Source of the DNA: Roseburia hominis
Lineage (GTDB): Bacteria > Bacillota_I > Bacilli_A > RFN20 > CAG-826
Direction of reading: 5' to 3'
NCBI GenBank assembly: GCA_963642055.1
Contig: CAVIFQ010000008.1
Location: 14,805 to 78,804, forward strand
Length of the DNA stretch: 64,000 nt
Part shown: in pieces, positions 1 through 64,000 of the stretch
How the letters are laid out: every line of letters starts with the position of its first letter
How positions within the stretch are numbered: the stretch's first letter is position 1
Made by a program: the position numbers and the translations under genes
The notes under the pieces: generated by a model
Seen by the model: only the letters and a program-made list of their open reading frames with translations
Told to the model about the DNA's origin: nothing
Database searches by the model: none

Positions 1-380
1 ATGACTGCGGCTATAGCGATCTTCCTACTCTCCTTCTCCATAGGATGAAGTGCGCTCATATCCCCTTCCCCGCTTTCTTTCTTCCAGGGGTAAATGTAAT
101 CACGAGGCTCTTTTACGGCTTCTCCATCAAAGACGTATCCCCAAGAGAAACAATCAAAAAGAACGTAACGCCGCTCCTTATCTTCCATGGCGAAGACGAT
201 GATTTTGTTCCCACAATCGAAGGAAAAGAGATATACGCCTCTAGACCCGTTGGCTCAGAAATCCATATCATACCGAAAGCCATCCACGCCCGTTCTTACG
301 AGGTAAATCCCCAGGCATATGAAGAGATATGCATGGGTTTTATAAACAAAATTCTAGAAGGGACAGAAAATGGAAAATGA
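1..380 (+). CDS. alpha/beta-fold hydrolase, C-terminal fragment (5' end outside window)
   Basis: Frame 3 is open from base 3. The sequence ...TPLLIFHGEDDDFVP...IHIIPKAIHA... resembles the acid and His loops of alpha/beta hydrolases. Stop at 378-380. Confidence 0.55.
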   Translation, partial: DCGYSDLPTLLLHRMKCAHIPFPAFFLPGVNVITRLFYGFSIKDVSPRETIKKNVTPLLIFHGEDDDFVPTIEGKEIYASRPVGSEIHIIPKAIHARSYEVNPQAYEEICMGFINKILEGTENGK

Positions 381-1878
381 AACCTTGCCTCTAAGAGAGG
401 AAAAAGTCAAAACCTCGAGCGCGGTCTGGCTCGGGGCGGCGAATGCGGGAACTGGATTACTATGCGCTTTTGCGGAAGGCGCGGCTTTCCAGTACCTCTT
501 CGTCAACAAGCTTGGCTTAAGCACCGAGCTCAACATGATCGTTTGGATCATCTTCGGCATCTGGAATGCCTTAAATGACCCAATCTACGGCTTCTTGGCC
601 GATCGCACCCACTCAAAACTCGGGCGAAGAATCCCCTGGATCAGATATGGCGCTCCCATTATGGCAGTTATCTATGCCCTTATGTGGCTACCATGCTTAC
701 AAGGAGCTGGGGTGAGCCAAGGACTTCTCTTCTTCCAAGAGCTCATCGGCTTGTTCTTATACGATATCCTCTACACCGCCATCGCTTCCGCAATTTACGT
801 TATGCCATATGAAATGGCGGTCACCAACAAAGCCAGAAACAAGATATTCCTCTTCAATATCCTTTTCTCCCTTATCAATTTCGGCGCGCCGATGATTCTC
901 AATTCGCAGCTCGATAAGCTCATTGAACAGAACGCCACCATCTTCCCGCTCATCATGGCGGGGATGGGTCTAGTGTGCGGCGCCATCGTCTTCGTTTCTA
1001 CTTTCTTCTACAAAGAGAACGGCTATATCGTCGAAGAGGAGCAGCCCAAATTCTTCGAAGGGCTCAAGCTCTGCCTCAAAAATAAATCCTTCCTTCTATT
1101 CGAAGTCGTCTCTTGGACGGTCATCTTCGCGCAGAATGCCCTTATGGTCGGATTAACTTATGTCTCTGGCATGTGGGCGGTTGAAGGAGCGGGGAACGGA
1201 TGGATCGGAGGAAGTTCCATCATCGTTCTCTATGCCGCGCTTGCCGTTGGCTTAATCCTAGGCATCCTCTTCTTCAACTTCACAAGGAATAAACTCGGAT
1301 TGCGTGTTGAGATGCTTATTCTCACCGGCACCATGGGCACAGGGTGCTTGCTTGGCGCTTTCCTTGGTCAATATTTCATCGTCTCCGTTATCACTTTCTT
1401 CCTCTGCGGCATTGGACTCGCAGGCGGCTTATACCTCATCCCGATGATCAATGGCGATGTCATTGATAAAGATGAAGTCGATAATGGCACGCGAAGAGAA
1501 GGGGTCTATGCTGGCATCAATTCCCTTATCACCAAACCAGCTGGTTCAATCGCCACCGCCCTTTTCCCTCTCATGCTCACTTCTTTATTCGGATTCGATC
1601 AAAGCATCACAAAGCAAACGGAGGATTCCGTCACTGGCAAGATGACGGAAGTCATCGATTATGCAGCTCAAAGCATGCAGGCGAAAAACGGCTTGTTCAT
1701 CTGCTGGTTCCTCATCACCGGGATCTTGCTCGTTCTTTCCTTCATCGCCATGTATTTCTATCCGCTGCACGGCAAAGAATGGGACGAGAAAAAGAAAGAG
1801 CTCTCCGATAAGCACATCGCGAAACAGCAAGAATACGAGCAAAGAGTGCTTGCGGAGATGGCTGAGAAAAACAAATAA
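370..1878 (+). CDS. GPH-family (MelB/GusB-like) glycoside-pentoside-hexuronide:cation symporter
   Basis: 502-aa polytopic membrane protein. The N-terminal motif NDPIYGFLADRTHSKLGRRIPW is typical of the GPH family. The ATG overlaps the end of the upstream gene. Confidence 0.8.
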   Translation: MENETLPLREEKVKTSSAVWLGAANAGTGLLCAFAEGAAFQYLFVNKLGLSTELNMIVWIIFGIWNALNDPIYGFLADRTHSKLGRRIPWIRYGAPIMAVIYALMWLPCLQGAGVSQGLLFFQELIGLFLYDILYTAIASAIYVMPYEMAVTNKARNKIFLFNILFSLINFGAPMILNSQLDKLIEQNATIFPLIMAGMGLVCGAIVFVSTFFYKENGYIVEEEQPKFFEGLKLCLKNKSFLLFEVVSWTVIFAQNALMVGLTYVSGMWAVEGAGNGWIGGSSIIVLYAALAVGLILGILFFNFTRNKLGLRVEMLILTGTMGTGCLLGAFLGQYFIVSVITFFLCGIGLAGGLYLIPMINGDVIDKDEVDNGTRREGVYAGINSLITKPAGSIATALFPLMLTSLFGFDQSITKQTEDSVTGKMTEVIDYAAQSMQAKNGLFICWFLITGILLVLSFIAMYFYPLHGKEWDEKKKELSDKHIAKQQEYEQRVLAEMAEKNK

Positions 1879-1895
1879 GAAATCTTCTAAATTAG

Positions 1896-1922
1896 GCGCT
1901 GGGCATCACTCAGCGCTTTTTT
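1896..1922 (+). terminator. rho-independent terminator after the symporter gene
   Basis: GCGCTG-ggcatcact-CAGCGC hairpin followed by TTTTTT. Confidence 0.6.
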
Positions 1923-2091
1923 GCTTATAAATCCATTATCCCCGCCAAAACGGCTTTATTTTTTGGATTTTGCCATCAATAACGAGGAAAATCAGAAACC
2001 AATAAGGCGCTTAATTTTATTAAAAATCCCAAAATAAGCATTGACAATATGGGCGGATATCCTAACTTTTTACGAATTGGAGGTAACTTTT

Positions 2092-4675
2092 ATGAAAAAG
2101 AAAAGCATTCTCTTGTTGGGGTTACTTGTGGGGGGGGTCAATCTCGCTTGCTAGTTGCTCACCCGCAACCGATGAATCATCTGCATCATCGTCTGCATCA
2201 ATGAGCGAATCATCATCTATTTTTTCCTCTTTGAAGGAAGGAGCCTTGTCCTATCTAAGCGGAACATTCTATGGCGGAGGAGGGACTTTGACCGCCAACG
2301 AGAAATCCGTCGTTTATGATGGCGACACCAAACTTAGCCTTACGCCAACAAGCGTTGGAAAAATCAAACTCACGAAGGGCGAAGATTCCCAAAAAGCCGT
2401 CGTCGTTTATTTCGATGCCGCCCTCAATAATGGCACCAACTACAGGCTCTATGCCGATATTTTGAATGATGGGTTCATCCATCTCGAGAAAGAAGAAGGC
2501 GATAGTTACACCACAATCGCGACTTTCCAGCCTGATGTCTCGAAATGCTCTGGCACTTATTCCGGTTATCCGGTTGGAGATGACAATCACGGCGTCGATT
2601 ACAACAATTATTTAATTCTCGATCCGAATTTTGATGCTGGCCGGGATGCTTATCCCATGTCATCATTCCTTCCTTATTACAGCTCTTATTCAAGCGAGCA
2701 AGCCTGGCACTACATCGCCCGGATTCGCCTAAGCTCTCTAAAACAGCGTTACTATACTGTCGAATTCTACGATTCGGATAATTACGGATTTGGTGAACTA
2801 TCAGTCGTAAAAACCGCCAACGGATATTGGCTGAGCGACGGATATTACGGCTACTACACCGATGAAGGCGCTTATAACGGCCTCAACCTTTTCGACGGAG
2901 AGAGCGGGGACAGCTTCAGCGTAACCTTAACAGAAGCGGATAAGACTATCACTTTTGGCGAGAAAACTGGCACTTATGAGCTTGCTTACGATGATTTGGG
3001 AACAAGCCTCAACGCTACTTTCGGAGAAGAAAAAGCCAGCATTCGCATGTTCGATCATTACCTCAGTTATGAAAGTGATGGCAAAACAAGCGTATACCCA
3101 ATTGACAGTGTCGATGATTTAAAAGGCACTTTCACCGATAAAACAAACACTTTCTCTTGCGATTCTGATTCGTATACAGGAGAGTACACGGTCAAATTTA
3201 ACGATAAGGCGGTTGACTACAAATGCGTTATCGAGAACAACCGCAAGTCATTCTCCTTCGACGTCGACGGCGTGAATTACATCATCTCGCCAGACAAATA
3301 TGATGTGGCCGTTCGCGTCAATAAAGGCGGCGATATCTCCTATTACATCAATGGCAGCCGTTACGATGAAGCCTTCGTCGACGATTTCGTTGCCCACGAT
3401 AAAGATAATTCCTTCACTCTGAGCGTCAGCAGCGATTTCACCTACACCCTCAATAACGAAAGTGGGAAAGCTGTTTATTCCTACACCCATGGTGATAGGT
3501 ATCCCTCTCTTGTATTAGAAGAAAGCGCGAACCATAAGAAACTAACTCCAGTCTTCGAAAGCGCCGGTTATTTCGTCCTTGAGTCGGATAACGCTGACGA
3601 TGTCACTCTCTATAGCGCTTCTGTCTTAAATGAGGCCTATAACACTTATAGCTCTAACGGCAAAGACACGCTGGTTTTCGATAAAGACAAGCTTACTTAC
3701 AACGGCAAGTCCTACGATTATGAGTTCACGCCTCATTATCAAGAAGGTACCGGTTACTACAATTTTGCAGTTACCTCCAGCCTTGGTCTTCTTATTTATG
3801 ATCCAGATGGATGCGTTTATATCGGTAAAAGTAGTTTTATCACTAAAGACACCTTTGCCACGATTGCTGGAACTTATTCTCTTTACGGAAAATACGGGAT
3901 TGAGAATATCAAAATGAGCGCAACTGGTGATTTAACCCTAGATACCGTCAATAAAGCAGGTGACGGCTTGGACAGAGACGTATCTTACGAGTACGCAATT
4001 ATCATGATGGCCGATAGTAGCTATAACGTCGTGCCGGTGCTTGCTTTTGTTTATGAAGGTATCGGCATTGATGTCTATTTCTATGACGATCATCTCATGA
4101 TTGCTGGCCTAGATTACTACCGGGAAGAGGTTCTCAACAGTTGGGGCGTATACGTAGACGAAGCCAACGAGAACATCCTTTACCTTAATGAAAGTGATGT
4201 TTATCTAAACGGTGATTCTTTGACCATCAAAAAGAGAAGCGAAAGTGACGGCAAACTCGTCTATGAGACCTCTAGTGGAACCATCACTATCGATACAACT
4301 GGGACAACTGCTTCAGCAACCATCGTGAATGGTGAAGATACAATCAATTTGACCCGTAAATATACTTACGAGGATTACAGCAAATTCGCTGGCGAATACG
4401 ACGTCAATTCCACTACCGTTAAATTCGGAAAGGCTAGTTCGGTCAATTTGACATATGAAGCCGTCGTTGGCGAAGGCGACAGCGCTTCGACTATTGAGTT
4501 CAGCGATATGAAATTTGTCTTAAAAGACGGGAAAGTCGCATTGAAATTCTCTGTCTTATTCAGTGGTGATTACTATCTCAGCATGGACGAGGAGACAAAT
4601 ACAGTAAGCGCAAGCTTCGAGGCATCGTCCCTTCCTCCGATCCCTCCAGCACCCCCAGCTCCACCAGCCGCTTAA
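2092..4675 (+). CDS. large surface lipoprotein, frame-disrupted at a G8 tract in the signal peptide (long ORF 2126-4675)
   Basis: GGAGGT RBS at 2078-2083, then ATG at 2092 encoding MKKKSILLLGLLVGG. After the G8 run the long ORF continues in the +1 frame as SISLASCSPATD (lipobox LAS|C). The protein is Ser/Thr/Asp/Tyr-rich with a Pro-rich C-terminus. Confidence 0.7.
2130..2137 (+). repeat. homopolymeric G8 tract
   Basis: Read directly: gtgGGGGGGGtca, inside the lipoprotein signal-peptide region. Confidence 0.95.
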
Positions 4676-4697
4676 GTTCTTCTTTTAGGCTCGTTAA

Positions 4698-4725
4698 ACG
4701 CGCGGAAAAATCCGCGCGTTTTTCT
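4698..4725 (+). terminator. rho-independent terminator after the lipoprotein gene
   Basis: ACGCGCGGA-aaaa-TCCGCGCGT hairpin followed by a T-run. Confidence 0.75.
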
Positions 4726-4874
4726 TTTTATGATGCCAGGGTTTATAGTCCCTCTTTCGATCTATCCGTCAAGAAATCTGCTGCTCTTATCACACCATAT
4801 CTTTATCATTCGGTAAGGCTTTTCGTGCAACGCGGGGATCCATTTCGGTGCTTTAGGGCCCAATCCTTTGCCTA

Positions 4875-4993
4875 TTTCATTTAGAAAATGCAACAAACTT
4901 GCATGAATTTCATTTAGAAAACGCAACATATTAGGCAAATTTTCATTTAGAAAATGCAACATATCTCTATTATTTTCATTTAGAAAATGCTAT
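4875..4993 (+). repeat. four iteron-like 20-bp repeats (TTTCATTTAGAAAATGCAAC) at exact 33-bp phasing
   Basis: Copies start at 4875, 4908, 4941 and 4974. The core contains the palindrome CATTT-AGA-AAATG. The 13-bp intervening segments differ between copies. Confidence 0.9.
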
Positions 4994-5034
4994 TTTGTGT
5001 TTGAGAATTAGCTTCTAAAACAAAGAGGTGGCCT

Positions 5035-6375
5035 ATGGAATTCAAAAGGAAAATATACAGCCAAATGAAGGAATGGAAGGAAGAGAAAAATCGTAATTCC
5101 GCTCTTTTGATTGAAGGGGCTAGACGAATCGGAAAGACAACCATCGTCAAAGAATTTGCCAAAAAAGAGTATCGCGATTTCATCTATATCGATTTCACCT
5201 ACGCTTCAGATGAAATAAAAGCCTTATTCAAAAGGATCGATCCATCCAAAAGCGGTTCGATGGATCAATTCTTCGCTGATCTTTTTCTCGTTATGGGCAA
5301 ATTATTGAAAAACGGTGATTTGATCATCTTTGACGAGGTCCAGCATTTTCCGCTTGCTCGACAAGCGATAAAAGCTCTGGTTTATGATGGGCGTTTTGAC
5401 TACATAGAGACAGGCTCATTAATCTCGATTAGAGAAAACACGCAAGGAATCCAAATGCCTTCCGAAGAAAGAAGAATCGAGATGCACCCGATGGATTTTG
5501 AGGAATTTTGCTGGGCTTTCGCTTGGGATGAGAAATGCGAATTGCTGCGCACGATTTTTAATGACCATAAAACAATGAGCGAAAGCGCCCACAAGCTTTT
5601 GATGAATGATTTCAGGCTCTATCTAGCTTTAGGAGGCATGCCCAAAGTCATTTCTCTTTACCAAGAAACAAATTCATTCATGCGATGCGAAAAAGAGAAA
5701 CGGGATATCCTCAAACTATATGAGGATGACTTAAGAAAGCATGATGATGGCGCGAAAACGCGTACTCTCGATATTTATGGTTCCATGCTTCCGGCGCTGA
5801 AGTCGTGGTCAAAGCGCATCAAGACCAAAACGAGAGGCCAAAATTCAATGAACTCCTATCAGCGTTCGCTTAAAGATTTGGAGGATTCGAAAATAGTCAA
5901 TTCCGTTTATCGATGCTCCGATTTAAGCTTCAGCTCTTTCATGAAAGAGGAAAACAGTTTCAAACTCTACCCTCTCGATGTCGGATTGATGCTGAGCTCA
6001 CTCATCGGGGATGAGAATGAAGACAGCGAAACCACATATCGCAAAATCAGGATAGGCCACATCGACGGAGCGAATTTCGGAAGTCTATACGAAACGTTCG
6101 TTCTTCAATGTTTAGTAAGCAATGGCAGAAAAGCCTTCTATCACACCTTTGAATATAACGATAAGAAATACGAGATCGATTTTCTTGCTTTCATAAAGGG
6201 CAAAATGAATGCAATCGAAGTCAAATCGACAAAGAGATTCGAAGCTACTTCCTTTCTTTCGCTTCAAGATAAATACCAACAACTTAAATTCAATAAAGTT
6301 GTCATCTCACCCAAGCCGTTGAAATACGAGGATGGGGTTACTTATTTGCCTATTTATATGGCATTCTTGCTGTAA
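5035..6375 (+). CDS. AAA+ ATPase, DUF4143-type (paralog A), with a C-terminal PD-(D/E)xK-like motif
   Basis: Walker A GARRIGKTT and Walker B IIFDEVQ. C-terminal EIDFL...IEVKS (D...ExK). RBS AAAGAGGTG lies upstream. Confidence 0.8.
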   Translation: MEFKRKIYSQMKEWKEEKNRNSALLIEGARRIGKTTIVKEFAKKEYRDFIYIDFTYASDEIKALFKRIDPSKSGSMDQFFADLFLVMGKLLKNGDLIIFDEVQHFPLARQAIKALVYDGRFDYIETGSLISIRENTQGIQMPSEERRIEMHPMDFEEFCWAFAWDEKCELLRTIFNDHKTMSESAHKLLMNDFRLYLALGGMPKVISLYQETNSFMRCEKEKRDILKLYEDDLRKHDDGAKTRTLDIYGSMLPALKSWSKRIKTKTRGQNSMNSYQRSLKDLEDSKIVNSVYRCSDLSFSSFMKEENSFKLYPLDVGLMLSSLIGDENEDSETTYRKIRIGHIDGANFGSLYETFVLQCLVSNGRKAFYHTFEYNDKKYEIDFLAFIKGKMNAIEVKSTKRFEATSFLSLQDKYQQLKFNKVVISPKPLKYEDGVTYLPIYMAFLL

Positions 6376-6504
6376 CGCTTTTTTACGAGGATCGCCGTTT
6401 TTTTCACTAATCTTTTTTGCACCGCAAAAATCAACGAAAAAGAAAAATCCCTGCAAAAATCATTTAAAAAGATAGATTTAATAAAAATCAGTGGGCGAAT
6501 ACCG

Positions 6505-7611
6505 TTAATCGGTGAATCCTAGATCGGACGCTTTTAGACCTTGATATTTCGAGGTTAATTTATAGCTTGTGATTCTCTCGGTCCCAGAGCACGCCTCAAG
6601 AATGCCTTTTTTAGCCCACTCCTTCATCCACTTGGCTGCGGCCCTAGTAGTCACTCCGAATAATCCCGCCACCTCTTTGATCTTAAGAACGCTTATCTCT
6701 TTCTCTACGCAATATCTCAATAACGTAAGATCCTTCTTCGATAGAGCGGAAGTTAATATGTCTGTTTCTTTCTTTGATACCGCTAAAGCTTGTTCATAAA
6801 TCTTTTCGGCATTCAAAGCCATGATTTTGCAGAAGTAGCTAATCCAGATCTCAAGATGAGGAGGATTCTCTCTCCCAGAATAAAATAGGGCCGGGAGTCC
6901 CATTTGAATCGATTCGTAGTATCCGCTCAAATCCGACATGTAGTACTCTTCAAAAGAATTGAAACCCTTAAAATCGTAATCGTGTTGCATCAATACATAA
7001 GTAGCGAGCGCTCTTGAGGTTCTCCCGTTTCCGTCTTCAAAAGGATGAATCGTCACTAAAGCGTAATGGATGATGGATGACAAAACAGGCGCCGGTAGGT
7101 CGCTTGAGGAATCGTACCAAGCAATTAGTTCGTTGAGCAAAGGCTCGATATCGACATATTCAGGCGGAATATATTCAGGCTGTTTTGTGCTCGCATCATA
7201 CACCGCGAACAAAACGCCAGGAGGGGTCATCCCACGAAACGGGATTCTCTTTATCTTTCCGTGCTTTTGGATAATATCATGGAGCTGCAAAATGAATTCT
7301 ACGCTTATTTTTGTGCCCTTTTTGTTCTCTTCTTCTAGAAAAGTCAAAGCGTCCCAGTAATTTTGAACCTCTTGTTCTGCCGTTATCCTTTTTTCGTCTT
7401 GCTTATTGGCGATTACTTTCTCAACTTGGTTATATGAAAGAACATTGCCTTCGATGCTGGTTGAGAAATGAGTTTTCTTGAGTTTAGCCTCATACATGAG
7501 CTTCTGTTTTTCCCTTGTTGGCAGATACAAATAATCCAAGGCTGTTTTGTATTTCTCTATGCTCAAAAGATATGTGACTATCTCGTTGGTATACTTGAAA
7601 TCAAGCTTCAT
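6505..7611 (-). CDS. Fic family protein (class II, with intramolecular inhibitory motif) and a C-terminal wHTH
   Basis: Fic motif HPFEDGNGRTSRAL. The N-terminal STSIEGN matches the [ST]xxxE[GN] inhibitory helix. ATG at 7611 has an upstream GAGGAA; the ORF track extends to a TTG at 7644. Confidence 0.88.
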   Translation of the reverse strand: MKLDFKYTNEIVTYLLSIEKYKTALDYLYLPTREKQKLMYEAKLKKTHFSTSIEGNVLSYNQVEKVIANKQDEKRITAEQEVQNYWDALTFLEEENKKGTKISVEFILQLHDIIQKHGKIKRIPFRGMTPPGVLFAVYDASTKQPEYIPPEYVDIEPLLNELIAWYDSSSDLPAPVLSSIIHYALVTIHPFEDGNGRTSRALATYVLMQHDYDFKGFNSFEEYYMSDLSGYYESIQMGLPALFYSGRENPPHLEIWISYFCKIMALNAEKIYEQALAVSKKETDILTSALSKKDLTLLRYCVEKEISVLKIKEVAGLFGVTTRAAAKWMKEWAKKGILEACSGTERITSYKLTSKYQGLKASDLGFTD

Positions 7612-7767
7612 CAAAGGTTCCTCTTCTCTTTGATATTCTAACAAAACAGAGAACCGTTATTAACGTTTTTCGTTCGCTAATCGTTCGCTATTTGCATTTT
7701 TAGCCCCTTATTTGAGTTCTCGAGAATAGGATTTTGGACAAAAAGAGCACTTATAAAAGCGACTATC

Positions 7768-8670
7768 TCATTCACTATCGTCCCGCTTCTCGAGACTTCT
7801 TTTCTCGCTCAATTCCTTCTCGATGCTATCGATGAGTTTAGAAGCGCACTCCTTGATAAAAGATAGGTTCTTCCTGAATTTTGATATATCACCGCTCCCC
7901 CATCCCACAATATAAGAGAAATTGAAATTCTTGGTGTCTAGCCCTAAATACGAACAAACAATGCAGGCTATGGATTCGGCTTCAACTTCCTTTATCTCTC
8001 TTTTCTCTTTAACCGATAAGCCAAGAAAATCAGCCCTTGGGAAAGAATGCGCTAGAGCATGCCCACATTCGTGAGTTAGCGTCGATATCGTTTGAAGATC
8101 CGACATGCCTTTGAGAATTTTGATCTCGCCACTTTTGTGATTGCAAGAGCCGTAGCAATCTTCGCCGAGCTCCTCTTTATTAACGAAGGAAATAGAGAAA
8201 CCGATGGCCTTCATTAATCTATTCGCCCCTAAAATAATTTCCTTTTTCCTTTCAATCGTTTTTGATTCATCGAAAGCGAAGACATTGATTTCTTCCCCTT
8301 CTGTTTGTGAGATATCAAAGACGCTTGTTAGGCGAAATCCCAGCAAAACCTTCTTTTCTTTTTCGTTTTTATCCTCAGCCTTTTTAACGATTGGGCTGAA
8401 TATTTTGATGGATCTCTCGCCTTTTTTAATCCTTCTTCCAAGAGCATTCCACTTCTTCACGCCATAACAAGCATGGGCGTCTTGCTTTTGCATCAAGATA
8501 TAAATCTGATTATTGAGGGAATAATGAGAGAGGTTTCCCATGGCGAGCAGCACCTCTTTGTATTTTCCTTCCTTCAAGAAGCGCTCTAGCTCCAAATCGA
8601 TTTTGCTTACAAGATCATCGATTTCTTTCCTATCGATTTTTCTTTTCTCTTGTTTCTTTTTCTTTCTCAT
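7768..8670 (-). CDS. ArdC-like protein (N-terminal ssDNA-binding domain plus HExxH zincin protease domain)
   Basis: YSLNNQIYILMQ...WNALGRRIKKGERSIKIFSPI resembles the ArdC N-domain, and THECGHALAH is a metalloprotease motif. ATG at 8670 is preceded by AGGAGG. Confidence 0.7.
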   Translation of the reverse strand: MRKKKKQEKRKIDRKEIDDLVSKIDLELERFLKEGKYKEVLLAMGNLSHYSLNNQIYILMQKQDAHACYGVKKWNALGRRIKKGERSIKIFSPIVKKAEDKNEKEKKVLLGFRLTSVFDISQTEGEEINVFAFDESKTIERKKEIILGANRLMKAIGFSISFVNKEELGEDCYGSCNHKSGEIKILKGMSDLQTISTLTHECGHALAHSFPRADFLGLSVKEKREIKEVEAESIACIVCSYLGLDTKNFNFSYIVGWGSGDISKFRKNLSFIKECASKLIDSIEKELSEKRSLEKRDDSE

Positions 8671-8870
8671 GGAGGTCCCTCCTATCTTGAGAGGGTTAAA
8701 GAGTCCCTCACCCATATATAGAAAGAAAAAGGCTCTTTTCTCGATCGCTCTTTCTTTGAAGCATCTCTTCGCGAAATCAAAGAGAGGCCAAATGATGCTT
8801 CATTTTTCGCATCGCATATCAATTTTGCTTACATAAATAAGACCGTTTACTACCCTTAAAATTTGGCGGA

Positions 8871-8910
8871 TTTGGAAAAACTGAAAAAATTCCTAGTTTT
8901 TCCAAAATTG
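8871..8910. repeat. 40-bp palindromic element, distal copy (TTTGGAAAAACT-n12-AGTTTTTCCAAA)
   Basis: 12-bp perfect inverted arms; near-identical to the copy at 9086-9125. Confidence 0.9.
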
Positions 8911-9085
8911 AATATAAACCCTGTTTATCTCTCAATATACTACGTTGTACAACTCACTATATTTAATTAAAAAGATTCGATATTACCTAAATATTTGTCT
9001 AGTTTTATTGAAGGTTAATTTCAATATCGACCATCTATTTTTAAATAGAAAACAAAGGGCTTTTTTGTTGTTGAAAATACTCAAA

Positions 9086-9125
9086 TTTGGAAAAACTCGA
9101 AAAATTCCTAGTTTTTCCAAATTGG
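9086..9125. repeat. 40-bp palindromic element, promoter-proximal copy
   Basis: TTTGGAAAAACTcgaaaaattcctAGTTTTTCCAAA, with TATAAT at 9131-9136 and the ATG at 9157. Confidence 0.9.
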
Positions 9126-9156
9126 GGATTTATAATGCGATTGAAGGATTAAAACC

Positions 9157-10377
9157 ATGCTCATCAAAAGAGAGAATTACCTAAGCAAAATAAGACCTTT
9201 CTATGATGTTGATATCATCAAGGTCCTCGTCGGTTCTAGACGCGCTGGCAAATCGTCGATCATCGAACTCATCATCGAGGAGCTTAAGGAAAAGGGAATC
9301 GATGAATCGAATATCATTTACGTCAATTTCGAAAAACTTGAATTCGAATCCATCGACGATTACAAAAAGCTCAATGACTACGTCAATGCTCATAAAGGAA
9401 CGGGGAAGCAATATCTTTTCTTTGATGAGATACATCACGTAAAAGAATTCGAGAAGGCGATAAATTCCTTTCGCGTTTCCTTTGATTCCTCCATTTTCAT
9501 CACTGGCTCCAACTCGAAAATGCTCTCTGCCGGTATATCATCATTGCTCACCGGCAGAATCATCGAATTCACCATCTATCCTTTTACTTATGAAGAGTCC
9601 GTGCGGTGTAGAAAGGCCAACGGGAATATCATAGATAATCCTTTTTACGATTATCTGAAACTAGGCGGCTACCCACTTCGGTTCAATCTGCCAGACGAAG
9701 AATCAACCAAACTGTATCTAAACGAGCTTTACGCGAATATTTGTCAGAAGGATATTTTCGCTAGAGACACCGATATCGAAAAAACCAAGTTCAATAACAT
9801 CGCCAAGTATCTTCTCGCTAACGCGGGGAAGGATTTTAATCCACAGTCGATTTATAACTACCTGAAGTCGAATAACGGCGGCAAAGAATACTGCTCCTTA
9901 TCCAGCATTTACAACTATCTTGAGAAACTCGAGAAAGTATTTTTGTTAAAGCCAATCTATCGATATAACATCGCGAGAAAAGCCGCTTTGAAGTCAAACC
10001 CCAGATATTATGCTATCGATAATGGCGTGAGGTACGTCAACGCCCTATTCAATTCTTTCGATATTGGACGGTATTTGGAGAATCTCGTATGCATTGAGCT
10101 TCTCTCGCGCGGGTATGAAGTCTACATTGGGAGCACATACAAAGGCGAGATTGATTTCATCGCCAGCAAAAACGGGAAGAAATGTTTCATCCAAGTTGCC
10201 TATATTCTGTCTGATGAAGAGACAATCAAGCGTGAATTCGGCGCTTTTTCCTGTGTAAAGGACCCATCCCCGAAATACGTTTTCAGTCTCGATAAAATCG
10301 ATATGTCAAAAGATGGCATCACTCATATCAACATCGAGGATTTCTGCTTAGGGAAAGTAGACATATTCTTGTCCTAG
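9157..10377 (+). CDS. AAA+ ATPase, DUF4143-type (paralog B); nuclease-like motif degenerate
   Basis: Walker A GSRRAGKSS and Walker B LFFDEIH. C-terminal EIDFIA...IQVAY, i.e. QxA where ExK is expected. Confidence 0.85.
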   Translation: MLIKRENYLSKIRPFYDVDIIKVLVGSRRAGKSSIIELIIEELKEKGIDESNIIYVNFEKLEFESIDDYKKLNDYVNAHKGTGKQYLFFDEIHHVKEFEKAINSFRVSFDSSIFITGSNSKMLSAGISSLLTGRIIEFTIYPFTYEESVRCRKANGNIIDNPFYDYLKLGGYPLRFNLPDEESTKLYLNELYANICQKDIFARDTDIEKTKFNNIAKYLLANAGKDFNPQSIYNYLKSNNGGKEYCSLSSIYNYLEKLEKVFLLKPIYRYNIARKAALKSNPRYYAIDNGVRYVNALFNSFDIGRYLENLVCIELLSRGYEVYIGSTYKGEIDFIASKNGKKCFIQVAYILSDEETIKREFGAFSCVKDPSPKYVFSLDKIDMSKDGITHINIEDFCLGKVDIFLS

Positions 10378-10513
10378 AATTGCAGTACCCCATCTTTGAA
10401 GCCTCCTTTCTTTGCATCGTCTCGATAAAACTATCGACAAGCCCACTTTCTTGGGATAAAGGCTTATAATTCTTAACCAAGCACTTATCTATATTTAAAT
10501 GAAAGGGATAGAG

Positions 10514-11995
10514 ATGGAAAACATACCAACTATTAAAGTCGGGATCGTGGCGGTGAGCAGAGACTGTTTCCCCATGAGCTTATCGGTTAACCGCAGAAAA
10601 GCATTGATTGAGGCTTATGAAGAAAAATACGGGAAGAATGACATTTATGAATGCCCGATTTGCATCGTCGAGAGCGAAATCCATATGGAACAGGCTCTAG
10701 AGGATGTGAAAAAAGCCGGCTGCAACGCCTTATGCGTGTATTTGGGGAATTTCGGCCCGGAAATCAGCGAGACGATGCTTGCCGAAAGATGGTCAAAAGA
10801 GACCGGTTATCCCGTCATGTTCTGCGCGGCCGCCGAAGAAAATGTCGGTGTTCTATCCTCCGATAGAGGCGATGCTTATTGCGGCATGCTCAACGCTTCC
10901 TATAACCTCAAACTCCGCAACGTGAAGGCCTATATTCCGGAAATCCCGGTTGGTGATGCCACTCACTGCGCCTCTCTCATCCATGAATTCGTGCCGATCG
11001 CGCGCGCCATCGTAGGTCTACGCGATCTAAAAATCATCACCTTCGGCCCACACCCATCCAACTTCTTGGCCTGCAACGCCCCCATCAAACAGCTCTACAA
11101 CATCGGAGTTGAGATTGAGGAAAATTCCGAGCTCGATCTTTTCGAAAGTTTCAATAAGCATGCTGGTGATGCTCGTATCAAAGCTGTCGCCGAAGATATG
11201 GCAAAAGAACTCGGCAATGGCAATCAAAAACCTGAAATCCTCGCTAAACTGGCGCAATACGAAATCACGCTCCTTGATTGGATCAACGCGCATAAAGGAA
11301 GCAAGAAATACGTTGCGATTGCTGGCAAATGCTGGCCAGCTTTCCAGACTCAATTCGGTTTTGTCCCCTGCTACGTCAATTCGCGCCTAACTGGTAGAGG
11401 AATCCCTGTATCATGCGAGGTCGATATCTATGGCGCGCTTTCCGAATATATCGGCACCGCTTTAAGTGGAGACAGCGTCACGCTCTTAGACATCAATAAC
11501 ACCGTGCCGGAAGAGATGTATATAAAGGATATAAAGGGCAAATACGATTACGCTCTCACCGATACCTTCATGGGATTCCACTGTGGCAATACCTGCGCAA
11601 GCCGCTTGTGCAACCCGACCATGAAATATCAGAAAATCATGGCGCGTTCCTTGCCAATCGAGGTCACAAACGGCACCCTTGAAGGCGACTTGAAGGCCAG
11701 CGAAGTGACTTTCTACCGCCTCCAATCCACCGCCGACAATCATCTTTACGCTTATGTCGCGGAAGGCGAGATACTTCCAGTTGCCACCCATTCATTCGGC
11801 GGCATCGGTGTTTTCGCCATCAAAGAGATGGGAAGATTCTACCGCCACGTCTTGATTGAAAACGGCTTCCCACACCATGGGGCCGTCGCTTTTGGGCATT
11901 ATGGCAAGTTGATGTATGAGATCTTCAAATACCTCGGTGCCGAGAAAATCGGCTACAACCAAAAAGAGAAATACCCAACGGAGAACCCCTTTTAA
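10514..11995 (+). CDS. L-fucose isomerase-family sugar isomerase (probable pentose/L-arabinose isomerase by context)
   Basis: About 493 aa. The SCEVDIYGALSEYI and GFHCGN segments resemble the FucI/AraA-like superfamily. It is translationally coupled (TAATG) to the kinase gene. Confidence 0.7.
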   Translation: MENIPTIKVGIVAVSRDCFPMSLSVNRRKALIEAYEEKYGKNDIYECPICIVESEIHMEQALEDVKKAGCNALCVYLGNFGPEISETMLAERWSKETGYPVMFCAAAEENVGVLSSDRGDAYCGMLNASYNLKLRNVKAYIPEIPVGDATHCASLIHEFVPIARAIVGLRDLKIITFGPHPSNFLACNAPIKQLYNIGVEIEENSELDLFESFNKHAGDARIKAVAEDMAKELGNGNQKPEILAKLAQYEITLLDWINAHKGSKKYVAIAGKCWPAFQTQFGFVPCYVNSRLTGRGIPVSCEVDIYGALSEYIGTALSGDSVTLLDINNTVPEEMYIKDIKGKYDYALTDTFMGFHCGNTCASRLCNPTMKYQKIMARSLPIEVTNGTLEGDLKASEVTFYRLQSTADNHLYAYVAEGEILPVATHSFGGIGVFAIKEMGRFYRHVLIENGFPHHGAVAFGHYGKLMYEIFKYLGAEKIGYNQKEKYPTENPF

Positions 11996-13521
11996 TGAAA
12001 ATACTCGGTATCGAATTCGGCTCGACGCGCATCAAATCCGTTTTGATTGACGAGAAGGGCAAAGTGCTCGCGACGGGCTCTTACGAATGGAAGAACGAAC
12101 TCGTGAATGGACACTGGTCCTATTCGATGAGTGATGTCAAAAAAGGACTGCAGACTAGCTATAAGGAATTACTCATCGATTACGGAAAACCGCTCGAAAC
12201 CCTCGATGCTTTGGGAATTTCGGCGATGATGCACGGATATCTCGCTTTCGATAAAAATTGGAACTTGCTTGAACCTTTTAGAACATGGCGAGACACCACT
12301 ACATCCGAAGCAGCCGAGATTTTAAGCAAAGAGCTCGAGTTCAATATGCCTCAGCGCTGGTCCTCCACGCATTTTTATCAAGCTGCGCTCAATAAAGAGG
12401 AAACGGCTAAAAAAGTCGCGCATCTTCAGACTCTCGCTGGCTATGTCCATTATCTTTTGACAGGCGTTAACGTCCTTGGGGCAGATGATGCAAGCGGCAT
12501 GTTCCCGCTTTTAGGGAGAGAATACGACAGCGAACGCGCCTTGAAATATAACGCTCTTCTAAAAGAAAAAGGCCTAAATATCGATATCAGAGATCTTTTG
12601 CCCAAGGTCCTTCTAGCTGGCGAAAAAGCTGGGAAATTGACTTTAGAAGGCGCAAAACTTCTTGATCCAAGTGGAAGTTTAAAGCCAGGCGTCCTGCTTT
12701 GCCCGCCAGAAGGCGATATGGGAACGGGCATGATTTGCACCGATAGCGTATCCCCCACGACTGCTCAAGTATCTTCAGGCACCGCCGCGAATATGTCGGT
12801 GGTTTTAGAAAAACCGCTTGAGCATTATTACAAAGAAATCGATATCATCGCTACGCCGGACGGCCATCCCTGTGCCTTGCTTCACACCAATAACTGCACC
12901 TCCGAAATCAATGAATGGGTAAATCTCTTCGAAGAGGTGGTAAAACTTTCGGGCGGAGATATCGATAAAGGCAAATTATTCACATCGCTCTTCAACAAAG
13001 CGAGCGAAAGCGATGAAGAGGTTGGGAAACTCGTGGGATACAACTACTCAAGCGGAGAGCCTCTCGCCGACACGAAAAAAGGCGCGCCGTTACTAGTTCG
13101 TCCGCAAAACGGGAAACTCAATCTCGCCAATTTCATGCAGATGCAGGTCTATTCGGCGGTGGCAGCTCTTTCTTTAGGCACCGACATCCTCAAAAAGGAA
13201 GGTGTGAAGATAAATTCAGTCACGGCTCATGGCGGTTTCTACAAAACACCGAAAATCGGCCAATTGGCCACCAGCGCCGCTCTTGGAGCGCCAGTCACGG
13301 TCACTAATACGGCGGGAGAAGGCGGAGCATACGGCATCGCTCTACTTGCGGGATTCTCTTTAAAAGGAGAAGGAACTCTTCAAGACTACCTCAATGCCAT
13401 CTTCGCCGATGCCGATAAATTGACTCTTGTTGCCGATGCAAAAGAAAAAGCCAAATACGCTGCTTTCTTCGACAATTACAAGCGTTATCTTAGTGCAGAA
13501 AGAAAGGCCAGTGAGGTGTAA
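11995..13521 (+). CDS. FGGY-family carbohydrate kinase (ribulokinase/xylulokinase-like)
   Basis: N-terminal [15 protein letters not shown] is an actin-fold phosphate-1 motif. 508 aa; sits between the isomerase and araD. Confidence 0.8.
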
Positions 13522-13523
13522 AT

Positions 13524-14213
13524 ATGCTCGAAAAATTAAAAGAAGAAGTATGCAAAGCCAACATCGCTTTATCGAAAAGCGGACTCGTGCTTTTCACTTG
13601 GGGGAATATCTCCGCACTCGATAGAGAAAGCGGGCTCATCGTGATAAAGCCAAGCGGCGTCAAATACGAAAATATGCGCCCAAGCGATATGGTAGTCGTC
13701 GATCTGAATGGGAAAGTAATCGAAGGAGAGCTTAATCCGTCATCCGATACACCAACTCATCTTGAACTATACAAAGCCCATAAAGAGATAGGCGCCATCG
13801 TCCACACGCATTCGACTTTCGCCACCGCCTTCGCGCAAGCTGGGAAAGATATAAAAGCGTATGGCACAACCCATGCCGATTATTTTTACGGCCCTATCCC
13901 CTGCACCCGCTCGCTAGAAAAAGAAGAGATGGAAGAATATGAGAAAAACACCGGCAAAGTGATAAATGAGACTTTCTTGGACAAAGATGTGATCGCCATT
14001 CCCGCGTGTTTAGTGAAGAACCATGGCGTCTTCGCTTGGGGAAAAGACGCGGAAGAAGCCTTATACCATGCCACTGTCATCGAGGAAGTGGCCAAAATGG
14101 CTTTCATCACGGAAACGCTTGGCTGTCATTCCTCCCTCCCTCAACATATTGCCGATAAGCACTACAACCGCAAACACGGGGAAAACGCTTATTACGGGCA
14201 GAAAAAGAAATAA
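13524..14213 (+). CDS. araD: L-ribulose-5-phosphate 4-epimerase
   Basis: [24 protein letters not shown]...[11 protein letters not shown]...IVHTHS are class II aldolase/AraD hallmarks. Confidence 0.9.
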
Positions 14214-14243
14214 GACTCACGGCAGAAATAGAGGATGAGCAAC

Positions 14244-14728
14244 ATGACTGAAAAAGAATACGAATTTTTCTTACCAAAAAAGAATTCTCGAAGATCCTCT
14301 TTTACCAAAGAAGATGGTATTTGTTGGCGAGTCTCATAATCTTGATCCTTTTGATCGTTGATGGCGTCTTGCTCGGCCTTTCTTTGCTCACGGAAATTAA
14401 CTTCCTTTACGTTTATCCCATCCCCTTTTTGGCGATTGCGGAGGGTATCATCTATTTCTTTGCCATCACTGATGGCGGAGTTCAGATCTTCAACAAATGC
14501 AAGCTCGTCGATAAGGGCAATGGCTCTTTGACTTTATCTTGCTTAAGGCCAGGCACCTTTTCTGGAGGCGAAGAAGCAGGATTCAGCAAAACGATAAGAG
14601 TCAAATCGATAAAGGAAAAAGGTGAATACTGGATCATCCTCGGCGAAAAAAGACAGTGGGCTGCCATTCCAAAATCAATCCCAGTCACATCATTTCTTCA
14701 AGAATCGAATCCGCAAAAACCCCTCTAA
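14244..14728 (+). pseudogene. small two-TM membrane protein (YcxB-like?), apparently frameshifted near 14320
   Basis: ATG 14244 with a GAGGA RBS encodes MTEKEYEFFLPKK...KEDGI and stops at 14337-14339. The 135-aa ORF continues in another frame from a TTG at 14321. Confidence 0.35.
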
Positions 14729-15173
14729 TAAAACTCTGAATTGGTTAATCGCCAAAAACAATGCAAATCCCCACTGCTTTTTTTCATTTTTGCTCATTGT
14801 CTATAATAATGTCTCAAGACTAGGAGGCGGATTTACTTCTTTTTTCCCACACCGATGCTGGGCGCTTTTTGCCCGAGCATCAATTTGCTTCGCTTTCAAA
14901 ACGGAGATTAGATCAACCGATTCAGAACCTGCACAATCCGTGATTTTCGAAACATCTTATCTTCGTGGCAACTTTAAAGCTTTTTTGAATTGCGCAAAAA
15001 TTCTTTGTAGCATCTTCAACATGTATTAAATGGATTCATCGTATATCCAGCGATTTCATGTTATTTGCAGTGCGGTTGCAAATTTTACGCAAATGCCATT
15101 GACCGGCGCCGCGAAACAATGATCAGCTAACGTACTATCGCTTCAAATTGTGTTTTGAAACGCCAATAACGTT

Positions 15174-15202
15174 TTGACAAAATTCCTCATTTTATTCATA
15201 AT
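15174..15202 (+). promoter_or_regulatory. sigma-70-like promoter (TTGACA-17-CATAAT)
   Basis: TTGACA at 15174-15179, a 17-nt spacer, and CATAAT at 15197-15202, just upstream of the HTH gene. Confidence 0.5.
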
Positions 15203-15211
15203 AGAAGAGCA

Positions 15212-15436
15212 ATGAGCATGGAATATACAACTTCAGAAAAATTATCAAAATTATGGGGTATCTCCCCTAGGCAAATTCGAAAATACTGCGCCAACGGATT
15301 GATTGAAGGCGCCATCAAATGCGATAAGGCTTGGAAGATCCCAACTGAAGCAAAACGACCAAAAGATCACCGTATTAAAACTGGTAAATATTTCGATTGG
15401 AGAATGAAGTATGGCAAGAAAGTGGGACGAGAATAA
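15212..15436 (+). CDS. small helix-turn-helix DNA-binding protein (MerR/excisionase-like)
   Basis: 74 aa. SEKLSKLWGISPRQIRKYCANGLIEGA is HTH-like. Overlaps the downstream gene by 26 nt. Confidence 0.6.
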   Translation: MSMEYTTSEKLSKLWGISPRQIRKYCANGLIEGAIKCDKAWKIPTEAKRPKDHRIKTGKYFDWRMKYGKKVGRE

Positions 15437-16871
15437 ATTCAACACAAAAGAAGAGGATTTTTATTACGACCGCAAGAGCATCAATATCAAGCCAAAGGAT
15501 ATCGCGAAGACTATCATCTCCTTCGCTAACGCTGAAGGCGGAGTTATTGCGGTCGGTGTTGATGATGATAAATCCATCTCTGGAATCGATGGTCATATCA
15601 AGGAAATCAATGAGATCCGCTATGCCCCTTTTAATCTTTGCAAGCCATCCATCAACTGCGTTTTCGAAGAGATGCCAGTTGTAGATAAATTTGGGAAGCC
15701 TAACCACGTTCTTTTGATTCATGTCCCAATGAGTCCGAGTGTTCATGAGGACACCTCAGGCGAAGCTTATTGTAGGGTCGGCGACAAGAGTCCTAAAATG
15801 AGTTTCAACGAACGATTACTCCTTGCTTACGCTAGAGGCGAGCAAAGCTACGAAACTTCTCCGGTTTTTGGCTCTTCTATCGATGATATCGACAAAAATC
15901 TCGTGTTGGAGTACATGAAGAAAATCGATTATTCAATGTCATTTGAGAATTATATCAACGAGAATGATTTCGTTGTGAATAAGCGTGGTGAGGTATCTGT
16001 CAAAGCGATTCTTCTCTTCGGAAAAAGACCTCAGAGATACTTCGGCAGAGCACAAATCAGATTCATCAGATTCGAGGGAACGGAAGAGCTTACGGGTGCA
16101 GAGATGAACGTCATCAAAGACGAGATATTCGAGGGAAGATTACTCGATCAATTAAACGCGGCCATTGCCTTTGTCAGAACCCAAATCAAAGAGAGATCGT
16201 TCCTGGGTAAAGACGGTTTGTTCGTCACTATTCCTGAATATCCAGAATTTTGTTGGAAAGAGCTTATCGTCAATGCGGTTACCCATAGGGATTACTCTAT
16301 TTTGGGGACCGATATTCAAATCAAAATGTTTGATGATAAATTCGTTGTCGAAAGCCCAGGCGTTTTCGCTGGGACAGTCACGGAGAAGAATATTATGAAT
16401 AGCCACTTCTCCAGGAATAAAGCCATCGCCGCCTATATGAAGCAATACAAATTCGTCAAAGAATTCGGTGAGGGCGTCAAACGTATCTACAGGGAAATGG
16501 CTGATGCCAATCTCCCAAATCCAACCTTCAAAAAGCAGGATTTTATGACCATTGCAACAATAAGAAATAGCTTCATTAAAACCGATGTCCCTAACGATGT
16601 CCCTAACGATGTCCCTAACGATGTCCCTAACGATGTCCCTGAAAAAACAAACAAGGAAGATGATGTTAAAACGATCATCAAGGCAATAATCGAAAATCCA
16701 AAAATCACGAGAAAACAGTTAGCTATCCTTATCGGAAAATCAACGAAAACAGTTCAAAGGCTCCTTGCGTCAAGCGGAGAAATCAAGCATGTCGGCCCAT
16801 TGAACTCTGGCCATTGGGAAATTAGCGAATCAGAGCAAAACAAAACCAATTTTAAAAAAGGCGACGAATAG
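15411..16871 (+). CDS. AlbA_2 (Schlafen-like) plus HATPase_c_4 domain protein with a C-terminal wHTH (paralog F)
   Basis: IISFANAEGGVIAVGVDDD is the AlbA_2 motif and ELIVNAVTHRDYS...FVVESPG is HATPase_c_4-like. An internal (PNDV)n repeat is present. Confidence 0.8.
   Translation: MARKWDENKFNTKEEDFYYDRKSINIKPKDIAKTIISFANAEGGVIAVGVDDDKSISGIDGHIKEINEIRYAPFNLCKPSINCVFEEMPVVDKFGKPNHVLLIHVPMSPSVHEDTSGEAYCRVGDKSPKMSFNERLLLAYARGEQSYETSPVFGSSIDDIDKNLVLEYMKKIDYSMSFENYINENDFVVNKRGEVSVKAILLFGKRPQRYFGRAQIRFIRFEGTEELTGAEMNVIKDEIFEGRLLDQLNAAIAFVRTQIKERSFLGKDGLFVTIPEYPEFCWKELIVNAVTHRDYSILGTDIQIKMFDDKFVVESPGVFAGTVTEKNIMNSHFSRNKAIAAYMKQYKFVKEFGEGVKRIYREMADANLPNPTFKKQDFMTIATIRNSFIKTDVPNDVPNDVPNDVPNDVPEKTNKEDDVKTIIKAIIENPKITRKQLAILIGKSTKTVQRLLASSGEIKHVGPLNSGHWEISESEQNKTNFKKGDE
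16584..16640 (+). repeat. in-frame 12-bp tandem repeat (GATGTCCCTAAC x about 4.75)
   Basis: Encodes DVPNDVPNDVPNDVPNDVP within the linker of the AlbA_2 protein. Confidence 0.95.
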
Positions 16872-16950
16872 CAATAGAGGCTTTTACATTGAGTTGTCCA
16901 ACTTTTCCTAATATTTAGATGATGGCAGCAGTTCAATAAGCCGAAAACGC

Positions 16951-17002
16951 CAGTTAAGGGGGTAACTTTTGCATTATTTTCTATTTTTGCCCCTTTAACT
17001 GG
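16951..17002. repeat. 52-bp imperfect palindrome, copy X (CAGTTAAGGGGG...CCCCTTTAACTG)
   Basis: 45/52 identical to copy Y at 20069-20120, in the same orientation. Confidence 0.9.
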
Positions 17003-17055
17003 ATGATTCGAAAGTTCATTAAGAAAACATTTTGAACAGAAGATACCTATCAACA

Positions 17056-17087
17056 ATCAGTCTAGAGAGATATCAGTCTAGAGAGAT
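17056..17087 (+). repeat. perfect 16-bp tandem duplication (ATCAGTCTAGAGAGAT x2)
   Basis: Read directly; lies about 160 bp upstream of the abiEi start. Confidence 0.9.
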
Positions 17088-17246
17088 ATTAGATAGAGTC
17101 ACTTCTCTCTTTGGTGGTGCCTCAAAGCAGTGTTTTTTCATGTAGGTCGCCACTTAATCTTGTAACGATATCACTCTGAATTCGATCTTGACGTATTATT
17201 GTTTTGCTCCATTAAATCCAATATAATTGTATTTAGAGGTGCAAAT

Positions 17247-17840
17247 ATGATTATTACGATATCCATGCTCAAGGATAAATTTCGTGATTACGCAAATCCT
17301 CTCGACAAGATAAAAAGGGATGCGGATAAAGGTCTTATCATTAGACTTACCAAGGGCATTTACGAAACCGACAAGAACGTTGACCCGTGCCTATTGGCTT
17401 CGTCTATCCTTTCTCCATCCTATCTCAGTTTCGACTGGGCTTTGTCTTATTATGGATTGATCCCTGAAAGAGTGGCTTCTATCACCTCCGCTACTTTGGG
17501 TAATCGAAAAAACAAGACTTTCGAAAACTATTTCGGGAGATACGAATATACGGATATACCCGCTAAAGCGTTCTCGGAAGGGCTAACGTATCTTGAAAAC
17601 AGGGACTATATTGTGAAAATCGCGACCAAGGAAAAGGCGATATGCGACTCCCTCTGCAAATGGAGAGTGGCAAAAAATGTCAAAGAGCTCAAAGAGCTTC
17701 TATTTATGGATAAGAGGTTCGATGAAGAAGAATTTGAAACTTGTGATTTCAAACTAATGGCTAGTCTCGCCACTCTATATGACAAAAAGAACCTCAAATT
17801 GCTAATAAAGCTCATCAGAAAGGAGTATCTCCATGAGTAG
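17247..17840 (+). CDS. AbiEi-family type IV antitoxin/transcriptional regulator
   Basis: About 197 aa. The GLIIRLTKGIYET segment, size and 8-nt overlap with an AbiEii gene fit AbiEi. ATG has an AGAGGTG RBS. Confidence 0.7.
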   Translation: MIITISMLKDKFRDYANPLDKIKRDADKGLIIRLTKGIYETDKNVDPCLLASSILSPSYLSFDWALSYYGLIPERVASITSATLGNRKNKTFENYFGRYEYTDIPAKAFSEGLTYLENRDYIVKIATKEKAICDSLCKWRVAKNVKELKELLFMDKRFDEEEFETCDFKLMASLATLYDKKNLKLLIKLIRKEYLHE

Positions 17841-18705
17841 CGTTATCGAAATGATGCTCACAAAATATAATCCCAAGAACAACGAAGAAAGGGAGAATGC
17901 CGCCAAGGAAATAATCCAGGAAATCGCTTTGGCGGGTCTTTCGCGCGGAGGTTTCTTCGAGAAAGCCGCCTTTTACGGAGGCACGTGCCTAAGGATTTTC
18001 CATGGTCTCAACCGCTTCAGCGAGGATCTTGATTTCGCGCTACTAGAAGATGACCCCGATTTCAAATTGAATAAGTATTTCGGGGCTCTGGAAAGGGAAT
18101 TCGCCTCTTATGGAATAGAAATCCACGTTGAGGAAAAGAAGAAGACTTTCGACTCGGGCGTTCAAAGTGCATTCCTCAAGGGCAATACATTGGCTTTGAT
18201 GATGAGCTTCTTCCCCAAAAACGAAGAAGCAAAGAAAATCATCTCGAATCAGAAAATGAAGATCAAATTCGAGGTGGACACCGAGAAAATAGATGGCGGA
18301 AGGACCAAGACGAAATATAGGTTTCTCCCAGCCCCATATGAAGTAAAAGTATTTGATGAACCCACTTTATTCACTGGTAAAATCCACGCGATTATTTGCA
18401 GGAATTACAAAAATCGCGTAAAAGGGAGAGACTACTACGACTATCTTTTTTATATCGGCAAGGGTTCAAGATTTAACCTCGTTTATCTTGAGAACAAACT
18501 CAAAAATTCCAATCTGCTTTTGCAAAACGAAAGCCTGACGCTTACCCAGGTCAAGGAGATGTTAAAGGAAAGATTTGAAGGCGTCGATTACTCGTCGGCC
18601 AAAGAAGACGTGTCGAATTTCATAACCGACAAAGATAGCTTGAGATTGTGGAAGAAAGAGTTATTCCTCGCGACGCTTGAAGAGCTAAAAGCAGTAAGCG
18701 ATTAA
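17833..18705 (+). CDS. AbiEii/AbiGii-family nucleotidyltransferase toxin
   Basis: FYGGTCLRIFHGLNRFSEDLDFAL matches the AbiEii NTase motif (GGTxL...R.SxDLDF). Confidence 0.85.
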   Translation: MSSVIEMMLTKYNPKNNEERENAAKEIIQEIALAGLSRGGFFEKAAFYGGTCLRIFHGLNRFSEDLDFALLEDDPDFKLNKYFGALEREFASYGIEIHVEEKKKTFDSGVQSAFLKGNTLALMMSFFPKNEEAKKIISNQKMKIKFEVDTEKIDGGRTKTKYRFLPAPYEVKVFDEPTLFTGKIHAIICRNYKNRVKGRDYYDYLFYIGKGSRFNLVYLENKLKNSNLLLQNESLTLTQVKEMLKERFEGVDYSSAKEDVSNFITDKDSLRLWKKELFLATLEELKAVSD

Positions 18706-18765
18706 GCGAAAATCCCCGCAAATCCCATGTTTTTCTTTTGTGATGTCTAGTGATATGCTTTCTTC

Positions 18766-20013
18766 CTAAAACCTTTCACCGTTACCGATAAAGTCAATTA
18801 TATTCACGTGTTTTATGCCGCTTCTTTTCTGCAAAAGGCGATCCATGGTCACAAGATACCTTGGGTAATTGTCCTTGGTCGTTTCAAGAGGTCTATATTC
18901 GCGGTTCTCGGTTTCTTCGCTGATAGCGATAGTACGAGCAACCTGAATATAAGCGTAGTGCCCATCCGTTCCGCGCACGATGAAGTCGCATTCGAACTTT
19001 CCGAATTTCCCAACGCTCACTGAATAATCGAGCGATTTCGCGTAGTTATGGACAATATTCTCGAGCACTGGCCCGTAATTTATCTTGTTGTCGGTGTTCA
19101 AAGCATAATAAAAGGATAAGTCGGATAGGTAGAATTTCTTCTCCCCAGACAACGAACGCTTGGACTTCATATCGAAACGATTGCAGGGCATTATGATTTT
19201 GGCATCGATGAGCGCCTCAATGTACCTATTGACCGTCTCCCTTTTGATGATGACGCCATCTTTCGCTAAAGCATCAACGATATTGCTGATGCTGGTCGTC
19301 GCACCAAAATTGTTGATGATATAGTTCATGACGATCTCGAAAACGGACTTCTGCCTTATCTTCACACGCCTACGGATATCCTTCTCGAATATCTCCAGCA
19401 TAAGATTTTTGACATAGGTTCTTTTATCGCTTTCCGAAGAAAGATTCAAAGCGTAAGGGAAGCCGCCTCCTAAAATATAACTTTGAATTTCCGCTTCCTT
19501 ATCATTATCAATCGGTAGCTGAAAATGACGTTTTGCCGCCAAATATTCATCGAATGTGTAAGGGAAGATATCAAACTCGATGTAGCGGCCCGTTAGTTTC
19601 GTAACTAGCTCTCCAGATAGCAAATAGGAGTTCGACCCCGTCACGAAGATGGAGAAATTGCCCTCCTCTCTCCAAGCATTAAGAATGATCTCGAAGCCCT
19701 TCACGTTCTGCACCTCATCAATGAAGAGGTATTTCTTCCCTTGCGCCTTTGCGTTTTTCTCAATAAGAGCATCCAATTTATCAGGCGTATCAATACCGAT
19801 GTAGGGCCTTTTGTCGAGATTGAAATAAAGGATATTTTCCTCTTTGACGCCTTGCGCAAGAAGATCGCGGATAATCAAATTCATTATCGATGATTTTCCG
19901 CACCGCCTTACGCCAGTCAAAACCTTGATGAGGTCGCACTCATGATAAAAGCCTCTTATCTTAGATAGATACTTCTCGCGTTTGAATAAATCTTTGCTCA
20001 CGTCTATATCCAT
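18766..20013 (-). CDS. AAA+ ATPase, DUF4143-type (paralog C); nuclease-like motif degenerate
   Basis: Walker A GVRRCGKSS and Walker B LFIDEVQ. C-terminal ECDFIV...IQVAR. ATG at 20013 is preceded by GGAGGTG. Confidence 0.85.
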   Translation of the reverse strand: MDIDVSKDLFKREKYLSKIRGFYHECDLIKVLTGVRRCGKSSIMNLIIRDLLAQGVKEENILYFNLDKRPYIGIDTPDKLDALIEKNAKAQGKKYLFIDEVQNVKGFEIILNAWREEGNFSIFVTGSNSYLLSGELVTKLTGRYIEFDIFPYTFDEYLAAKRHFQLPIDNDKEAEIQSYILGGGFPYALNLSSESDKRTYVKNLMLEIFEKDIRRRVKIRQKSVFEIVMNYIINNFGATTSISNIVDALAKDGVIIKRETVNRYIEALIDAKIIMPCNRFDMKSKRSLSGEKKFYLSDLSFYYALNTDNKINYGPVLENIVHNYAKSLDYSVSVGKFGKFECDFIVRGTDGHYAYIQVARTIAISEETENREYRPLETTKDNYPRYLVTMDRLLQKRSGIKHVNIIDFIGNGERF

Positions 20014-20068
20014 GTGCGCACCTCCAAAAGGTTTCAATAATTATACGACATCCAAAAACTGAAATTGC

Positions 20069-20120
20069 AAGTTAAGGGGGTAACTTTTGAATTTTTAACG
20101 ATTTTTACCCCTTTAACTGG
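20069..20120. repeat. 52-bp imperfect palindrome, copy Y
   Basis: Lies 56-107 bp upstream of the ATPase C start; a direct copy of X. Confidence 0.9.
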
Positions 20121-20594
20121 CATATTCATGTGCTTACAAAACATATTTGGTTTACGGATATTTTCGTGAACGAATCAGAATGAGAATATTATTCCCTCAG
20201 CTTTGTTTATTCATGTGATGATGGTTATTTCGACATCCTCAAGACTCCCCTTCAGTTTCCCATGGAAATACTCAAGTAAGGTATCCGCGCACACGTTTGA
20301 GACGAATGTCCTCTTGATGAAGCGGATTTTCTCGTCCTTGGAGACACCGGATACGGGATTATCTATATTCTTCGCCAGAATCTTTTTCATCTTGCTGATG
20401 AAACAATTAAGGTCGGTGGCATTTGCTCGGTTTTGATGATTCTTCTTGCTCTCCCCCTCTCTCCTCTATCTACTCGATAACTTCGTGCTGAAAATCACAT
20501 TAAAGAAGAAAATCAAGCGAACTTGGTTGCAGCAATATTCGATAATGCCAGGATCTTTAAGTCAATTCCATAGCAACTTCATACATTCCGCTTC

Positions 20595-20682
20595 TAGACT
20601 TTTTCAAGGGAGTTTTCAATGAGATGCTAGACTTTTTCAAGGGAGTTTTATTAATGAACGAAGACTTTTTCAAGGGAGTTTT
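20595..20682. repeat. three 22-bp repeats (tAGACTTTTTCAAGGGAGTTTT) at exact 33-bp phasing
   Basis: Copies start at 20595, 20628 and 20661. The 11-bp intervening segments differ. Confidence 0.9.
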
Positions 20683-20896
20683 AGAAAAATTGTAGTAGTA
20701 AAGAAAGGCGGACAGCCTCTCACAGATGAATTTTGGAGTCGAATCAAATACCTCGTGGTTACGTACCATTTCTTTTTGTCTTTCCATCAACAAAATTTAG
20801 AAGGGATGCTCGAAATGACTGTCCCTCCTTCCCGTAAAGAAGAGGGAAGCAAAATAAAAAGCCCCATGTTTGATACTATGAGGCAATCTAACGTAC

Positions 20897-20980
20897 TGGT
20901 GCCCGGCGCGAGAGTCGAACTCGCATGGATTTCTCCGAACGATTTTGAGTCGTTTGCGTCTACCATTTCGCCAGCTGGGC
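20897..20980 (-). tRNA. tRNA-Leu (anticodon CAA)
   Basis: Cloverleaf with a long variable arm, anticodon loop CTCAAAA, TTCGACT T-loop and encoded CCA. Confidence 0.9.
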
Positions 20981-20995
20981 AACGAGGCGAGGACT

Positions 20996-21023
20996 ATTAT
21001 AGAGGATACTTATCGTTTTTCAA
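20996..21023 (-). promoter_or_regulatory. candidate promoter of tRNA-Leu (TTGAAA-16-TATAAT)
   Basis: On the minus strand, TATAAT lies 15 nt upstream of the tRNA 5' end, with TTGAAA 16 nt further upstream. Confidence 0.5.
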
Positions 21024-21338
21024 AACAAAATCGGAATTTGACAAATGCTTCTCGCGCGCCTAAATCCGCCAACCTACTATAGGCGTTTTATATAGGACAA
21101 TAATTCATCAACGAATAAGCGATTTCAAAGCCCCGATATTCGCAAAATCGATAAAAGCGTGCCCTTTTTGCGCTGATTTAAGAAAAAATCGATGCAAAAT
21201 TGAGATATGCGCAAGTTCTATAGTCGCAGTGCTTTTTTCATTCTTTAAGGCGCTTAAACCATCCTATTTTATCTTGGTAATCGCTTTCATAAACTTCCGC
21301 TTTCTTTCTTATTAGGCCGCACTAAAATAGGCGCGCAA

Positions 21339-22844
21339 ATGAATATCGCACAGAAAATCAAAAAACTCTTCGACCCAGTCGAACTAACCTCCGGGTCCAT
21401 CTATAAAAGCCTCATCGCTTTCTTGATCCCGATTGTTTTATCGATGCTCTTCCAGCAACTCTACACCTTGACCGACGCTCTCATCGTTGGACAAACCTTA
21501 TCGGAAGAAGAAGTCGCTGGCGTCAATAGCTCTAGCCCCCTCGTCTTCATCGTCCTCCAGTTCGGAATGGGTTGCACTGCCGGGTTTTCTGTGGTCATCA
21601 GCGAGAAGATCGGCATGAAAGACATCAGTGGGGTCAAAAAGAGCTTCTTCGTCCAGATCGTTTTGTCGGTCGCTATATCAGCCATTCTCACTTTAATTGG
21701 CATCCTTATGATCCCGACGATGCTCTCTTGGCTTGGTATCACTCCATCGACCATCGATTTATCAATGCAAAAAGAATATGAGGCTGCCTATACCTATTTA
21801 TTATTTATATATATCGGAATCCTCTTTCAGCTTCTTTATAACCTCATCGTCTCCGTGCTGCGCGCTTTGGGTGATTCTTTCACCCCATTCCTCTTTTTGG
21901 TCGGTTCCACCATTCTCAATGTTGGTCTCGACCTTCTCTTCATTCTCGCTTTCCATTGGGGTGTGGCGGGAAGCGCTGTAGCAACCGTCATCTCGCAAGG
22001 TATTGCCGCTATCGGAGCCATAATATACGGCTGCAAGAAATACGACTGCCTCAAAATCAAGAAAGAGGATTTCAAAGCCCCGCTTTCTCTATATTGGAAA
22101 CATCTATATAACGGCCTCCCGATGGGTTTCCAGTTCAGCGTGCTCGAGATCGGCATCATCGTCATGCAAGCCGCCGTCATCGCTTTCGATTTCACTCCAG
22201 CTGGGACGATGGTGGCAGGATTACCTGCCCAAATGGGTTATGGAACGGCTTGCAAAATCTTTGGTCTTCTCATGACTTTCCTCAACGGTTTAGGGACCGC
22301 TGTCCTCTCTTACGTCAGCCAAAATTACGGGGCTGGAAAATATAAACGCGTGCGAGAGGGCATTAAAGCCTCGATGATGATCGGTATCGTCTTGTGGGTC
22401 TTTATAACAGTCGTTGGATTGCTCCTCACGATAAACGGGTCATACGAATATCTTTTCTTGAGCGAAAATAAGGTCACAAGCGAATCCATCAGATACGGCA
22501 ATACCTATTTATTCGTTTCGGTGCCTCTTATGATTATCCTCATGGTGCTCTTCGTTGAAAGGAACGCCCTTCAGGGTCTACAAAAACCGCTTTGGCCTTT
22601 CTTAAGCGGAGTAGGAGAGCTCGTCGCTCGCACCTTGGTATGTCTATATTTGCCAGCTTTGGTTAATGGCGGCCCCATCAATTCAAGCGCCTCCAATTGG
22701 GCTTTTGTCGCCGTCAGCGCCGCTGATCCAGCCGCTTGGGTCTTGAATGTTCTCGTATCTTTGCCGTGTTTAATAATTTCCATCAAGCAGATATCGAAAC
22801 TTGATGATGCACCGGACAAAGCAATATCAAAAGAGGGGCAATAA
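21339..22844 (+). CDS. MATE-family efflux transporter
   Basis: 501 aa with about 12 TM segments. N-terminal QQLYTLTDALIVGQ is a MATE-like motif. Confidence 0.85.
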   Translation: MNIAQKIKKLFDPVELTSGSIYKSLIAFLIPIVLSMLFQQLYTLTDALIVGQTLSEEEVAGVNSSSPLVFIVLQFGMGCTAGFSVVISEKIGMKDISGVKKSFFVQIVLSVAISAILTLIGILMIPTMLSWLGITPSTIDLSMQKEYEAAYTYLLFIYIGILFQLLYNLIVSVLRALGDSFTPFLFLVGSTILNVGLDLLFILAFHWGVAGSAVATVISQGIAAIGAIIYGCKKYDCLKIKKEDFKAPLSLYWKHLYNGLPMGFQFSVLEIGIIVMQAAVIAFDFTPAGTMVAGLPAQMGYGTACKIFGLLMTFLNGLGTAVLSYVSQNYGAGKYKRVREGIKASMMIGIVLWVFITVVGLLLTINGSYEYLFLSENKVTSESIRYGNTYLFVSVPLMIILMVLFVERNALQGLQKPLWPFLSGVGELVARTLVCLYLPALVNGGPINSSASNWAFVAVSAADPAAWVLNVLVSLPCLIISIKQISKLDDAPDKAISKEGQ

Positions 22845-22855
22845 GCCCCTTTTTG
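22833..22855 (+). terminator. rho-independent terminator after the MATE gene
   Basis: GAGGGGC-aataa-GCCCCT hairpin plus TTTT; the stop codon sits in the loop. Confidence 0.6.
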
Positions 22856-22878
22856 TTCATCTTTTTGGTGGAAGACGA

Positions 22879-23499
22879 TTATTTATCGTTGTTCTTCTTT
22901 TCGATATGGCCCGCCAATAGATCGGCGAGTTCTTTGATATTGGCGTTCGTGGTATTGATGAGTATATCGTAATTGTTTCTATCGCCCCACTTTTGGCCCG
23001 TATAGAATTCGTAGTATTTCCTTCTTCTCCGGTCAATCGCCTTTATTCTCTTGGTGATTTCTTTGTCGGAAAGGTCTTCATGGTCTTTCTCGCGGCTTCT
23101 GCATCTAGCGATCTTCGAAGGCATATCGCTATAAACGAAGATGCGAAGAGGGTTGTCATTCCGTAAGGTATAATCGGCGCAGCGCCCGATGATGATGCAG
23201 GATGATTTCTCGGCGAGGTCCCTCACGATATCAGCCTGGGCATTATAGACTTCGATTGATTGCTTAAGATGCGGATCGGTGACCGGGGCCCAGCTATTGC
23301 CGTAATGGATTGGGAATAAAGGAATTGGTCTAGATTCGCTCACTTCCTCGATATATTCCTTGGAGAAAGGCGTCTTATGCTCAATCTCAAGCAAAATCTC
23401 TTTGTCGTAATAAGCGATTCCGAGCTTATCGGCCAAACGTCTCCCGAGCTCGCGCCCGCCGCTCCCGAATTCACGGCTTATAGTAATAACAACGCCCAT
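22879..23499 (-). CDS. cytidylate kinase-like family protein
   Basis: ITISREFGSGGRELGRRLADKLGIAYYDKE is the typical N-terminus of the Cytidylate_kin2 family. Confidence 0.8.
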   Translation of the reverse strand: MGVVITISREFGSGGRELGRRLADKLGIAYYDKEILLEIEHKTPFSKEYIEEVSESRPIPLFPIHYGNSWAPVTDPHLKQSIEVYNAQADIVRDLAEKSSCIIIGRCADYTLRNDNPLRIFVYSDMPSKIARCRSREKDHEDLSDKEITKRIKAIDRRRRKYYEFYTGQKWGDRNNYDILINTTNANIKELADLLAGHIEKKNNDK

Positions 23500-23609
23500 A
23501 TATTTACCTCTTTCTTCTTAAAAGAAATATAGACCACATCGAAAAGAAAAACATATCTTTTTTTGCTTTTTTGTTCTGATTGAGCTTTGTCATTTTGAGT
23601 TTTGCTTTC

Positions 23610-24221
23610 TCATTTGATGAGGGCTTCCATTGAGCAATCAAGAGTCTTCGCGAGCTTATATAATGTTTCGCCTTGCGCCTTGGAAATATCGAGTTTCTTT
23701 TGTTCGTATGCCCTTATTGTTCTTAAGGGGACACCGCTCAATTTAGATAATTCACTCTGCGAGAGTTTTCGCTTCTTGCGCCACACTTTGAGTGAAGGTT
23801 CTGATGTCATATATCGCTCAAGTAGCTGAACAGTCTCTGCTTCATCCATCTCGTGATAAGGGAAATAATCCAGCAACAATTTGCTGCATGGGTAGGCGTT
23901 TATTATTTCCGCGAAGCTTTTAGAGGTATGCCACTGAGCGAAGGCTAATACCCATCCTAGCCAGTATTCGGGAGAGGCGGACATATTTTGTGATGTTTCC
24001 TTTATATCTTTATCAAGCACAATCCCCAAAAGCTCGTTAGCGGATTTTCCCGCAAGATAAATGGGGTTTCCTTCTTCAAAGGCCTTGCTTATTTTTGAGG
24101 CAACGAATTTTTTCCCAAATTCATCGACCGTCAATTTTTCTTCATATACGGCAAGTTCAAACATGGAAGCGAGTTTACTTTGGGCGAGGTCGAGATAATA
24201 TTCATCGTAGGCGCGGATCAT
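23610..24221 (-). CDS. XRE-type HTH protein with an N-terminal domain of unknown function (putative partner/antitoxin of DUF3990)
   Basis: C-terminal RKKRKLSQSELSKLSGVPLRTIRAYEQKK is an HTH. Overlaps the upstream gene by 20 nt. Confidence 0.65.
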   Translation of the reverse strand: MIRAYDEYYLDLAQSKLASMFELAVYEEKLTVDEFGKKFVASKISKAFEEGNPIYLAGKSANELLGIVLDKDIKETSQNMSASPEYWLGWVLAFAQWHTSKSFAEIINAYPCSKLLLDYFPYHEMDEAETVQLLERYMTSEPSLKVWRKKRKLSQSELSKLSGVPLRTIRAYEQKKLDISKAQGETLYKLAKTLDCSMEALIK

Positions 24222-24885
24222 CGTTAACTACCCCTCCTTTCAATATCTCGCTCAGGTATAGGGCGTCTGGATCAAAACGCCCTTCTTTATTCGACAAAAA
24301 CGCCATCCTCGCTTCTTCGTTTCTGATTTTTCGAAGTGGGTAATAAATGTCAGATTTCGCGATTTCGTAACCCGAAAAGCGCAGCGAAGAAAAGGCTTTT
24401 TGGCTTTTGACCACTATTTGCTCTCCCAAATTTCCGAGTCTAAGAGCTTCGCTTAACCTTTGGCAAGAGATTGTGTTGTTCAAGAAGGATTCGGCATACG
24501 CAAAATAAGAATCGTCCGCTCGATACCCCTTGATGATGTCATATTTCTCATAAGGCAAAGAGAAATGCTCTATTAGGTATCTTCTCCCTTGTTTCGTGAT
24601 GTCATTTTTCAGAGTAAAAACCCTATTCATGAGGAGAATTGTTATCCAATGGAGGATATTGTATTTAGGATCAGACAAATCAAGGCAAGAAAGAGAAGTT
24701 GCATCAAGCTCGTATTTATTGGCGTAGCCATCTTGCCCGTCCGTTACGCCCCATTCTTTCGCTAAATCGGGATCTTCCGTGCAGTAAAAGCCAAGACCAT
24801 AATCATTTTTCGGATTCCCAAACCCAAATTGCGGCCTTCCCCTAACTTCGCTCGACCCATGATATATGATGTAGTTCTTTTTCAT
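24202..24885 (-). CDS. DUF3990 domain protein (putative toxin-like enzyme)
   Basis: YHGSS...FGFGNPKNDYGLGFYCTEDPDLAKEW is the DUF3990 N-terminal signature. ATG at 24885 has an AAAGGTG RBS. Confidence 0.7.
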   Translation of the reverse strand: MKKNYIIYHGSSEVRGRPQFGFGNPKNDYGLGFYCTEDPDLAKEWGVTDGQDGYANKYELDATSLSCLDLSDPKYNILHWITILLMNRVFTLKNDITKQGRRYLIEHFSLPYEKYDIIKGYRADDSYFAYAESFLNNTISCQRLSEALRLGNLGEQIVVKSQKAFSSLRFSGYEIAKSDIYYPLRKIRNEEARMAFLSNKEGRFDPDALYLSEILKGGVVNDDPRLR

Positions 24886-25009
24886 ATCAAGCACCTTTCT
24901 CAGCACAAATTATAACATTGCAGTTCTCTCTTTAACACGTTTTGTGCCATTACAATGTCATAAAACAGTATTCGTCAAATATCACGACCAACAAACGATC
25001 TACTTAACG

Positions 25010-25033
25010 AAAAAAGGCCGGCATCTTCCGACC
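25010..25033 (-). terminator. terminator downstream of the tRNA-Leu/tRNA-Arg pair
   Basis: On the minus strand: GGTCGG-aagatg-CCGGCC followed by TTTTTT. Confidence 0.55.
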
Positions 25034-25044
25034 TATGACAGCTC

Positions 25045-25122
25045 TGGCGCGCCCGAACGGATTCGAACCGTTGGCCTCAAGCTTCGGAGGCTTGCGCTCT
25101 ATCCAGGCTGAGCTACGGGCGC
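25045..25122 (-). tRNA. tRNA-Arg (anticodon CCG)
   Basis: Cloverleaf; anticodon loop CTCCGAA; TTCGAAT T-loop; CCA encoded. Confidence 0.9.
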
Positions 25123-25124
25123 AT

Positions 25125-25208
25125 TGGTGCACTGAACGAGACTTGAACTCGTACCGGTTGCCCGACTGGCTTCTGAGACCAGCGCGTATACCATTCCGCC
25201 ATCAGTGC
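25125..25208 (-). tRNA. tRNA-Leu (anticodon CAG)
   Basis: Long variable arm; anticodon loop CTCAGAA; CCA encoded. Confidence 0.9.
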
Positions 25209-25226
25209 AGCTCCATAACTATAGTC

Positions 25227-26159
25227 TCAGTGGCTCAAAAAGTCGATAATTCTCTTATAGACGCCTTCGTTGATCTCACACGCCTTTTTTATGTCTAAAG
25301 AAGGATGTTTTTCGCTTGCTATATCGTGAAGATGCTCTTTCAAATAGGCGTTGGTGTAACTCTCCGCACGATCAGTCAAATACGGAGAATGGCCCTCTCC
25401 TTCAATCAAGAGCAATTCGACATTGCTCAACTTCGCGCATTCCTTTTCAAGGATTTTTCCAGAGACAACATACGGCACAACCGGATCGCCTTTCTTTTGG
25501 ATATAAAGGAGAGAAGCCTCACTTTCTTTGACGATTTTCAAAGCATCGATGTTTCTCTTTTTGCCGTAGTAGAGGCGAATCGCGAATCTCCCAAAGAAAG
25601 CCACAAGCGGGTTTTTAAAGCGCGGAATCAAGGCCAAAATTTCGCTCTCCGGCTGCAAAAATCCGGAAAGAGAAACGGCTTTTGCGACGTTATATCGTTT
25701 TTGCATCGCTAGAAGGGCGGCATATCCGCCCCAAGAATGGCCCATCGCAAAGCGTGTTAAACCGTGTGCTTCTTCATCTTTATCCAAGAAGGAGAAAAAG
25801 GCTTCTTGCTCGTTTGCGCACTCTCCTAGACCTTTATATCCTCTCCCCTCGCTTTGCATCGATCCGAGGTTATCGTAGGCGTAGACAAGATAGCCGTCTG
25901 CGCACAGTCTTTCTATCACGTTCATGTAAGCTGTTCTTCCAGCGCCGATGCCGTGGAAGAAGACAATAAGAGCCTTTATCTTCACGCCCTTCTTTTTGTA
26001 GCGGCTCCCATAAATCCGATAGCCATTCGAAACAAAAGAAAAGCGCGATTCATCAAGGGAAAAATCCTCGGCTGAATAATATGGGAGTGAAGGTGAGCCG
26101 TCATAACGGATCCCCGCATCCTTCATCAAAGCAAGCAAAGTAAAGAGAAAAATAAGCAT
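25227..26159 (-). CDS. alpha/beta hydrolase
   Basis: Nucleophile elbow GHSWGG and oxyanion region VFFHGIG; 310 aa. Confidence 0.75.
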   Translation of the reverse strand: MLIFLFTLLALMKDAGIRYDGSPSLPYYSAEDFSLDESRFSFVSNGYRIYGSRYKKKGVKIKALIVFFHGIGAGRTAYMNVIERLCADGYLVYAYDNLGSMQSEGRGYKGLGECANEQEAFFSFLDKDEEAHGLTRFAMGHSWGGYAALLAMQKRYNVAKAVSLSGFLQPESEILALIPRFKNPLVAFFGRFAIRLYYGKKRNIDALKIVKESEASLLYIQKKGDPVVPYVVSGKILEKECAKLSNVELLLIEGEGHSPYLTDRAESYTNAYLKEHLHDIASEKHPSLDIKKACEINEGVYKRIIDFLSH

Positions 26160-26164
26160 ATGCG

Positions 26165-26857
26165 TTAATCGTTGAAGACGCTTGAAATCACTTCATCCGA
26201 GAACTCGTCATTCATTTTGCGCCCCTCGCCTTCATTCGCTGAGGCTTTGGCGATTTCTTCTTTAAGGACGCAAGTGAGCACATCAATCGCGAGATTCTCT
26301 ACCCCGTCATTATTGATGATGAGATCGGCGTAATTGCTCGATGGCCGCACGATTTCCTCATACATCGGCTGCACCGAGGAGAAATACTGATTGACGATAT
26401 TCTCGAAACTCCTGCCCCTCTCCTTTTTATCGCGGATCATCCTTCTTAAGAAGCGTCTTTCTGATCCGGCGGAGATGAAAACGCGGAGATTGCCAAGCTC
26501 TCTGATGTCTTTATCGACGAGCGCCATAATGCCTTCCACGAGGACTATCTTCTTAGGAGCGATCGTCTCGATTTTATCTGACCTAGTAAGTTGCACGAAA
26601 TCATAAACAGGCTTCTCGATCTCTTTACCCTTTTTAAGGAGAGCTACCTGCTTTCTCATAAGGGGCCAGTCAAAAGCTTTGGGGTGGTCGTAATTCACTT
26701 TATAACGTTCTTCGAGGCTCATCTCGCTTTGATCTTTGTAATAGTCATCAAGCGTGATGCGGGTCACATTCTCTTCGCCGAGGTTCTTGATGACGGCGCT
26801 TGTGACATAGCTTTTGCCGCTTGATGAACCTCCCCCAATTAAAATGATCCTTGGCAT
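26165..26857 (-). CDS. udk: uridine kinase
   Basis: P-loop IGGGSSSGKS, plus DDYYKDQS and NYDHPKAFD motifs. Confidence 0.9.
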   Translation of the reverse strand: MPRIILIGGGSSSGKSYVTSAVIKNLGEENVTRITLDDYYKDQSEMSLEERYKVNYDHPKAFDWPLMRKQVALLKKGKEIEKPVYDFVQLTRSDKIETIAPKKIVLVEGIMALVDKDIRELGNLRVFISAGSERRFLRRMIRDKKERGRSFENIVNQYFSSVQPMYEEIVRPSSNYADLIINNDGVENLAIDVLTCVLKEEIAKASANEGEGRKMNDEFSDEVISSVFND

Positions 26858-27045
26858 ATAAGACCCCTCCTAATTCGGTTAATCATTCTATCATAGAGGT
26901 CTTTTCTCTTTGATAAGCAATATAGGACAAACATCGAAAACCCCGCAAAGAGGGCTTCAAATTTTAGATATTCGGCAAAATCGATAATAATTTAATGGCG
27001 ATGGGCAAATAAAAAAGCGCCCATCGCGGACGCCATTTTACAAGA

Positions 27046-27121
27046 TGGTGGAGCGTAAGAGGATCGAACTCTCGACCTCCTCCATGCCATGGAGGCGCTC
27101 TCCCAGCTGAGCTAACGCCCC
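27046..27121 (-). tRNA. tRNA-Ala (anticodon GGC)
   Basis: G3:U70 identity pair; anticodon loop ATGGCAT; CCA encoded. Confidence 0.9.
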
Positions 27122-27194
27122 ATCTTCGCGCTTCAAACGCAAGGAAGATGATATGAGCATCATCAGTCCTTGTCAATCAATTTTTCGGGATTGT

Positions 27195-27271
27195 TGGCGC
27201 GCCCGAGCCGATTCGAACGGCTGACCCCTTCCTTAGGAGGGAAGTGCTCTGTCCAGCTGAGCTACGGGCGC
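27195..27271 (-). tRNA. tRNA-Arg (anticodon CCU)
   Basis: Anticodon loop CTCCTAA; acceptor and T arms nearly identical to tRNA-Arg(CCG). Confidence 0.9.
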
Positions 27272-27307
27272 ACGCAAGAACGTATTCTATCACATTCTCG
27301 AGGAATC

Positions 27308-28390
27308 CTATTCTTTTTTGAAACTTAAGGCCCAGCCTAAAGAATAGAGAATGAAGAATATGAAGGAGAAGATACCTGATAATAAAAGTTTCCAGCTTTC
27401 ACCGCTCCCAGTATCGATGAATGAAAACCCGATCGTGAAGGAAGCAAAAACGAGATTCGCAATGGCAAAGAATCCGACAAAGCGCCGGAATGGGCCATAT
27501 CCTAGATAGCTTGATATCGCCCCGATGCCGGCGATAAGAAGGAAAAGGAAAGATAAAGTCATGGTGATGGCGTAAATTATGATGAAGGCGGGTGAAACTT
27601 GATATTCAGGCTTCAAAATATCGCTGATGCTCGACAAAAGGCTCGATACGGATATTGCAAGGAAGCCGCTTCCAGAGATAAGAAGCAACTCTTTGGATAA
27701 GCGCTTGACCTTGCTTTCTTCCGCCCACTGCTTGAAGACATCCTCGCATTTTTCTGCAGCAAGGCATTTTTTGCTCTCACCATCGATGAAGGAAATGGAA
27801 CTCACGCAGTTGCGGAGCCTCATCGTTCTCTTTTTCTCTTCGCTTGGCGAAAGGAACATGATGGATACTGCTTCCCAAATGAAGACCCAGCCGACGATAT
27901 CGATGACCTCGGTCAATAAGTCCTTTAAGGAGTCACTCCCGAACCAGCCGTTGTGGCCGCCGGCAATCATGAACACCAAACAGGAGATACCCGCCACAAG
28001 GAGCAAAGCGATGCGGAGACCGTTCTTTTTGCTCTCGCTCAAAACGCTGTAGTGCCCCATCTCCACCGCATCATTGAAGGAAGCGATGAGCGTTTTCGGG
28101 TCATACCCTTCATAGTCATCAATCGCGAAATTCAAATCGACGCGATAGTCGACCGGAACGCGCGAGATGATATCGCCGACTCTCGCTAAAATATCGCCAT
28201 TGAACTCAGGATGCTCTTCCGAAAAATAGTCATTCACGAAAAGCTCGCTGGCTTTTTCATAAGCAAGCGTTATCTTGACTGTCTTTTTCGTCTCGTCTAC
28301 TTCATAGTACTTCTTAAGCAGCTCGATTTGTCTGGCTTTGATAGGATTATATTGCTCACTTTTCTTTTTCATCGCGCTTATTTTATCCAT
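27308..28390 (-). CDS. hypothetical membrane protein (soluble N-domain plus about 6 TM segments)
   Basis: Long ORF with hydrophobic segments; I recognise no family. Confidence 0.5.
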   Translation of the reverse strand: MDKISAMKKKSEQYNPIKARQIELLKKYYEVDETKKTVKITLAYEKASELFVNDYFSEEHPEFNGDILARVGDIISRVPVDYRVDLNFAIDDYEGYDPKTLIASFNDAVEMGHYSVLSESKKNGLRIALLLVAGISCLVFMIAGGHNGWFGSDSLKDLLTEVIDIVGWVFIWEAVSIMFLSPSEEKKRTMRLRNCVSSISFIDGESKKCLAAEKCEDVFKQWAEESKVKRLSKELLLISGSGFLAISVSSLLSSISDILKPEYQVSPAFIIIYAITMTLSFLFLLIAGIGAISSYLGYGPFRRFVGFFAIANLVFASFTIGFSFIDTGSGESWKLLLSGIFSFIFFILYSLGWALSFKKE

Positions 28391-28500
28391 ACGTATCTTC
28401 CTTCGAAACTTTTTTCATTAGGATGATGCAAATTAATCGACTCTATGAAAATGTGAAAGCCATATTTTTGATGTTAGGTCTTTCTATAAAGAAACAAAAA

Positions 28501-28539
28501 AACTCCAAATTTTACTAACTTTAGTATTTTTTGGAGTTT
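28501..28539. repeat. 39-bp nested palindrome, copy D1 (CTCCAAAttTTACTAActTTAGTAttTTTTGGAG)
   Basis: 37/39 identical to copy D2; lies 12 bp beyond the ATPase D stop codon. Confidence 0.9.
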
Positions 28540-28550
28540 TAAGTATTAGG

Positions 28551-29792
28551 CTAGATACATCTAATTGGAAAGGCATAGGTCTGAGATGAGATCCGGTATG
28601 GCTCTTCAGTTGAGCAAATGATGCATTGGCCGGCGATGTTGTAACTCGAATTCAATAATTGTTTGAATCCTTTTATATCCTTAAGACCGTAGTTCTTGCC
28701 GGATTTAGCCTCCACCAAATAAAGATTCCCGTCTTTGCGGAGAATGAGATCGATTTCGTTTTGGTTATTGTCGCGATAAAAGGATAGCTCGACATCGCCA
28801 TTGGCATGGTTGACGTACGTCTTCTTGATTTCGTTGAAGATATAAGTCTCGATGATTCTGCCCTTAAAAGGTGACATCGATAAGGTTTTGGGGGTATCGA
28901 TACCCATAAGGTGACAGGCTAAACCGGTGTCATTCATATAAATCTTCTTCGTTTTCACGATTCGCTTATTCATCGAACTTTCATAATATGGATTCAAAAA
29001 GGTGACTAGGTTGCTCGCCAACAAAATGCCCATCCATGAATCGACCGTCTTATTGTCGATGCCGATGGTTTTGGCGATGTTATTGGCGTTATATTCTTCG
29101 CCCGTCAATGAGGCGACAACTTTGAGGAAATTACTAAATCTATTCGTGTCTCTGACGTTCATGAGCTCAGAAACGTCTTTATCTATATAGGTTTTGACGT
29201 AGTTAGAATAGAAATTCTTGATTGGCTTATCGGGTATTTCCCATCTAGCTGGATAAAAGCCTCGTAGGACCGATGAATAGAAATCTTCGTCGCTCAATGA
29301 TCTTTGGCTAGCTTTTGTAAACATCTTTTCATTATCGACGATGAACTCTTCTTCCTTCCATCCTCTTAATTCGCACTGGCTCAAAGGCTCCATCTCGATG
29401 ATGCTACAGCGCCCTGAAAGAGATTCGCTGACGCCTTTCATCAGCTGGAACTTTTGACTCCCGGTCAATATGTACATCCCATTCGCGGAGTTGGCCCCCT
29501 TCTCTTTCCGGACTTTGTTTACCTGGCTTTCGATTTCGATGAAAAGCTCTTTCGCTCTTTGGATCTCATCGATGATCAAAGGGTAGCCAGTTTCCTCGAT
29601 GAACTTCTTCGGATTGCTCTTCGCCGAAAGGAGAAGATCGGTATCATCGAAAGTGATGTATTTGAAACCCTGCTTCTCGAAATGAGAAACAAGGGTCGAT
29701 TTCCCTACTTGTCTAGCGCCCGTTACCAAAGTAACCGGATACTCCGAAATCGAGTTTTTTATCGAGTTAAGAATCGTTCGCTCGTAAATCAT
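28551..29792 (-). CDS. AAA+ ATPase, DUF4143-type (paralog D), PD-(D/E)xK-like motif intact
   Basis: Walker A GARQVGKST and Walker B LIIDEIQ. C-terminal EIDLIL...LVEAKSGK. Confidence 0.85.
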   Translation of the reverse strand: MIYERTILNSIKNSISEYPVTLVTGARQVGKSTLVSHFEKQGFKYITFDDTDLLLSAKSNPKKFIEETGYPLIIDEIQRAKELFIEIESQVNKVRKEKGANSANGMYILTGSQKFQLMKGVSESLSGRCSIIEMEPLSQCELRGWKEEEFIVDNEKMFTKASQRSLSDEDFYSSVLRGFYPARWEIPDKPIKNFYSNYVKTYIDKDVSELMNVRDTNRFSNFLKVVASLTGEEYNANNIAKTIGIDNKTVDSWMGILLASNLVTFLNPYYESSMNKRIVKTKKIYMNDTGLACHLMGIDTPKTLSMSPFKGRIIETYIFNEIKKTYVNHANGDVELSFYRDNNQNEIDLILRKDGNLYLVEAKSGKNYGLKDIKGFKQLLNSSYNIAGQCIICSTEEPYRISSQTYAFPIRCI

Positions 29793-29824
29793 GCTTATCC
29801 TTTAATCAAAGTATAAGAATAATG

Positions 29825-29863
29825 AATTCCAAATTCTACTAACTTTAGTATTTTTTGGAGTTT
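29825..29863. repeat. 39-bp nested palindrome, copy D2
   Basis: Lies 33-71 bp upstream of the ATPase D start; in direct orientation relative to D1. Confidence 0.9.
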
Positions 29864-30001
29864 GTAATCATAAAACACACATAAATCCTTAATATTGCGC
29901 AAATGGAAACTGAAAATTAGTTCGTATTGCATAAGTCGCATTTTTCCACTGGAACGCAATTAAACGGCTTGCTTATTGCTTTGGAACATAGGGCTACTTC
30001 T

Positions 30002-30066
30002 CAAACCTAGAAGTTTAGAAGCAAACCTAGAAGTGCCTAGAAGTAATCTTAGAAGTGCCTAGAAGT
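30002..30066 (+). repeat. three 22-bp tandem units, each with two YTAGAAGT half-sites (upstream array)
   Basis: caaacctagaagtttagaagc / aaacctagaagtgcctagaagt / aatcttagaagtgcctagaagt. Confidence 0.9.
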
Positions 30067-30105
30067 TTTGCTTTCATTGATGTATTGTTTTCTCGAGGTC
30101 TCGTT

Positions 30106-31578
30106 ATGAATTTTGAAGAACTATACCCAGGCGTAAATCTAGAAACCGATAAAATCGAATTCAAAGGCTTTTTATTGAAAGGCGAAGGAAAAAGCGGCCA
30201 AGAAATGGAAATGACTTGGCTAAAGACGATCGCTGCCTTCGCTAACGGAGAAGGCGGTTCTATTTTCGTTGGTGTGGAAGATAAAAGCCATAAAATCGTC
30301 GCTTTATCGCAAGAAGAAGCCGATAAGCAAGCTCTTTTGATTCAAAAAGAAATAAAGCAAAGGATTGAGCCAGCCGTAAATTACACAATAAAGCCCATAT
30401 CAATAAAAGGAACTGAAACAAGATATCTCCTGGAAATCAAAGTCAGCGCTTCCTTGTCAAAACCAGTGTTTGTTCACGATAGAGGAGCCGCCGTTGTCTT
30501 CGTCCGCGATTTCTCCTCTTCGCGTCTAGCGACCCCTGAAGAAATCCGTAATCTCGTCTTATCGAGTGAGAATATCTCTTACGATTCGTTTTTCACTGAC
30601 AGTGTCTATAAGAAAGAGGATTTCTCCATTTTCCAAAACGCCATGATTAAGGCGGCGGGGAAAGAGGCTTCGCAGAAGCAGCTCATTTCAATTGGCTTCT
30701 GCGATTCTACTCTTCGTTTATCCAAAGGCGCTTTGCTTTTTCGTGATGACTGCACTTCTCCTCTTACAAGGATCGATGTGACTTTTTATCCTTCGATAAA
30801 TAAAGGAGAACGGATAATGCTCACCCCTGCTTCTTTTTGCGGGCCTATCAACAAAGTCATCGATGAAGCCACTTTCTATATAATGTCGCATTCCAATACC
30901 GTTTGGATGAAAACCGATACTGGAAGAGAAGAAAGGCCATCATTCCCCGAGCGTTCAGTGCGTGAAGCCATCAGCAACGCTTTAGCGCACCGCAACTACT
31001 ATATGAGCACCTCAATTATCGAAGTTGATGTTTATGTAGATAGACTAGAAGTCACTTCCCCCGGTTCCTTGTTGGGGAGCAAGCGGATCGTCAAAGAAAC
31101 GAACATAACCGCAATCGTTCCAAGAAGAAGGAACGAAGTCATCGCTAGAACATTAGAAGCCATACATTACGTTGAGAATAAAGGCAGCGGGTTCGATCTA
31201 ATCGCTGAGGAATACTATGCATCTTCTTTTGAGCATAAGCCGTTCATCAACGCCGATCAGAATCATTTCACGCTCGTTTTGCCGAATTTGAACTACGCGA
31301 AGGGCGTGATCGATGAAGAGAACGACGCTCCAACGGTCTACGTAAATGACGTAACGTTGACCGAAAGAGATCTCAAGATCCTCTCTCTTTGCTACGTAAA
31401 CAAGAAATTGGCCAGCGAGATTGCCTCTGGCTTAGGAATCACTTCTTCAACCTATTTCCGTAACACCATTTTGGGCAAACTCATCAAAAAAGAATACTTG
31501 CTCGTCGATTCTAGCGGAGCTTATCCCCATTACCTTTCAAATCACTCTTTAGTAAAACTCGTTCCTAGCGATTTCTAA
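30106..31578 (+). CDS. AlbA_2 (Schlafen-like) plus HATPase_c_4 domain protein with a C-terminal wHTH (paralog E)
   Basis: TIAAFANGEGGSIFVGVEDK is the AlbA_2 motif and REAISNALAHRNYY...LEVTSPG is HATPase_c_4-like. ATG at 30106; the ORF track starts at a GTG inside the repeat array. Confidence 0.8.
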   Translation: MNFEELYPGVNLETDKIEFKGFLLKGEGKSGQEMEMTWLKTIAAFANGEGGSIFVGVEDKSHKIVALSQEEADKQALLIQKEIKQRIEPAVNYTIKPISIKGTETRYLLEIKVSASLSKPVFVHDRGAAVVFVRDFSSSRLATPEEIRNLVLSSENISYDSFFTDSVYKKEDFSIFQNAMIKAAGKEASQKQLISIGFCDSTLRLSKGALLFRDDCTSPLTRIDVTFYPSINKGERIMLTPASFCGPINKVIDEATFYIMSHSNTVWMKTDTGREERPSFPERSVREAISNALAHRNYYMSTSIIEVDVYVDRLEVTSPGSLLGSKRIVKETNITAIVPRRRNEVIARTLEAIHYVENKGSGFDLIAEEYYASSFEHKPFINADQNHFTLVLPNLNYAKGVIDEENDAPTVYVNDVTLTERDLKILSLCYVNKKLASEIASGLGITSSTYFRNTILGKLIKKEYLLVDSSGAYPHYLSNHSLVKLVPSDF

Positions 31579-31621
31579 AGCTAGAAGTGCTAGAAGTAAA
31601 CCTAGAAGTGCCTAGAAGTAA
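31579..31621 (+). repeat. two units of the same CTAGAAGT repeat (downstream array)
   Basis: The 24 bp aaacctagaagtgcctagaagtaa at 31598-31621 is identical to 30023-30046. The array starts right after the stop codon. Confidence 0.9.
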
Positions 31622-31708
31622 ATTTAAAAACATTCGATAAAGTCTAGCGTTTTATATATTTGTGCATTTTTTATCTTTCTAACAAACAATTCAAAAACAA
31701 ATCGAAAA

Positions 31709-34339
31709 TTACAAATTCCCCATCAGTAGGTCTTTCCATCGATTGTAATAGTCTTCGAAGATATCCCAGGTGATAAGACCCTTGCCGATGGATACCCCCA
31801 GATATTTGCAAGGCAATAGGTCATATATCTCTTTCGGGAAGTACTTTTCAAAACTCTCGTACCCAAGCAGTCCGTATTCTTGAATATCGGCGTCCATCTT
31901 TTCTTTGTCGAAGGCGAGGGTGTTGGGATCATACTCGAAGATGTTGTAAAGCCCATTTAACCCGGCCTCGATGCTCAGCATATCGTCGGTCACCAAATTG
32001 AGATGGTTCGCCGTGGCCGGCGCAGCCAAAGCTGTAAACATCTTCTTGATCGATGCAGAGACCAATGTCGTCGTCGAAACCCTTCCCTTGTCGTAGCAGA
32101 CGAACTCGTGGCCAATGTATTCGTCAAAATTGTCTTCATAAAGATTAACGTACTTGTTCAAGGTCTTGTCGAAATAAGCGTGCCTATAGATATAGTCGGT
32201 CGAATTGCCATTCGAGAACTCGAGATGCACGATATTACGCATTTCGACCCCGCTATCGGAGTGATCGTTCCCGATGACACGGTTTGGCTCGAACTGACCG
32301 GTCCCGTGGTTAAACGAGATAACCATGTCGCCGGTTTTGATTTCTCCAGCTTGTTTGTAGGTGCCATCGGCCATAAGGACTCTTGCGGTCGGCAATAAGC
32401 AACCGCCAGAGGAATAATAAGCTTCATATTCTCCAGACTCTAACGACATAGAGGCGGTTTCTCCATTTTTGCGCGTAAAAGAAAGGGAACACTTCAGTTT
32501 ATAGTATACTGAACCACTAGATGAAGCCGGCGCGGTGAAAGAAACGCTATATCCATTTGTTTTCAAAGTAATGCTACTTTTGGTGCTGATATTGCTTTTG
32601 TTGGTGCTTTCAAAAAGCTGCCATTCTAAATTAACGTTAGAATCATAACTTGGGCAATTAAAAATAGCGTTAACAGTGTAGGTTTTCTCATCACTTGATG
32701 ATCCGGAAGGATTATCGATCGTTAGTGATGTTAAGTCGGTGAATGAATTATCGCTCCAATAATTACTACATAAAGAATAAGTTTTCTCTTTCTCAAGCCT
32801 AAAAGTTGAAAATGCTGTTTCGCTTTCGATTTTATATGTTTCGGCAGACTCGGAATGCACATTCCAGCCATTATCATTATTGTCTATTCGCTCTTTCGAT
32901 ACATAAAAATCAACAAATTCGCTTCCAGTAGTAACAGTTCCACCATTGTCGCTATCAGTCGTATTTATGACACCACCAAAACTGCTATTGATGGTGAGAG
33001 CCCCATCAACAACTAATTTCGCTCTTCCCATTTTTGTATATTGAGGAGACACATTGTTACTTCCAATGGTCAGAATAGGGGAATATGACTGATAAAAAGT
33101 TATAGGTGCATTCATTATGCATGTTGCTTTTTTCCCTATAGTTAAAGATGAGCCTGTTAAAAATTTCATTTTATTCGCAATTGTTAGAGTTCCTGTATTC
33201 TGGGTTATCTGAAATTTATAAGAAATTGGGCATTCAATAGAAGACGAATTAAAAGTGTATCCGGGGATCCTGACTACGATAGATGATAATTTCAGGTCGC
33301 CATCAATGGTAATTTTTGTGTAATTTGCCGTATTGCCTGTTGTATTGTTACTTACATCTGAGGTTGAATAACCAAAATTTGAAGGGACATATTTCAAAGT
33401 TGCATTGCCGTTGCACATTTTAAACAAACAGTCTTCACTCTCTTTACCTAGGACTAATATTTCGCCTGAGTTATAACTAGATAGCGCATACAAAAGCGCA
33501 AATCCAATTAATTTAGAACCCAAATTAAAAACTTGCTCTACATGGCAATTAGGAAAATCGAAATAGCTAAACGGCATAGAATATTTGGGGTAAGCCTTAT
33601 CGGAATAAGTTCCACCCCTAAAGTCGTAGATTGTGAAAGGCATTTTTACGCTTCCCGTTGAAGAATTCACAATCGAACTACCGTTATCTTTTGACGACTC
33701 CTTTATATATCCATATAGATTGATAGAGCCGCTATTTTGTATTTTGGAACTTGCTTTCATAAGGATTTCACAATAACTACCAATAGTGAATCCGGATGGT
33801 CTTTGATTTGATTCAGCACCTACTCCTATTTTTCCAGCCACATCAATCGTTCCGTTGTTAATGATTGTCACGCCTTCAGCGATTGTGAGTATGTTTTTTC
33901 GATTCGTTTTTACTGCCGAAGCATCCTTATCAGCAAAGCCATTATTTGACTGATTTTTATAGTTCGTATAATCGCTATAAGACCAATCGGTTTGATTGAA
34001 ATCATAAGGAAGAATCAGCGAAACGTTTGTCCCTATAGTGCACCTCCTAGTGATTGTGGGATTTGTTCCAGGGAGCACAACGACGGTCTGTTTATCAGTC
34101 GCATTCGCTGAGACTTCAAGTGCCTTTTCGATCGATGTGTATTTCGTTCTAGCCGTTTGCCCATCGACTGTTTTTTCTAAATAGCAAACGACTACACTGT
34201 CACTGGTTTTTGCGCTTACTTGTTTAGAATAATTATCGGGGTCCGGATTCACGATATGCCATTTCCCATTTCCGACATTTATCGCTGAAAAAAGAGTTGC
34301 CATAAATAGAAATATCTTTGCAAAACCGCTATATTTCAT
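31709..34339 (-). CDS. secreted beta-rich (beta-helix-like) protein with a C-terminal Hint (hedgehog/intein-like) autoprocessing domain
   Basis: Signal peptide MKYSGFAKIFLFMATLFSAINVG. Residue 647 onward reads GG|CLLPTARVLMADGTYKQAGEIKTGDMVISF, a Hint N-terminal block, followed by 230 aa. Confidence 0.65.
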   Translation of the reverse strand: MKYSGFAKIFLFMATLFSAINVGNGKWHIVNPDPDNYSKQVSAKTSDSVVVCYLEKTVDGQTARTKYTSIEKALEVSANATDKQTVVVLPGTNPTITRRCTIGTNVSLILPYDFNQTDWSYSDYTNYKNQSNNGFADKDASAVKTNRKNILTIAEGVTIINNGTIDVAGKIGVGAESNQRPSGFTIGSYCEILMKASSKIQNSGSINLYGYIKESSKDNGSSIVNSSTGSVKMPFTIYDFRGGTYSDKAYPKYSMPFSYFDFPNCHVEQVFNLGSKLIGFALLYALSSYNSGEILVLGKESEDCLFKMCNGNATLKYVPSNFGYSTSDVSNNTTGNTANYTKITIDGDLKLSSIVVRIPGYTFNSSSIECPISYKFQITQNTGTLTIANKMKFLTGSSLTIGKKATCIMNAPITFYQSYSPILTIGSNNVSPQYTKMGRAKLVVDGALTINSSFGGVINTTDSDNGGTVTTGSEFVDFYVSKERIDNNDNGWNVHSESAETYKIESETAFSTFRLEKEKTYSLCSNYWSDNSFTDLTSLTIDNPSGSSSDEKTYTVNAIFNCPSYDSNVNLEWQLFESTNKSNISTKSSITLKTNGYSVSFTAPASSSGSVYYKLKCSLSFTRKNGETASMSLESGEYEAYYSSGGCLLPTARVLMADGTYKQAGEIKTGDMVISFNHGTGQFEPNRVIGNDHSDSGVEMRNIVHLEFSNGNSTDYIYRHAYFDKTLNKYVNLYEDNFDEYIGHEFVCYDKGRVSTTTLVSASIKKMFTALAAPATANHLNLVTDDMLSIEAGLNGLYNIFEYDPNTLAFDKEKMDADIQEYGLLGYESFEKYFPKEIYDLLPCKYLGVSIGKGLITWDIFEDYYNRWKDLLMGNL

Positions 34340-34893
34340 TGATTTACAGCCCTCAATTTAAAATCGAATTTTAGTTGATTAGATTTCTCATAAAGAGAAC
34401 TGATGTTCCCATCACTATCAACTATGGCATATGTTAAAGAGGCTGAAGTAGTCCCTGTATTACCGCTAATAGGGAAAGACAAAGTATAAGTTAAAGAACT
34501 ATCAACTGTTGTAGGGTCACTTACGGTTACTGAATTCGGTTCGACAGCCAACGAAGTTACATATGAAAGAAAATCCGCCTTATTCGGAGTGAGAGAGATA
34601 CTCATCAAAAAAGTGTTGTCTTTCAAATATCCAAGCGAATCAGCGTTTTTATTATTGATATCGAATTTGATGACGATGCTCGCACCACTAACGATGGTTT
34701 CATCACTGACAATACCGTCTTTGCACAAAGTAAAAGCGCTTGCCTCCTTGACGGAAAAAATCTTTATTTCATCTACTTCATCAGCTGTTGCTGATATAGA
34801 AACGTATTCCTGAGGATCAACTTTCCAGCTTGCAAAGCCGACGGCGAAAAGCGAAGTCGCTAAAATGAGACCCCCCCCCCGCAAAGTAGGCAT
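34336..34893 (-). CDS. small secreted beta-rich protein, translationally coupled (ATGA) to the Hint protein gene; G10 tract at codons 5-8
   Basis: Signal-peptide-like MPTLRGGGLILATSLFAVGFA|SW. An alternative upstream ATG cluster (34928-34952) lies in another frame. Confidence 0.5.
   Translation of the reverse strand: MPTLRGGGLILATSLFAVGFASWKVDPQEYVSISATADEVDEIKIFSVKEASAFTLCKDGIVSDETIVSGASIVIKFDINNKNADSLGYLKDNTFLMSISLTPNKADFLSYVTSLAVEPNSVTVSDPTTVDSSLTYTLSFPISGNTGTTSASLTYAIVDSDGNISSLYEKSNQLKFDFKLRAVNQ
34871..34880 (-). repeat. homopolymeric C10 (G10 on the coding strand)
   Basis: Read directly: gagaCCCCCCCCCCgcaaag. Confidence 0.95.
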
Positions 34894-35070
34894 TTTATCG
34901 CACTTTTTCTCTTTTCACTCGCTTTCATAGACCTCATTTTTGCCTTACTCATAAGCTTTTTCAATAGACAAAATTTCGCCTCATGTCCAAATACAGGAAA
35001 TCAACTTCAAATTTTGCTCATTTTTGACGAAAAAAGGACCGACTATTTTGCCGATCCATTGCTTTTTGAG

Positions 35071-35147
35071 TGGTCGGAACGGCGAGATTTGAACTCGCGA
35101 CCTCCTGGTCCCGAACCAGGCGCACTACCAAGCTATGCTACGTCCCG
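35071..35147 (-). tRNA. tRNA-Pro (anticodon CGG)
   Basis: CGGGACG acceptor stem; anticodon loop TTCGGGA; CCA encoded. Confidence 0.9.
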
Positions 35148-35201
35148 TTGACAAAGGTTTTTGCCTTTGCAAGCGATAATGTTATCACTCTCCTCTCGCT
35201 T

Positions 35202-38200
35202 TTAAAAGAGCGTCATCTGGTTGCTTTCGCCTAATCCGTCAAGCGAGCCTAGTTTTCTTAAATCCTCGATATTTCTCTCGCTTAATTTCGTGCGGTCCTT
35301 TAGATCCTCAATCGAGATGAATTTGCCATCTTCTCTGGCTTTCACGACCGTCTCGGCTGCGTTTAAGCCAAGGTTATCGAGAACCATGAAAGGTGGGATG
35401 AGGGATTTATTTTTCTCATCGACCACGAAATCCTGGGCATCGCTCTTATATAGGTCGATATTACTGAAACGATATCCTCTTTCTAGCATCTCGCTTGCGA
35501 CTATAAGCGTTTTGAGGATTTCCGCTTCTTTTGGCGAGAAGGCTTTCTTATCCTGTGATTTAAGTTGGAGATTCGCGATTTCCTTATATACCGCCTTCTT
35601 GCCAGCTTTCATGGTGGCGATATCCCATTTATCGCAGCGAACCGAGAAATAGATGGCGTAAAAATGGAGCGGCATATAAAGCTTATACCAAGCCATTCTG
35701 ACAGCCCCCATGACGTAAGCCGTAGCGTGAGCGCGAGGGAAAAGATACTGGATCTTCCGGCACGATTCGATATACCAATCCGGTACCCCATGTTTCTTCA
35801 TCTCGGGTACATACACCGCTTCTTTCTTCTTGAACTTGCCATGCCCGTGTCTCACATCTTCCATGATTTGGAAGGATAAGGAGGAATCAACGCCCATCGA
35901 GATAAGGTAGTTCATAATATCGTCACGGCATCCGATGACTCCGTCCAAACTCGCGGTCTTGCTCGTGATGATATCTTCGGCGTTGTTGTTCCAGACATCG
36001 GTACCGTGGCTTAAGCCCGAAATAATCAATAAGTCGTTGAAAGAATGCGGCAAGGCCTTAGAAAGCAATCCTTGCACGAAGTTGGTGCCAAATTCTGGAA
36101 GAGCCACCGCCCCTGTAGCGAATTTAAGCGGGTTATCCGCCATATTGAGTTCTTTGGGAGAAGAGAATAAGGAAAGGACTTTCGGATCATCCATCGGTAT
36201 TTTCTTGAAGTCGTATTTGGTGAGCAAACTTAGTTTACGTAAAGCGAGTGGGTCAACGTGCCCCAGCAAATCGAGCTTAAGGACCTCATCGTGCATGGAA
36301 GCAAAGTCATAATGGGTGGTGAGCCAGTCACTCGTCAAATCATCGGCCGGGTGCTGATACGGAGTGAAATCGAAAACATCCATATCCTTCGGGATAACGA
36401 CGATGCCGCCAGGATGTTGCCCGGTCGTGCGCTTGACGCCTTGGCATTTGCTCGCGATTTTCGCAATCTGCGGGGTCGGGACAGTATTGGGGTCAATGCC
36501 CATCTTCTCGTAATATCCACGCACGAAACCGAAGGCGATCTTCTCAGCAACCGTTTCGATCGTCCCAGCGCGGTAGCAGTTATTCTCCCCTAATAAGGTA
36601 CGCGTATAGGCGTGGGCGCGCGATTGATAATCCGGTGGGAAGTTCAAATCGATATCCGGGACTTTCTCAGCCTTGAAGCCAAGGAAGGTCTGGAATGGGA
36701 TCGATTGTCCGTTCTTTTCCATGATAGTCCCACAATGTGGGCACTTCTTCTCAGGCAAATCAAAGCCGCTTCTGACGTTTTTGAATTTCAGGTCCTCGTT
36801 AGCCCACTCGAAATGTTTGCAGTTTGGGCAAAGATAGTGCGGAGAAAGCGGATTGACCTCGGTGATGTCAGCCATCGTGGCCGCGAAAGAGGAACCGACC
36901 GAGCCTCTAGAACCGACAAAATAGCCATCCTCATTGGCCTTTTTGATAATGCAGTGCGCGATATAGTAGGTGACCGAATAACCGTTTCCGATAATACCGT
37001 CAAGCTCATCATCAAGACGTTTTTTCACGGCTGGATCAGGGTTTTCGCCGTAGCGGAGCCGTAAGTTGGTGTAGCAGATTTCGCGTAGACGCTCGGCGCT
37101 ATCAGGAAGATTCGCGTTCGGAGGGAAAGTGCCCATCTTCACTGGCTGAAGCTCTCCCGTCAAAGAAGCGATCTTTCGCGTATTGTCGACGATAATCTCC
37201 TGGCATTTATCGAGCGGAAGCCACTTCGAGAAAGATTCGAGCATCTCGCTTGTGGAGCGGAAATGCTGGTCAGGGTTAGGGAAACGCGGGAGACGCGCCC
37301 TGAAAGGAGGGTTAAGAGGATGAGAACCATTGCCAATAGCCTTGGCCTCAATATAGACGTCACGGCAAATCTTATCCTCAGGATTCACGTAATGGACGTC
37401 GCCCGTCGCGCAGACTGGAATTCCTAACTCATCTGCGGCTTTAATAATGGTATTAAGCACCTCTAAAAGGCGCGATTCGCTGATATCGTGGGTATTGATG
37501 AGGTAGGAATAATTCTCTAAGGGTTGGATTTCGATGTAGTCATAGAAAGACATTATCTCTTTCAGCTTGTCATAAGGGTCATAAGTGGCGCTTCTAAAGA
37601 CTTCGCCATTGAAGCAAGCGCTCCCGAAAAGAAGATTTTTCCTTAATCTAGCAAGCTCCGATTTCGGGATTTTCGGAAGGTCGGCGAGATAGGTGGTATT
37701 GCTTAAAGAGACAAGCGCATAAAGGTCTTTGAGGCCTTGCTCGTTTTTCACAAGGGCAATCATATGCGTGGCGCGGATGTTCTTGTAGAAATTGGAGACC
37801 GTCTCCTTAACAAGATTATTGAGCTCATCCATGCTCGCTTGGCCTTTTTCAACTTTCTCTTTTAAGGGAGCGAAGCGGAAATAGTTCTCGTCGATGCGGA
37901 GGTTCGCGAGGTCTTTATGGAGCATGTCGCCTTTCGGATTGAGGATTGGGAGCATCACCGCCCAAGCGTTCCAAAGACTCTCGGCGTCAGCATCGGCGCG
38001 GTGAGCGGCATCTTCTTTATAATCCGGCAAACCTAAATTCTTATAGAGATCCTCAAGTTTATGGTATCTCCGATCAGGGAAAAGATAATGGGAGAGAGGC
38101 AAAGTATCGATAACAGGGTTAGTGAAAGGTTTTAAGCCCATGCGCTTTCTCGATTCATTGAGGAAGCCGATATCGAAAGAGGCGTTGTGGGAGACGAGAA

Positions 38201-39641
38201 TCGTGTCTTTGATGAATTCCTCGATTTGGGGCATCAGTTCCTCAATCGTCGGCTTATCCTTCACCATCTCATCGGTGATGTGCGTCTTATCGACGATCAC
38301 TTGCGGGATTTTCACCCCTGGGTTGATAAGCGAATCAAAACGTTTGGTGACAGTGCCATTCTCAATCAAAACGCCACCGAATTCGGTCATGCGGTCGAAC
38401 ATGCTCGATAAGCCGGTCGTTTCGGTATCGAATACGCAATATCTAGCGTTCGACAAAGAGATATCGGAAGGATTGAAAACGTAGGCTGGGAAAGGGTCGA
38501 ACATATAGAATTCGCACCCGTAGACCATATGTAAACCTGTCGCTTTCGCGGCCTTTTGGGCGTCAGGGAAGGCTTGGATGCAGCCATGGTCAGTGACAGC
38601 GATAGCCTCCATCCCCATATTTTTCGCGAGGGCGCAGTAATCGCTCATCTCTCCTAAACCATCCATCGTGCTCATCTTGGTGTGAAGATGGAGCTCGACG
38701 CGCTTCGTTTTGGCTTCATCCGTCCTTAAGGGTTTAGGAGGGAGTTTCTCTACCGCATCGATCGTCACCAGCTGCTCACCCGAGAATTTATCAGGGGCCA
38801 CGCGCCCTTTTATAAGAACGTAATCCCCGACTTTGATGCCTTGGATTTCCTCAGCCGATAGACCGTTTCCGTTCTCGAAAGCCTTCATGTCAATCGCGCT
38901 GTCATCATCGCCAATGCCGTAACTCCCCGTTAGTTTGCCCTTCCGGTTCAATTTGCTGTCGGCTTCGAAAATGACGCCTTTGAATTTGACGTTCACCATT
39001 TGGAGAGAATAAAGCTCTTTGATGGATTTGATTTCGAGGTAGTTGCCTTTTCTTGAATAACGTTCGCTTTTGATAGAGTTGATGTACTCTTTCTCGACGC
39101 GCCCGATTTCTTCTTGATAATTCTTTTCCTGCTCTATCTCGTAGGAGCTTTTGCTTTCCTCTTTTTCCTTCGCGTCCTCTTTTTTCTCGACCTCGATTTG
39201 CTTCTCTTCGTACTTATATAAAGCTGGGTAAGAGATGAAAGAAAGGAGCTCATTGAATTCCTTCAAAAGAGCGTTATTTTCCTTTTCGTTTCCATTATCG
39301 TAGGCTTTTGCGTAGATTTTCGTATCATCGCCCTCAAGCAAAGAGAAGGAGGAAACGCTGCGATAATGAGATAATTGCCACGAAGCGAAAAGCGAAGAAA
39401 TATCATCGATTTGCGGGGTTTTTTCATATTCGAAGCGGATTTCGTAGAGATAATGAATATTGTTGAGGCAAGCGATGAATTCCTCGAGCTTGTCGTATTC
39501 CCATGGGCTCTCTTTCTTGATGAGGAAATTCACCTTGTAACGGTTCCTCTCGTCTTTCTTGCAATAAGTAAAAGACAAGTCGTAGCTAGAAGGATCCGCG
39601 ACATGGATAGACTCTAGAAAACGAAGCATCCGCTGTTCCAT
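35202..39641 (-). CDS. polC: DNA polymerase III alpha subunit, PolC type
   Basis: About 1479 aa. PHP region VELHLHTKMSTMDG, internal DnaQ-like exonuclease YCVFDTETTGLS, and the Cys4 region CPNC...CPHCG. The MEQRML start lies just after the rseP stop. Confidence 0.95.
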   Translation of the reverse strand: MEQRMLRFLESIHVADPSSYDLSFTYCKKDERNRYKVNFLIKKESPWEYDKLEEFIACLNNIHYLYEIRFEYEKTPQIDDISSLFASWQLSHYRSVSSFSLLEGDDTKIYAKAYDNGNEKENNALLKEFNELLSFISYPALYKYEEKQIEVEKKEDAKEKEESKSSYEIEQEKNYQEEIGRVEKEYINSIKSERYSRKGNYLEIKSIKELYSLQMVNVKFKGVIFEADSKLNRKGKLTGSYGIGDDDSAIDMKAFENGNGLSAEEIQGIKVGDYVLIKGRVAPDKFSGEQLVTIDAVEKLPPKPLRTDEAKTKRVELHLHTKMSTMDGLGEMSDYCALAKNMGMEAIAVTDHGCIQAFPDAQKAAKATGLHMVYGCEFYMFDPFPAYVFNPSDISLSNARYCVFDTETTGLSSMFDRMTEFGGVLIENGTVTKRFDSLINPGVKIPQVIVDKTHITDEMVKDKPTIEELMPQIEEFIKDTILVSHNASFDIGFLNESRKRMGLKPFTNPVIDTLPLSHYLFPDRRYHKLEDLYKNLGLPDYKEDAAHRADADAESLWNAWAVMLPILNPKGDMLHKDLANLRIDENYFRFAPLKEKVEKGQASMDELNNLVKETVSNFYKNIRATHMIALVKNEQGLKDLYALVSLSNTTYLADLPKIPKSELARLRKNLLFGSACFNGEVFRSATYDPYDKLKEIMSFYDYIEIQPLENYSYLINTHDISESRLLEVLNTIIKAADELGIPVCATGDVHYVNPEDKICRDVYIEAKAIGNGSHPLNPPFRARLPRFPNPDQHFRSTSEMLESFSKWLPLDKCQEIIVDNTRKIASLTGELQPVKMGTFPPNANLPDSAERLREICYTNLRLRYGENPDPAVKKRLDDELDGIIGNGYSVTYYIAHCIIKKANEDGYFVGSRGSVGSSFAATMADITEVNPLSPHYLCPNCKHFEWANEDLKFKNVRSGFDLPEKKCPHCGTIMEKNGQSIPFQTFLGFKAEKVPDIDLNFPPDYQSRAHAYTRTLLGENNCYRAGTIETVAEKIAFGFVRGYYEKMGIDPNTVPTPQIAKIASKCQGVKRTTGQHPGGIVVIPKDMDVFDFTPYQHPADDLTSDWLTTHYDFASMHDEVLKLDLLGHVDPLALRKLSLLTKYDFKKIPMDDPKVLSLFSSPKELNMADNPLKFATGAVALPEFGTNFVQGLLSKALPHSFNDLLIISGLSHGTDVWNNNAEDIITSKTASLDGVIGCRDDIMNYLISMGVDSSLSFQIMEDVRHGHGKFKKKEAVYVPEMKKHGVPDWYIESCRKIQYLFPRAHATAYVMGAVRMAWYKLYMPLHFYAIYFSVRCDKWDIATMKAGKKAVYKEIANLQLKSQDKKAFSPKEAEILKTLIVASEMLERGYRFSNIDLYKSDAQDFVVDEKNKSLIPPFMVLDNLGLNAAETVVKAREDGKFISIEDLKDRTKLSERNIEDLRKLGSLDGLGESNQMTLF

Positions 39642-39645
39642 ATCT

Positions 39646-41049
39646 TCACACCAAAAATTGGAGAATGTCCTTGATCGTGATGAAAACGGCAAGAAGCATA
39701 AGGAGGCCTAAACCCACCAAGGAAGCGATGCTCTTGGCTTTCTGCGGCATCTTCTTCTTGAAGCCCTTCTCCACGATGGTGACTAGTAACCCCCACCCAT
39801 CAAGCCCAGGGAAAGGCAAAAGATTGAAGATAGCGAGGTTAAGCGAAATGAGGCCGCCATAATAGAAGAAGGTCTTTCCCCAGCCCATGTAGCTTGATAA
39901 CTGCGATAAGCCAGCACCCATCGCGACGATTCCGCCGATATTATTGATATTGCCCATGAAGATGCTCTTGATAGCTTCCCCGATAAGCGGGAAGAAATTC
40001 ACCCAATCCAGACATCCGACAAGGAGTCTCTTCCCGAAAGGCAGCCAGTACTCATTGCTGTAAGTAGTCAAAGAGGGTCCGCTCCAGCTAGAAGAAGAAT
40101 AAGTGGCCTCGACTTTCTTTTGAAAGCGCGTAGCCACGATTTGCCCTTCATTATTCATATCGGCGAGCGTAATACTCATCTTAAGGATGTCGCCATCGGA
40201 TAGAGTTATTTTCCCGCTCGCAAAATCCGGGTAATAGTTGACTCCTAATTGTTTCTCAATCGATTCGTCATCGACCGGATCGCTTCTAGTATATACAGAC
40301 AAACAGGAATAGAAGTTGTTTCCGCTTCTTTCATTCGCCGGGTAATAAAGGACAACGGCGCTCTTATCGCCACTTTTCGTGCTCAAGATAGCTTCCGAAT
40401 CGATGACAAAGCCGTATTCGGTCTGTTTTTCGGATATCGCAAGCCCAACGGAAAGAAGTCTATATTCATCTTGCTTATCTTTTTCGCCGAGAGTTTCTTC
40501 ATCGCCCTCGATATAGAAGCCATACACCCAGGGATGGCCTGAATTGACGCCCACGCGGAAAGTGCCACCAGTATAAGGGGAAGCCACATAAGAGGTTGTA
40601 GCTTCGCTTGCGATATCGACCGCGGAAAGCGATTGATAGCTTTGGTAATTCGGGAACGAGATGGCGTAAATCAAACAGAAAAGGAAAGAAAGAACGAGGT
40701 TTACGGTGATGCCGGCCACCAAAATGAGGCACTTTTTCCAAGCGGCGATACCCTCTAGACTCCGCTCCGGCGGGATATTGGCGAACTTGTTGTCTTCCTC
40801 ATCGTCTTTGTCGTCATTGATCCCTTCTCCGTACATCGAGACGTAGCCGCCAAGTGGGATCGCGCGGATCGAGAAAGTGGTCTCGCCACCTTTCTTTTTG
40901 TGCGAGAAAAGCTTTGGACCGAAGCCGATGGAATACTCATCGCAGTAGACCCCAAAGCGCTTGGCCATGAATAAGTGGCCGGCTTCGTGGGTGCTGATGA
41001 GGATACCGAGCATCACTAGAAGGATTATGATCGTTACGAATATATGCAT
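39646..41049 (-). CDS. rseP: RIP (site-2) zinc metalloprotease RseP/RasP
   Basis: HEAGH motif in TM1 and the C-terminal [10 protein letters not shown] motif. Confidence 0.85.
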
Positions 41050-41053
41050 CTAT

Positions 41054-42205
41054 TTATTCTCCGGAATATAAACGAAGCTTCTCGCGCGTTTGTTTGTCGG
41101 CGATAAGAATATCACGAAGGCTACTCTCTTGCTTCTCTTTGGTTAAGGAAAGCATCTCTTCAACTTTCTCTTCAATCGAAGCGAAAGGCAGTTTTCCTTC
41201 TAAGAACAAGTAATCGCATTCTTCCACCGCCGCATTCAAGACCGCGCGGTGAAGTCTACCCGCTTTATAGGCATCGATGGCGATTTTCACCGCTGGGTAA
41301 CGCTCGAAAGAGAATTCCCGGTAATGAAATGGGCCAAAATCCTCGAGATGATTGACATGGAGCACATCATCAAGCGGCACCTCTCCTTCGAATAAGGCGT
41401 AAGCAATAGGCCCTCGCATATCTGGCTTATTCACTTCGCCAACGTAACTGCCGTCTTTTAGTAGGAGGGCGCTATGAAGATGGCTTTCAAGATGAATGAG
41501 CGGAGATATCCTCTCGATGGGGAAAGAGAAGAGGACGCTCGCTTCGATTATCTCAAAGCCCTTATTGAACATCGTATCGCTGTCGATGGTGATTTTGTTT
41601 CCCATTGACCAGGTTGGGTGATTAAGAGCATCAGCGACCGTTACCTTGCTTAAGCGCGCTCTATCATAATCACGGAAAGCGCCCCCGCTTGCGGTAATCA
41701 AAATCTTATCGACATCTTCCCTATCGACCGTCTTCAAGCATTTGGCGATGGCCACATGCTCTGAATCGATTGGGTAGAGCTTGCCATGGTTTTTCGCTAA
41801 AAGTCTATTGATGAAATCCCCGCCAACCACGAGCGATTCCTTGTTCGCTAAACAGAGGATTTTGTTTAACTCCAAGGAACGGATAGAAGGAAGAAGCCCC
41901 GCAAAACCAACCAAGGCATTCACCACCATCGAGGCATCGCAATCTTCAAGTAGATGTAGCAATCCTTCATCACCCTGATAAAAAACAATCGAGGGGTATT
42001 CTTCTTTTAACGAGAGACAATCTTCCTCTTTCTGCACGCACACATGCTTAATGGAAGGGTATTTTTCTAATAAGCCCGGGATAATATTGACTCTTTTGCC
42101 CACCGAGATGGCAGTCAATAAGAATCTGTCTTCGTTACGCGATAAAACATCAAGGGTCTGCGAGCCGATATTCCCGCTCGCCCCCAGCAAGCACACTTTC
42201 CTCAT
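41054..42205 (-). CDS. dxr: 1-deoxy-D-xylulose-5-phosphate reductoisomerase
   Basis: LLGASGNIGSQTLDV NADPH-binding motif, plus IDSEH and NKGFE motifs. Confidence 0.9.
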   Translation of the reverse strand: MRKVCLLGASGNIGSQTLDVLSRNEDRFLLTAISVGKRVNIIPGLLEKYPSIKHVCVQKEEDCLSLKEEYPSIVFYQGDEGLLHLLEDCDASMVVNALVGFAGLLPSIRSLELNKILCLANKESLVVGGDFINRLLAKNHGKLYPIDSEHVAIAKCLKTVDREDVDKILITASGGAFRDYDRARLSKVTVADALNHPTWSMGNKITIDSDTMFNKGFEIIEASVLFSFPIERISPLIHLESHLHSALLLKDGSYVGEVNKPDMRGPIAYALFEGEVPLDDVLHVNHLEDFGPFHYREFSFERYPAVKIAIDAYKAGRLHRAVLNAAVEECDYLFLEGKLPFASIEEKVEEMLSLTKEKQESSLRDILIADKQTREKLRLYSGE

Positions 42206-43269
42206 AAAGCGAAGTTCCAGCTATTGGTGATGAAAATAAGAATAACGCTCATCGCAATCGCACTGAAAAGGTTGCTGTCGATGCGGTCAACGACGCCCCC
42301 ATGCCCTGGAAAGAGCTTGCCAAAGTCTTTCACCCCGTAATGGCGTTTCACCATGCTGAAGGATAAATCGCCCAAAACGCCGGCTAAAGTGCCAACCACA
42401 GATAAAAGAAGAATCCAGTACCAATTGGACACGGTCAAAGTCGGAAGCATTGGGAAACCAGTCGCGGCCAAAATCATCGAGAAAGCGAAAGAGACCGCCG
42501 TCCCGCCGATGATCCCGAAGAAGAAACCTTCCCAAGTCTTATTTGGGGAGATGCGCGGATTCATCTTGTGCTTCCCGAAGAAGACGCCACCAAAATAAGC
42601 AAACACATCGCTCAAAGTGGCAGTGATGAGCATATTGAAGATAAGAGCCACGCTCCAGAAATAGTTGAACTGCCATAAAGATGGAAGATCGACACCGGTC
42701 CTGTTATTGACCCAGATTAAGGAGGAATAGGCGCTATTATGGCTATAGAGATAAAACGGGTAATAACGGAGAAAGAAGAAGCACTGGAAGCCTAATCCAA
42801 GGAGAAGCGTGAAGAAGATGAAATAGGTAACATCGGCAAAATCGAATTTCTCGCTCACGACAGCGCAAAAGCAGTAAAACCCAATCGCCACGGCCACCGA
42901 AATCGGGGAAATGACGATGCCTGAATAATAGTTCTCCAAAGAGAAGACAAAGGCAGCGCCGGTTTCTTTAGAGATTTGATACTGCAGAATATTCGCTTTG
43001 ACGACGAACCAGTAAACGTAACTATAAACCACCAAGTAAGTGAAAACCCAGATCCACCATGGATATTTCTTCCTGGTCGAGGCAATCATTTCGTAGACCG
43101 CAAAAGCTAGGAAAATGGCGAGCAAAAAGAAAAAGACCCACCCCCCAAGGAAAATGGCCGGGATAAGGGTCACAAGCATCCCAAAAGCGACGATGATGCG
43201 CGTCTTCATTGACGTCTTCGTCTTCTCCGAAAGCTGATTCACTTCCAAATGCGGCAACTCGTTATTCAT
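42202..43269 (-). CDS. cdsA: phosphatidate cytidylyltransferase (long N-terminal extension)
   Basis: C-terminal GDLSFSMVKRHYGVKDFGKLFPGHGGVVDRIDS signature. Confidence 0.88.
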   Translation of the reverse strand: MNNELPHLEVNQLSEKTKTSMKTRIIVAFGMLVTLIPAIFLGGWVFFFLLAIFLAFAVYEMIASTRKKYPWWIWVFTYLVVYSYVYWFVVKANILQYQISKETGAAFVFSLENYYSGIVISPISVAVAIGFYCFCAVVSEKFDFADVTYFIFFTLLLGLGFQCFFFLRYYPFYLYSHNSAYSSLIWVNNRTGVDLPSLWQFNYFWSVALIFNMLITATLSDVFAYFGGVFFGKHKMNPRISPNKTWEGFFFGIIGGTAVSFAFSMILAATGFPMLPTLTVSNWYWILLLSVVGTLAGVLGDLSFSMVKRHYGVKDFGKLFPGHGGVVDRIDSNLFSAIAMSVILIFITNSWNFAL

Positions 43270-43990
43270 TCTTCAAACCCCCAAAACGTCTATTCCTATC
43301 GCAATACTCCTTTAAGCAATCAATAAAAGCCTCACGTTTGAAATCAGGCCATTTGACTTTGGTGAAAACGAACTCGCTGTAGGCGCATTCGTAAAGCATA
43401 TAGTTCGATAACCGCTCTTCGCCCGATGTGCGAATGAGCAAATCCACATCCGGCAAAAGCGGATTCCAAAGGTAATTCTTGAAAGTGGATTCGTTAATAT
43501 CCCCAAGCGAGATTTTGCCTTCTTTATAGTCAGCGGCGATTTTCTTGCTGGCACGAACAATCTCATCTCTCCCTCCATAATTGAGGCAGATGTTGATAAA
43601 CCACTTATCGTTGTTTTTGGTGCGGTCGATCGCGTTTTGGCAAATGATTCTCGTTTGTTCCCTGATTCTTCCCAAATCGCCAGATACCACAATCCTGGTT
43701 CCGACTGAGTCGAGATAATCGATTTCTTTCTTGAAGAACTCCTCAAGGTAATCCATAAGATGGTCAATCTCATCTTGCGGGCGGTTCCAATTCTCCGTGC
43801 TAAAAGCGTAAAAGCTCATGTAGCGGATATTGTATTCCCTGCAATACTCGAAAAGCTCGATGATGCGCTTGCAGGCTTCTTTGTGGCCTAGGTAACGCGG
43901 AAGTCCCCTCGCTTTGGCCCATCTTCCGTTCCCGTCCATGATAAAGGCGATGTGGTCGAGTTTCTTAGAAAGAAGGAAAGAAGAATTCAT
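43262..43990 (-). CDS. uppS: isoprenyl transferase (undecaprenyl diphosphate synthase)
   Basis: HIAFIMDGNGRWA and FSTENWNRP motifs. Confidence 0.92.
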   Translation of the reverse strand: MNSSFLLSKKLDHIAFIMDGNGRWAKARGLPRYLGHKEACKRIIELFEYCREYNIRYMSFYAFSTENWNRPQDEIDHLMDYLEEFFKKEIDYLDSVGTRIVVSGDLGRIREQTRIICQNAIDRTKNNDKWFINICLNYGGRDEIVRASKKIAADYKEGKISLGDINESTFKNYLWNPLLPDVDLLIRTSGEERLSNYMLYECAYSEFVFTKVKWPDFKREAFIDCLKEYCDRNRRFGGLKNE

Positions 43991-44085
43991 GGCAATGATT
44001 ATATATCATTGAATACTGCTAAAAAAGATAGCGCTTATATCCTCTTATCAAGCCTATTTTTCAGACAATCTGGCATCCAAAAATC

Positions 44086-44108
44086 AAAAAAAGCCTCAAT
44101 TTGAGGCT
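44086..44108 (-). terminator. terminator after frr
   Basis: On the minus strand: AGCCTCA-aat-TGAGGCT followed by a T-run. Confidence 0.6.
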
Positions 44109-44126
44109 AGTTTTGCAGGGATTTTC

Positions 44127-44672
44127 TTAAATCGAGAGGATTTCTTTCTGTTTCTCGGCAAGAAGCTCTTCGATTTTTTTGTTGGCCGCATCCACTTCTT
44201 TTTGGATGTCGTCCTCGACGCGGTCTTTGTAATCATCGCTCATCGAATCATCCTCTTTGATGAGGTCAAGGAAGTCGCGGCGGATGTTGCGGATGCTGAC
44301 TTTCGCTTCTTCCGAAAGCCCTTTTGCTTCTTTCGCGATTTGCTTACGGGTATCTTCGGTTAGAGGCGGAATCACTAGACGGATGGCGTCAGCTTCCACT
44401 TGCGGGTTGATGCCGAGGTTGGCGCTTGCGATCGCCGCAGCGATTGGCTTTAAGTCATCACGCGAATACGGCTTCACGAGAAGCTGTCTGGGCTCAGGCA
44501 TCGAAACGCTTGATAAGGAAGTGATTTCCATTTTGTCGCCATAATAATCGCACTTGATGCCATTTAAGATGGCGGGATTAGCCCTTCCGCTCCTTAATTT
44601 CGAGAAAGAGAAAAGCATGCTATTGATGGATTTCTCCATCTTGTCTTTGACTTCATTCACTATCGGATCCAT
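44127..44672 (-). CDS. frr: ribosome recycling factor
   Basis: Typical RRF sequence (RSGRANPAILNGIKCDYYG..., IRNIRRD). ATG at 44672 has an AAGGAG RBS. Confidence 0.92.
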   Translation of the reverse strand: MDPIVNEVKDKMEKSINSMLFSFSKLRSGRANPAILNGIKCDYYGDKMEITSLSSVSMPEPRQLLVKPYSRDDLKPIAAAIASANLGINPQVEADAIRLVIPPLTEDTRKQIAKEAKGLSEEAKVSIRNIRRDFLDLIKEDDSMSDDYKDRVEDDIQKEVDAANKKIEELLAEKQKEILSI

Positions 44673-44676
44673 ATAT

Positions 44677-45399
44677 TTACTCCTTGGCAATCGTCGTGCC
44701 TAAATTATCGCCTTTTACAACTTTGACAAGGTCATCGGCGCTATTCATGCCGAAGACCCTGATTTCGATATTCGTGTCCTCTAGCATCGTGGCGGCCGTC
44801 AAATCCATGACCGCGAGTTTCTTTTCGACAAGTTCATGGTATGAGAGATTCTTGATAAGCTTGGCGTTTGGATTCTTTCTTGGATCAGAATCGTAGACTC
44901 CCTCAACGCCGTTTTTGCCCATGAGGATGGCTTCCGCCCCGACTTCTCTTGCTCGCAAAGTCGCGGTTGTGTCGGTGGTGAAATAAGGGTTGCCGATGCC
45001 ACCAGCGAAGATAACGACTCTTCCTTCGCCTAGATGATGGATGGCTTTTCTGCGGATATAAGGCTCACAGACCTGCGGCACGTTGATGGAACTCATGACT
45101 CTGGTTTGAAGCCCAACTTCCTCAAAAGCGCTTTGGAGAGCCATGGCGTTGATGATGGTGCCAAGCATCCCCATATAATCGGCGGTTGAGCGCTCGATGC
45201 CGATTTTCTCAGCCAAGCGGCCACGCCAGATGTTGCCAGCGCCGACCACCACTCCGACTTCGACTCCGAGTCCTCTGACTTCCTTTATCGCCGTAGCAAC
45301 GCTCTCAAGCTGTTTCTTGTCGAGAATCGTTTCATCAGCGTGATCGGAGAGAGCTTCTCCGGATATCTTCACGATGATTCTTTTGTATTTTGTGTTCAT
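44677..45399 (-). CDS. pyrH: UMP kinase
   Basis: YKRIIVKISGEAL and VVGAGNIWRG motifs. Confidence 0.93.
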   Translation of the reverse strand: MNTKYKRIIVKISGEALSDHADETILDKKQLESVATAIKEVRGLGVEVGVVVGAGNIWRGRLAEKIGIERSTADYMGMLGTIINAMALQSAFEEVGLQTRVMSSINVPQVCEPYIRRKAIHHLGEGRVVIFAGGIGNPYFTTDTTATLRAREVGAEAILMGKNGVEGVYDSDPRKNPNAKLIKNLSYHELVEKKLAVMDLTAATMLEDTNIEIRVFGMNSADDLVKVVKGDNLGTTIAKE

Positions 45400-45440
45400 A
45401 GCGACTAATTATAGCAAGCACCACTTATAAAAGGGAAAGA

Positions 45441-45464
45441 AAACCGCCATTTCGGGCGGTTTTC
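45441..45464 (-). terminator. hairpin terminator after tsf
   Basis: AAAACCGCC-loop-GGCGGTTTT, symmetric and flanked by T/A runs. Confidence 0.6.
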
Positions 45465-45479
45465 CTAATTAACAATCGT

Positions 45480-46331
45480 TTATTCTTCGGAAGCGGTTTT
45501 CTCGATTCCTTCGCCGACTTGGTAACGGGTGAAGGAGATGACGGAGACGCCTTTTTCCTTGAGCCACTGACCGACGGTCTTGCTCTCGTCCATCAAGAAT
45601 GGCTGGAGGGCTAAGCAGCTCTTGGAGAGGACTTTGTCGACCTTCTTCTCGACGATCTGAGCCTTGACGGCATCAGGTTTGTTCGTGAGTTTCGGATCGT
45701 CTTTGACCTCTTGCTCAGCGATGGCTTTCTCGCGCGCTCTATCGGCGGCTGGAACATCGTTGAGGTCGATATAAACTGGGCTATTGGCGGCGATATGCAT
45801 CGCTAAGGGTTTCGCGATTTCAGGATCATCTTTGCTGATGATGGCAAGGACGGAGATTTTGCCAGCCATATGGATGTAGCTAGCGTACCCTTCTTCCGGC
45901 TTCTTGCTCGTGACGAGGAAGCGGCGGAGAGCGAGTTTTTCGCCAACGGCTAAGGCCGCATCATCGAAGTCGAGCTTCGTTAAGGCAATGGCTTCATCTA
46001 AGCTCGCCGGGTTATTCTCAAGGAGCTTATCGGTAACGGTATTGGTGAGGGCAATGAACTTGTCGCTAGAAGCAACAAAGTCGGTCTCGCAGTTGATTTC
46101 CACGATGACGCCTTTTCCGCATTTGGTGCAGACTTTGACGTTCGTGAGGCCTTCAGCGGCAGTGCGTCCAGCGCGTTTGGCTTGCTTGGCGATGCCTTTT
46201 TCGCGGAGATAATCAATCGATTTCTCGACGTCATATTCATTCGCTTCAAGGGCGCGCTTGCAATCCATCATGCCAGCGCCAGTGCGGTCGCGGAGGGTTT
46301 TGATGAGCTCAATAACGTTCTTGTCGGCCAT
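45480..46331 (-). CDS. tsf: elongation factor Ts
   Basis: LRDRTGAGMMDCKRAL UBA-like N-terminus. The start overlaps the rpsB stop (TAATG). Confidence 0.93.
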   Translation of the reverse strand: MADKNVIELIKTLRDRTGAGMMDCKRALEANEYDVEKSIDYLREKGIAKQAKRAGRTAAEGLTNVKVCTKCGKGVIVEINCETDFVASSDKFIALTNTVTDKLLENNPASLDEAIALTKLDFDDAALAVGEKLALRRFLVTSKKPEEGYASYIHMAGKISVLAIISKDDPEIAKPLAMHIAANSPVYIDLNDVPAADRAREKAIAEQEVKDDPKLTNKPDAVKAQIVEKKVDKVLSKSCLALQPFLMDESKTVGQWLKEKGVSVISFTRYQVGEGIEKTASEE

Positions 46332-47362
46332 TATTTGCTCTCCTCAGCTGGTTTGTCGGCTGGTTTGTCGGCTTTCGCTTCACCGCCATTCTCTTTGGCG
46401 GCTTTCATCGCGGCGTAGCGGGCTTGACGCTCAGCTTGCATCTTGGCGTATCTCTCTTCGCGCTCTTTGCGTTGGGCTCTAATGGCGGCTTTGCGCTGCT
46501 CATTGATGAGATCGGCGTTGCGGATGGCGTCTTTCATCGTGGCTTCTTCGCCTTCGTCTTTGGTGTAGGCAATTTCGGTCACGCCGCCTTTGCTTTCGAC
46601 CACGGCATCAGCGAGAACGCCGACGAGGAGTTTGATTGCGCTCGCGGCATCGTTGTTGCTTGGGATCGGGAAGGTGACGACGTCTGGGTCATCGCTCGTG
46701 GAGCAGATGGCGAAGACTGGGATATTGAGTTTGTGGGCCTCGGCGATGGCATTGTGCTCGACGGTTGGATCGACGACGACAAGGGCCTGTGGGAGCCTTC
46801 TCATCTCTTTGATACCTTCGAGGTTGCGGCTGAGTTTTTCTAATTCTTTGCGGAGAATCGCGACTTCTTTCTTCGGAAGCTTGTCGAAGCTGCCATCTTC
46901 TTCCATGGCTTGGAGATCTTTGAGTCTCTTGATGCGGCCAAGGATGGTGCGGAAGTTCGTGAGGGTTCCGCCGAGCCAACGATGGGAGATGTAGAAGCTG
47001 CCGCTTCTGGTCGCTTCATCGATGACGATTTGCTGAGCTTGGGTCTTCGTGCCGACAAAGAGGACTTTGCCGCCATTATCGACGATGCCTTTGAGGGCAT
47101 TATAAGCAGCGACCGTTTGGTCGACGCTCTTGACCAAGTCGATGATGTAGATGCCGTTTCTGGCGCCATAGATGAACTTACTCATCTTTGGGTTCCAACG
47201 GCGGGTTTGATGACCGAAATGGACTCCGGCGTTCAAAAGTTTTTTGATGGTGATGATCGGGGCATTCGGATCATGCATGATCTCATCCATCGTAACTGGT
47301 GCAGAGGCTACTTCCTCTGCGGCAGGGGCAACTGCCTCTACCTTGGTTTCTTCGTCACTCAT
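46331..47362 (-). CDS. rpsB: 30S ribosomal protein S2 with N- and C-terminal extensions
   Basis: GVHFGHQTRRWNPKM core and a K/E/A-rich tail. ATG at 47362 is preceded by GGAGGT. Confidence 0.92.
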   Translation of the reverse strand: MSDEETKVEAVAPAAEEVASAPVTMDEIMHDPNAPIITIKKLLNAGVHFGHQTRRWNPKMSKFIYGARNGIYIIDLVKSVDQTVAAYNALKGIVDNGGKVLFVGTKTQAQQIVIDEATRSGSFYISHRWLGGTLTNFRTILGRIKRLKDLQAMEEDGSFDKLPKKEVAILRKELEKLSRNLEGIKEMRRLPQALVVVDPTVEHNAIAEAHKLNIPVFAICSTSDDPDVVTFPIPSNNDAASAIKLLVGVLADAVVESKGGVTEIAYTKDEGEEATMKDAIRNADLINEQRKAAIRAQRKEREERYAKMQAERQARYAAMKAAKENGGEAKADKPADKPAEESK

Positions 47363-47563
47363 TCTGGTGACCTCCATTTGTTTTTACCTCCCTCGTTTCG
47401 AGCAGCTGACCACCCCATCGCTTTTTAAGCTATTTCGCCCGATGGGGAACACGGCGCTGAATCCGCGAGGTGTGCATTAGCCCACACAAAAAAGGGCCGA
47501 GTGAGAGTATACCACCCCTTTACTATAAGTAAAAGCGCGATTTTTGGGACGCGGAGCCACACC

Positions 47564-48025
47564 TTATTCACACGCTAAAGAAACGAAGGTGAAAATTATC
47601 CCTAGCAGCAGGAAAAGACCACCTACTTCAAGCATTTCGTAATGAAACGGCTTTTGCTTCGAGCGCTTCATTTCGACATAGTCAGCATAAGTTGGAGGAA
47701 GATTGCTCTTTTCCGGTTTTATCCTGAAGGTAAACGAAAACACCTTTCTAACGCCATAAACAATCATGTCAAACGCGCCTTTTTCGCTGACCCAGACAAG
47801 GAGCCAGAACAAGATTGGAAGGGATCCACCAACGAAGAAGGAATCGCTCAAAACGCGATACTTGTTTTCGTTCCACGTTAGTTCGAGCGGCCCTAAAACC
47901 TCAATGCAAAAAGTACCAGCAAAAAGAGATGTGGAAAACAAAAAGGAAAGAATCAGCCTAATCGTGAATTTTTTCCACGAAAAAGCCTCTTTCTCCTTTT
48001 TGGTGCCTTCCAGATTTTCTTCCAT
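47564..48025 (-). CDS. small membrane protein (DUF3899-like)
   Basis: 153 aa with 3-4 TM segments and a GAFDMIVYGVRKVF segment. Confidence 0.5.
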   Translation of the reverse strand: MEENLEGTKKEKEAFSWKKFTIRLILSFLFSTSLFAGTFCIEVLGPLELTWNENKYRVLSDSFFVGGSLPILFWLLVWVSEKGAFDMIVYGVRKVFSFTFRIKPEKSNLPPTYADYVEMKRSKQKPFHYEMLEVGGLFLLLGIIFTFVSLACE

Positions 48026-48030
48026 CGTTA

Positions 48031-49446
48031 TTATTTATTGACGATTTCTTTATAGGTCTCGAATTCCTTATCGTCGCAGAGAACGAAATGCCCCGGTTCC
48101 ACCTCTTTTAGGGTTGGCTTCACGCCTTCGTAATGATGGTCACGGCTTGGAACGTAATCGATCCTTTTCCTATTCCTTTCGTAATGCGGATCAGGCAAAG
48201 GAATCGCACTCAATAAGCTCTTGGTATACGGGTGAAGAGGGTGAGCGAAAAGCGAATCGCTCGACGCAATTTCGACGATATTGCCGAAATACATGACGGC
48301 GATTCTATCGCAGAAATATTTGACGACGCTCAAATCGTGAGCGATGAAAAGAATCGAGAGATTGAGCTCATTTTTCAAATCATTGAGCAAGTTGATGACC
48401 TGGGCTTGAATAGAAACATCAAGGGCGCTGACCGGCTCATCGCAGATAAGGAGGTCTGGTTCCATAATAAGAGCACGAGCAATGCCGATTCTTTGACGCT
48501 GGCCGCCAGAGAATTCGTGCGGATAACGGGTAGCCATTTCCGGCTGAAGGCCAACGCGAGTCAAAACATCGGCCACTTTTGCGTCGATTACGGCACTGTT
48601 GTGAATGCCTTGGATACGAAGACCCTCGGCGATGATATCGCGCACGGTCATACGGGGGTCAAGCGAGGCGATAGGATCTTGGAAAATCATTTGCATGCGG
48701 CTCGTGATTTTCGTGTTTTTCGCAATCAAGCGATGCTCGGCGTATTTTAGATATTCTTTCCAATAGGCAATGAAAGGCGCTTTTTGACTCTTTAAAGCCG
48801 CAACACGCTCCTCGTGCTCTTTTTTCTCTTTCTCCAAAGCCTTTTTGGCGAATGGCGCGTTGCAGTGGCGATTGTCGCGATGGGCGCGGTGAATCTCGTG
48901 ACGTTGTTCGCTGATAATCGAATCGAGTTCCTGTTTTAAAGCCGCAATCTTGTCATCGTATTCTTTTTTGACGCGAGCGACTTCGGATTCTAAATCGCTG
49001 TTATCTGTGACGGCAAGCGATGAAAGAGCCTCTTTCTTCTCTTCTTTGAGCTTTTTTATTTGCTCATTGTATTTGATGCGCTTCCACTTGATTTCCTTCT
49101 CGTTCCATCTAGTGCCGGCCGAGATTCGCGTGCCTTCAAAATAGACGGAGCCGCTGGTGATATCGTAAAGCTTGATGATGCTTCTGCCTGTCGTGGTTTT
49201 TCCGCATCCTGACTCGCCGACGAGTCCCAACACTTCGCCTTTCTTTAAGTCGAAGGAGACATCATGAACGGCTTTGTTGTATTTGTATTCGCCGCTCCCG
49301 AATTTGAAATATTGCTTCAAATGGCGGACGGAAAGGATAACAGGGGCATCTTCGCTCACGCCACTTTTCGGGGCATTTTGCTTAATTTGGTCATTTTCAA
49401 CGCTTACCAAATCAGCGGTTTTTGCGTTTTTGTTCTCTTTTTTCAT
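48031..49446 (-). CDS. oppF: oligopeptide ABC transporter ATP-binding protein OppF with an insertion of about 135 aa
   Basis: GESGCGKTT Walker A, QMIFQDP Q-loop, FSGGQRQR signature, LICDEPVSALD Walker B. Confidence 0.88.
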   Translation of the reverse strand: MKKENKNAKTADLVSVENDQIKQNAPKSGVSEDAPVILSVRHLKQYFKFGSGEYKYNKAVHDVSFDLKKGEVLGLVGESGCGKTTTGRSIIKLYDITSGSVYFEGTRISAGTRWNEKEIKWKRIKYNEQIKKLKEEKKEALSSLAVTDNSDLESEVARVKKEYDDKIAALKQELDSIISEQRHEIHRAHRDNRHCNAPFAKKALEKEKKEHEERVAALKSQKAPFIAYWKEYLKYAEHRLIAKNTKITSRMQMIFQDPIASLDPRMTVRDIIAEGLRIQGIHNSAVIDAKVADVLTRVGLQPEMATRYPHEFSGGQRQRIGIARALIMEPDLLICDEPVSALDVSIQAQVINLLNDLKNELNLSILFIAHDLSVVKYFCDRIAVMYFGNIVEIASSDSLFAHPLHPYTKSLLSAIPLPDPHYERNRKRIDYVPSRDHHYEGVKPTLKEVEPGHFVLCDDKEFETYKEIVNK

Positions 49447-51191
49447 TGCGCATCCTCCTCTTTTTTGGCTAGCTCTTTATTGAGTTTCTCAAAGCGTGCG
49501 ATACGGTCAGTGACCGATTTCGGCGGATCGACATGCGGGGCTCTTTCATCTAGCAGCCACGTTGCCGCTTTATGCGTTGGCGAAATCTCGAAAAATGGCG
49601 GTTCTTCCTCGTAGTCTATCTGCATCGCGTATTTGTTTCTCGCCGCGAAGGCATCGCCTTTTGGCGGAATGATCATATTCGGCGGAGTGCCAGGGATCGA
49701 ATCAAGGCGCTCTTTGGTGTTCAAATCTGGCATCGAGCTCAATAAAGCCCAAGTATATGGATGAGCCGGATGATAGAAAATGTCATCGGCCGTGCCATAT
49801 TCGACGATTTTGCCAGCATACATTATGGCGATATCGTCAGCCATGTTCGCGACAACCCCAAGGTTATGCGTAATGAAGATGACCGAAAGATTGCGTTTGG
49901 CTTTGAGTTCGTTAATCAAATCGAGAATCTGGGCTTGGATGGTGACATCAAGCGCGGTAGTCGGCTCATCGCAGATAAGCACTTCTGGGTCACTCGATAA
50001 GGCGATGGCGATGACAACACGTTGTCTCATACCGCCAGAGAACTCAAATGGGTATTGATTGATGCGTTTCTCCGGGTCTTTAATGCCGACTTCGCCCAAA
50101 AGTTGAATCGCTTTTTGCTTTAATTCGGCTTTATCGATGGTCAAATGCGAATCAGCGATATTCTTTTTCAAAGACTCGAGGAGCAGGTTAGCTTTCTTAT
50201 CGATATCGGCATTTTTGGAAAGATATTCATGGTCCAAATGAGCGATGAAACTCTCGATATATTTCTTGGTGTTGCCGATAACCGCTTTGCTCGACATATC
50301 GATTTCGCTAGCCCAGGCTCTTTCTTTGACCGAGGCTTTCTCATCCTCTTTGATTTTGCCTTTGGCGATTAATTTCTTTCTCTTTTCAGCGTCTTTGGCC
50401 ACTTTCTTCTCGCGCTTTAAGGCCTCTTGATATTGCTGCAAATAGTATTGGACGGTGATAAGGAAAGTAAAAACGAAGTCGTCTTTTTTATCATCTAGAT
50501 GGTTCTCGACCTTCTTGGTTTTCTCTTTGATTTGACGCAGTTCTTTTTTAAGTGACGGGAAAGAATCGGCATTCTCGAAAATCGGACTGCTCAATAATCC
50601 TTCCAAATATGCTTTGGCCTCATCTGCGCCTTTTTTGATGTTTTCTTCGTTGACCTTTACGGCGCTTTTGGCATCATCGAGCAAAACGCTATAATCGCCA
50701 TTCTCGTTTTTCTTGAGGCTTTCGATGATTTCTTTTTTAGAGGAATCGGTTTCAAGAAGCGTTTTTTCAATAAGGGCGACGCGCTTTTTGCTATAGGCGA
50801 TCATGCTCTTTTTCTTAAGCATCATCGCTTCGGTGATCTGCTTTCCGCACTTCATGATTGGATTGAGCGAGCTCATCGGATCTTGGAAAATCATCGCGAT
50901 GCGTGAGCCGCGGATGGAGCATAGATCTTCTTCTTTTAGACGGAGGATATCGCGCCCATCGTAAAGGATTTCGCCTTCTTCGACGATTTTATTCGGCGCA
51001 AGAATTCCCATGATGGCGCGTGAAGTCTGGCTCTTGCCTGAGCCTGATTCGCCGACGATCGCAAGCGTCCTCCCTCGATACAAATCGAAAGAGACGCCAC
51101 GCACCGCCTTGACGGTGCCGTTGTTGGTCCAGAAACTCACGCGAAGGTTCTTGACCGAAAGCACTTTGTTTTCATTATTGATATTAGACAT
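49443..51191 (-). CDS. oppD: oligopeptide ABC transporter ATP-binding protein OppD with an insertion of about 225 aa
   Basis: GESGSGKS Walker A, MIFQDP Q-loop, FSGGMRQR signature, LICDEPTTALD Walker B. Confidence 0.88.
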   Translation of the reverse strand: MSNINNENKVLSVKNLRVSFWTNNGTVKAVRGVSFDLYRGRTLAIVGESGSGKSQTSRAIMGILAPNKIVEEGEILYDGRDILRLKEEDLCSIRGSRIAMIFQDPMSSLNPIMKCGKQITEAMMLKKKSMIAYSKKRVALIEKTLLETDSSKKEIIESLKKNENGDYSVLLDDAKSAVKVNEENIKKGADEAKAYLEGLLSSPIFENADSFPSLKKELRQIKEKTKKVENHLDDKKDDFVFTFLITVQYYLQQYQEALKREKKVAKDAEKRKKLIAKGKIKEDEKASVKERAWASEIDMSSKAVIGNTKKYIESFIAHLDHEYLSKNADIDKKANLLLESLKKNIADSHLTIDKAELKQKAIQLLGEVGIKDPEKRINQYPFEFSGGMRQRVVIAIALSSDPEVLICDEPTTALDVTIQAQILDLINELKAKRNLSVIFITHNLGVVANMADDIAIMYAGKIVEYGTADDIFYHPAHPYTWALLSSMPDLNTKERLDSIPGTPPNMIIPPKGDAFAARNKYAMQIDYEEEPPFFEISPTHKAATWLLDERAPHVDPPKSVTDRIARFEKLNKELAKKEEDAQ

Positions 51192-52674
51192 TGTCGGAAC
51201 CTCTTAATTGCGGGTTGAAAGCGTCACGTAAACCATTGCCAAACATATTGAAGCAAATCATCAGCAATGAAATGAACAACGCTGGCCAGAAAATGTTATT
51301 CGGATAGCTGGTATACGATGATTGCCCTTGCGATAGCATGGTACCGATGGAAGTCGTGCCCGAGGCATCAAAATTGATGATGCCTAAATAGCTGAGCGAG
51401 GACTCGCTGAAGATGACGCCAGGAATCATGAGGACGCTGCTAGTGACGATCGTTCCTATCGAATTAGGCAAAATGTGGCGGAAAATGAGTCGCGCATCGC
51501 TGGCACCCAAGGTCCGGCTTGCCAAAACGTATTCCTGCTTTTTGTAACGGTAGAACTGCATACGAACGGTGCTCGCCGTGCCTAGCCATCCCGTGAGCAC
51601 GAATGCCACAAAGAGCATTCCCACCACCGAGATATTGAAATAGACGCCGTTATAGTTCTTCACGAGTGCGATGACGATCATAAACGGCACATTCGAGAGG
51701 ATTTCCGAAATGCGTTCCATGATGATATCAGTGGTACCGCCATAGAATCCTTCAATCGAACCGTAGATAAGACCAATGATAAGATTTATCGCGCTGACTC
51801 CAAAAGCGAACAAAAGAGAGAATCTGCCACCAACCGCTAAACGGGTTAAGATATCGCGCCCTGCGCTGTCACTGCCCAATCCGAAGAACGGGCGGTTACC
51901 ATTATTGTAATAATAGTAATTGTCGTAACTAATACGGACGTTATACACGCTGCCGCTTAATCCGGTTGCCTCATAGTAAACGTAATTGCCATCGGCATCC
52001 GTTTTCCATTCTTTTTGAAGCTTTCCGTCTTTCAAAATCGGAAGTTTCGTGCGGGAATTGAAGCGATAATCGTAATTCGCGTTGCTTCTGATGGCACTTT
52101 CGATGATGCTTGAATCTTGCCCCTCTTCCTCGATCCAGGAAGTGCTGATGAGTGGCAAAAGAACTTTGTATTCATCGCTGACGGTGGCATCATAAGCAAC
52201 GACTTTATCAAGCTCGTTTTTGGTAAGCGTATGATTGACAGCGCCAATAGTGTAAGTGTCATAACGAACATCGTATTTCGTGGTATAGCCAGAGAAATCA
52301 TCGCCTGATTGATAGACCTTATAGACCTCTTTGACGCGTCCGGTTTCGCTATAAAGGTAATATTCGGCTTGCCCTAGCGTACGTTTCTCGGTCCCATCCC
52401 AGAATCCGCCGGCATCGGAGAAAGCCTTTGGCAAACAGTTGGTGTAATAAGAATCAGCTTGAGTGGCCGTATAGCCAGTGCAGAATGGCGTGATGATCGA
52501 AAAGAGGAACATGCACAAAAGGATCGCTCCAGCAATGATCGAACCTTTGTTGCGGGAAAAGCGGTACATCGCATCGGCGAAGAAACCAATGCGCTTGGTC
52601 TCCATTTTCGTATCGACGAGTTTCTTGTCGCTTTGAATGAAAGTGAAACGTGGATCTTTGACAGTGTTTTCCAT
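51184..52674 (-). CDS. oppC: oligopeptide ABC transporter permease OppC (extended extracellular loop)
   Basis: BPD-transporter permease core (LASRTLGASDARLIFRHILPN); position in the operon. Confidence 0.85.
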   Translation of the reverse strand: MENTVKDPRFTFIQSDKKLVDTKMETKRIGFFADAMYRFSRNKGSIIAGAILLCMFLFSIITPFCTGYTATQADSYYTNCLPKAFSDAGGFWDGTEKRTLGQAEYYLYSETGRVKEVYKVYQSGDDFSGYTTKYDVRYDTYTIGAVNHTLTKNELDKVVAYDATVSDEYKVLLPLISTSWIEEEGQDSSIIESAIRSNANYDYRFNSRTKLPILKDGKLQKEWKTDADGNYVYYEATGLSGSVYNVRISYDNYYYYNNGNRPFFGLGSDSAGRDILTRLAVGGRFSLLFAFGVSAINLIIGLIYGSIEGFYGGTTDIIMERISEILSNVPFMIVIALVKNYNGVYFNISVVGMLFVAFVLTGWLGTASTVRMQFYRYKKQEYVLASRTLGASDARLIFRHILPNSIGTIVTSSVLMIPGVIFSESSLSYLGIINFDASGTTSIGTMLSQGQSSYTSYPNNIFWPALFISLLMICFNMFGNGLRDAFNPQLRGSDNV

Positions 52675-52676
52675 AA

Positions 52677-53624
52677 TTATCTAGCCCCCATTCTGATGCG
52701 TGGATCGACCCATCCATAGGACAAGTCGATAATAAGCGCGGCCGCTAAACCGATGCCGACGTAGAACATGCTGAGGAACATGAAGAAGTTGTAGTCCTGG
52801 TTATTGATCGAAGAAAGATAGAGCTGACCAACGCCAGGAACGGAGAAGAAGTTCTCGATGATGAGCGAGCCTCCTAAACAGGAAATGAATTCGCCAAGGA
52901 TCATCGGGAAAATAGGCACCATCGCGTTACGGAGAGCATGTCTCCAAGTCGCTTGGCCCCTCGTTAAGCCTTTAGCTCTAGCCAAAAGCATGAATTCGCT
53001 CGTAAGGACCTCGGTCAACTCAGCGCGAGTATAACGGGTAAGACCGGCGACCGTGCCAATGATAAGGCAAAGCATCGCTGGGAAATAGCTATGGAAGAAG
53101 GTCGGATTCCAGTAATCGAAACCGCTATTGACGACGAGCGGATACCATTTGAGTTTCGCGCAGAAGATATACTGAATCAAAAAGCAGTAAACATAGCTAG
53201 GAACCGAAATGAATAACATAACGAGGATCGAAATAAGCTGATCCTGCCATTTGTTCTTTTTTAAGGCGGCGATAATCCCAAGCGTCAAGCCGATCGGGAT
53301 AGCGATAATCGAGCTCCAGATGTTCAGATAAATCGTGCTCGGAAGTTTTTCCGAAAGCACCGCCGTGACTGATTTTCCAGCGTAAATATTGAATCCAATT
53401 CCGAAATCGCCTTGGAAAACGTGCTTAATATAAAGCCAATATTGCACCAAAATTGGTTTGTTGTAGCCCAAAGCCTCTCTCCAAGCATTGATGGAGATAC
53501 ATGTTTGATCTTGCGCGCGGCAGCTAGTGACAGGAAGCAACCGCACGAGCACGAAGCATATCGTTGTAATGATAAAAAACGTGAGCAGCATCAAACCGAT
53601 TCTTTTAAAGATGTAACGTAACAT
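52677..53624 (-). CDS. oppB: oligopeptide ABC transporter permease OppB
   Basis: N-terminus MLRYIFKRI... and the ARAKGL...HALRNA EAA motif. Confidence 0.88.
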   Translation of the reverse strand: MLRYIFKRIGLMLLTFFIITTICFVLVRLLPVTSCRAQDQTCISINAWREALGYNKPILVQYWLYIKHVFQGDFGIGFNIYAGKSVTAVLSEKLPSTIYLNIWSSIIAIPIGLTLGIIAALKKNKWQDQLISILVMLFISVPSYVYCFLIQYIFCAKLKWYPLVVNSGFDYWNPTFFHSYFPAMLCLIIGTVAGLTRYTRAELTEVLTSEFMLLARAKGLTRGQATWRHALRNAMVPIFPMILGEFISCLGGSLIIENFFSVPGVGQLYLSSINNQDYNFFMFLSMFYVGIGLAAALIIDLSYGWVDPRIRMGAR

Positions 53625-53794
53625 AATCGATTTCCAAAGCGTCTTTCTCGAATCGTCCCTAACGCAAACGGTTTAGGGTAAGCCCTCGATTCGAAGGGCC
53701 GATAGTCTATGATGGATATAATAATGGTTTCAAAGTCCCCTTTGTAGCGGAAAGAGGGTGAGCGTACCCACCCTCTCTCGCTAAAGAGAAACGG

Positions 53795-56305
53795 CTATTT
53801 GTTGTAGTCAATGAATCCGTCGCTTCCGAGGTTCGAATTGACCCAATTGTTCCAATCGGAATCGGTCTTCGTGAGTTTGAGGAATCTGATTCCACCGAAG
53901 CCGACAAGCTGCACGTATTGATCAGTTCCAGTCGTCACACGGTAGCTGTTGATAGAAACTGATTGACGAGCACCCCAAGTGATGAAGTTATAAGTGCCAA
54001 CGATATAGGATTCGCAAGCGCTTAAGATGTTAAGACGGGTATTGGCGTCAGCAAGAGCAGCGCTGTATTTGCCAGAGATGAGCTCATAGGTCCAGTTGCC
54101 TGGTTTTTGTCCAGAGCCATCGCCACCGAGAGACATCGTCACGATATCATCGGCGTTGCCAGTAACTTTTGTCTTATCGACATCCCAATCACCAGTAGCG
54201 ACATTGATTGTGATCGAATCTTTGTAAATCGGATACGGCTCATACATGTTATCGGAGACCGTGTAGCACTGGAGGATACTGAACGGATCGAATTGCGCGC
54301 CACCCCAAGTGGAGATACCGAACTCGCAGCTACCAGCCATGATGTGATCGCTATAAGCGGTGCCAGAGATCTTGACTTCAATATCGAGCTTACCTTCAAG
54401 TTTGGTTCCTTTAACAAGCTCTTTGTAGGCATCAACGACCCAATTGATCATATCATCCCACCCTTCGTTGTAAGATTCCCAAAGAAGATGGACATTTTGA
54501 CCTTCAACATAGTGTCCTTCTCTGGTGGATTTGCTCTCTTCTTCAACCGCCTCATCGATTAACTTTCTGGCTTGTGCAAGGTCATAGCCAAAGTAGTTTG
54601 GTTCACCATCAGAATCTACGCCGAAATTGTCGGTGACGACTTTTTTGCCTTGGGCTGTGTCACGATAAGCAACACCAGTCTCAGGGTCAGAGACGTACAT
54701 GAAGTTGATCGGCACGTCGAATCCGCGCCAACCAGCGGTCTGGGTTTGGCAAAGGGTCTTACGGTCAAGGCCGAGTGACAAAGCTTGACGGAATTTATCG
54801 TTCGACAAGATCGTATGATTGCCTTTGGTGTCTTTGTCTTGATTCTCTTTCAATTTGTCGTAAACGCTATTGACAGTCAATTTGGTGGTGTATGACTGTG
54901 GGGTATACATCAAACGTGAACTGGATCCGAAGATATTGAGATCCTGGCTGCGCAATGAATAACCGTCGATCTTACCAGTGCGGAACAAGTTGAGCGTGGT
55001 GTCCGCGCTTGCGACATATTGGACTTCAATCTTGTCGACTTGATATTGGCCTTCATGATTCCCATCCGTGTATCCATACCACTTGTCGTTACGGACAAAG
55101 TCGAATTCCTTATCGGCTTGGAAGGTATCGATCTTATATGGACCATAAGCGACATAGGTATCTTTGGAAGTACCATAGGTGGTGCTATAGAGATCGCTAT
55201 CAGCGACAGCCGTTCTCAAAGAATCCCACAAAGATTGCTTAACGATCCAGTTTCCAGAGAAGAACTGTTTGGCATAGAAATCACCAACTGGGTTCGTGAA
55301 GTAGATATTGAAGGTGTAGTCATCTACTTTGGAAATACCGACATTATCGAAGCTGTATTTGTCATAGGTGTAGTAACGTAAGCACCAAGAAGCCATCGAA
55401 TAGTTAGTGCCATCAAGATCACCTTCTATAAAGTCGTGCGAAAGTTTATCTTCAGACATCCCGAATGCATCTTTCAAAATATACCCGCAGACGGTGGCAA
55501 TTTTCTCTTTAAGTTCAGCTTTATCATCGATACGAACGTCTTTTGGCGATGAATCATTACCGAAAGTAGCTTCATCGGCCAATAACTCTGCCGCTGCCGG
55601 GGAGTGAGCATCACTAAGATATCCGCACAAATCGGCGAAAGAGTAGCCGCCCCACCAGGAGCTTACGGTATAAGCATTGAAATACCATCCTTCTTTGGCC
55701 GCTTTGCCAGCGTGAGCTACACCATCACCATCGATATATTCCTCAAGCAATGTTCTTCCGCTATGCAAATAGGATAAGCCACCGGCAATGGCGGTTGTGC
55801 CACTTGCGTAATCGCCAGCACGATAGTTTTGCATTTCCGGATCAAGCAAATCCTTCAAAGAGTTGACGTAGGTGTCAGCGTTAATGGCAGTGCCATCTTC
55901 GAAAACGGCCTTCTGGTTGAGCTTGACTTGCCACTTTTGGCCAACGGAATACTTCTTTGCCGCGCCAGTATCGTCAGTGGTCGTGTTCATGCCGTATTTT
56001 TCGACTTCAGCATCAGTTAAAGTGCTAGTGACGTCAGTCGGGATTTCAGCGGCCATTTCAGGAACGACCTTGTACCCATCCTTCGTGTCGTTCAGAACAT
56101 AATCCACCAAACCGATTTCGGTGTAACCGGAAACCAAAGTATCTTCGCTTGTTTTCCATGTGGCTGGTGCCCACCTCTCAGGGTTGCCGCTCGTAGCGTC
56201 ATGATAAGTGTAGGTGACGCCCGAGTCATTGCTGCATCCTGCAAGTCCGGCGATGCCGACGATCGCCAAGAGACTAAGAGGAAGCAGTTTTGTCTTGTTT
56301 TTCAT
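53795..56305 (-). CDS. oppA: oligopeptide-binding lipoprotein OppA (836 aa, enlarged)
   Basis: Lipobox LAG|C; family-5 SBP-like segments; first gene of the opp operon. Confidence 0.8.
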   Translation of the reverse strand: MKNKTKLLPLSLLAIVGIAGLAGCSNDSGVTYTYHDATSGNPERWAPATWKTSEDTLVSGYTEIGLVDYVLNDTKDGYKVVPEMAAEIPTDVTSTLTDAEVEKYGMNTTTDDTGAAKKYSVGQKWQVKLNQKAVFEDGTAINADTYVNSLKDLLDPEMQNYRAGDYASGTTAIAGGLSYLHSGRTLLEEYIDGDGVAHAGKAAKEGWYFNAYTVSSWWGGYSFADLCGYLSDAHSPAAAELLADEATFGNDSSPKDVRIDDKAELKEKIATVCGYILKDAFGMSEDKLSHDFIEGDLDGTNYSMASWCLRYYTYDKYSFDNVGISKVDDYTFNIYFTNPVGDFYAKQFFSGNWIVKQSLWDSLRTAVADSDLYSTTYGTSKDTYVAYGPYKIDTFQADKEFDFVRNDKWYGYTDGNHEGQYQVDKIEVQYVASADTTLNLFRTGKIDGYSLRSQDLNIFGSSSRLMYTPQSYTTKLTVNSVYDKLKENQDKDTKGNHTILSNDKFRQALSLGLDRKTLCQTQTAGWRGFDVPINFMYVSDPETGVAYRDTAQGKKVVTDNFGVDSDGEPNYFGYDLAQARKLIDEAVEEESKSTREGHYVEGQNVHLLWESYNEGWDDMINWVVDAYKELVKGTKLEGKLDIEVKISGTAYSDHIMAGSCEFGISTWGGAQFDPFSILQCYTVSDNMYEPYPIYKDSITINVATGDWDVDKTKVTGNADDIVTMSLGGDGSGQKPGNWTYELISGKYSAALADANTRLNILSACESYIVGTYNFITWGARQSVSINSYRVTTGTDQYVQLVGFGGIRFLKLTKTDSDWNNWVNSNLGSDGFIDYNK

Positions 56306-56480
56306 ACAATTCCTCCTACGCTTTTCGCGTATGTCGACATTTTTAGAATGAGGATAAGATTGTCAACGATTAATTTTCTTTTTTGGTTTTTTAGTTAAAT
56401 TAGTTCGCTAAAAATGAAGGTAGGGGCTAGATTTCAATAATTATTTTCGCGTGAAAACGCTTTCAAAAAATAAATGGTTT

Positions 56481-57398
56481 TTACTTTTTCTTTCCACCAC
56501 TTCTAGGGAAGAAAGCCTCATATTCCTCTTTCATCCTCTTTTTGCTGACGTGGGTATAGACCTGAGTCGTATTGAGACTTTCGTGGCCTAATAGTTCTTG
56601 GATGAGGCGCAAATCGGCCCCGCCTTCTAGTAAACTTGTTGCGAAAGAATGCCGTAATGTGTGGGGGTGTAACCCTAAAGAGCTCCCGGCTTTCTTTTCG
56701 ATGTTGTCGAGAATGAATTCGAGGTCCCGCACTGAAAGCGGGTTCCCGTTCTTCGAGAGGAAAAAGGCCACGAGTATCGGCCCTTTATGGTATTTTTTGG
56801 CGAGAGTTGGCCGAAGTTCATCGTAATATCGTTTCATCTTCTCGCTGGCTTTTTTGGAGAAAGGGACGAGCCTCATTTTGTTCCCTTTTCCTTTCACGCG
56901 AATCATCCGCGTGCCGTAATCGATATCGCTTTTCTTAAGGCTTACGAGCTCGCTCGCCCTCATCCCGCTTGAGAAGAGGAGCTCTAAAATCGCGGCATCG
57001 CGGATCATGAGAGGATCATCCCGTTTCTCGTTTTCCGCGAAAAGGATATCGATCTGCTCAACCGATAAGACATCAGGCGACTTTTTCCCTGTTTTGGGAT
57101 TATGGAAACCTGTCAATGGGTTCTTATCCGCGTATCCTTTCTCGTTGGCGAACCGATAGAAACCGCGAATAGAAGCAAGTCTCCTTTGACAGCTTCTTTT
57201 GCTCACGCCTCGATTAAGTTCTTCACTTAGATAGGCCCTTAAAATTGGGCGAGTCACATCGGTGAAAGAAACGCCCAAAGGCGTCAAAAAAGCGAAAAAT
57301 GCATCAAGATCCATCTGGTAATTCTTGACGGTGAGAGGCGAGAAACGCCTTTGGTAAGTCAGATAATCCAAGTATTCTTTCTCCGCTTTATTCATCAA
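56481..57398 (-). CDS. xerC: tyrosine recombinase XerC/CodV
   Basis: HTLRHSFATSLLEGGADLRLIQELLGHESLNTTQVYTHV catalytic region; topA-trmFO-xerC context. Confidence 0.88.
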   Translation of the reverse strand: MMNKAEKEYLDYLTYQRRFSPLTVKNYQMDLDAFFAFLTPLGVSFTDVTRPILRAYLSEELNRGVSKRSCQRRLASIRGFYRFANEKGYADKNPLTGFHNPKTGKKSPDVLSVEQIDILFAENEKRDDPLMIRDAAILELLFSSGMRASELVSLKKSDIDYGTRMIRVKGKGNKMRLVPFSKKASEKMKRYYDELRPTLAKKYHKGPILVAFFLSKNGNPLSVRDLEFILDNIEKKAGSSLGLHPHTLRHSFATSLLEGGADLRLIQELLGHESLNTTQVYTHVSKKRMKEEYEAFFPRSGGKKK

Positions 57399-58677
57399 GC
57401 GCCATTATATACGAAGAAAGGGATTCTCGGCATTGATTGACCGTCGCTTCTCTTTCCTTTTTGCTGGAGTTCGGGAAAAGAGCCCAATTGGCGTTCATCG
57501 GGGCAAAATAAGCCGGATTTGCGTGCAATATATAATCAATGAGCGCTCCGCTCATCGTATCAGTCGGCACAGGAACAAATGATTTTCCACTGTATTTCCG
57601 GTCGAAATTGACGGCGGCGATAAGCCCCATCATCGCGCTTTCCACATACCCTTCAACGCCCGATAATTGGCCGGCGATATAGATATCCGGTCTCTCTTTA
57701 AGCGAGAGATCTATCGATAAAGCGGCGGGGGCATCGATATAGCTATTCCTGTGCATGAGCCCGTATCTGATGAAGCGGGCATTCTCTAAGCCGGGAATGA
57801 GCGAAAAGACCCGCTTTTGCTCAGGATAGGTAAGATTAGTCTGGAAACCGACGAGATTGTAATAATCGCCCAGTTTGTTATCTTGCCGGAGCTGAGCCAC
57901 CGCATAGGGCTTTGGATGCTCATCGGTCTCTAGACCGAAAGGTTTGAGCATGCCGTGGCGGAGCGTCTCCACGCCTCTAGAAGCCATCACTTCGATTGGA
58001 AGGCAGCCCTCAAAATACTTGGTGTCGAAAGAATGGAGCGGCGCTTTTTCCGCGTGAATGAGTTCATCGACGAAATGAAAATACTCATCTTTGGTAAACG
58101 GGCAATTGAGATAAGCCCCATCATCCTGCTTGAAGCGCGATTTGTAATAAACCTTCGAGAAATCGAGCGAATCTTTCGCCACGATAGGGGCGGAAGCATC
58201 GAAAAAGGAGAAGTTCTTTTGGCCAACGACTTTTGCGATATCCTCTAAAAGCGGACCGCTCGTCAATGGGCCAGTTGCGATGATGCACGGAGAAGAAGGT
58301 AGCTCCTTCACTTCTTCTTTCTTCAAATGGAAGGAAGGGAAAGAAGATAAGGTTTCATGGATATATTTTGCGAATAAATCGCGGTCGACGGTGAGGGCAT
58401 TGCCTCCGGGCACGCTCGCATAGGAAGCGGCTTTCATCATGAGGCTATCAAGGCGCGCTATCTCTTCTTTGAGGAGACCGCACGCATTGGTGCTCTCTTT
58501 GCTTTTGAGGCTATTCGAGCAAACTAGCTCCCCCAGGAATTCGCTCGTATGGGCGCCATCATCGACGAGGTATTTTCTCTCATAAAGAGTGACCTCATAC
58601 CCTTTCTTGAGCAAATAAAAGGCAGCCTCAGCTCCTGCGAGACCACCTCCGATAATAAGCGCTTCCTGCTTTTTCAT
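57388..58677 (-). CDS. trmFO: methylenetetrahydrofolate-tRNA-(uracil-5-)-methyltransferase TrmFO
   Basis: FAD motif IIGGGLAGAEAA; about 429 aa; ATGA overlap with the topA stop. Confidence 0.88.
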   Translation of the reverse strand: MKKQEALIIGGGLAGAEAAFYLLKKGYEVTLYERKYLVDDGAHTSEFLGELVCSNSLKSKESTNACGLLKEEIARLDSLMMKAASYASVPGGNALTVDRDLFAKYIHETLSSFPSFHLKKEEVKELPSSPCIIATGPLTSGPLLEDIAKVVGQKNFSFFDASAPIVAKDSLDFSKVYYKSRFKQDDGAYLNCPFTKDEYFHFVDELIHAEKAPLHSFDTKYFEGCLPIEVMASRGVETLRHGMLKPFGLETDEHPKPYAVAQLRQDNKLGDYYNLVGFQTNLTYPEQKRVFSLIPGLENARFIRYGLMHRNSYIDAPAALSIDLSLKERPDIYIAGQLSGVEGYVESAMMGLIAAVNFDRKYSGKSFVPVPTDTMSGALIDYILHANPAYFAPMNANWALFPNSSKKEREATVNQCRESLSSYIMALDE

Positions 58678-60797
58678 TCGTCCTTCTTCTTTTTCTCGTC
58701 GATCCATTCGTGATAACGGCATTTCGGGAAGTTGGTGCAGCCTAGGAATTTGACGCGTTTCCCTTGTTTCACGACGAGATGCCCGTCTTTGCAGCTAGGG
58801 CATGGCTTCACGTAATCTTTTTCGGTATAGGTAGTTGTTACTTTTTTGCTCTCGCGTCCTTTGATATAGGAGCAAGATGGATAGCCGCTGCAGCCAATGA
58901 AGGTCTCGCCCTTCTTGTTTTTGCGCTCCACGAGCGGCTTTCCGCATAAGGGGCACATCTCGCCAGTTTGCTTTGGCTCTTCCTTTTTCTCTTTCTTGAT
59001 ATAGGAGCAGGCTGGATAATTGCTGCAAGCCACGAAAGTCCCGTATTTGCTCTTTTTCTTGACGAGAGGCGAGCCGCATTTGGGGCATAATTCACCCGTC
59101 TCTTCATCCGGGTCTTTGTACATTTTTTGCGCGACTTCCTCGTATTTTTGGATAAACGGGCCATAGAAAGAATTCATGGCGTCAAGCCGGCTTTCCTCGC
59201 CATTTGATATCTCATCGAGCGTCTTCTCCATATTCGCGGTGTATTCGCTGGAGACGATCTCGGGGAAATATTTACCCAAAACGAGCGTGGTTCTGCTACC
59301 CGCCTCAGTTGGCGTGACAATGCCGCCTTTGCTAGTGATATAGCCAGAGCGGATGAGCGTTTTGATGGTTGAGGCATAAGTGCTTGGACGACCAATGCCT
59401 TTCTCTTCCATCATTTTGACGACTTTTGCCTCGCTATAACGGGCGGGGGCTTTGGTGAATTTCTGCTCGCCGTCTTTTTTCGTTAAGGCATATGATTCGT
59501 TTTTCTTCAAAGGAGGCAAAATCTTATCTTCATCGTCCTCGAATTCGCCATATATCGCCTCATATCCTTTGAAGATCGTTTTCACGCCCGTCGCTTTGAA
59601 GGTTAGGCCATTGCTTTCGAAAATGGCGGTCGTCGATTCGATGAGTTTATCGCTCATACAGCTTGCTAAAGCGCGGTCATAGATGAGTTTATAAAGCTTC
59701 GCCTCATCAGGTTCTACGTAACGAGAAACCAAAGATGGGGTCCTGTGAGTACCAGTCGGTCTGATGGCTTCATGCGCATCTTGGCTCGAGGCGTTATTTT
59801 TAGCTTGCTTATAATGCCCAACGTATTCATCGCCAAATGTTTCCTTGATGAAAGGAACGGCATGGCCATGGAAGAAGGTCGGCGAAAGGCGGGTGCTGTC
59901 GGTACGCATATAGGTGATCAAACCGACGTGCTCGCCGTTGATGTCTTTACCTTCATAAAGACGTTGAGCGATCGATTGGGTCTTGCTGGTGGAGAATTTA
60001 TAACGGTTATAGGCCTCTTGCTGCATGGTTGAGGTCGTGAAGGGTAATTTCGAGGGAATCGATTTCTTGCTGGTCTCCAAAGAAATCAAATCGAGAGTAT
60101 CGCCAATACGGGCAAGAAGAGCGTCAGCCTCTTCTTTTGAGGAAATCGTGATGGCTTTCCCGTCGACTTTATCTAAGGAAAGGACGAGCTCTTTGCCATC
60201 AACCAAAATAGTGACTTCGATCGTCCAGTATTCGCTTGGGACGAAAGCCTTAATCTCTTCATCATTGTCGACGATCATCTTAAGCGTCGCGCTTTGGACG
60301 CGGCCAGCGGATTTCGAGCCCATTTTCTTCTGAAGGAGGCTCGAGAGTTTAAAGCCGATGATGCGGTCATACATCCTACGCGTCTCTTGGCTCGAGACAA
60401 GGTTAAGGTCGATATGGCCAGGGTTATTGAGGGCGGCGAGAATCGCGGGCTTCGTGATTTCGTGGAACTGGAGGCGCTTGGTGGTTGCAATATCTAAACC
60501 GAGAACGCTCGCAAGATGCCAAGAAATAGCTTCCCCTTCCCTATCAGGGTCGGTCGCCAAGATGACTTCATCAGCTTTTTTGGCATTCTTTTCCAGATTT
60601 TTGATGATTTCGGCTTTCCCCGGGGTGATTTTGAAATCCGGCTTGAAATCATGCTCGACATCGATACCTAAGCCGCCTTTGCCTCTCGTTGAAAGGTCGC
60701 GAATATGCCCTTGAGAAGCCATTACTTTATAGTCTGAGCCCAGATAATGACCGATTGTTTCGCATTTTTTTGGTGACTCGACGATAACTAATTTCAT
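58674..60797 (-). CDS. topA: DNA topoisomerase I
   Basis: Toprim N-terminus LVIVESPKK, the active-site region, and three C-terminal Cys4 zinc ribbons. Confidence 0.95.
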   Translation of the reverse strand: MKLVIVESPKKCETIGHYLGSDYKVMASQGHIRDLSTRGKGGLGIDVEHDFKPDFKITPGKAEIIKNLEKNAKKADEVILATDPDREGEAISWHLASVLGLDIATTKRLQFHEITKPAILAALNNPGHIDLNLVSSQETRRMYDRIIGFKLSSLLQKKMGSKSAGRVQSATLKMIVDNDEEIKAFVPSEYWTIEVTILVDGKELVLSLDKVDGKAITISSKEEADALLARIGDTLDLISLETSKKSIPSKLPFTTSTMQQEAYNRYKFSTSKTQSIAQRLYEGKDINGEHVGLITYMRTDSTRLSPTFFHGHAVPFIKETFGDEYVGHYKQAKNNASSQDAHEAIRPTGTHRTPSLVSRYVEPDEAKLYKLIYDRALASCMSDKLIESTTAIFESNGLTFKATGVKTIFKGYEAIYGEFEDDEDKILPPLKKNESYALTKKDGEQKFTKAPARYSEAKVVKMMEEKGIGRPSTYASTIKTLIRSGYITSKGGIVTPTEAGSRTTLVLGKYFPEIVSSEYTANMEKTLDEISNGEESRLDAMNSFYGPFIQKYEEVAQKMYKDPDEETGELCPKCGSPLVKKKSKYGTFVACSNYPACSYIKKEKKEEPKQTGEMCPLCGKPLVERKNKKGETFIGCSGYPSCSYIKGRESKKVTTTYTEKDYVKPCPSCKDGHLVVKQGKRVKFLGCTNFPKCRYHEWIDEKKKKDE

Positions 60798-60821
60798 GAC
60801 TTTCTCCTTAAGCGCCCTAGA

Positions 60822-60850
60822 AGATTAGTGACTTGCCCTACCCTTGTCAA
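60822..60850 (-). promoter_or_regulatory. candidate topA promoter (TTGACA-17-TAATCT)
   Basis: Read on the minus strand; an AAGGAG RBS follows. Confidence 0.5.
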
Positions 60851-60921
60851 GCAAAGCGAAAGGCGCTTCCACCTATATAAATAACCTTATTATTTATAAG
60901 ATTTGAAAATTATTTTCTTCC

Positions 60922-61689
60922 TCATAAAAGCGCGAGCACATCCTCAGGGTCATCGATTAAGTAAGCCCCATCTTTTATAAGGGCGTTGCAGGCGCTTTCT
61001 TCAAACGGCGGGCTTGGGAGACAGCCTACATCCTTCCCCATGGCGACGGCCAAAGAGACGGTAATGAGGGAACCGCTTCTTTCGGCTGCTTCCCCCACCA
61101 CGAGCATTTTGCCTGTGCCCGCCAAAATGCGGTTGCGCTTTGGGAAATGCTCTTTTTTCGGCGTAACGCCGGGTGGATATTCGCTTAAAAGGAGCCCTCT
61201 ATTCCGTAGATATACATAGATATCGGCACTTGAGGTTGGGTAATCGATATCAATGCCCGCTCCCGATATTCCGATGATTTTCCCGTTTTCCTCCATCGCC
61301 CCTCGCATCACGGCGGCATCAATCCCACGGGCGATTCCGCTTACGATCGTCACGCCTTGCTTGGCGAGCTCTCTTCCAAAACGGCGGGCGTAGCCTAGCC
61401 CGGCTTTGCTCGCTTCTCTTGAGCCCACGAAAGTGACGGAGCGCCTTAAATCCTTGAGCAAAGACAAATCGCCCTCGTAAAAGCAGACTAAAGGAGGAAG
61501 AGCGATGTTCTTCCACTCGTTAGGATAAACCGGATCCAAAAGATTGAAGCACTTGGGATTATTGCTCTTCAGGAATTTATCCAGTTCTTCATCAGTGACT
61601 TTTCTTTTCTCTTTGATGTGGGTGAGCATCAAATCGCAGTTCCCTTTATATAAAAAGGATAAGTAGGTAAGAATCTCGTTAGCCTTCAT
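60922..61689 (-). CDS. dprA: DNA-processing protein DprA (short form)
   Basis: VSGIARGIDAAVMRGA Rossmann-like DprA motif. Confidence 0.8.
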   Translation of the reverse strand: MKANEILTYLSFLYKGNCDLMLTHIKEKRKVTDEELDKFLKSNNPKCFNLLDPVYPNEWKNIALPPLVCFYEGDLSLLKDLRRSVTFVGSREASKAGLGYARRFGRELAKQGVTIVSGIARGIDAAVMRGAMEENGKIIGISGAGIDIDYPTSSADIYVYLRNRGLLLSEYPPGVTPKKEHFPKRNRILAGTGKMLVVGEAAERSGSLITVSLAVAMGKDVGCLPSPPFEESACNALIKDGAYLIDDPEDVLALL

Positions 61690-61742
61690 AATCGCCTCCA
61701 CCCATTAATAGAGGGGAAAAGGCGCTTTTACCGAAAAAAAAG

Positions 61743-62360
61743 TTAAAAGAGTTTTAGCTGTTCTTTGTAGTAAGAAGCAATCGGAGCGAAGGATTTGCGG
61801 TGGATTCCTTCGATAGGCCCGTACTTTTTGATGGCTTCCATATGAAAAGCGGTGCCATATCCTTTGTGCTTTGCAAACCCGTATTCGGGGTATTTTTTAT
61901 CAAGCTCTTCCATGTAGCGGTCACGCGATACTTTCGCAAGGATTGAGGCAGCGGCGACATTTAAACACTGCGCATCGCCCTTCACCATCGCCACGACCGG
62001 CTTATCGAGCTTAAGAGGCATCGCATCGGTGATGATCAAATCAAAAGGGACTTTAATCTGAGAAATGGCTTTCTTCATGCAGAGTTTAGTGGCCTCGTAA
62101 ATATTGTGCTCGTCGATTTCCTCGGCGCTCATGGAGGCGATGCCATAGCCTAACGCGTTCTCAGTGATGATAGAGAAAAGCTCCTCGCGTTTTTTCTCGG
62201 TGAGTTTCTTCGAATCGTTGATGAGGTCATTGGAAAAAGAAGGCGGGAAGAGCACAGCCGCAGCGTAGACTGGCCCCGCCAAAGGTCCTCTACCAGCTTC
62301 ATCCACCCCCACAATCAAATGGGTGGTCTCGTTATAGAATTCGCGTTCTTTTTTAAGCAT
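61743..62360 (-). CDS. rnhB: ribonuclease HII
   Basis: GVDEAGRGPLAGPV catalytic motif. Confidence 0.92.
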   Translation of the reverse strand: MLKKEREFYNETTHLIVGVDEAGRGPLAGPVYAAAVLFPPSFSNDLINDSKKLTEKKREELFSIITENALGYGIASMSAEEIDEHNIYEATKLCMKKAISQIKVPFDLIITDAMPLKLDKPVVAMVKGDAQCLNVAAASILAKVSRDRYMEELDKKYPEYGFAKHKGYGTAFHMEAIKKYGPIEGIHRKSFAPIASYYKEQLKLF

Positions 62361-63219
62361 TGGGGCGCTCCAAGCTGATGGAGCCATATTCCCCATCTTT
62401 GAATTCCTTTATTAGAGTTAACGATGCTTTCCCTAAATCGGGGTCTCCGCCCTGCAGCAAAAACCCCTTCTTTTGCGCGATTTTTTCTAAAATCTCGTCA
62501 TTTCCTAGGTCAATTAAAGTTGCAATATCGTATCTTTGAGCGAGGTTTTGCGGGTAATATTCGCGTAAATAGTCCAAAAGGATGGAGGCTAAATCGTCAA
62601 TCGGAAGCACTTCCTCTTTGATGGAGCCGGTGAGAGCAAGACGCACCGCTTCTTCACGCTTCAAATACGAGGAAGGCAAAATCCCTGGGGTATCCAAAAG
62701 GATGAAACCGTTCTTGAGCTTGATCCATTGCTCGGCCCTAGTTACGCCTGGCTTATTGCCGGCGATTGCGATGCTTTTGCCCGCCAAGTTGTTGATGAGG
62801 GTGCTCTTCCCGACATTAGGTACCCCCACGATCAATAAGCGCACTGGCTGCGGCTTCATGCCGAGTTTCCTCTCTTTTTCGCGCTTCTTCGTCAATAAAG
62901 GAACGCTTGCTTTCTCGATGAGCGGGAAGGCTTTCTCCTGCTTGAGGTTACTCGCGACAGCCGTTACCCCGATTGAACGGAAATAAGCGATCCACTCCTC
63001 GGTCACTTTTTTATCGGCCCTATCTATTTTGCTTAAGAAAAGCAAACGCGGCTTATTGCCAATTAGTTTGTCTAATAAGGGATTACGGCTAGAAAAAGGA
63101 GCACGAGCATCCGCGAGCTCAATCACCAAATCGATCGCGCTCATATAGCTAGAGAGCGAACGCAAGGCCTTTTGCATATGGCCTGGGAAATAATGGACGC
63201 CTTTTTGCTGCTGGTTCAT
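62353..63219 (-). CDS. rbgA: ribosome biogenesis GTPase A (YlqF)
   Basis: FPGHM motif, circularly permuted GTPase layout (LSKIDRAD precedes GVPNVGKSTLIN). Confidence 0.9.
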   Translation of the reverse strand: MNQQQKGVHYFPGHMQKALRSLSSYMSAIDLVIELADARAPFSSRNPLLDKLIGNKPRLLFLSKIDRADKKVTEEWIAYFRSIGVTAVASNLKQEKAFPLIEKASVPLLTKKREKERKLGMKPQPVRLLIVGVPNVGKSTLINNLAGKSIAIAGNKPGVTRAEQWIKLKNGFILLDTPGILPSSYLKREEAVRLALTGSIKEEVLPIDDLASILLDYLREYYPQNLAQRYDIATLIDLGNDEILEKIAQKKGFLLQGGDPDLGKASLTLIKEFKDGEYGSISLERPNA

Positions 63220-64000
63220 AACTCGACGATGCTCCAAGGGAAGAGAAGCGAAGAATAGATCAATTTGTTCTCGGCCGTCTTTTTCCCGTCAACGTATTTT
63301 ATAGCCAAATTGACTTTCCCGGTTATCGCAACGATCTTACCGCGCAGAAAGAAGGAACCGGAAGGATAATCAGGATTGAGGTTGTGGCTTCTTCCAATCG
63401 GTCCGCGGAAGCGCGAATCGTTGCTTCTTCCGATTCTCCGATTATCCCCCACCAAGAAATATTCATCTTCGCCGAGCGTGACGGGATTAGACTCCGTGGC
63501 GTATTTGGCGTAAGAGGTCGTTTGGGATAAATATCCATCTTTCTCAATGAGCTCATTTTGAGCGTAGTAACGATAAGCGCTCTCCCCTTTTCCTTTTATA
63601 TATAGTTTCCCCTCTTTTGAGAAATAAAGACTCTCGCCAGGAAAGCCGTATAAACGTTTTATCTTCGGCGCATGCGTTTCATCATTGACCAGTGAATGGG
63701 TCTCTAAGGAATAATCATCATCAAAGTAAGACATGACGATATCGAAACGCTCCAAGCGATCGATGAAGCCATCTTTATCATCGAGAAGTCCATAATCGCA
63801 GACATACGAATAGCCATCTTCATCATAATCGCCCCACGAGCCATCGACGTTCTTCTCTATTTCTCCCGTTTCCAAATTGGTGCGCGTTGCTTCGCCATTG
63901 AAGAAGGGATACATGCTGTCGCCGCTCACGAAAAAAGAGCGGTAACGATTGTATTCGTAAATGAGCTGGCCAGCGGTAGATAGAGTCGCGACAAGCAAAA
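63216..64000 (-). CDS. lepB: signal peptidase I (N-terminus outside window)
   Basis: SGDSMYPFF (catalytic Ser box) and VGDNRRIGRSNDSR box. The ORF remains open at the window end. Confidence 0.85.
   Translation of the reverse strand, partial: LLVATLSTAGQLIYEYNRYRSFFVSGDSMYPFFNGEATRTNLETGEIEKNVDGSWGDYDEDGYSYVCDYGLLDDKDGFIDRLERFDIVMSYFDDDYSLETHSLVNDETHAPKIKRLYGFPGESLYFSKEGKLYIKGKGESAYRYYAQNELIEKDGYLSQTTSYAKYATESNPVTLGEDEYFLVGDNRRIGRSNDSRFRGPIGRSHNLNPDYPSGSFFLRGKIVAITGKVNLAIKYVDGKKTAENKLIYSSLLFPWSIVEL

Follow-up and report, generated by a model that had tools for sequence, protein, structure and literature searches.

The poly-G/C contingency genes of Campylobacter jejuni (Bayliss et al. 2012, PMC3401435), and likewise those of Helicobacter pylori, reside in small genomes that are devoid of functional MutS/MutL-type repair, a setting that the genome described here appears to share. 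In the absence of mismatch repair, tracts of eight and nine G are highly unstable and drive high-rate switching in C. jejuni (PMC3401435). Both C. jejuni and the present genome display a second mode of G/C runs at lengths 8-10 (G9 is the modal length in C. jejuni), and in both the tracts are intragenic, are distributed over many independent loci per genome, and switch, or here would switch, genes for surface structures. C. jejuni belongs to another phylum and has a different envelope, whereas the bacteria considered here are monoderm, PolC-bearing Bacilli. Its targets are mostly glycan-modifying enzymes, as opposed to the mostly protein genes found here, which bear the tract in a signal peptide or membrane anchor. 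The switching rates of C. jejuni have been measured; the tracts described here are known from sequence.

In Neisseria, hpuA and hmbR carry poly-G within the open reading frame (PMC3786947), and opa carries CTCTT repeats in its signal-peptide codons. The shared design, proposed here as well, places a repeat in the leader or 5' coding part of the gene for a surface protein or lipoprotein, where it turns expression ON and OFF by frameshift. The opa genes form a multigene family, with copies that switch independently of one another and are for the most part off, and in this respect they resemble a family of six paralogs in the present genome. The neisserial and the present genes display no sequence homology, and the opa repeat is a pentamer, not a homopolymer. 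The neisserial products are outer-membrane proteins of diderm bacteria and have known functions; the product considered here is a putative monoderm lipoprotein with predicted barrels. Gram-positive, gut-associated bacteria provide precedents of their own: the sortase-dependent pilus genes of Bifidobacterium breve are switched ON and OFF by slippage in an intragenic G tract (PMC9187656), and the surface gene inlA of Listeria monocytogenes is switched by slippage in a 5' poly-A homopolymer of the coding region (PMC2831843). Both are single loci in organisms with mismatch repair, unlike the genome- and genus-wide tracts described here, where MutS/MutL were not detected.

The variable lipoproteins of Mycoplasma (Vlp, Vsa, Vpma, P78 and Vaa), with which an earlier note on this DNA had compared the locus, likewise represent high-frequency variation of surface lipoproteins in small-genome, Mollicutes-like bacteria. 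In P78 and Vaa, the variable element is a homopolymer in the coding region. The comparison is apt with regard to mechanism but does not extend to homology: Pfam detected no relationship to the Vlp, Vsa or Vpma families, and all homologs found come from uncultured Bacilli. The Mycoplasma systems also differ in that Vlp is governed by promoter poly-A and Vsa and Vpma by site-specific inversion (PMC2268961), their tracts are A-rich as against G here, and the genome described here uses the standard code.

The window, which is the whole stretch of 64,000 nucleotides analysed, contains an uninterrupted G8 homopolymer at positions 2130-2137 of the forward strand, within the Gly-Gly codons of the hydrophobic core of a signal peptide. 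The earlier note held that this tract parts a start codon from an 849-codon open frame, and that a tract of seven or ten G would unite them to give a canonical lipoprotein signal peptide ending in LAS/C (the slash precedes the would-be lipidated cysteine). Both statements are borne out, the first by the sequence and its translation and the second by simulation of tract lengths and by an allele that has the fused form. As assembled, the frame opened by ATG 2092-2094 encodes 20 codons, MKKKSILLLGLLVGGVNLAC, and stops at TAG 2152-2154, so that the frame 2092-2154 specifies the OFF product. The long frame (2126-4675, forward strand) is intact over 849 codons, open from TTG 2126 under table 11, and reads LWGGSISLASCSPATD at its beginning, going on as GGSISLASC. 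In the simulation, the two frames become one at G7 or G10, giving MKKKSILLLGLLVGG(G)SISLASCSPATD, in which MKKKSILLLGLLVGG(G) is continued by SISLAS/CSPATD; the gene is in frame (ON) at these lengths and out of frame (OFF) at G8 and G9. The ribosome-binding site GGAGGT claimed for this start is present, 7 nt upstream of the ATG on the forward strand, at 2079-2084 and not at 2078-2083 as originally placed, and GAGGTAAC is conserved in the alignment with sister species.

Neither TTG 2126 nor the internal ATG from which the gene caller begins its version of the lipoprotein, 824 aa in length, yields a signal peptide. Both were rejected as functional starts, because signal peptides are present in 16 of the 18 homolog calls and in all 8 of the 8 orthologous genome loci. 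Terminator-like hairpins of the intrinsic type flank the gene on the forward strand. The upstream one, with a 10-pair stem and a T tail (1894-1918), ends an MFS transporter gene (370-1878, forward strand; Pfam MFS_2), and the downstream one, with an 11-pair stem (4696-4721), lies 3' of the lipoprotein gene. By bracketing the gene, the two hairpins mark it as its own transcription unit. The sequence TTGACA at 2041-2046 of the forward strand, a candidate -35 box that occupies invariant columns in the orthologs of two sister species, might be part of a promoter; a promoter scan returned no canonical -10 element and no full promoter match.

The leader of the G7 frame, MKKK-SILLLGLLVGGSIS-LAS/C, combines a basic n-region, a hydrophobic core and a lipobox, a layout that is repeated in the fused allele. 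The lipobox L-A-S-C occupies positions 2147-2158 of the long frame on the forward strand, its cysteine (2156-2158) being the would-be lipidated first residue of the mature protein, and conforms to the pattern [LVI][ASTVI][GAS]C. More distant homologs carry a lipobox in 13 of 15 calls (P0006-P0014 and P0016-P0019). The genome has genes for both processing enzymes: LGT (PF01790, 161 bits) on contig C15 and LspA, as Peptidase_A8 (PF01252, 111 bits), on contig C6.

The body of the protein could not be assigned to a family by a Pfam search at E <= 0.001, and its homologs are all unnamed proteins of related uncultured Bacilli. An AlphaFold2 model built with 17 homologs is confident and all-beta (pLDDT 85.8), with a disordered leader and linker at residues 1-43 and a Pro-rich tail. 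Compared as a whole against the PDB with Foldseek, the model retrieved only meaningless matches to large beta-rich structures, at a TM of about 0.1. Exhaustive structural alignment matched domains of approximately 85 residues (48-148, 259-338, 420-510 and 678-758) to small eight-stranded barrels at Z 8-9, among them the barrel domain of 1ei5, the Treponema lipoproteins Tp0435 and Tp0751, the N-domain of NlpE and a lipocalin-like protein of Bacteroides; for single barrels such Z values are in the range of common arrangements and support the fold only. The ESM Atlas provided no family and only a weak lead to Lipocalin_4. We read the protein as a putative surface lipoprotein in which an acidic, Ser-rich linker precedes a predicted tandem array of about eight lipocalin-like small beta-barrels.

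Alleles of the gene differ in the state of the tract. The fused allele, P0020, comes from another assembly and belongs to the same 90% cluster. It is 860 aa long, is 97% identical over 849 aa, and starts with MKKKDILLLGLLVGGSISLASC, which is the predicted ON fusion; the corresponding G7 length is deduced from the protein sequence. A third allele, P0021, is 90% identical and, like the reference gene, was called from an internal start. At the level of species, the tract lengths in relatives, to which the earlier note had pointed as a check, agree with a switch. The closest orthologs, G083 and G090 (61% and 60% identity), drawn from the species-representative genomes of the genus, have G7 in the homologous alignment column and are in frame, with the codons flanking the tract diverged in both. 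In orthologs of 54% identity or lower, the lipoprotein signal peptide is of the ordinary kind and no tract is present. The presence of G7 in the nearest orthologs and the lack of a tract in the more distant ones indicate that the tract arose in a single clade and has been kept there, and its length differs between close alleles. In the long reading frames of the genome, Gly-Gly is spelled GGGGGG in just 9 of 1754 cases (0.5%), a rarity which argues that the retention of this spelling in three species is not neutral. Within 1.5 kb, no flanking genes are common to the locus and the G7-bearing sister species, so the case for orthology is made by the gene itself together with its conserved leader. 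A scan of genome contigs with the lipoprotein alone produced no confirmed relative. In metagenome contigs, an exact pattern that ran across the tract and allowed a gap of variable length had 0 matches, and a profile of close homologs retrieved only two distant relatives at 38-41% identity.

The alleles also bear on the notion that the gene is a recent and permanent pseudogene in which the frameshift represents ordinary decay. In its assembled form, the gene is unable to give an exported product, and reduced genomes do lose genes. Yet all 849 codons downstream of the break are open and 97% identical to those of an intact allele, the break falls exactly in a conserved homopolymer, and about ten genes of this genome are built alike, as are genes in many genomes of the genus; random decay does not predict such a pattern. 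We regard decay as very improbable.

The lineage consists of monoderm, PolC-bearing Bacilli. The PolC gene lies in the window at 35202-39692, and its closest matches come from uncultured gut and rumen Bacilli. Neither MutS_I nor MutL_C was found in the genome, which is 96% complete, and MutS_I was found in 0 of 52 genomes of the genus with a completeness of at least 90%, while control genomes were positive. The lineage is thus one without detectable MutS/MutL.

Long G/C runs in this genome depart from the distribution of shorter ones. The assembly (1.705 Mb in 69 contigs, 46% G+C) contains 784, 41, 3, 5, 3 and 3 G/C runs of exact lengths 5, 6, 7, 8, 9 and 10, respectively, and the 11 runs of at least 8 compare with about 0.24 extrapolated from the decay (Poisson 3e-15). 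A/T runs, in contrast, decay monotonically to length 8 (6689, 2035, 245 and 18), none being 9-15 long, with a single A16 and a single A18. A dinucleotide shuffle of the window gave a less pronounced picture, with 6 matches to the G7+ pattern against a mean of 2.9 and 12 of 100 shuffles reaching 6. This shuffle is the wrong null for the genome, since the G/C runs of the genome drop steeply with length and then rise again. The long runs are also distinct in their placement. Nine of the 12 scorable G/C runs of at least 7 are 5'-proximal to a long reading frame, defined as lying within 45 codons of its upstream stop, with G on the sense strand in every case; among runs of 5-6, 12-15% are 5'-proximal (Fisher p = 1.5e-6). 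Across the genus, 62 of the 78 genomes, which are independent assemblies, contain runs of at least 8 G.

Ten 5' tracts lie in codons of a signal peptide or an N-terminal anchor. One of them is ON and nine are OFF, with an offset of +1 in five and of -1 in three; the ninth was classed simply as out of frame. The tract of an Octopine_DH-like gene on contig C48 is not 5'-proximal and has an offset of -1. Apart from the 849-aa lipoprotein, the genes with tracts include a second lipoprotein, in which an LAGC lipobox is followed by G10, a sensor kinase of the LytS/YesM type (Pfam) with G7 where its first membrane helix ends, and six paralogs of an N-terminally anchored family of 190-260 aa, each with a 5' tract. 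These paralogs are 23-31% identical and all keep G7-G10 at one N-terminal position. One of them lies in the window on the reverse strand, as a frame of 192 codons (34336-34914) with its ATG at 34951. Its tract, a G10 at 34871-34880 of the reverse strand in the N-terminal membrane anchor, would be ON at 8 or 11 and is OFF as assembled. The C-terminus of the 876-aa neighbour of this tract was suspected by eye to be Hint-like, and Pfam gave no support. Beyond this genome, the anchored family is present in 20 other species, and 20 of the 28 loci that were fetched have G6-G11 at the same N-terminal place; of these, 3 are in frame and 16 are not, and 1 sits at the edge of a contig.

These frames are informative with respect to the alternative already raised in the earlier note, namely that the eighth G at 2130-2137 is a sequencing or assembly miscall, and that the tract is truly G7 and the gene simply on. 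Indel errors classically occur at homopolymers, the in-frame alleles known from elsewhere are G7, and the assembly is fragmented and of the metagenome type, two of its 69 contigs (C61 and C68) breaking at poly-G tracts; such contig ends fit low coverage as well as length heterogeneity. Miscalling would nevertheless have to contend with nine of the ten 5' tracts being out of frame with offsets in both directions, and with 16 of 19 family tracts being out of frame in independent assemblies of other species, where errors would be the exception. The scaffolds contain N gaps, which suggests short reads as their source, and with short reads a wrong consensus at G8 is rare. The approximately 230 A/T7 runs display no excess of frame junctions over A/T6 (5% each), which argues against a general tendency of the assembly to err at homopolymers; this control is noisy, with a background of about 5% contributed by neighbouring genes, and shows only that junctions at A/T runs do not increase with run length. 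On the sequences compared here, a miscall fails to explain the comparative pattern, and we consider it unlikely. Even if it were true, a conserved G7 in a genome that avoids G runs would be a slippage-prone site.

The preponderance of out-of-frame tracts in the family raises another question, whether such tracts are silent at all. Transcriptional slippage or programmed frameshifting might read through an out-of-frame tract, which would then set the dose of the protein and not act as a switch. Polymerase slippage on long homopolymers is known, mainly from A/T runs. The 16 out-of-frame consensus tracts among the 19 of the paralog family offer a hint only that out-of-frame may not mean silent, and the 3 that are ON are not significantly few against the one third of lengths expected to be in frame (binomial p = 0.08). 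Moreover, slippage on G8 is poorly documented, and in-frame G7 alleles are common for the lipoprotein gene, as a plain DNA switch would give. Read-through appears to us a very improbable account of the locus.

We conclude that the G8 tract is in all likelihood a slippage-driven ON/OFF contingency locus in a surface-lipoprotein gene, with the assembled consensus in the OFF state. The reading of the tract as a slipped-strand switch, put forward in the earlier note, gains support from the fused, near-identical allele, the G7 of the sister species, the excess of 5' tracts and the lack of detectable MutS/MutL. Under this reading, the run would act as a hypermutable simple-sequence contingency locus within the signal-peptide codons of a monocistronic gene. 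The nascent or the template strand would slip in the G run during replication, and with no detectable MutS/MutL to mend the resulting loop, cells might gain or lose a G at a high frequency. With seven or ten G, translation from ATG 2092 would give the prelipoprotein MKKKSILLLGLLVGGSISLAS/C, which Lgt and LspA would process for display on the cell surface. With eight or nine G, translation would end after 20 codons and the protein would be absent. The switch would presumably be reversible. The gene would be one of about ten loci, a phasome, that lie nearly all in genes for surface-anchored proteins, and the selective agent might be host antibody, phage or another changing pressure.

Slipped-strand switching is an already well-known mechanism, and the locus is very probably a further instance of it, in a little-studied lineage of uncultured gut and rumen Bacilli. 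Phase variation has mostly been studied in a few pathogens, and the same design appears here in an uncultured commensal lineage that is known only from metagenomes. Its genomic signature comprises a second mode of G runs, their 5' placement, conservation of the tracts among paralogs and orthologs, and a lack of detectable mismatch repair. Genes with such tracts are truncated or missed by gene callers, as with the shortened call of the lipoprotein, and the surface proteomes of such genomes are therefore systematically under-annotated. The loci point to proteins under changing selection in the gut, be it by antibody, phage or other pressures, and the tracts may provide markers for within-host population dynamics in metagenomic reads. 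For the genus as a whole, whose genomes measure 1-2 Mb and have no detectable MutS/MutL, we see even chances that it runs a stochastic, Opa-like surface display, in which poly-G is kept in a multicopy family across at least 20 species, most copies are off, and further loci (the 849-aa lipoprotein, another lipoprotein and the sensor kinase) have been recruited. If this is true, poly-G phasomes would be a general colonisation strategy of commensal monoderms, and one that can be read from metagenome assemblies.

The second poly-G tract of the window, a G10 run on the minus strand (34871-34880), falls where a 192-codon protein (gene frame 34336-34951) has its N-terminal membrane anchor. As assembled, the tract places the start codon out of frame (OFF), and lengths of 8 or 11 would restore the frame (ON). 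The gene is preceded by a tRNA, and an ORF of 876 aa (31709-34339) that had no match in a Pfam search starts in an ATGA overlap with it. The product of the tract-bearing gene is one of six paralogs of a single family, and the tract occupies the same position in 20 of the 28 homologs from other species.

Elsewhere in the assembly under study (G000), the gene for a histidine kinase of the LytS/YesM type, with PF06580 and HATPase_c domains, contains a G7 tract (contig C2:80954-80960; locus L050:2001-2007) where the first membrane helix ends. Because the tract leaves this gene out of frame as assembled, with the ON state at lengths 5 or 8, it suggests a phase-variable sensor kinase. Two further tracts are located within about 45 nt of contig breaks: G9 on a contig that carries a SIS-domain gene (C61:13-21), and G10 in another large lipoprotein (C68:2096-2105), where the tract follows a LAGC lipobox and precedes a long poly-Ser linker.

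Further long G/C runs lie outside 5' leaders, namely an in-frame G8 within a hexapeptide acyltransferase (C24:3520-3527), an out-of-frame G7 within an Octopine_DH-like dehydrogenase (C48:2233-2239), an in-frame G8 midway through a 1074-aa ORF (C19:1481-1488), and an apparently intergenic G9 (C9:35068-35076). The only A/T runs exceeding 8 in G000 are two isolated poly-A stretches, A18 (C5:11273-11290) and A16 at a contig start (C43:1-16). Neither MutS_I nor MutL_C domains were detected in the whole genome, and MutS_I was detectable in none of the 52 near-complete genomes of the genus.

Directly 3' of the lipoprotein gene, at 5035-8715 of the window, an AAA_14/DUF4143 ATPase, a Fic-domain protein and an ArdC-N-like protein form a set that looks like a mobile element. 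The lipoprotein itself (P0001) differs from its 97%-identical in-frame allele (P0020) and its 90%-identical allele (P0021) by patchy clusters of differences at residues about 540-720, for instance around residues 555-575 and 625-710. Since these differences form mosaic patches, the aligned sequences suggest that some of the tandem small beta-barrels may be subject to recombination or diversifying selection.

Follow-up and report, generated by a model that had tools for sequence, protein, structure and literature searches.

Private flanking repeats of PDC-S01 ATPase genes and an AlbA_2 gene as putative cognate operators of the proteins encoded between them

The window, that is, the whole 64-kb stretch of DNA that was analyzed, contains a variable island in which four ATPase genes are found together with SoFic and AbiE. 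Genes A (5035-6375) and B (9157-10377) are encoded on the plus strand, and genes C (18766-20013, with an alternative TTG start at 20037) and D (28551-29792) on the minus strand. In all four products an AAA_14 domain (PF13173) is followed, in the N-to-C direction, by DUF4143 (PF13635), both above the Pfam gathering threshold (82 to 116 bits and 42 to 147 bits, respectively; COG1373). All of them also gave full-length matches to the PADLOC profile PDC-S01, with E values of 6e-87 (A), 1e-129 (B), 2e-132 (C), and 6e-99 (D). PDC-S01 is a catalogue entry, a single-gene phage-defence candidate proposed from genomic association; its architecture is given as an ATPase fused to a PD-(D/E)xK domain, and it is listed without experimental validation (PMC12988326). 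It is reported to be the fourth commonest defence candidate across prokaryotes and the most frequent single locus in rumen genomes (PMC12988326, PMC13356809). Two AlbA_2 genes are also present: gene E (30106-31578, plus strand), whose product combines AlbA_2 with HATPase_c_4, and gene F (15411-16871). Among the window open reading frames examined, Pfam revealed no integrase or transposase domain, and none recognizable as a nuclease or recombinase domain in the product of gene E.

The catalytic D...(D/E)xK motif was retained in A (EIDF...IEVKS) and D (EIDL...VEAKS), whereas in B (IQVAY) and C (IQVAR) the aspartate was kept and the glutamate and lysine were changed. This division extends to the clades as a whole: ExK was present in 58 of 64 D-type and 11 of 14 A-type proteins, and QxA, QxT, or QxS occupied the nuclease motif in 74 of 83 B/C-type proteins. 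The predicted structure of the gene D product (model pLDDT of 90.5) has an AAA+ domain resembling that of Orc/Cdc6, helices in its middle region, and an alpha/beta domain at the C terminus. Its best PDB matches were the Pyrococcus ATPase 2qen and the DNA-bound Orc1/Cdc6 2qby, with low TM-scores (0.25 to 0.43), and DnaA (1l8q) was also among the structural matches. The helical region 213-266 is predicted to form a winged helix; the ATPases would then consist of an Orc/Cdc6-like AAA+ domain, this predicted winged helix, and a PD-(D/E)xK domain.

Each of genes A to E has a repeat set of its own. Upstream of gene A lie four TTTCATTTAGAAAATGC iterons on the plus strand (4875, 4908, 4941, and 4974, spanning 4875-4990), with a period of 33 bp, the last ending 45 nt before the ATG. 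Gene B is preceded by a palindrome, TTTGGAAAAACT-N13-AGTTTTTCCAAA, present as a distal copy (8870-8906) and as a promoter-proximal copy 95% identical to it (9085-9121), next to which stands TATAAT, with the ATG 36 nt on; no downstream copy accompanies this gene in the window. The palindrome core of gene C (20068-20120) is likewise followed by TATAAT and the start codon, and its distal copy, CAGTTAAGGGGGTAA...TTGCCCCTTTAACTG, is found at 16950-17002, about 195 nt upstream of AbiEi and beyond the AbiEi/AbiEii pair (17199-18705, plus strand), which separates it from the stop codon of gene C. For gene D, one palindrome (29825-29863) lies 33 nt upstream of the ATG, a TATACT box standing in the interval, and a second, 95% identical, lies 11 nt after the stop codon (28500-28540). 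Gene E is bracketed by plus-strand arrays of TAGAAGT units with an 11-nt period, one upstream (30008-30070) and one of four units starting 3 nt after the stop codon (31581-31625). The boxes that follow the proximal copies of B, C, and D, and those of homologues, were read by eye, and a strict sigma-70 consensus scan of 28.3 to 31.8 kb returned no promoter. On the gene strand, the downstream D copy forms a hairpin followed by a U run, resembling an intrinsic terminator. The direct repeats of A and E showed no folding (z = 0.27 for the downstream E array).

All five sets were thus confirmed where the first-pass annotation had placed them, with some corrections. The E arrays, read there as three 22-bp units, have a period of 11 nt; the 39-bp D palindrome belongs to a repeat that extends about 17 nt further on the gene side; and the statement that every DUF4143 ATPase or AlbA_2 gene carries repeats holds for A to E and fails for gene F, which has no repeat of this kind. 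Its further observations, that the nuclease motif separates A and D from B and C, that integrases and transposases are missing nearby (none among the open reading frames examined), and that the motifs are private to their genes, were borne out. In the window, each motif occurs in two to four copies, all of them beside the cognate gene. The copies of each set were joined by exact seeds of 17 to 27 nt; a shuffled 64-kb sequence gave no more than about 7 seeds, each of 15 nt. Leaving aside tRNA genes, coding paralogues, and one in-gene tandem repeat, only two other strong non-coding repeats were detected in the 64 kb. One is a 2x17-nt repeat of the AbiEi gene (17056-17089). The other is an orphan set of three 23-nt iterons (20594-20682) with the 33-bp period and geometry of the A type, which lies beside a weak remnant of an A-type gene (blastx of 20281-20388, minus strand, against an A-like protein, E = 4e-4).

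Homologues in unrelated genomic contexts kept the motif or, where its sequence had diverged, its geometry. Among A homologues, 36 distinct loci have an upstream direct repeat, and the period of the best one was 33 or 34 bp, or twice that, in every locus; the clade carries two to four iterons, and no downstream copy was found for A-type genes. Genes of the B and C clades have a split palindrome (about 37 to 50 bp) abutting the putative promoter. B orthologues (76 to 79% amino acid identity) have it upstream and again 20 to 35 nt after the stop codon, and a C homologue (69% identity; L081) is bracketed by the C palindrome, with the second copy directly after the stop. Most C homologues are preceded by the template A-GTTA-[8 variable]-spacer-[8']-TAAC-T, which ends about 45 to 55 nt before the ATG. 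For the A, B, and C clades, the spacing of half-sites or iterons is about 33 to 36 bp, and the spacers inside the palindromes are AT rich. The D palindrome was found up- and downstream of homologues (60 to 75% identity) in five other loci, in one of which (L023) both arms were altered in step, a compensatory change. The E arrays flank five orthologues (57 to 98% identity) on both sides, in differing contexts. Four families (B, C, D, and E) have members with a second copy after the stop codon; such a copy is detectable in only about one-quarter of the ATPase homologues.

Comparison with neighbouring genes gave quantitative support to this association. Upstream inverted repeats with at least 13 matches were present at 46 of 144 ATPase genes versus 22 of 286 neighbours, and flanking direct repeats at 34 of 134 ATPase homologues (25%) versus 11 of 280 neighbouring genes (4%). 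The similarity of the operator arms tracked protein identity (rho of 0.46, reached by 12 of 2,000 permutations); the loci compared are phylogenetically non-independent, so that these P values are rough. Some of the flanking repeats of homologues were 60 to 450 nt of host sequence rather than operators, and the gene at L090 is flanked on either side by a hairpin resembling a terminator. No other gene was co-inherited with these single-gene units. The D palindrome is rare: among 596 Gb of genomes just 10 stretches contain it, half of them solitary and located in five unrelated loci. It was absent from viral contigs, which also contained no E homologues.

Presence/absence polymorphism with a breakpoint in the repeats was found for gene E. 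In the close relatives L294 and L295 the segment corresponding to 30067-31575 is gone and one merged array is kept; the alignments overlap by 23 nt inside the E array, which marks the breakpoint, and the strains with and without the gene are 94 to 96% identical. The slot between PolC/tRNA-Pro and a 360-amino-acid gene is occupied by differing combinations of these genes from one relative to another, and L160, L161, and L164 have none of them there. Some homologues are flanked by duplications of 60 to 125 nt that comprise the 3' end of the upstream host gene and its terminator, and L038 shows a repeat-gene-repeat-gene array. All contexts examined were chromosomal, either amid housekeeping genes or in defence islands.

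Other comparisons were less informative. An empty site for gene D was sought in L169, where the intergenic DNA was too diverged for alignment. The bounds of homology between L084 and L124 coincide with a 44-nt flanking repeat, in a neighbourhood too rearranged for the pattern to be interpreted. Two sets of identical D-type proteins (P0113 and P0047) occur on many contigs, all in one context, and so say nothing about mobility. The sole candidate for a presence/absence breakpoint at gene D was the start of contig L285, which carries a solitary D palindrome; the 13 nt beyond it match the downstream flank in the same assembly and also align, with a gap, to the D promoter, so that the reading is ambiguous; another contig of that assembly (L296) begins 15 nt before the D ATG.

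The repeats are linked to their genes, keep their geometry across unrelated contexts, change in both arms together, stand beside promoter-like boxes, and, for gene E, coincide with a presence/absence polymorphism. We consider it probable that each set is the cognate operator of the protein encoded by the gene that it flanks. Given the co-inheritance of motif and gene and the paired changes in both arms, we infer that the sites are bound by the gene's own protein, with repression and looping as presumed consequences. From the set abutting the promoter, the protein would control its own transcription, and a spacing of about 33 to 36 bp would suit an oligomer touching one face of the DNA. Divergence of specificity by lineage would have left each paralogue with a private motif. 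In the B, C, D, and E families, the set that directly follows the stop codon may act as a second operator, through looping or as an insulating roadblock. As this second set is a direct repeat of the first, recombination between the two could excise the gene precisely and leave one solitary repeat behind; the best reading is that the flanking copies turn the gene into a unit that recombination can remove precisely.

Both interpretations offered by the first-pass annotation gain support, to different degrees. Its suggestion of autoregulatory operators is well supported, indirectly, by comparison of sequences: motif and geometry are inherited, the set abuts a -10-like box, and the palindrome arms change together. 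Its suggestion of self-contained cassettes stands insofar as the genes are gained and lost as units, as indicated by the loss of E with its breakpoint in the repeats, the solitary D palindromes, and the excess of flanking direct repeats (25% versus 4%), and is not supported as regards an autonomous element, since A genes have no downstream copy and the nuclease-variant B/C genes and a nuclease-less AlbA_2 gene are arranged alike. Several findings count against operators. The downstream D copy resembles a terminator, and the palindromes could be hairpins of DNA or RNA; the flanking repeats made of 60 to 450 nt of host sequence are left unexplained by operators alone; the promoter overlap relies on -10-like boxes recognized by eye; and the downstream copy is confined to about a quarter of the ATPase homologues, gene F having no repeat at all.

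The footprints of gain and loss could also be those of autonomous mobile cassettes whose repeats are att-like sites. A circle made up of the gene and a single repeat would then be excised and reinserted elsewhere, the catalyst being either the ATPase-nuclease or a host recombinase able to recognize the repeats. The polymorphism of E, the solitary D palindromes, the variable slot at PolC/tRNA-Pro, the host-sequence duplications, and the repeat-gene-repeat-gene array would all be expected of such elements. So would the occurrence of the closest homologues in bins of widely differing taxa, although the labels of some of these bins may be wrong, and the many homologues known only from contigs about one unit long (e.g., L293), although these may be assembly loops, as a de Bruijn assembler renders unit-length contigs from any repeat-gene-repeat layout. 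However, neither A-type genes nor gene B of the window have a downstream copy, the B/C clade is bracketed in the same manner despite lacking the ExK residues, and gene E encodes no recognizable nuclease or recombinase domain. Identical proteins were each found in a single context, and no circular junction or insertion event was seen. Moreover, precise loss is explained without a dedicated enzyme if direct repeats of at least 40 nt recombine through RecA or undergo slippage during replication, and ordinary recombination of this kind accounts for the cassette footprints. We therefore regard autonomous mobility as unlikely.

A derivation from tiny replicons, integrated or relict, with the AAA+ protein as an initiator akin to Orc/Cdc6 or DnaA and with an origin formed by the iterons or palindromes, appears highly improbable. 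Regularly spaced iterons directly upstream of an AAA+ gene, AT-rich spacers, unit-length contigs, and structural matches to origin-bound Orc1/Cdc6 and DnaA would suit it, as would the precedent of the Bacillus dnaA region, where box clusters lie on both sides of the initiator gene; yet every context examined was chromosomal, no circular contig was demonstrated, gene E shares the layout without an initiator-like fold, and initiators are not known to carry a fused nuclease domain. Generic structural elements unrelated to the encoded proteins (REP-like sequences, terminators, or insulators) are largely refuted and hardly credible as an explanation. The hairpin and U run of the downstream D copy and the paired hairpins of L090 are what such elements would look like, but in the 64 kb each motif occurs only by its own gene, and motifs are kept with the gene across contexts at 57 to 79% protein identity, where unconstrained non-coding DNA would not be expected to be alignable. 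Scattered REP- or BIME-like repeats, which the earlier annotation had named as a possible refutation, were ruled out by this confinement and by the rarity of the motifs in 596 Gb and their absence from viral contigs. Terminators as a general explanation were excluded by the non-folding E arrays and A iterons and by the position of the upstream copies at putative promoters, and an integron by the lack of an integrase among the open reading frames examined.

If the preferred reading, cognate operators, is correct and each PDC-S01 member binds a motif readable from its flanks, the family becomes directly testable and its target specificities predictable, and the clade with the replaced catalytic motif could be compared with the intact clade on matched DNA sites. 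Bracketing would also be a simple explanation for the clean loss of single defence genes from hotspots, and its recurrence around an AlbA_2 gene, unrelated to the ATPases, points to a broader design for genes that are self-contained and independent of context. A bolder extension, which we consider rather improbable, is that PDC-S01 is a vast family of sequence-specific DNA sensors and nucleases whose recognition sequence can be read from the flanks of their own genes. In this scheme the oligomer would be kept looped, inactive, and self-repressing at the flanking sites, and would be freed or activated by foreign DNA bearing sites like these or when the locus is lost; the flanking sites would also make the gene a cassette that can be excised and transferred. 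Such proteins would provide methylation-independent, restriction-like immunity with thousands of private specificities.

The arrangement had been called undescribed. The gene family is already catalogued, A to D sharing with PDC-S01 a full-length match and the same ATPase plus PD-(D/E)xK architecture, but no mention of cognate repeats or of this repeat architecture was found in the literature searched, and S01 is not mentioned in the main text of the PDC source preprint. Among known systems, integron cassettes are similar in being single-gene units, each with its own imperfect palindrome, lying side by side at one hotspot; they differ in having one attC at the 3' end, IntI, and attI, whereas here the same repeat lies on both sides, without IntI or attI, and no GTTRRRY core was noticed. 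RAYT genes are flanked by lineage-specific REP palindromes, which are dispersed in tens to hundreds per genome, unlike the flank-confined repeats found here; the units in the window also lack a Y1 transposase. Orc1/Cdc6 with ORB elements and DnaA with its box clusters flanking dnaA are comparable in that an AAA+ protein, for which an initiator- or STAND-like fold with a winged helix is predicted here, is encoded next to repeated binding sites, but the genes in the window have a fused PD-(D/E)xK domain, many paralogues per genome, and private motifs. The lambda CI gene is bracketed by its own operator clusters, OR and OL, one upstream at its promoter and one downstream, 2 to 3 kb apart, which cooperate by looping in autoregulation; CI, however, is a small HTH repressor, whereas A to D are AAA+ proteins, no more than 40 nt separate the second set here from the stop codon, and looping would be a presumed feature. 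Regulators of the BrxR/CapW type and AbiEi are repressors that bind inverted repeats in the promoter of their own defence locus. The present loci differ from these in that a single polypeptide would be both regulator and effector and the sites are duplicated after the stop codon.

The first-pass annotation had reported four paralogous ATPases and one AlbA_2/HATPase_c_4 gene, each with its own repeat. The ORF listing and Pfam scan agreed on the genes, namely A (5035-6375, plus strand), B (9157-10377, plus), C (18766-20013, minus) and D (28551-29792, minus), all of the AAA_14+DUF4143 type, and E (30106-31578, plus; AlbA_2+HATPase_c_4), but added a second AlbA_2 gene absent from that annotation, F (15411-16871; AlbA_2+HATPase_c_4+HTH_24). 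Its repeat positions were all reproduced by a repeat finder and direct reading. Thus, four 17-nt iterons with a 33-bp period precede A (4875-4990), and B has two copies of a palindrome (9085-9121 and 8870-8906). The palindrome of C, about 53 nt long, lies at 20068-20120, with a second copy at 16950-17002, beyond an AbiEi/AbiEii pair. Two copies of a 39-nt palindrome flank D, one (29825-29863) lying 33 nt upstream of its start codon and the other (28500-28540) 11 nt past its stop codon, and E is bracketed by TAGAAGT arrays (30008-30070 and 31581-31625). Exact seeds of 17 to 27 nt were common to the repeat copies; in shuffled sequence, 64 kb gave only about seven seeds of 15 nt.

With tRNAs, coding paralogues and one in-gene tandem repeat set aside, only two other strong non-coding repeats were present in the window. 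The first, at 20594-20682 in the stretch separating gene C from tRNA-Leu, is a set of three 23-nt iterons (CTAGACTTTTTCAAGGGAGTTTT), perfect or nearly so, with a 33-bp period; its geometry is of the A type, but no intact gene is attached. A nearby minus-strand stretch (20281-20388) gave a blastx match (E = 4e-4) to an A-like ATPase (residues 253-288), and the two together may represent a decayed A-type unit. The second, at 17056-17089, is a tandem pair of 17-nt units (ATCAGTCTAGAGAGATAT) roughly 110 nt upstream of AbiEi; it differs from the C palindrome, which sits 60 nt further upstream, and may be the AbiEi operator. No private repeat was seen at the locus of F. A 74-aa HTH_17/MerR-like ORF (15212-15436) precedes and slightly overlaps it, and may represent an alternative regulatory mode for this kind of gene. 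Within the F coding region, a 12-nt unit (CGATGTCCCTAA) present in five tandem copies (16583-16642) would encode a short repeated tetrapeptide near the C-terminal HTH. Between B and F, amid the defence-gene island, lies a sugar-utilisation operon (10499-14213; fucose-isomerase-like, FGGY kinase and class II aldolase genes) with a G+C content of 0.47-0.49, versus 0.38-0.43 around it.

The PADLOC profiles of PDC-S01 matched A to D over their full length, with E values from 6e-87 to 2e-132. PDC-S01 is a single-gene phage-defence candidate in which an ATPase is fused to a PD-(D/E)xK domain; it ranks fourth among the commonest prokaryotic defence candidates, validation still pending for most of these (PMC12988326), and in rumen genomes it outnumbers every other single locus (PMC13356809). 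DUF4143/COG1373 is counted among the PD-(D/E)xK families of unknown function (PMC3424549) and among the genes frequently common to different gut genera (PMC10782964). The difference in this motif noted earlier between A and D (D...ExK) and B and C (QxA) held true and proved to be clade-wide: D...ExK is retained by A, D and their clades, and Q-x-A/T/S replaces ExK in B, C and 74 of the 83 B/C-clade proteins (QxA in 66, QxT or QxS in 8). Since this replacement is conserved throughout the B/C clade, the domain seems to have been kept under selection, with normal catalysis probably lost. The AlphaFold model of D (pLDDT 90.5) had its best structural matches in the Pyrococcus Walker ATPase 2qen and Orc1/Cdc6 on origin DNA, followed by ORC, Apaf-1/Avs, DnaA, RuvB and MuB. 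From this model, we read D as a predicted initiator/STAND-like AAA+ core, followed by a putative winged helix (a helical region) and an alpha/beta domain. The ATPase genes have SoFic, an ArdC-like gene and AbiE in their neighbourhood and, as the first-pass annotation stated, no integrase or transposase was found among the ORFs around A to E examined by Pfam.

Homologous loci were compared for the presence of the repeats. D homologues (60-75% aa) at five other loci carried the same palindrome, AACTCCAAA-N3-TACTAAA-N-TTTAGTA-N3-TTTGGAGTT, about 30 nt before the ATG and again just past the stop, the DNA outside being unrelated; at locus L023, CTCACAA/TTGTGAG occupied both arms of both D-type copies. 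Similarly, a C homologue (L081, 69% aa) had the GTTAAGGGGGTA...TACCCCCTTAAC palindrome 40 nt before its start and 35 nt after its stop, and therefore the AbiE pair of the window sits inside a bracket that is tight elsewhere. In two B orthologues (76-79% aa) from different contexts, the TTTGAAAAACT-N12-AGTTTTTCAAA palindrome preceded a TATAAT box and recurred 20-35 nt after the stop, so that the two upstream copies of the window B are an exception. Five E orthologues (57-98% aa) with quite different neighbours each had 6-8 TAGAAGT units upstream and four downstream, the latter beginning 2-25 nt after the stop. For their part, A homologues (37-42% aa) from many metagenomes showed 2-4 upstream iterons of unrelated sequence, with a period of 33, 34 or double in all 36 distinct loci that had such a repeat, and a downstream copy in none of the 36. 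The A-like genes of loci L169 and L159 followed the same pattern.

A quantitative analysis was performed on 149 scanned loci. Upstream inverted repeats of at least 13 matches were found for 46 of 144 ATPase genes, compared with 22 of 286 neighbouring genes, and flanking direct repeats for 34 of 134 versus 11 of 280 other genes (Fisher P about 3e-10, P values being rough because the loci are not independent). The C-family palindromes end 45-55 nt before the ATG and conform to the template A-GTTA-[about 8 variable nt]-T-rich/spacer/A-rich-[complement]-TAAC-T, whose variable core differs among loci and is mirrored in the opposite arm. Arm similarity follows protein identity (rho 0.46, a value reached in 12 of 2000 permutations).

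The window encodes a PolC-type polymerase, and the nearest relatives of its organism are uncultured gut Bacilli. In three relatives (L160, L161 and L164; PolC identity 82-84%), PolC is directly followed by a homologue of the 360-aa gene at 27308-28390; therefore, a variable insert next to tRNA-Pro occupies window 28.4-35.1 kb and comprises D, E and a pair of genes (876 and 185 aa). This slot (28391-35070), empty in those three, holds varied DUF4143/AlbA_2 combinations in other relatives: an A-like ATPase, a B/C-like ATPase and an E orthologue, without D, in the closer L169 (PolC 93%), and an A-like ATPase in L159. For single-gene defence candidates, the slot behaves as a hotspot. The gene pair (31663-35018), without Pfam domains, is present in the window and in L294 and missing from L291, L292 and L285, which keep E (about 350 nt from PolC in L285 and L291). 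It is a third independent indel of the hotspot, next to tRNA-Pro (35071-35147), and no flanking repeat was seen for it.

Presence/absence polymorphism with breakpoints at the repeats, which the first-pass annotation had proposed to look for, was found for E. In two close relatives of the window strain (94-96% nt), the 17-kb NCBI contig L294 and the independent Logan contig L295, an 889-aa gene is followed by one merged TAGAAGT array and then by D. Both contigs lack window 30067-31575, with a 23-nt overlap between the two alignments within the array. As arrays accompany E elsewhere, the simplest explanation for the solitary array is that it is the footprint of a deletion. Across 596 Gb, the D palindrome pattern was limited to 10 stretches, five flanking D-like genes and five solitary in unrelated places, with no match in viral contigs; the start of the L285 contig holds an ambiguous solitary candidate. 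Many B, D and E homologues are known solely from contigs of 1.3-1.6 kb with about one gene and one repeat, and L293 is exactly array-E-array; such unit-length contigs would be expected from an assembler facing a repeat-gene-repeat layout, and circular molecules would also fit.

Two kinds of flanking repeat were distinguished. In the first, the private palindrome has a duplicate at the stop codon (L081, L097, L105, L106, L113 and L037). The second is a duplication of 60-450 nt, exemplified by direct repeats of 60-125 nt in three D-family homologues: in L040 (2839-2899 and 4323-4384) and L030 (2698-2822 and 4236-4359) it comprises the terminator and 3' end of the host gene lying upstream, and in L038 (2253-2360 and 3737-3842) it separates two successive ATPase genes. 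These longer repeats resemble a scar left by integration or duplication, and the L038 layout looks like repeated insertion at one site; operators leave them unexplained. Active self-mobility of the units is doubtful, given that A has no second copy and that the QxA clade and the AlbA_2 gene share the same layout. An origin-like role of the repeats appears very unlikely, and that they are generic repeats the unlikeliest of all.

The best reading, which we hold to be rather probable on comparative grounds, is that the repeats are cognate operators of the flanked gene's own product. Single-gene units have no other gene in common, so that this product is the sole protein co-inherited with each motif; the apparent promoter-proximal position, symmetric co-variation, conserved spacing and predicted Orc/Cdc6-like fold point the same way. 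The downstream set is probably functional, as it is conserved in four families and the E downstream array cannot be a terminator. Possible roles are those of a second, loop-forming operator, a roadblock or an insulator; regardless of which applies, its presence allows the gene to be deleted precisely.

Autoregulated defence genes are already known, as is the gene family. In the searchable literature, no description was found of family-wide private repeat sets and their fixed geometry, nor of the recurrent operator-gene-operator bracket and solitary-repeat footprints. The abundant, uncharacterised PDC-S01 family would thereby gain a concrete, testable DNA target.
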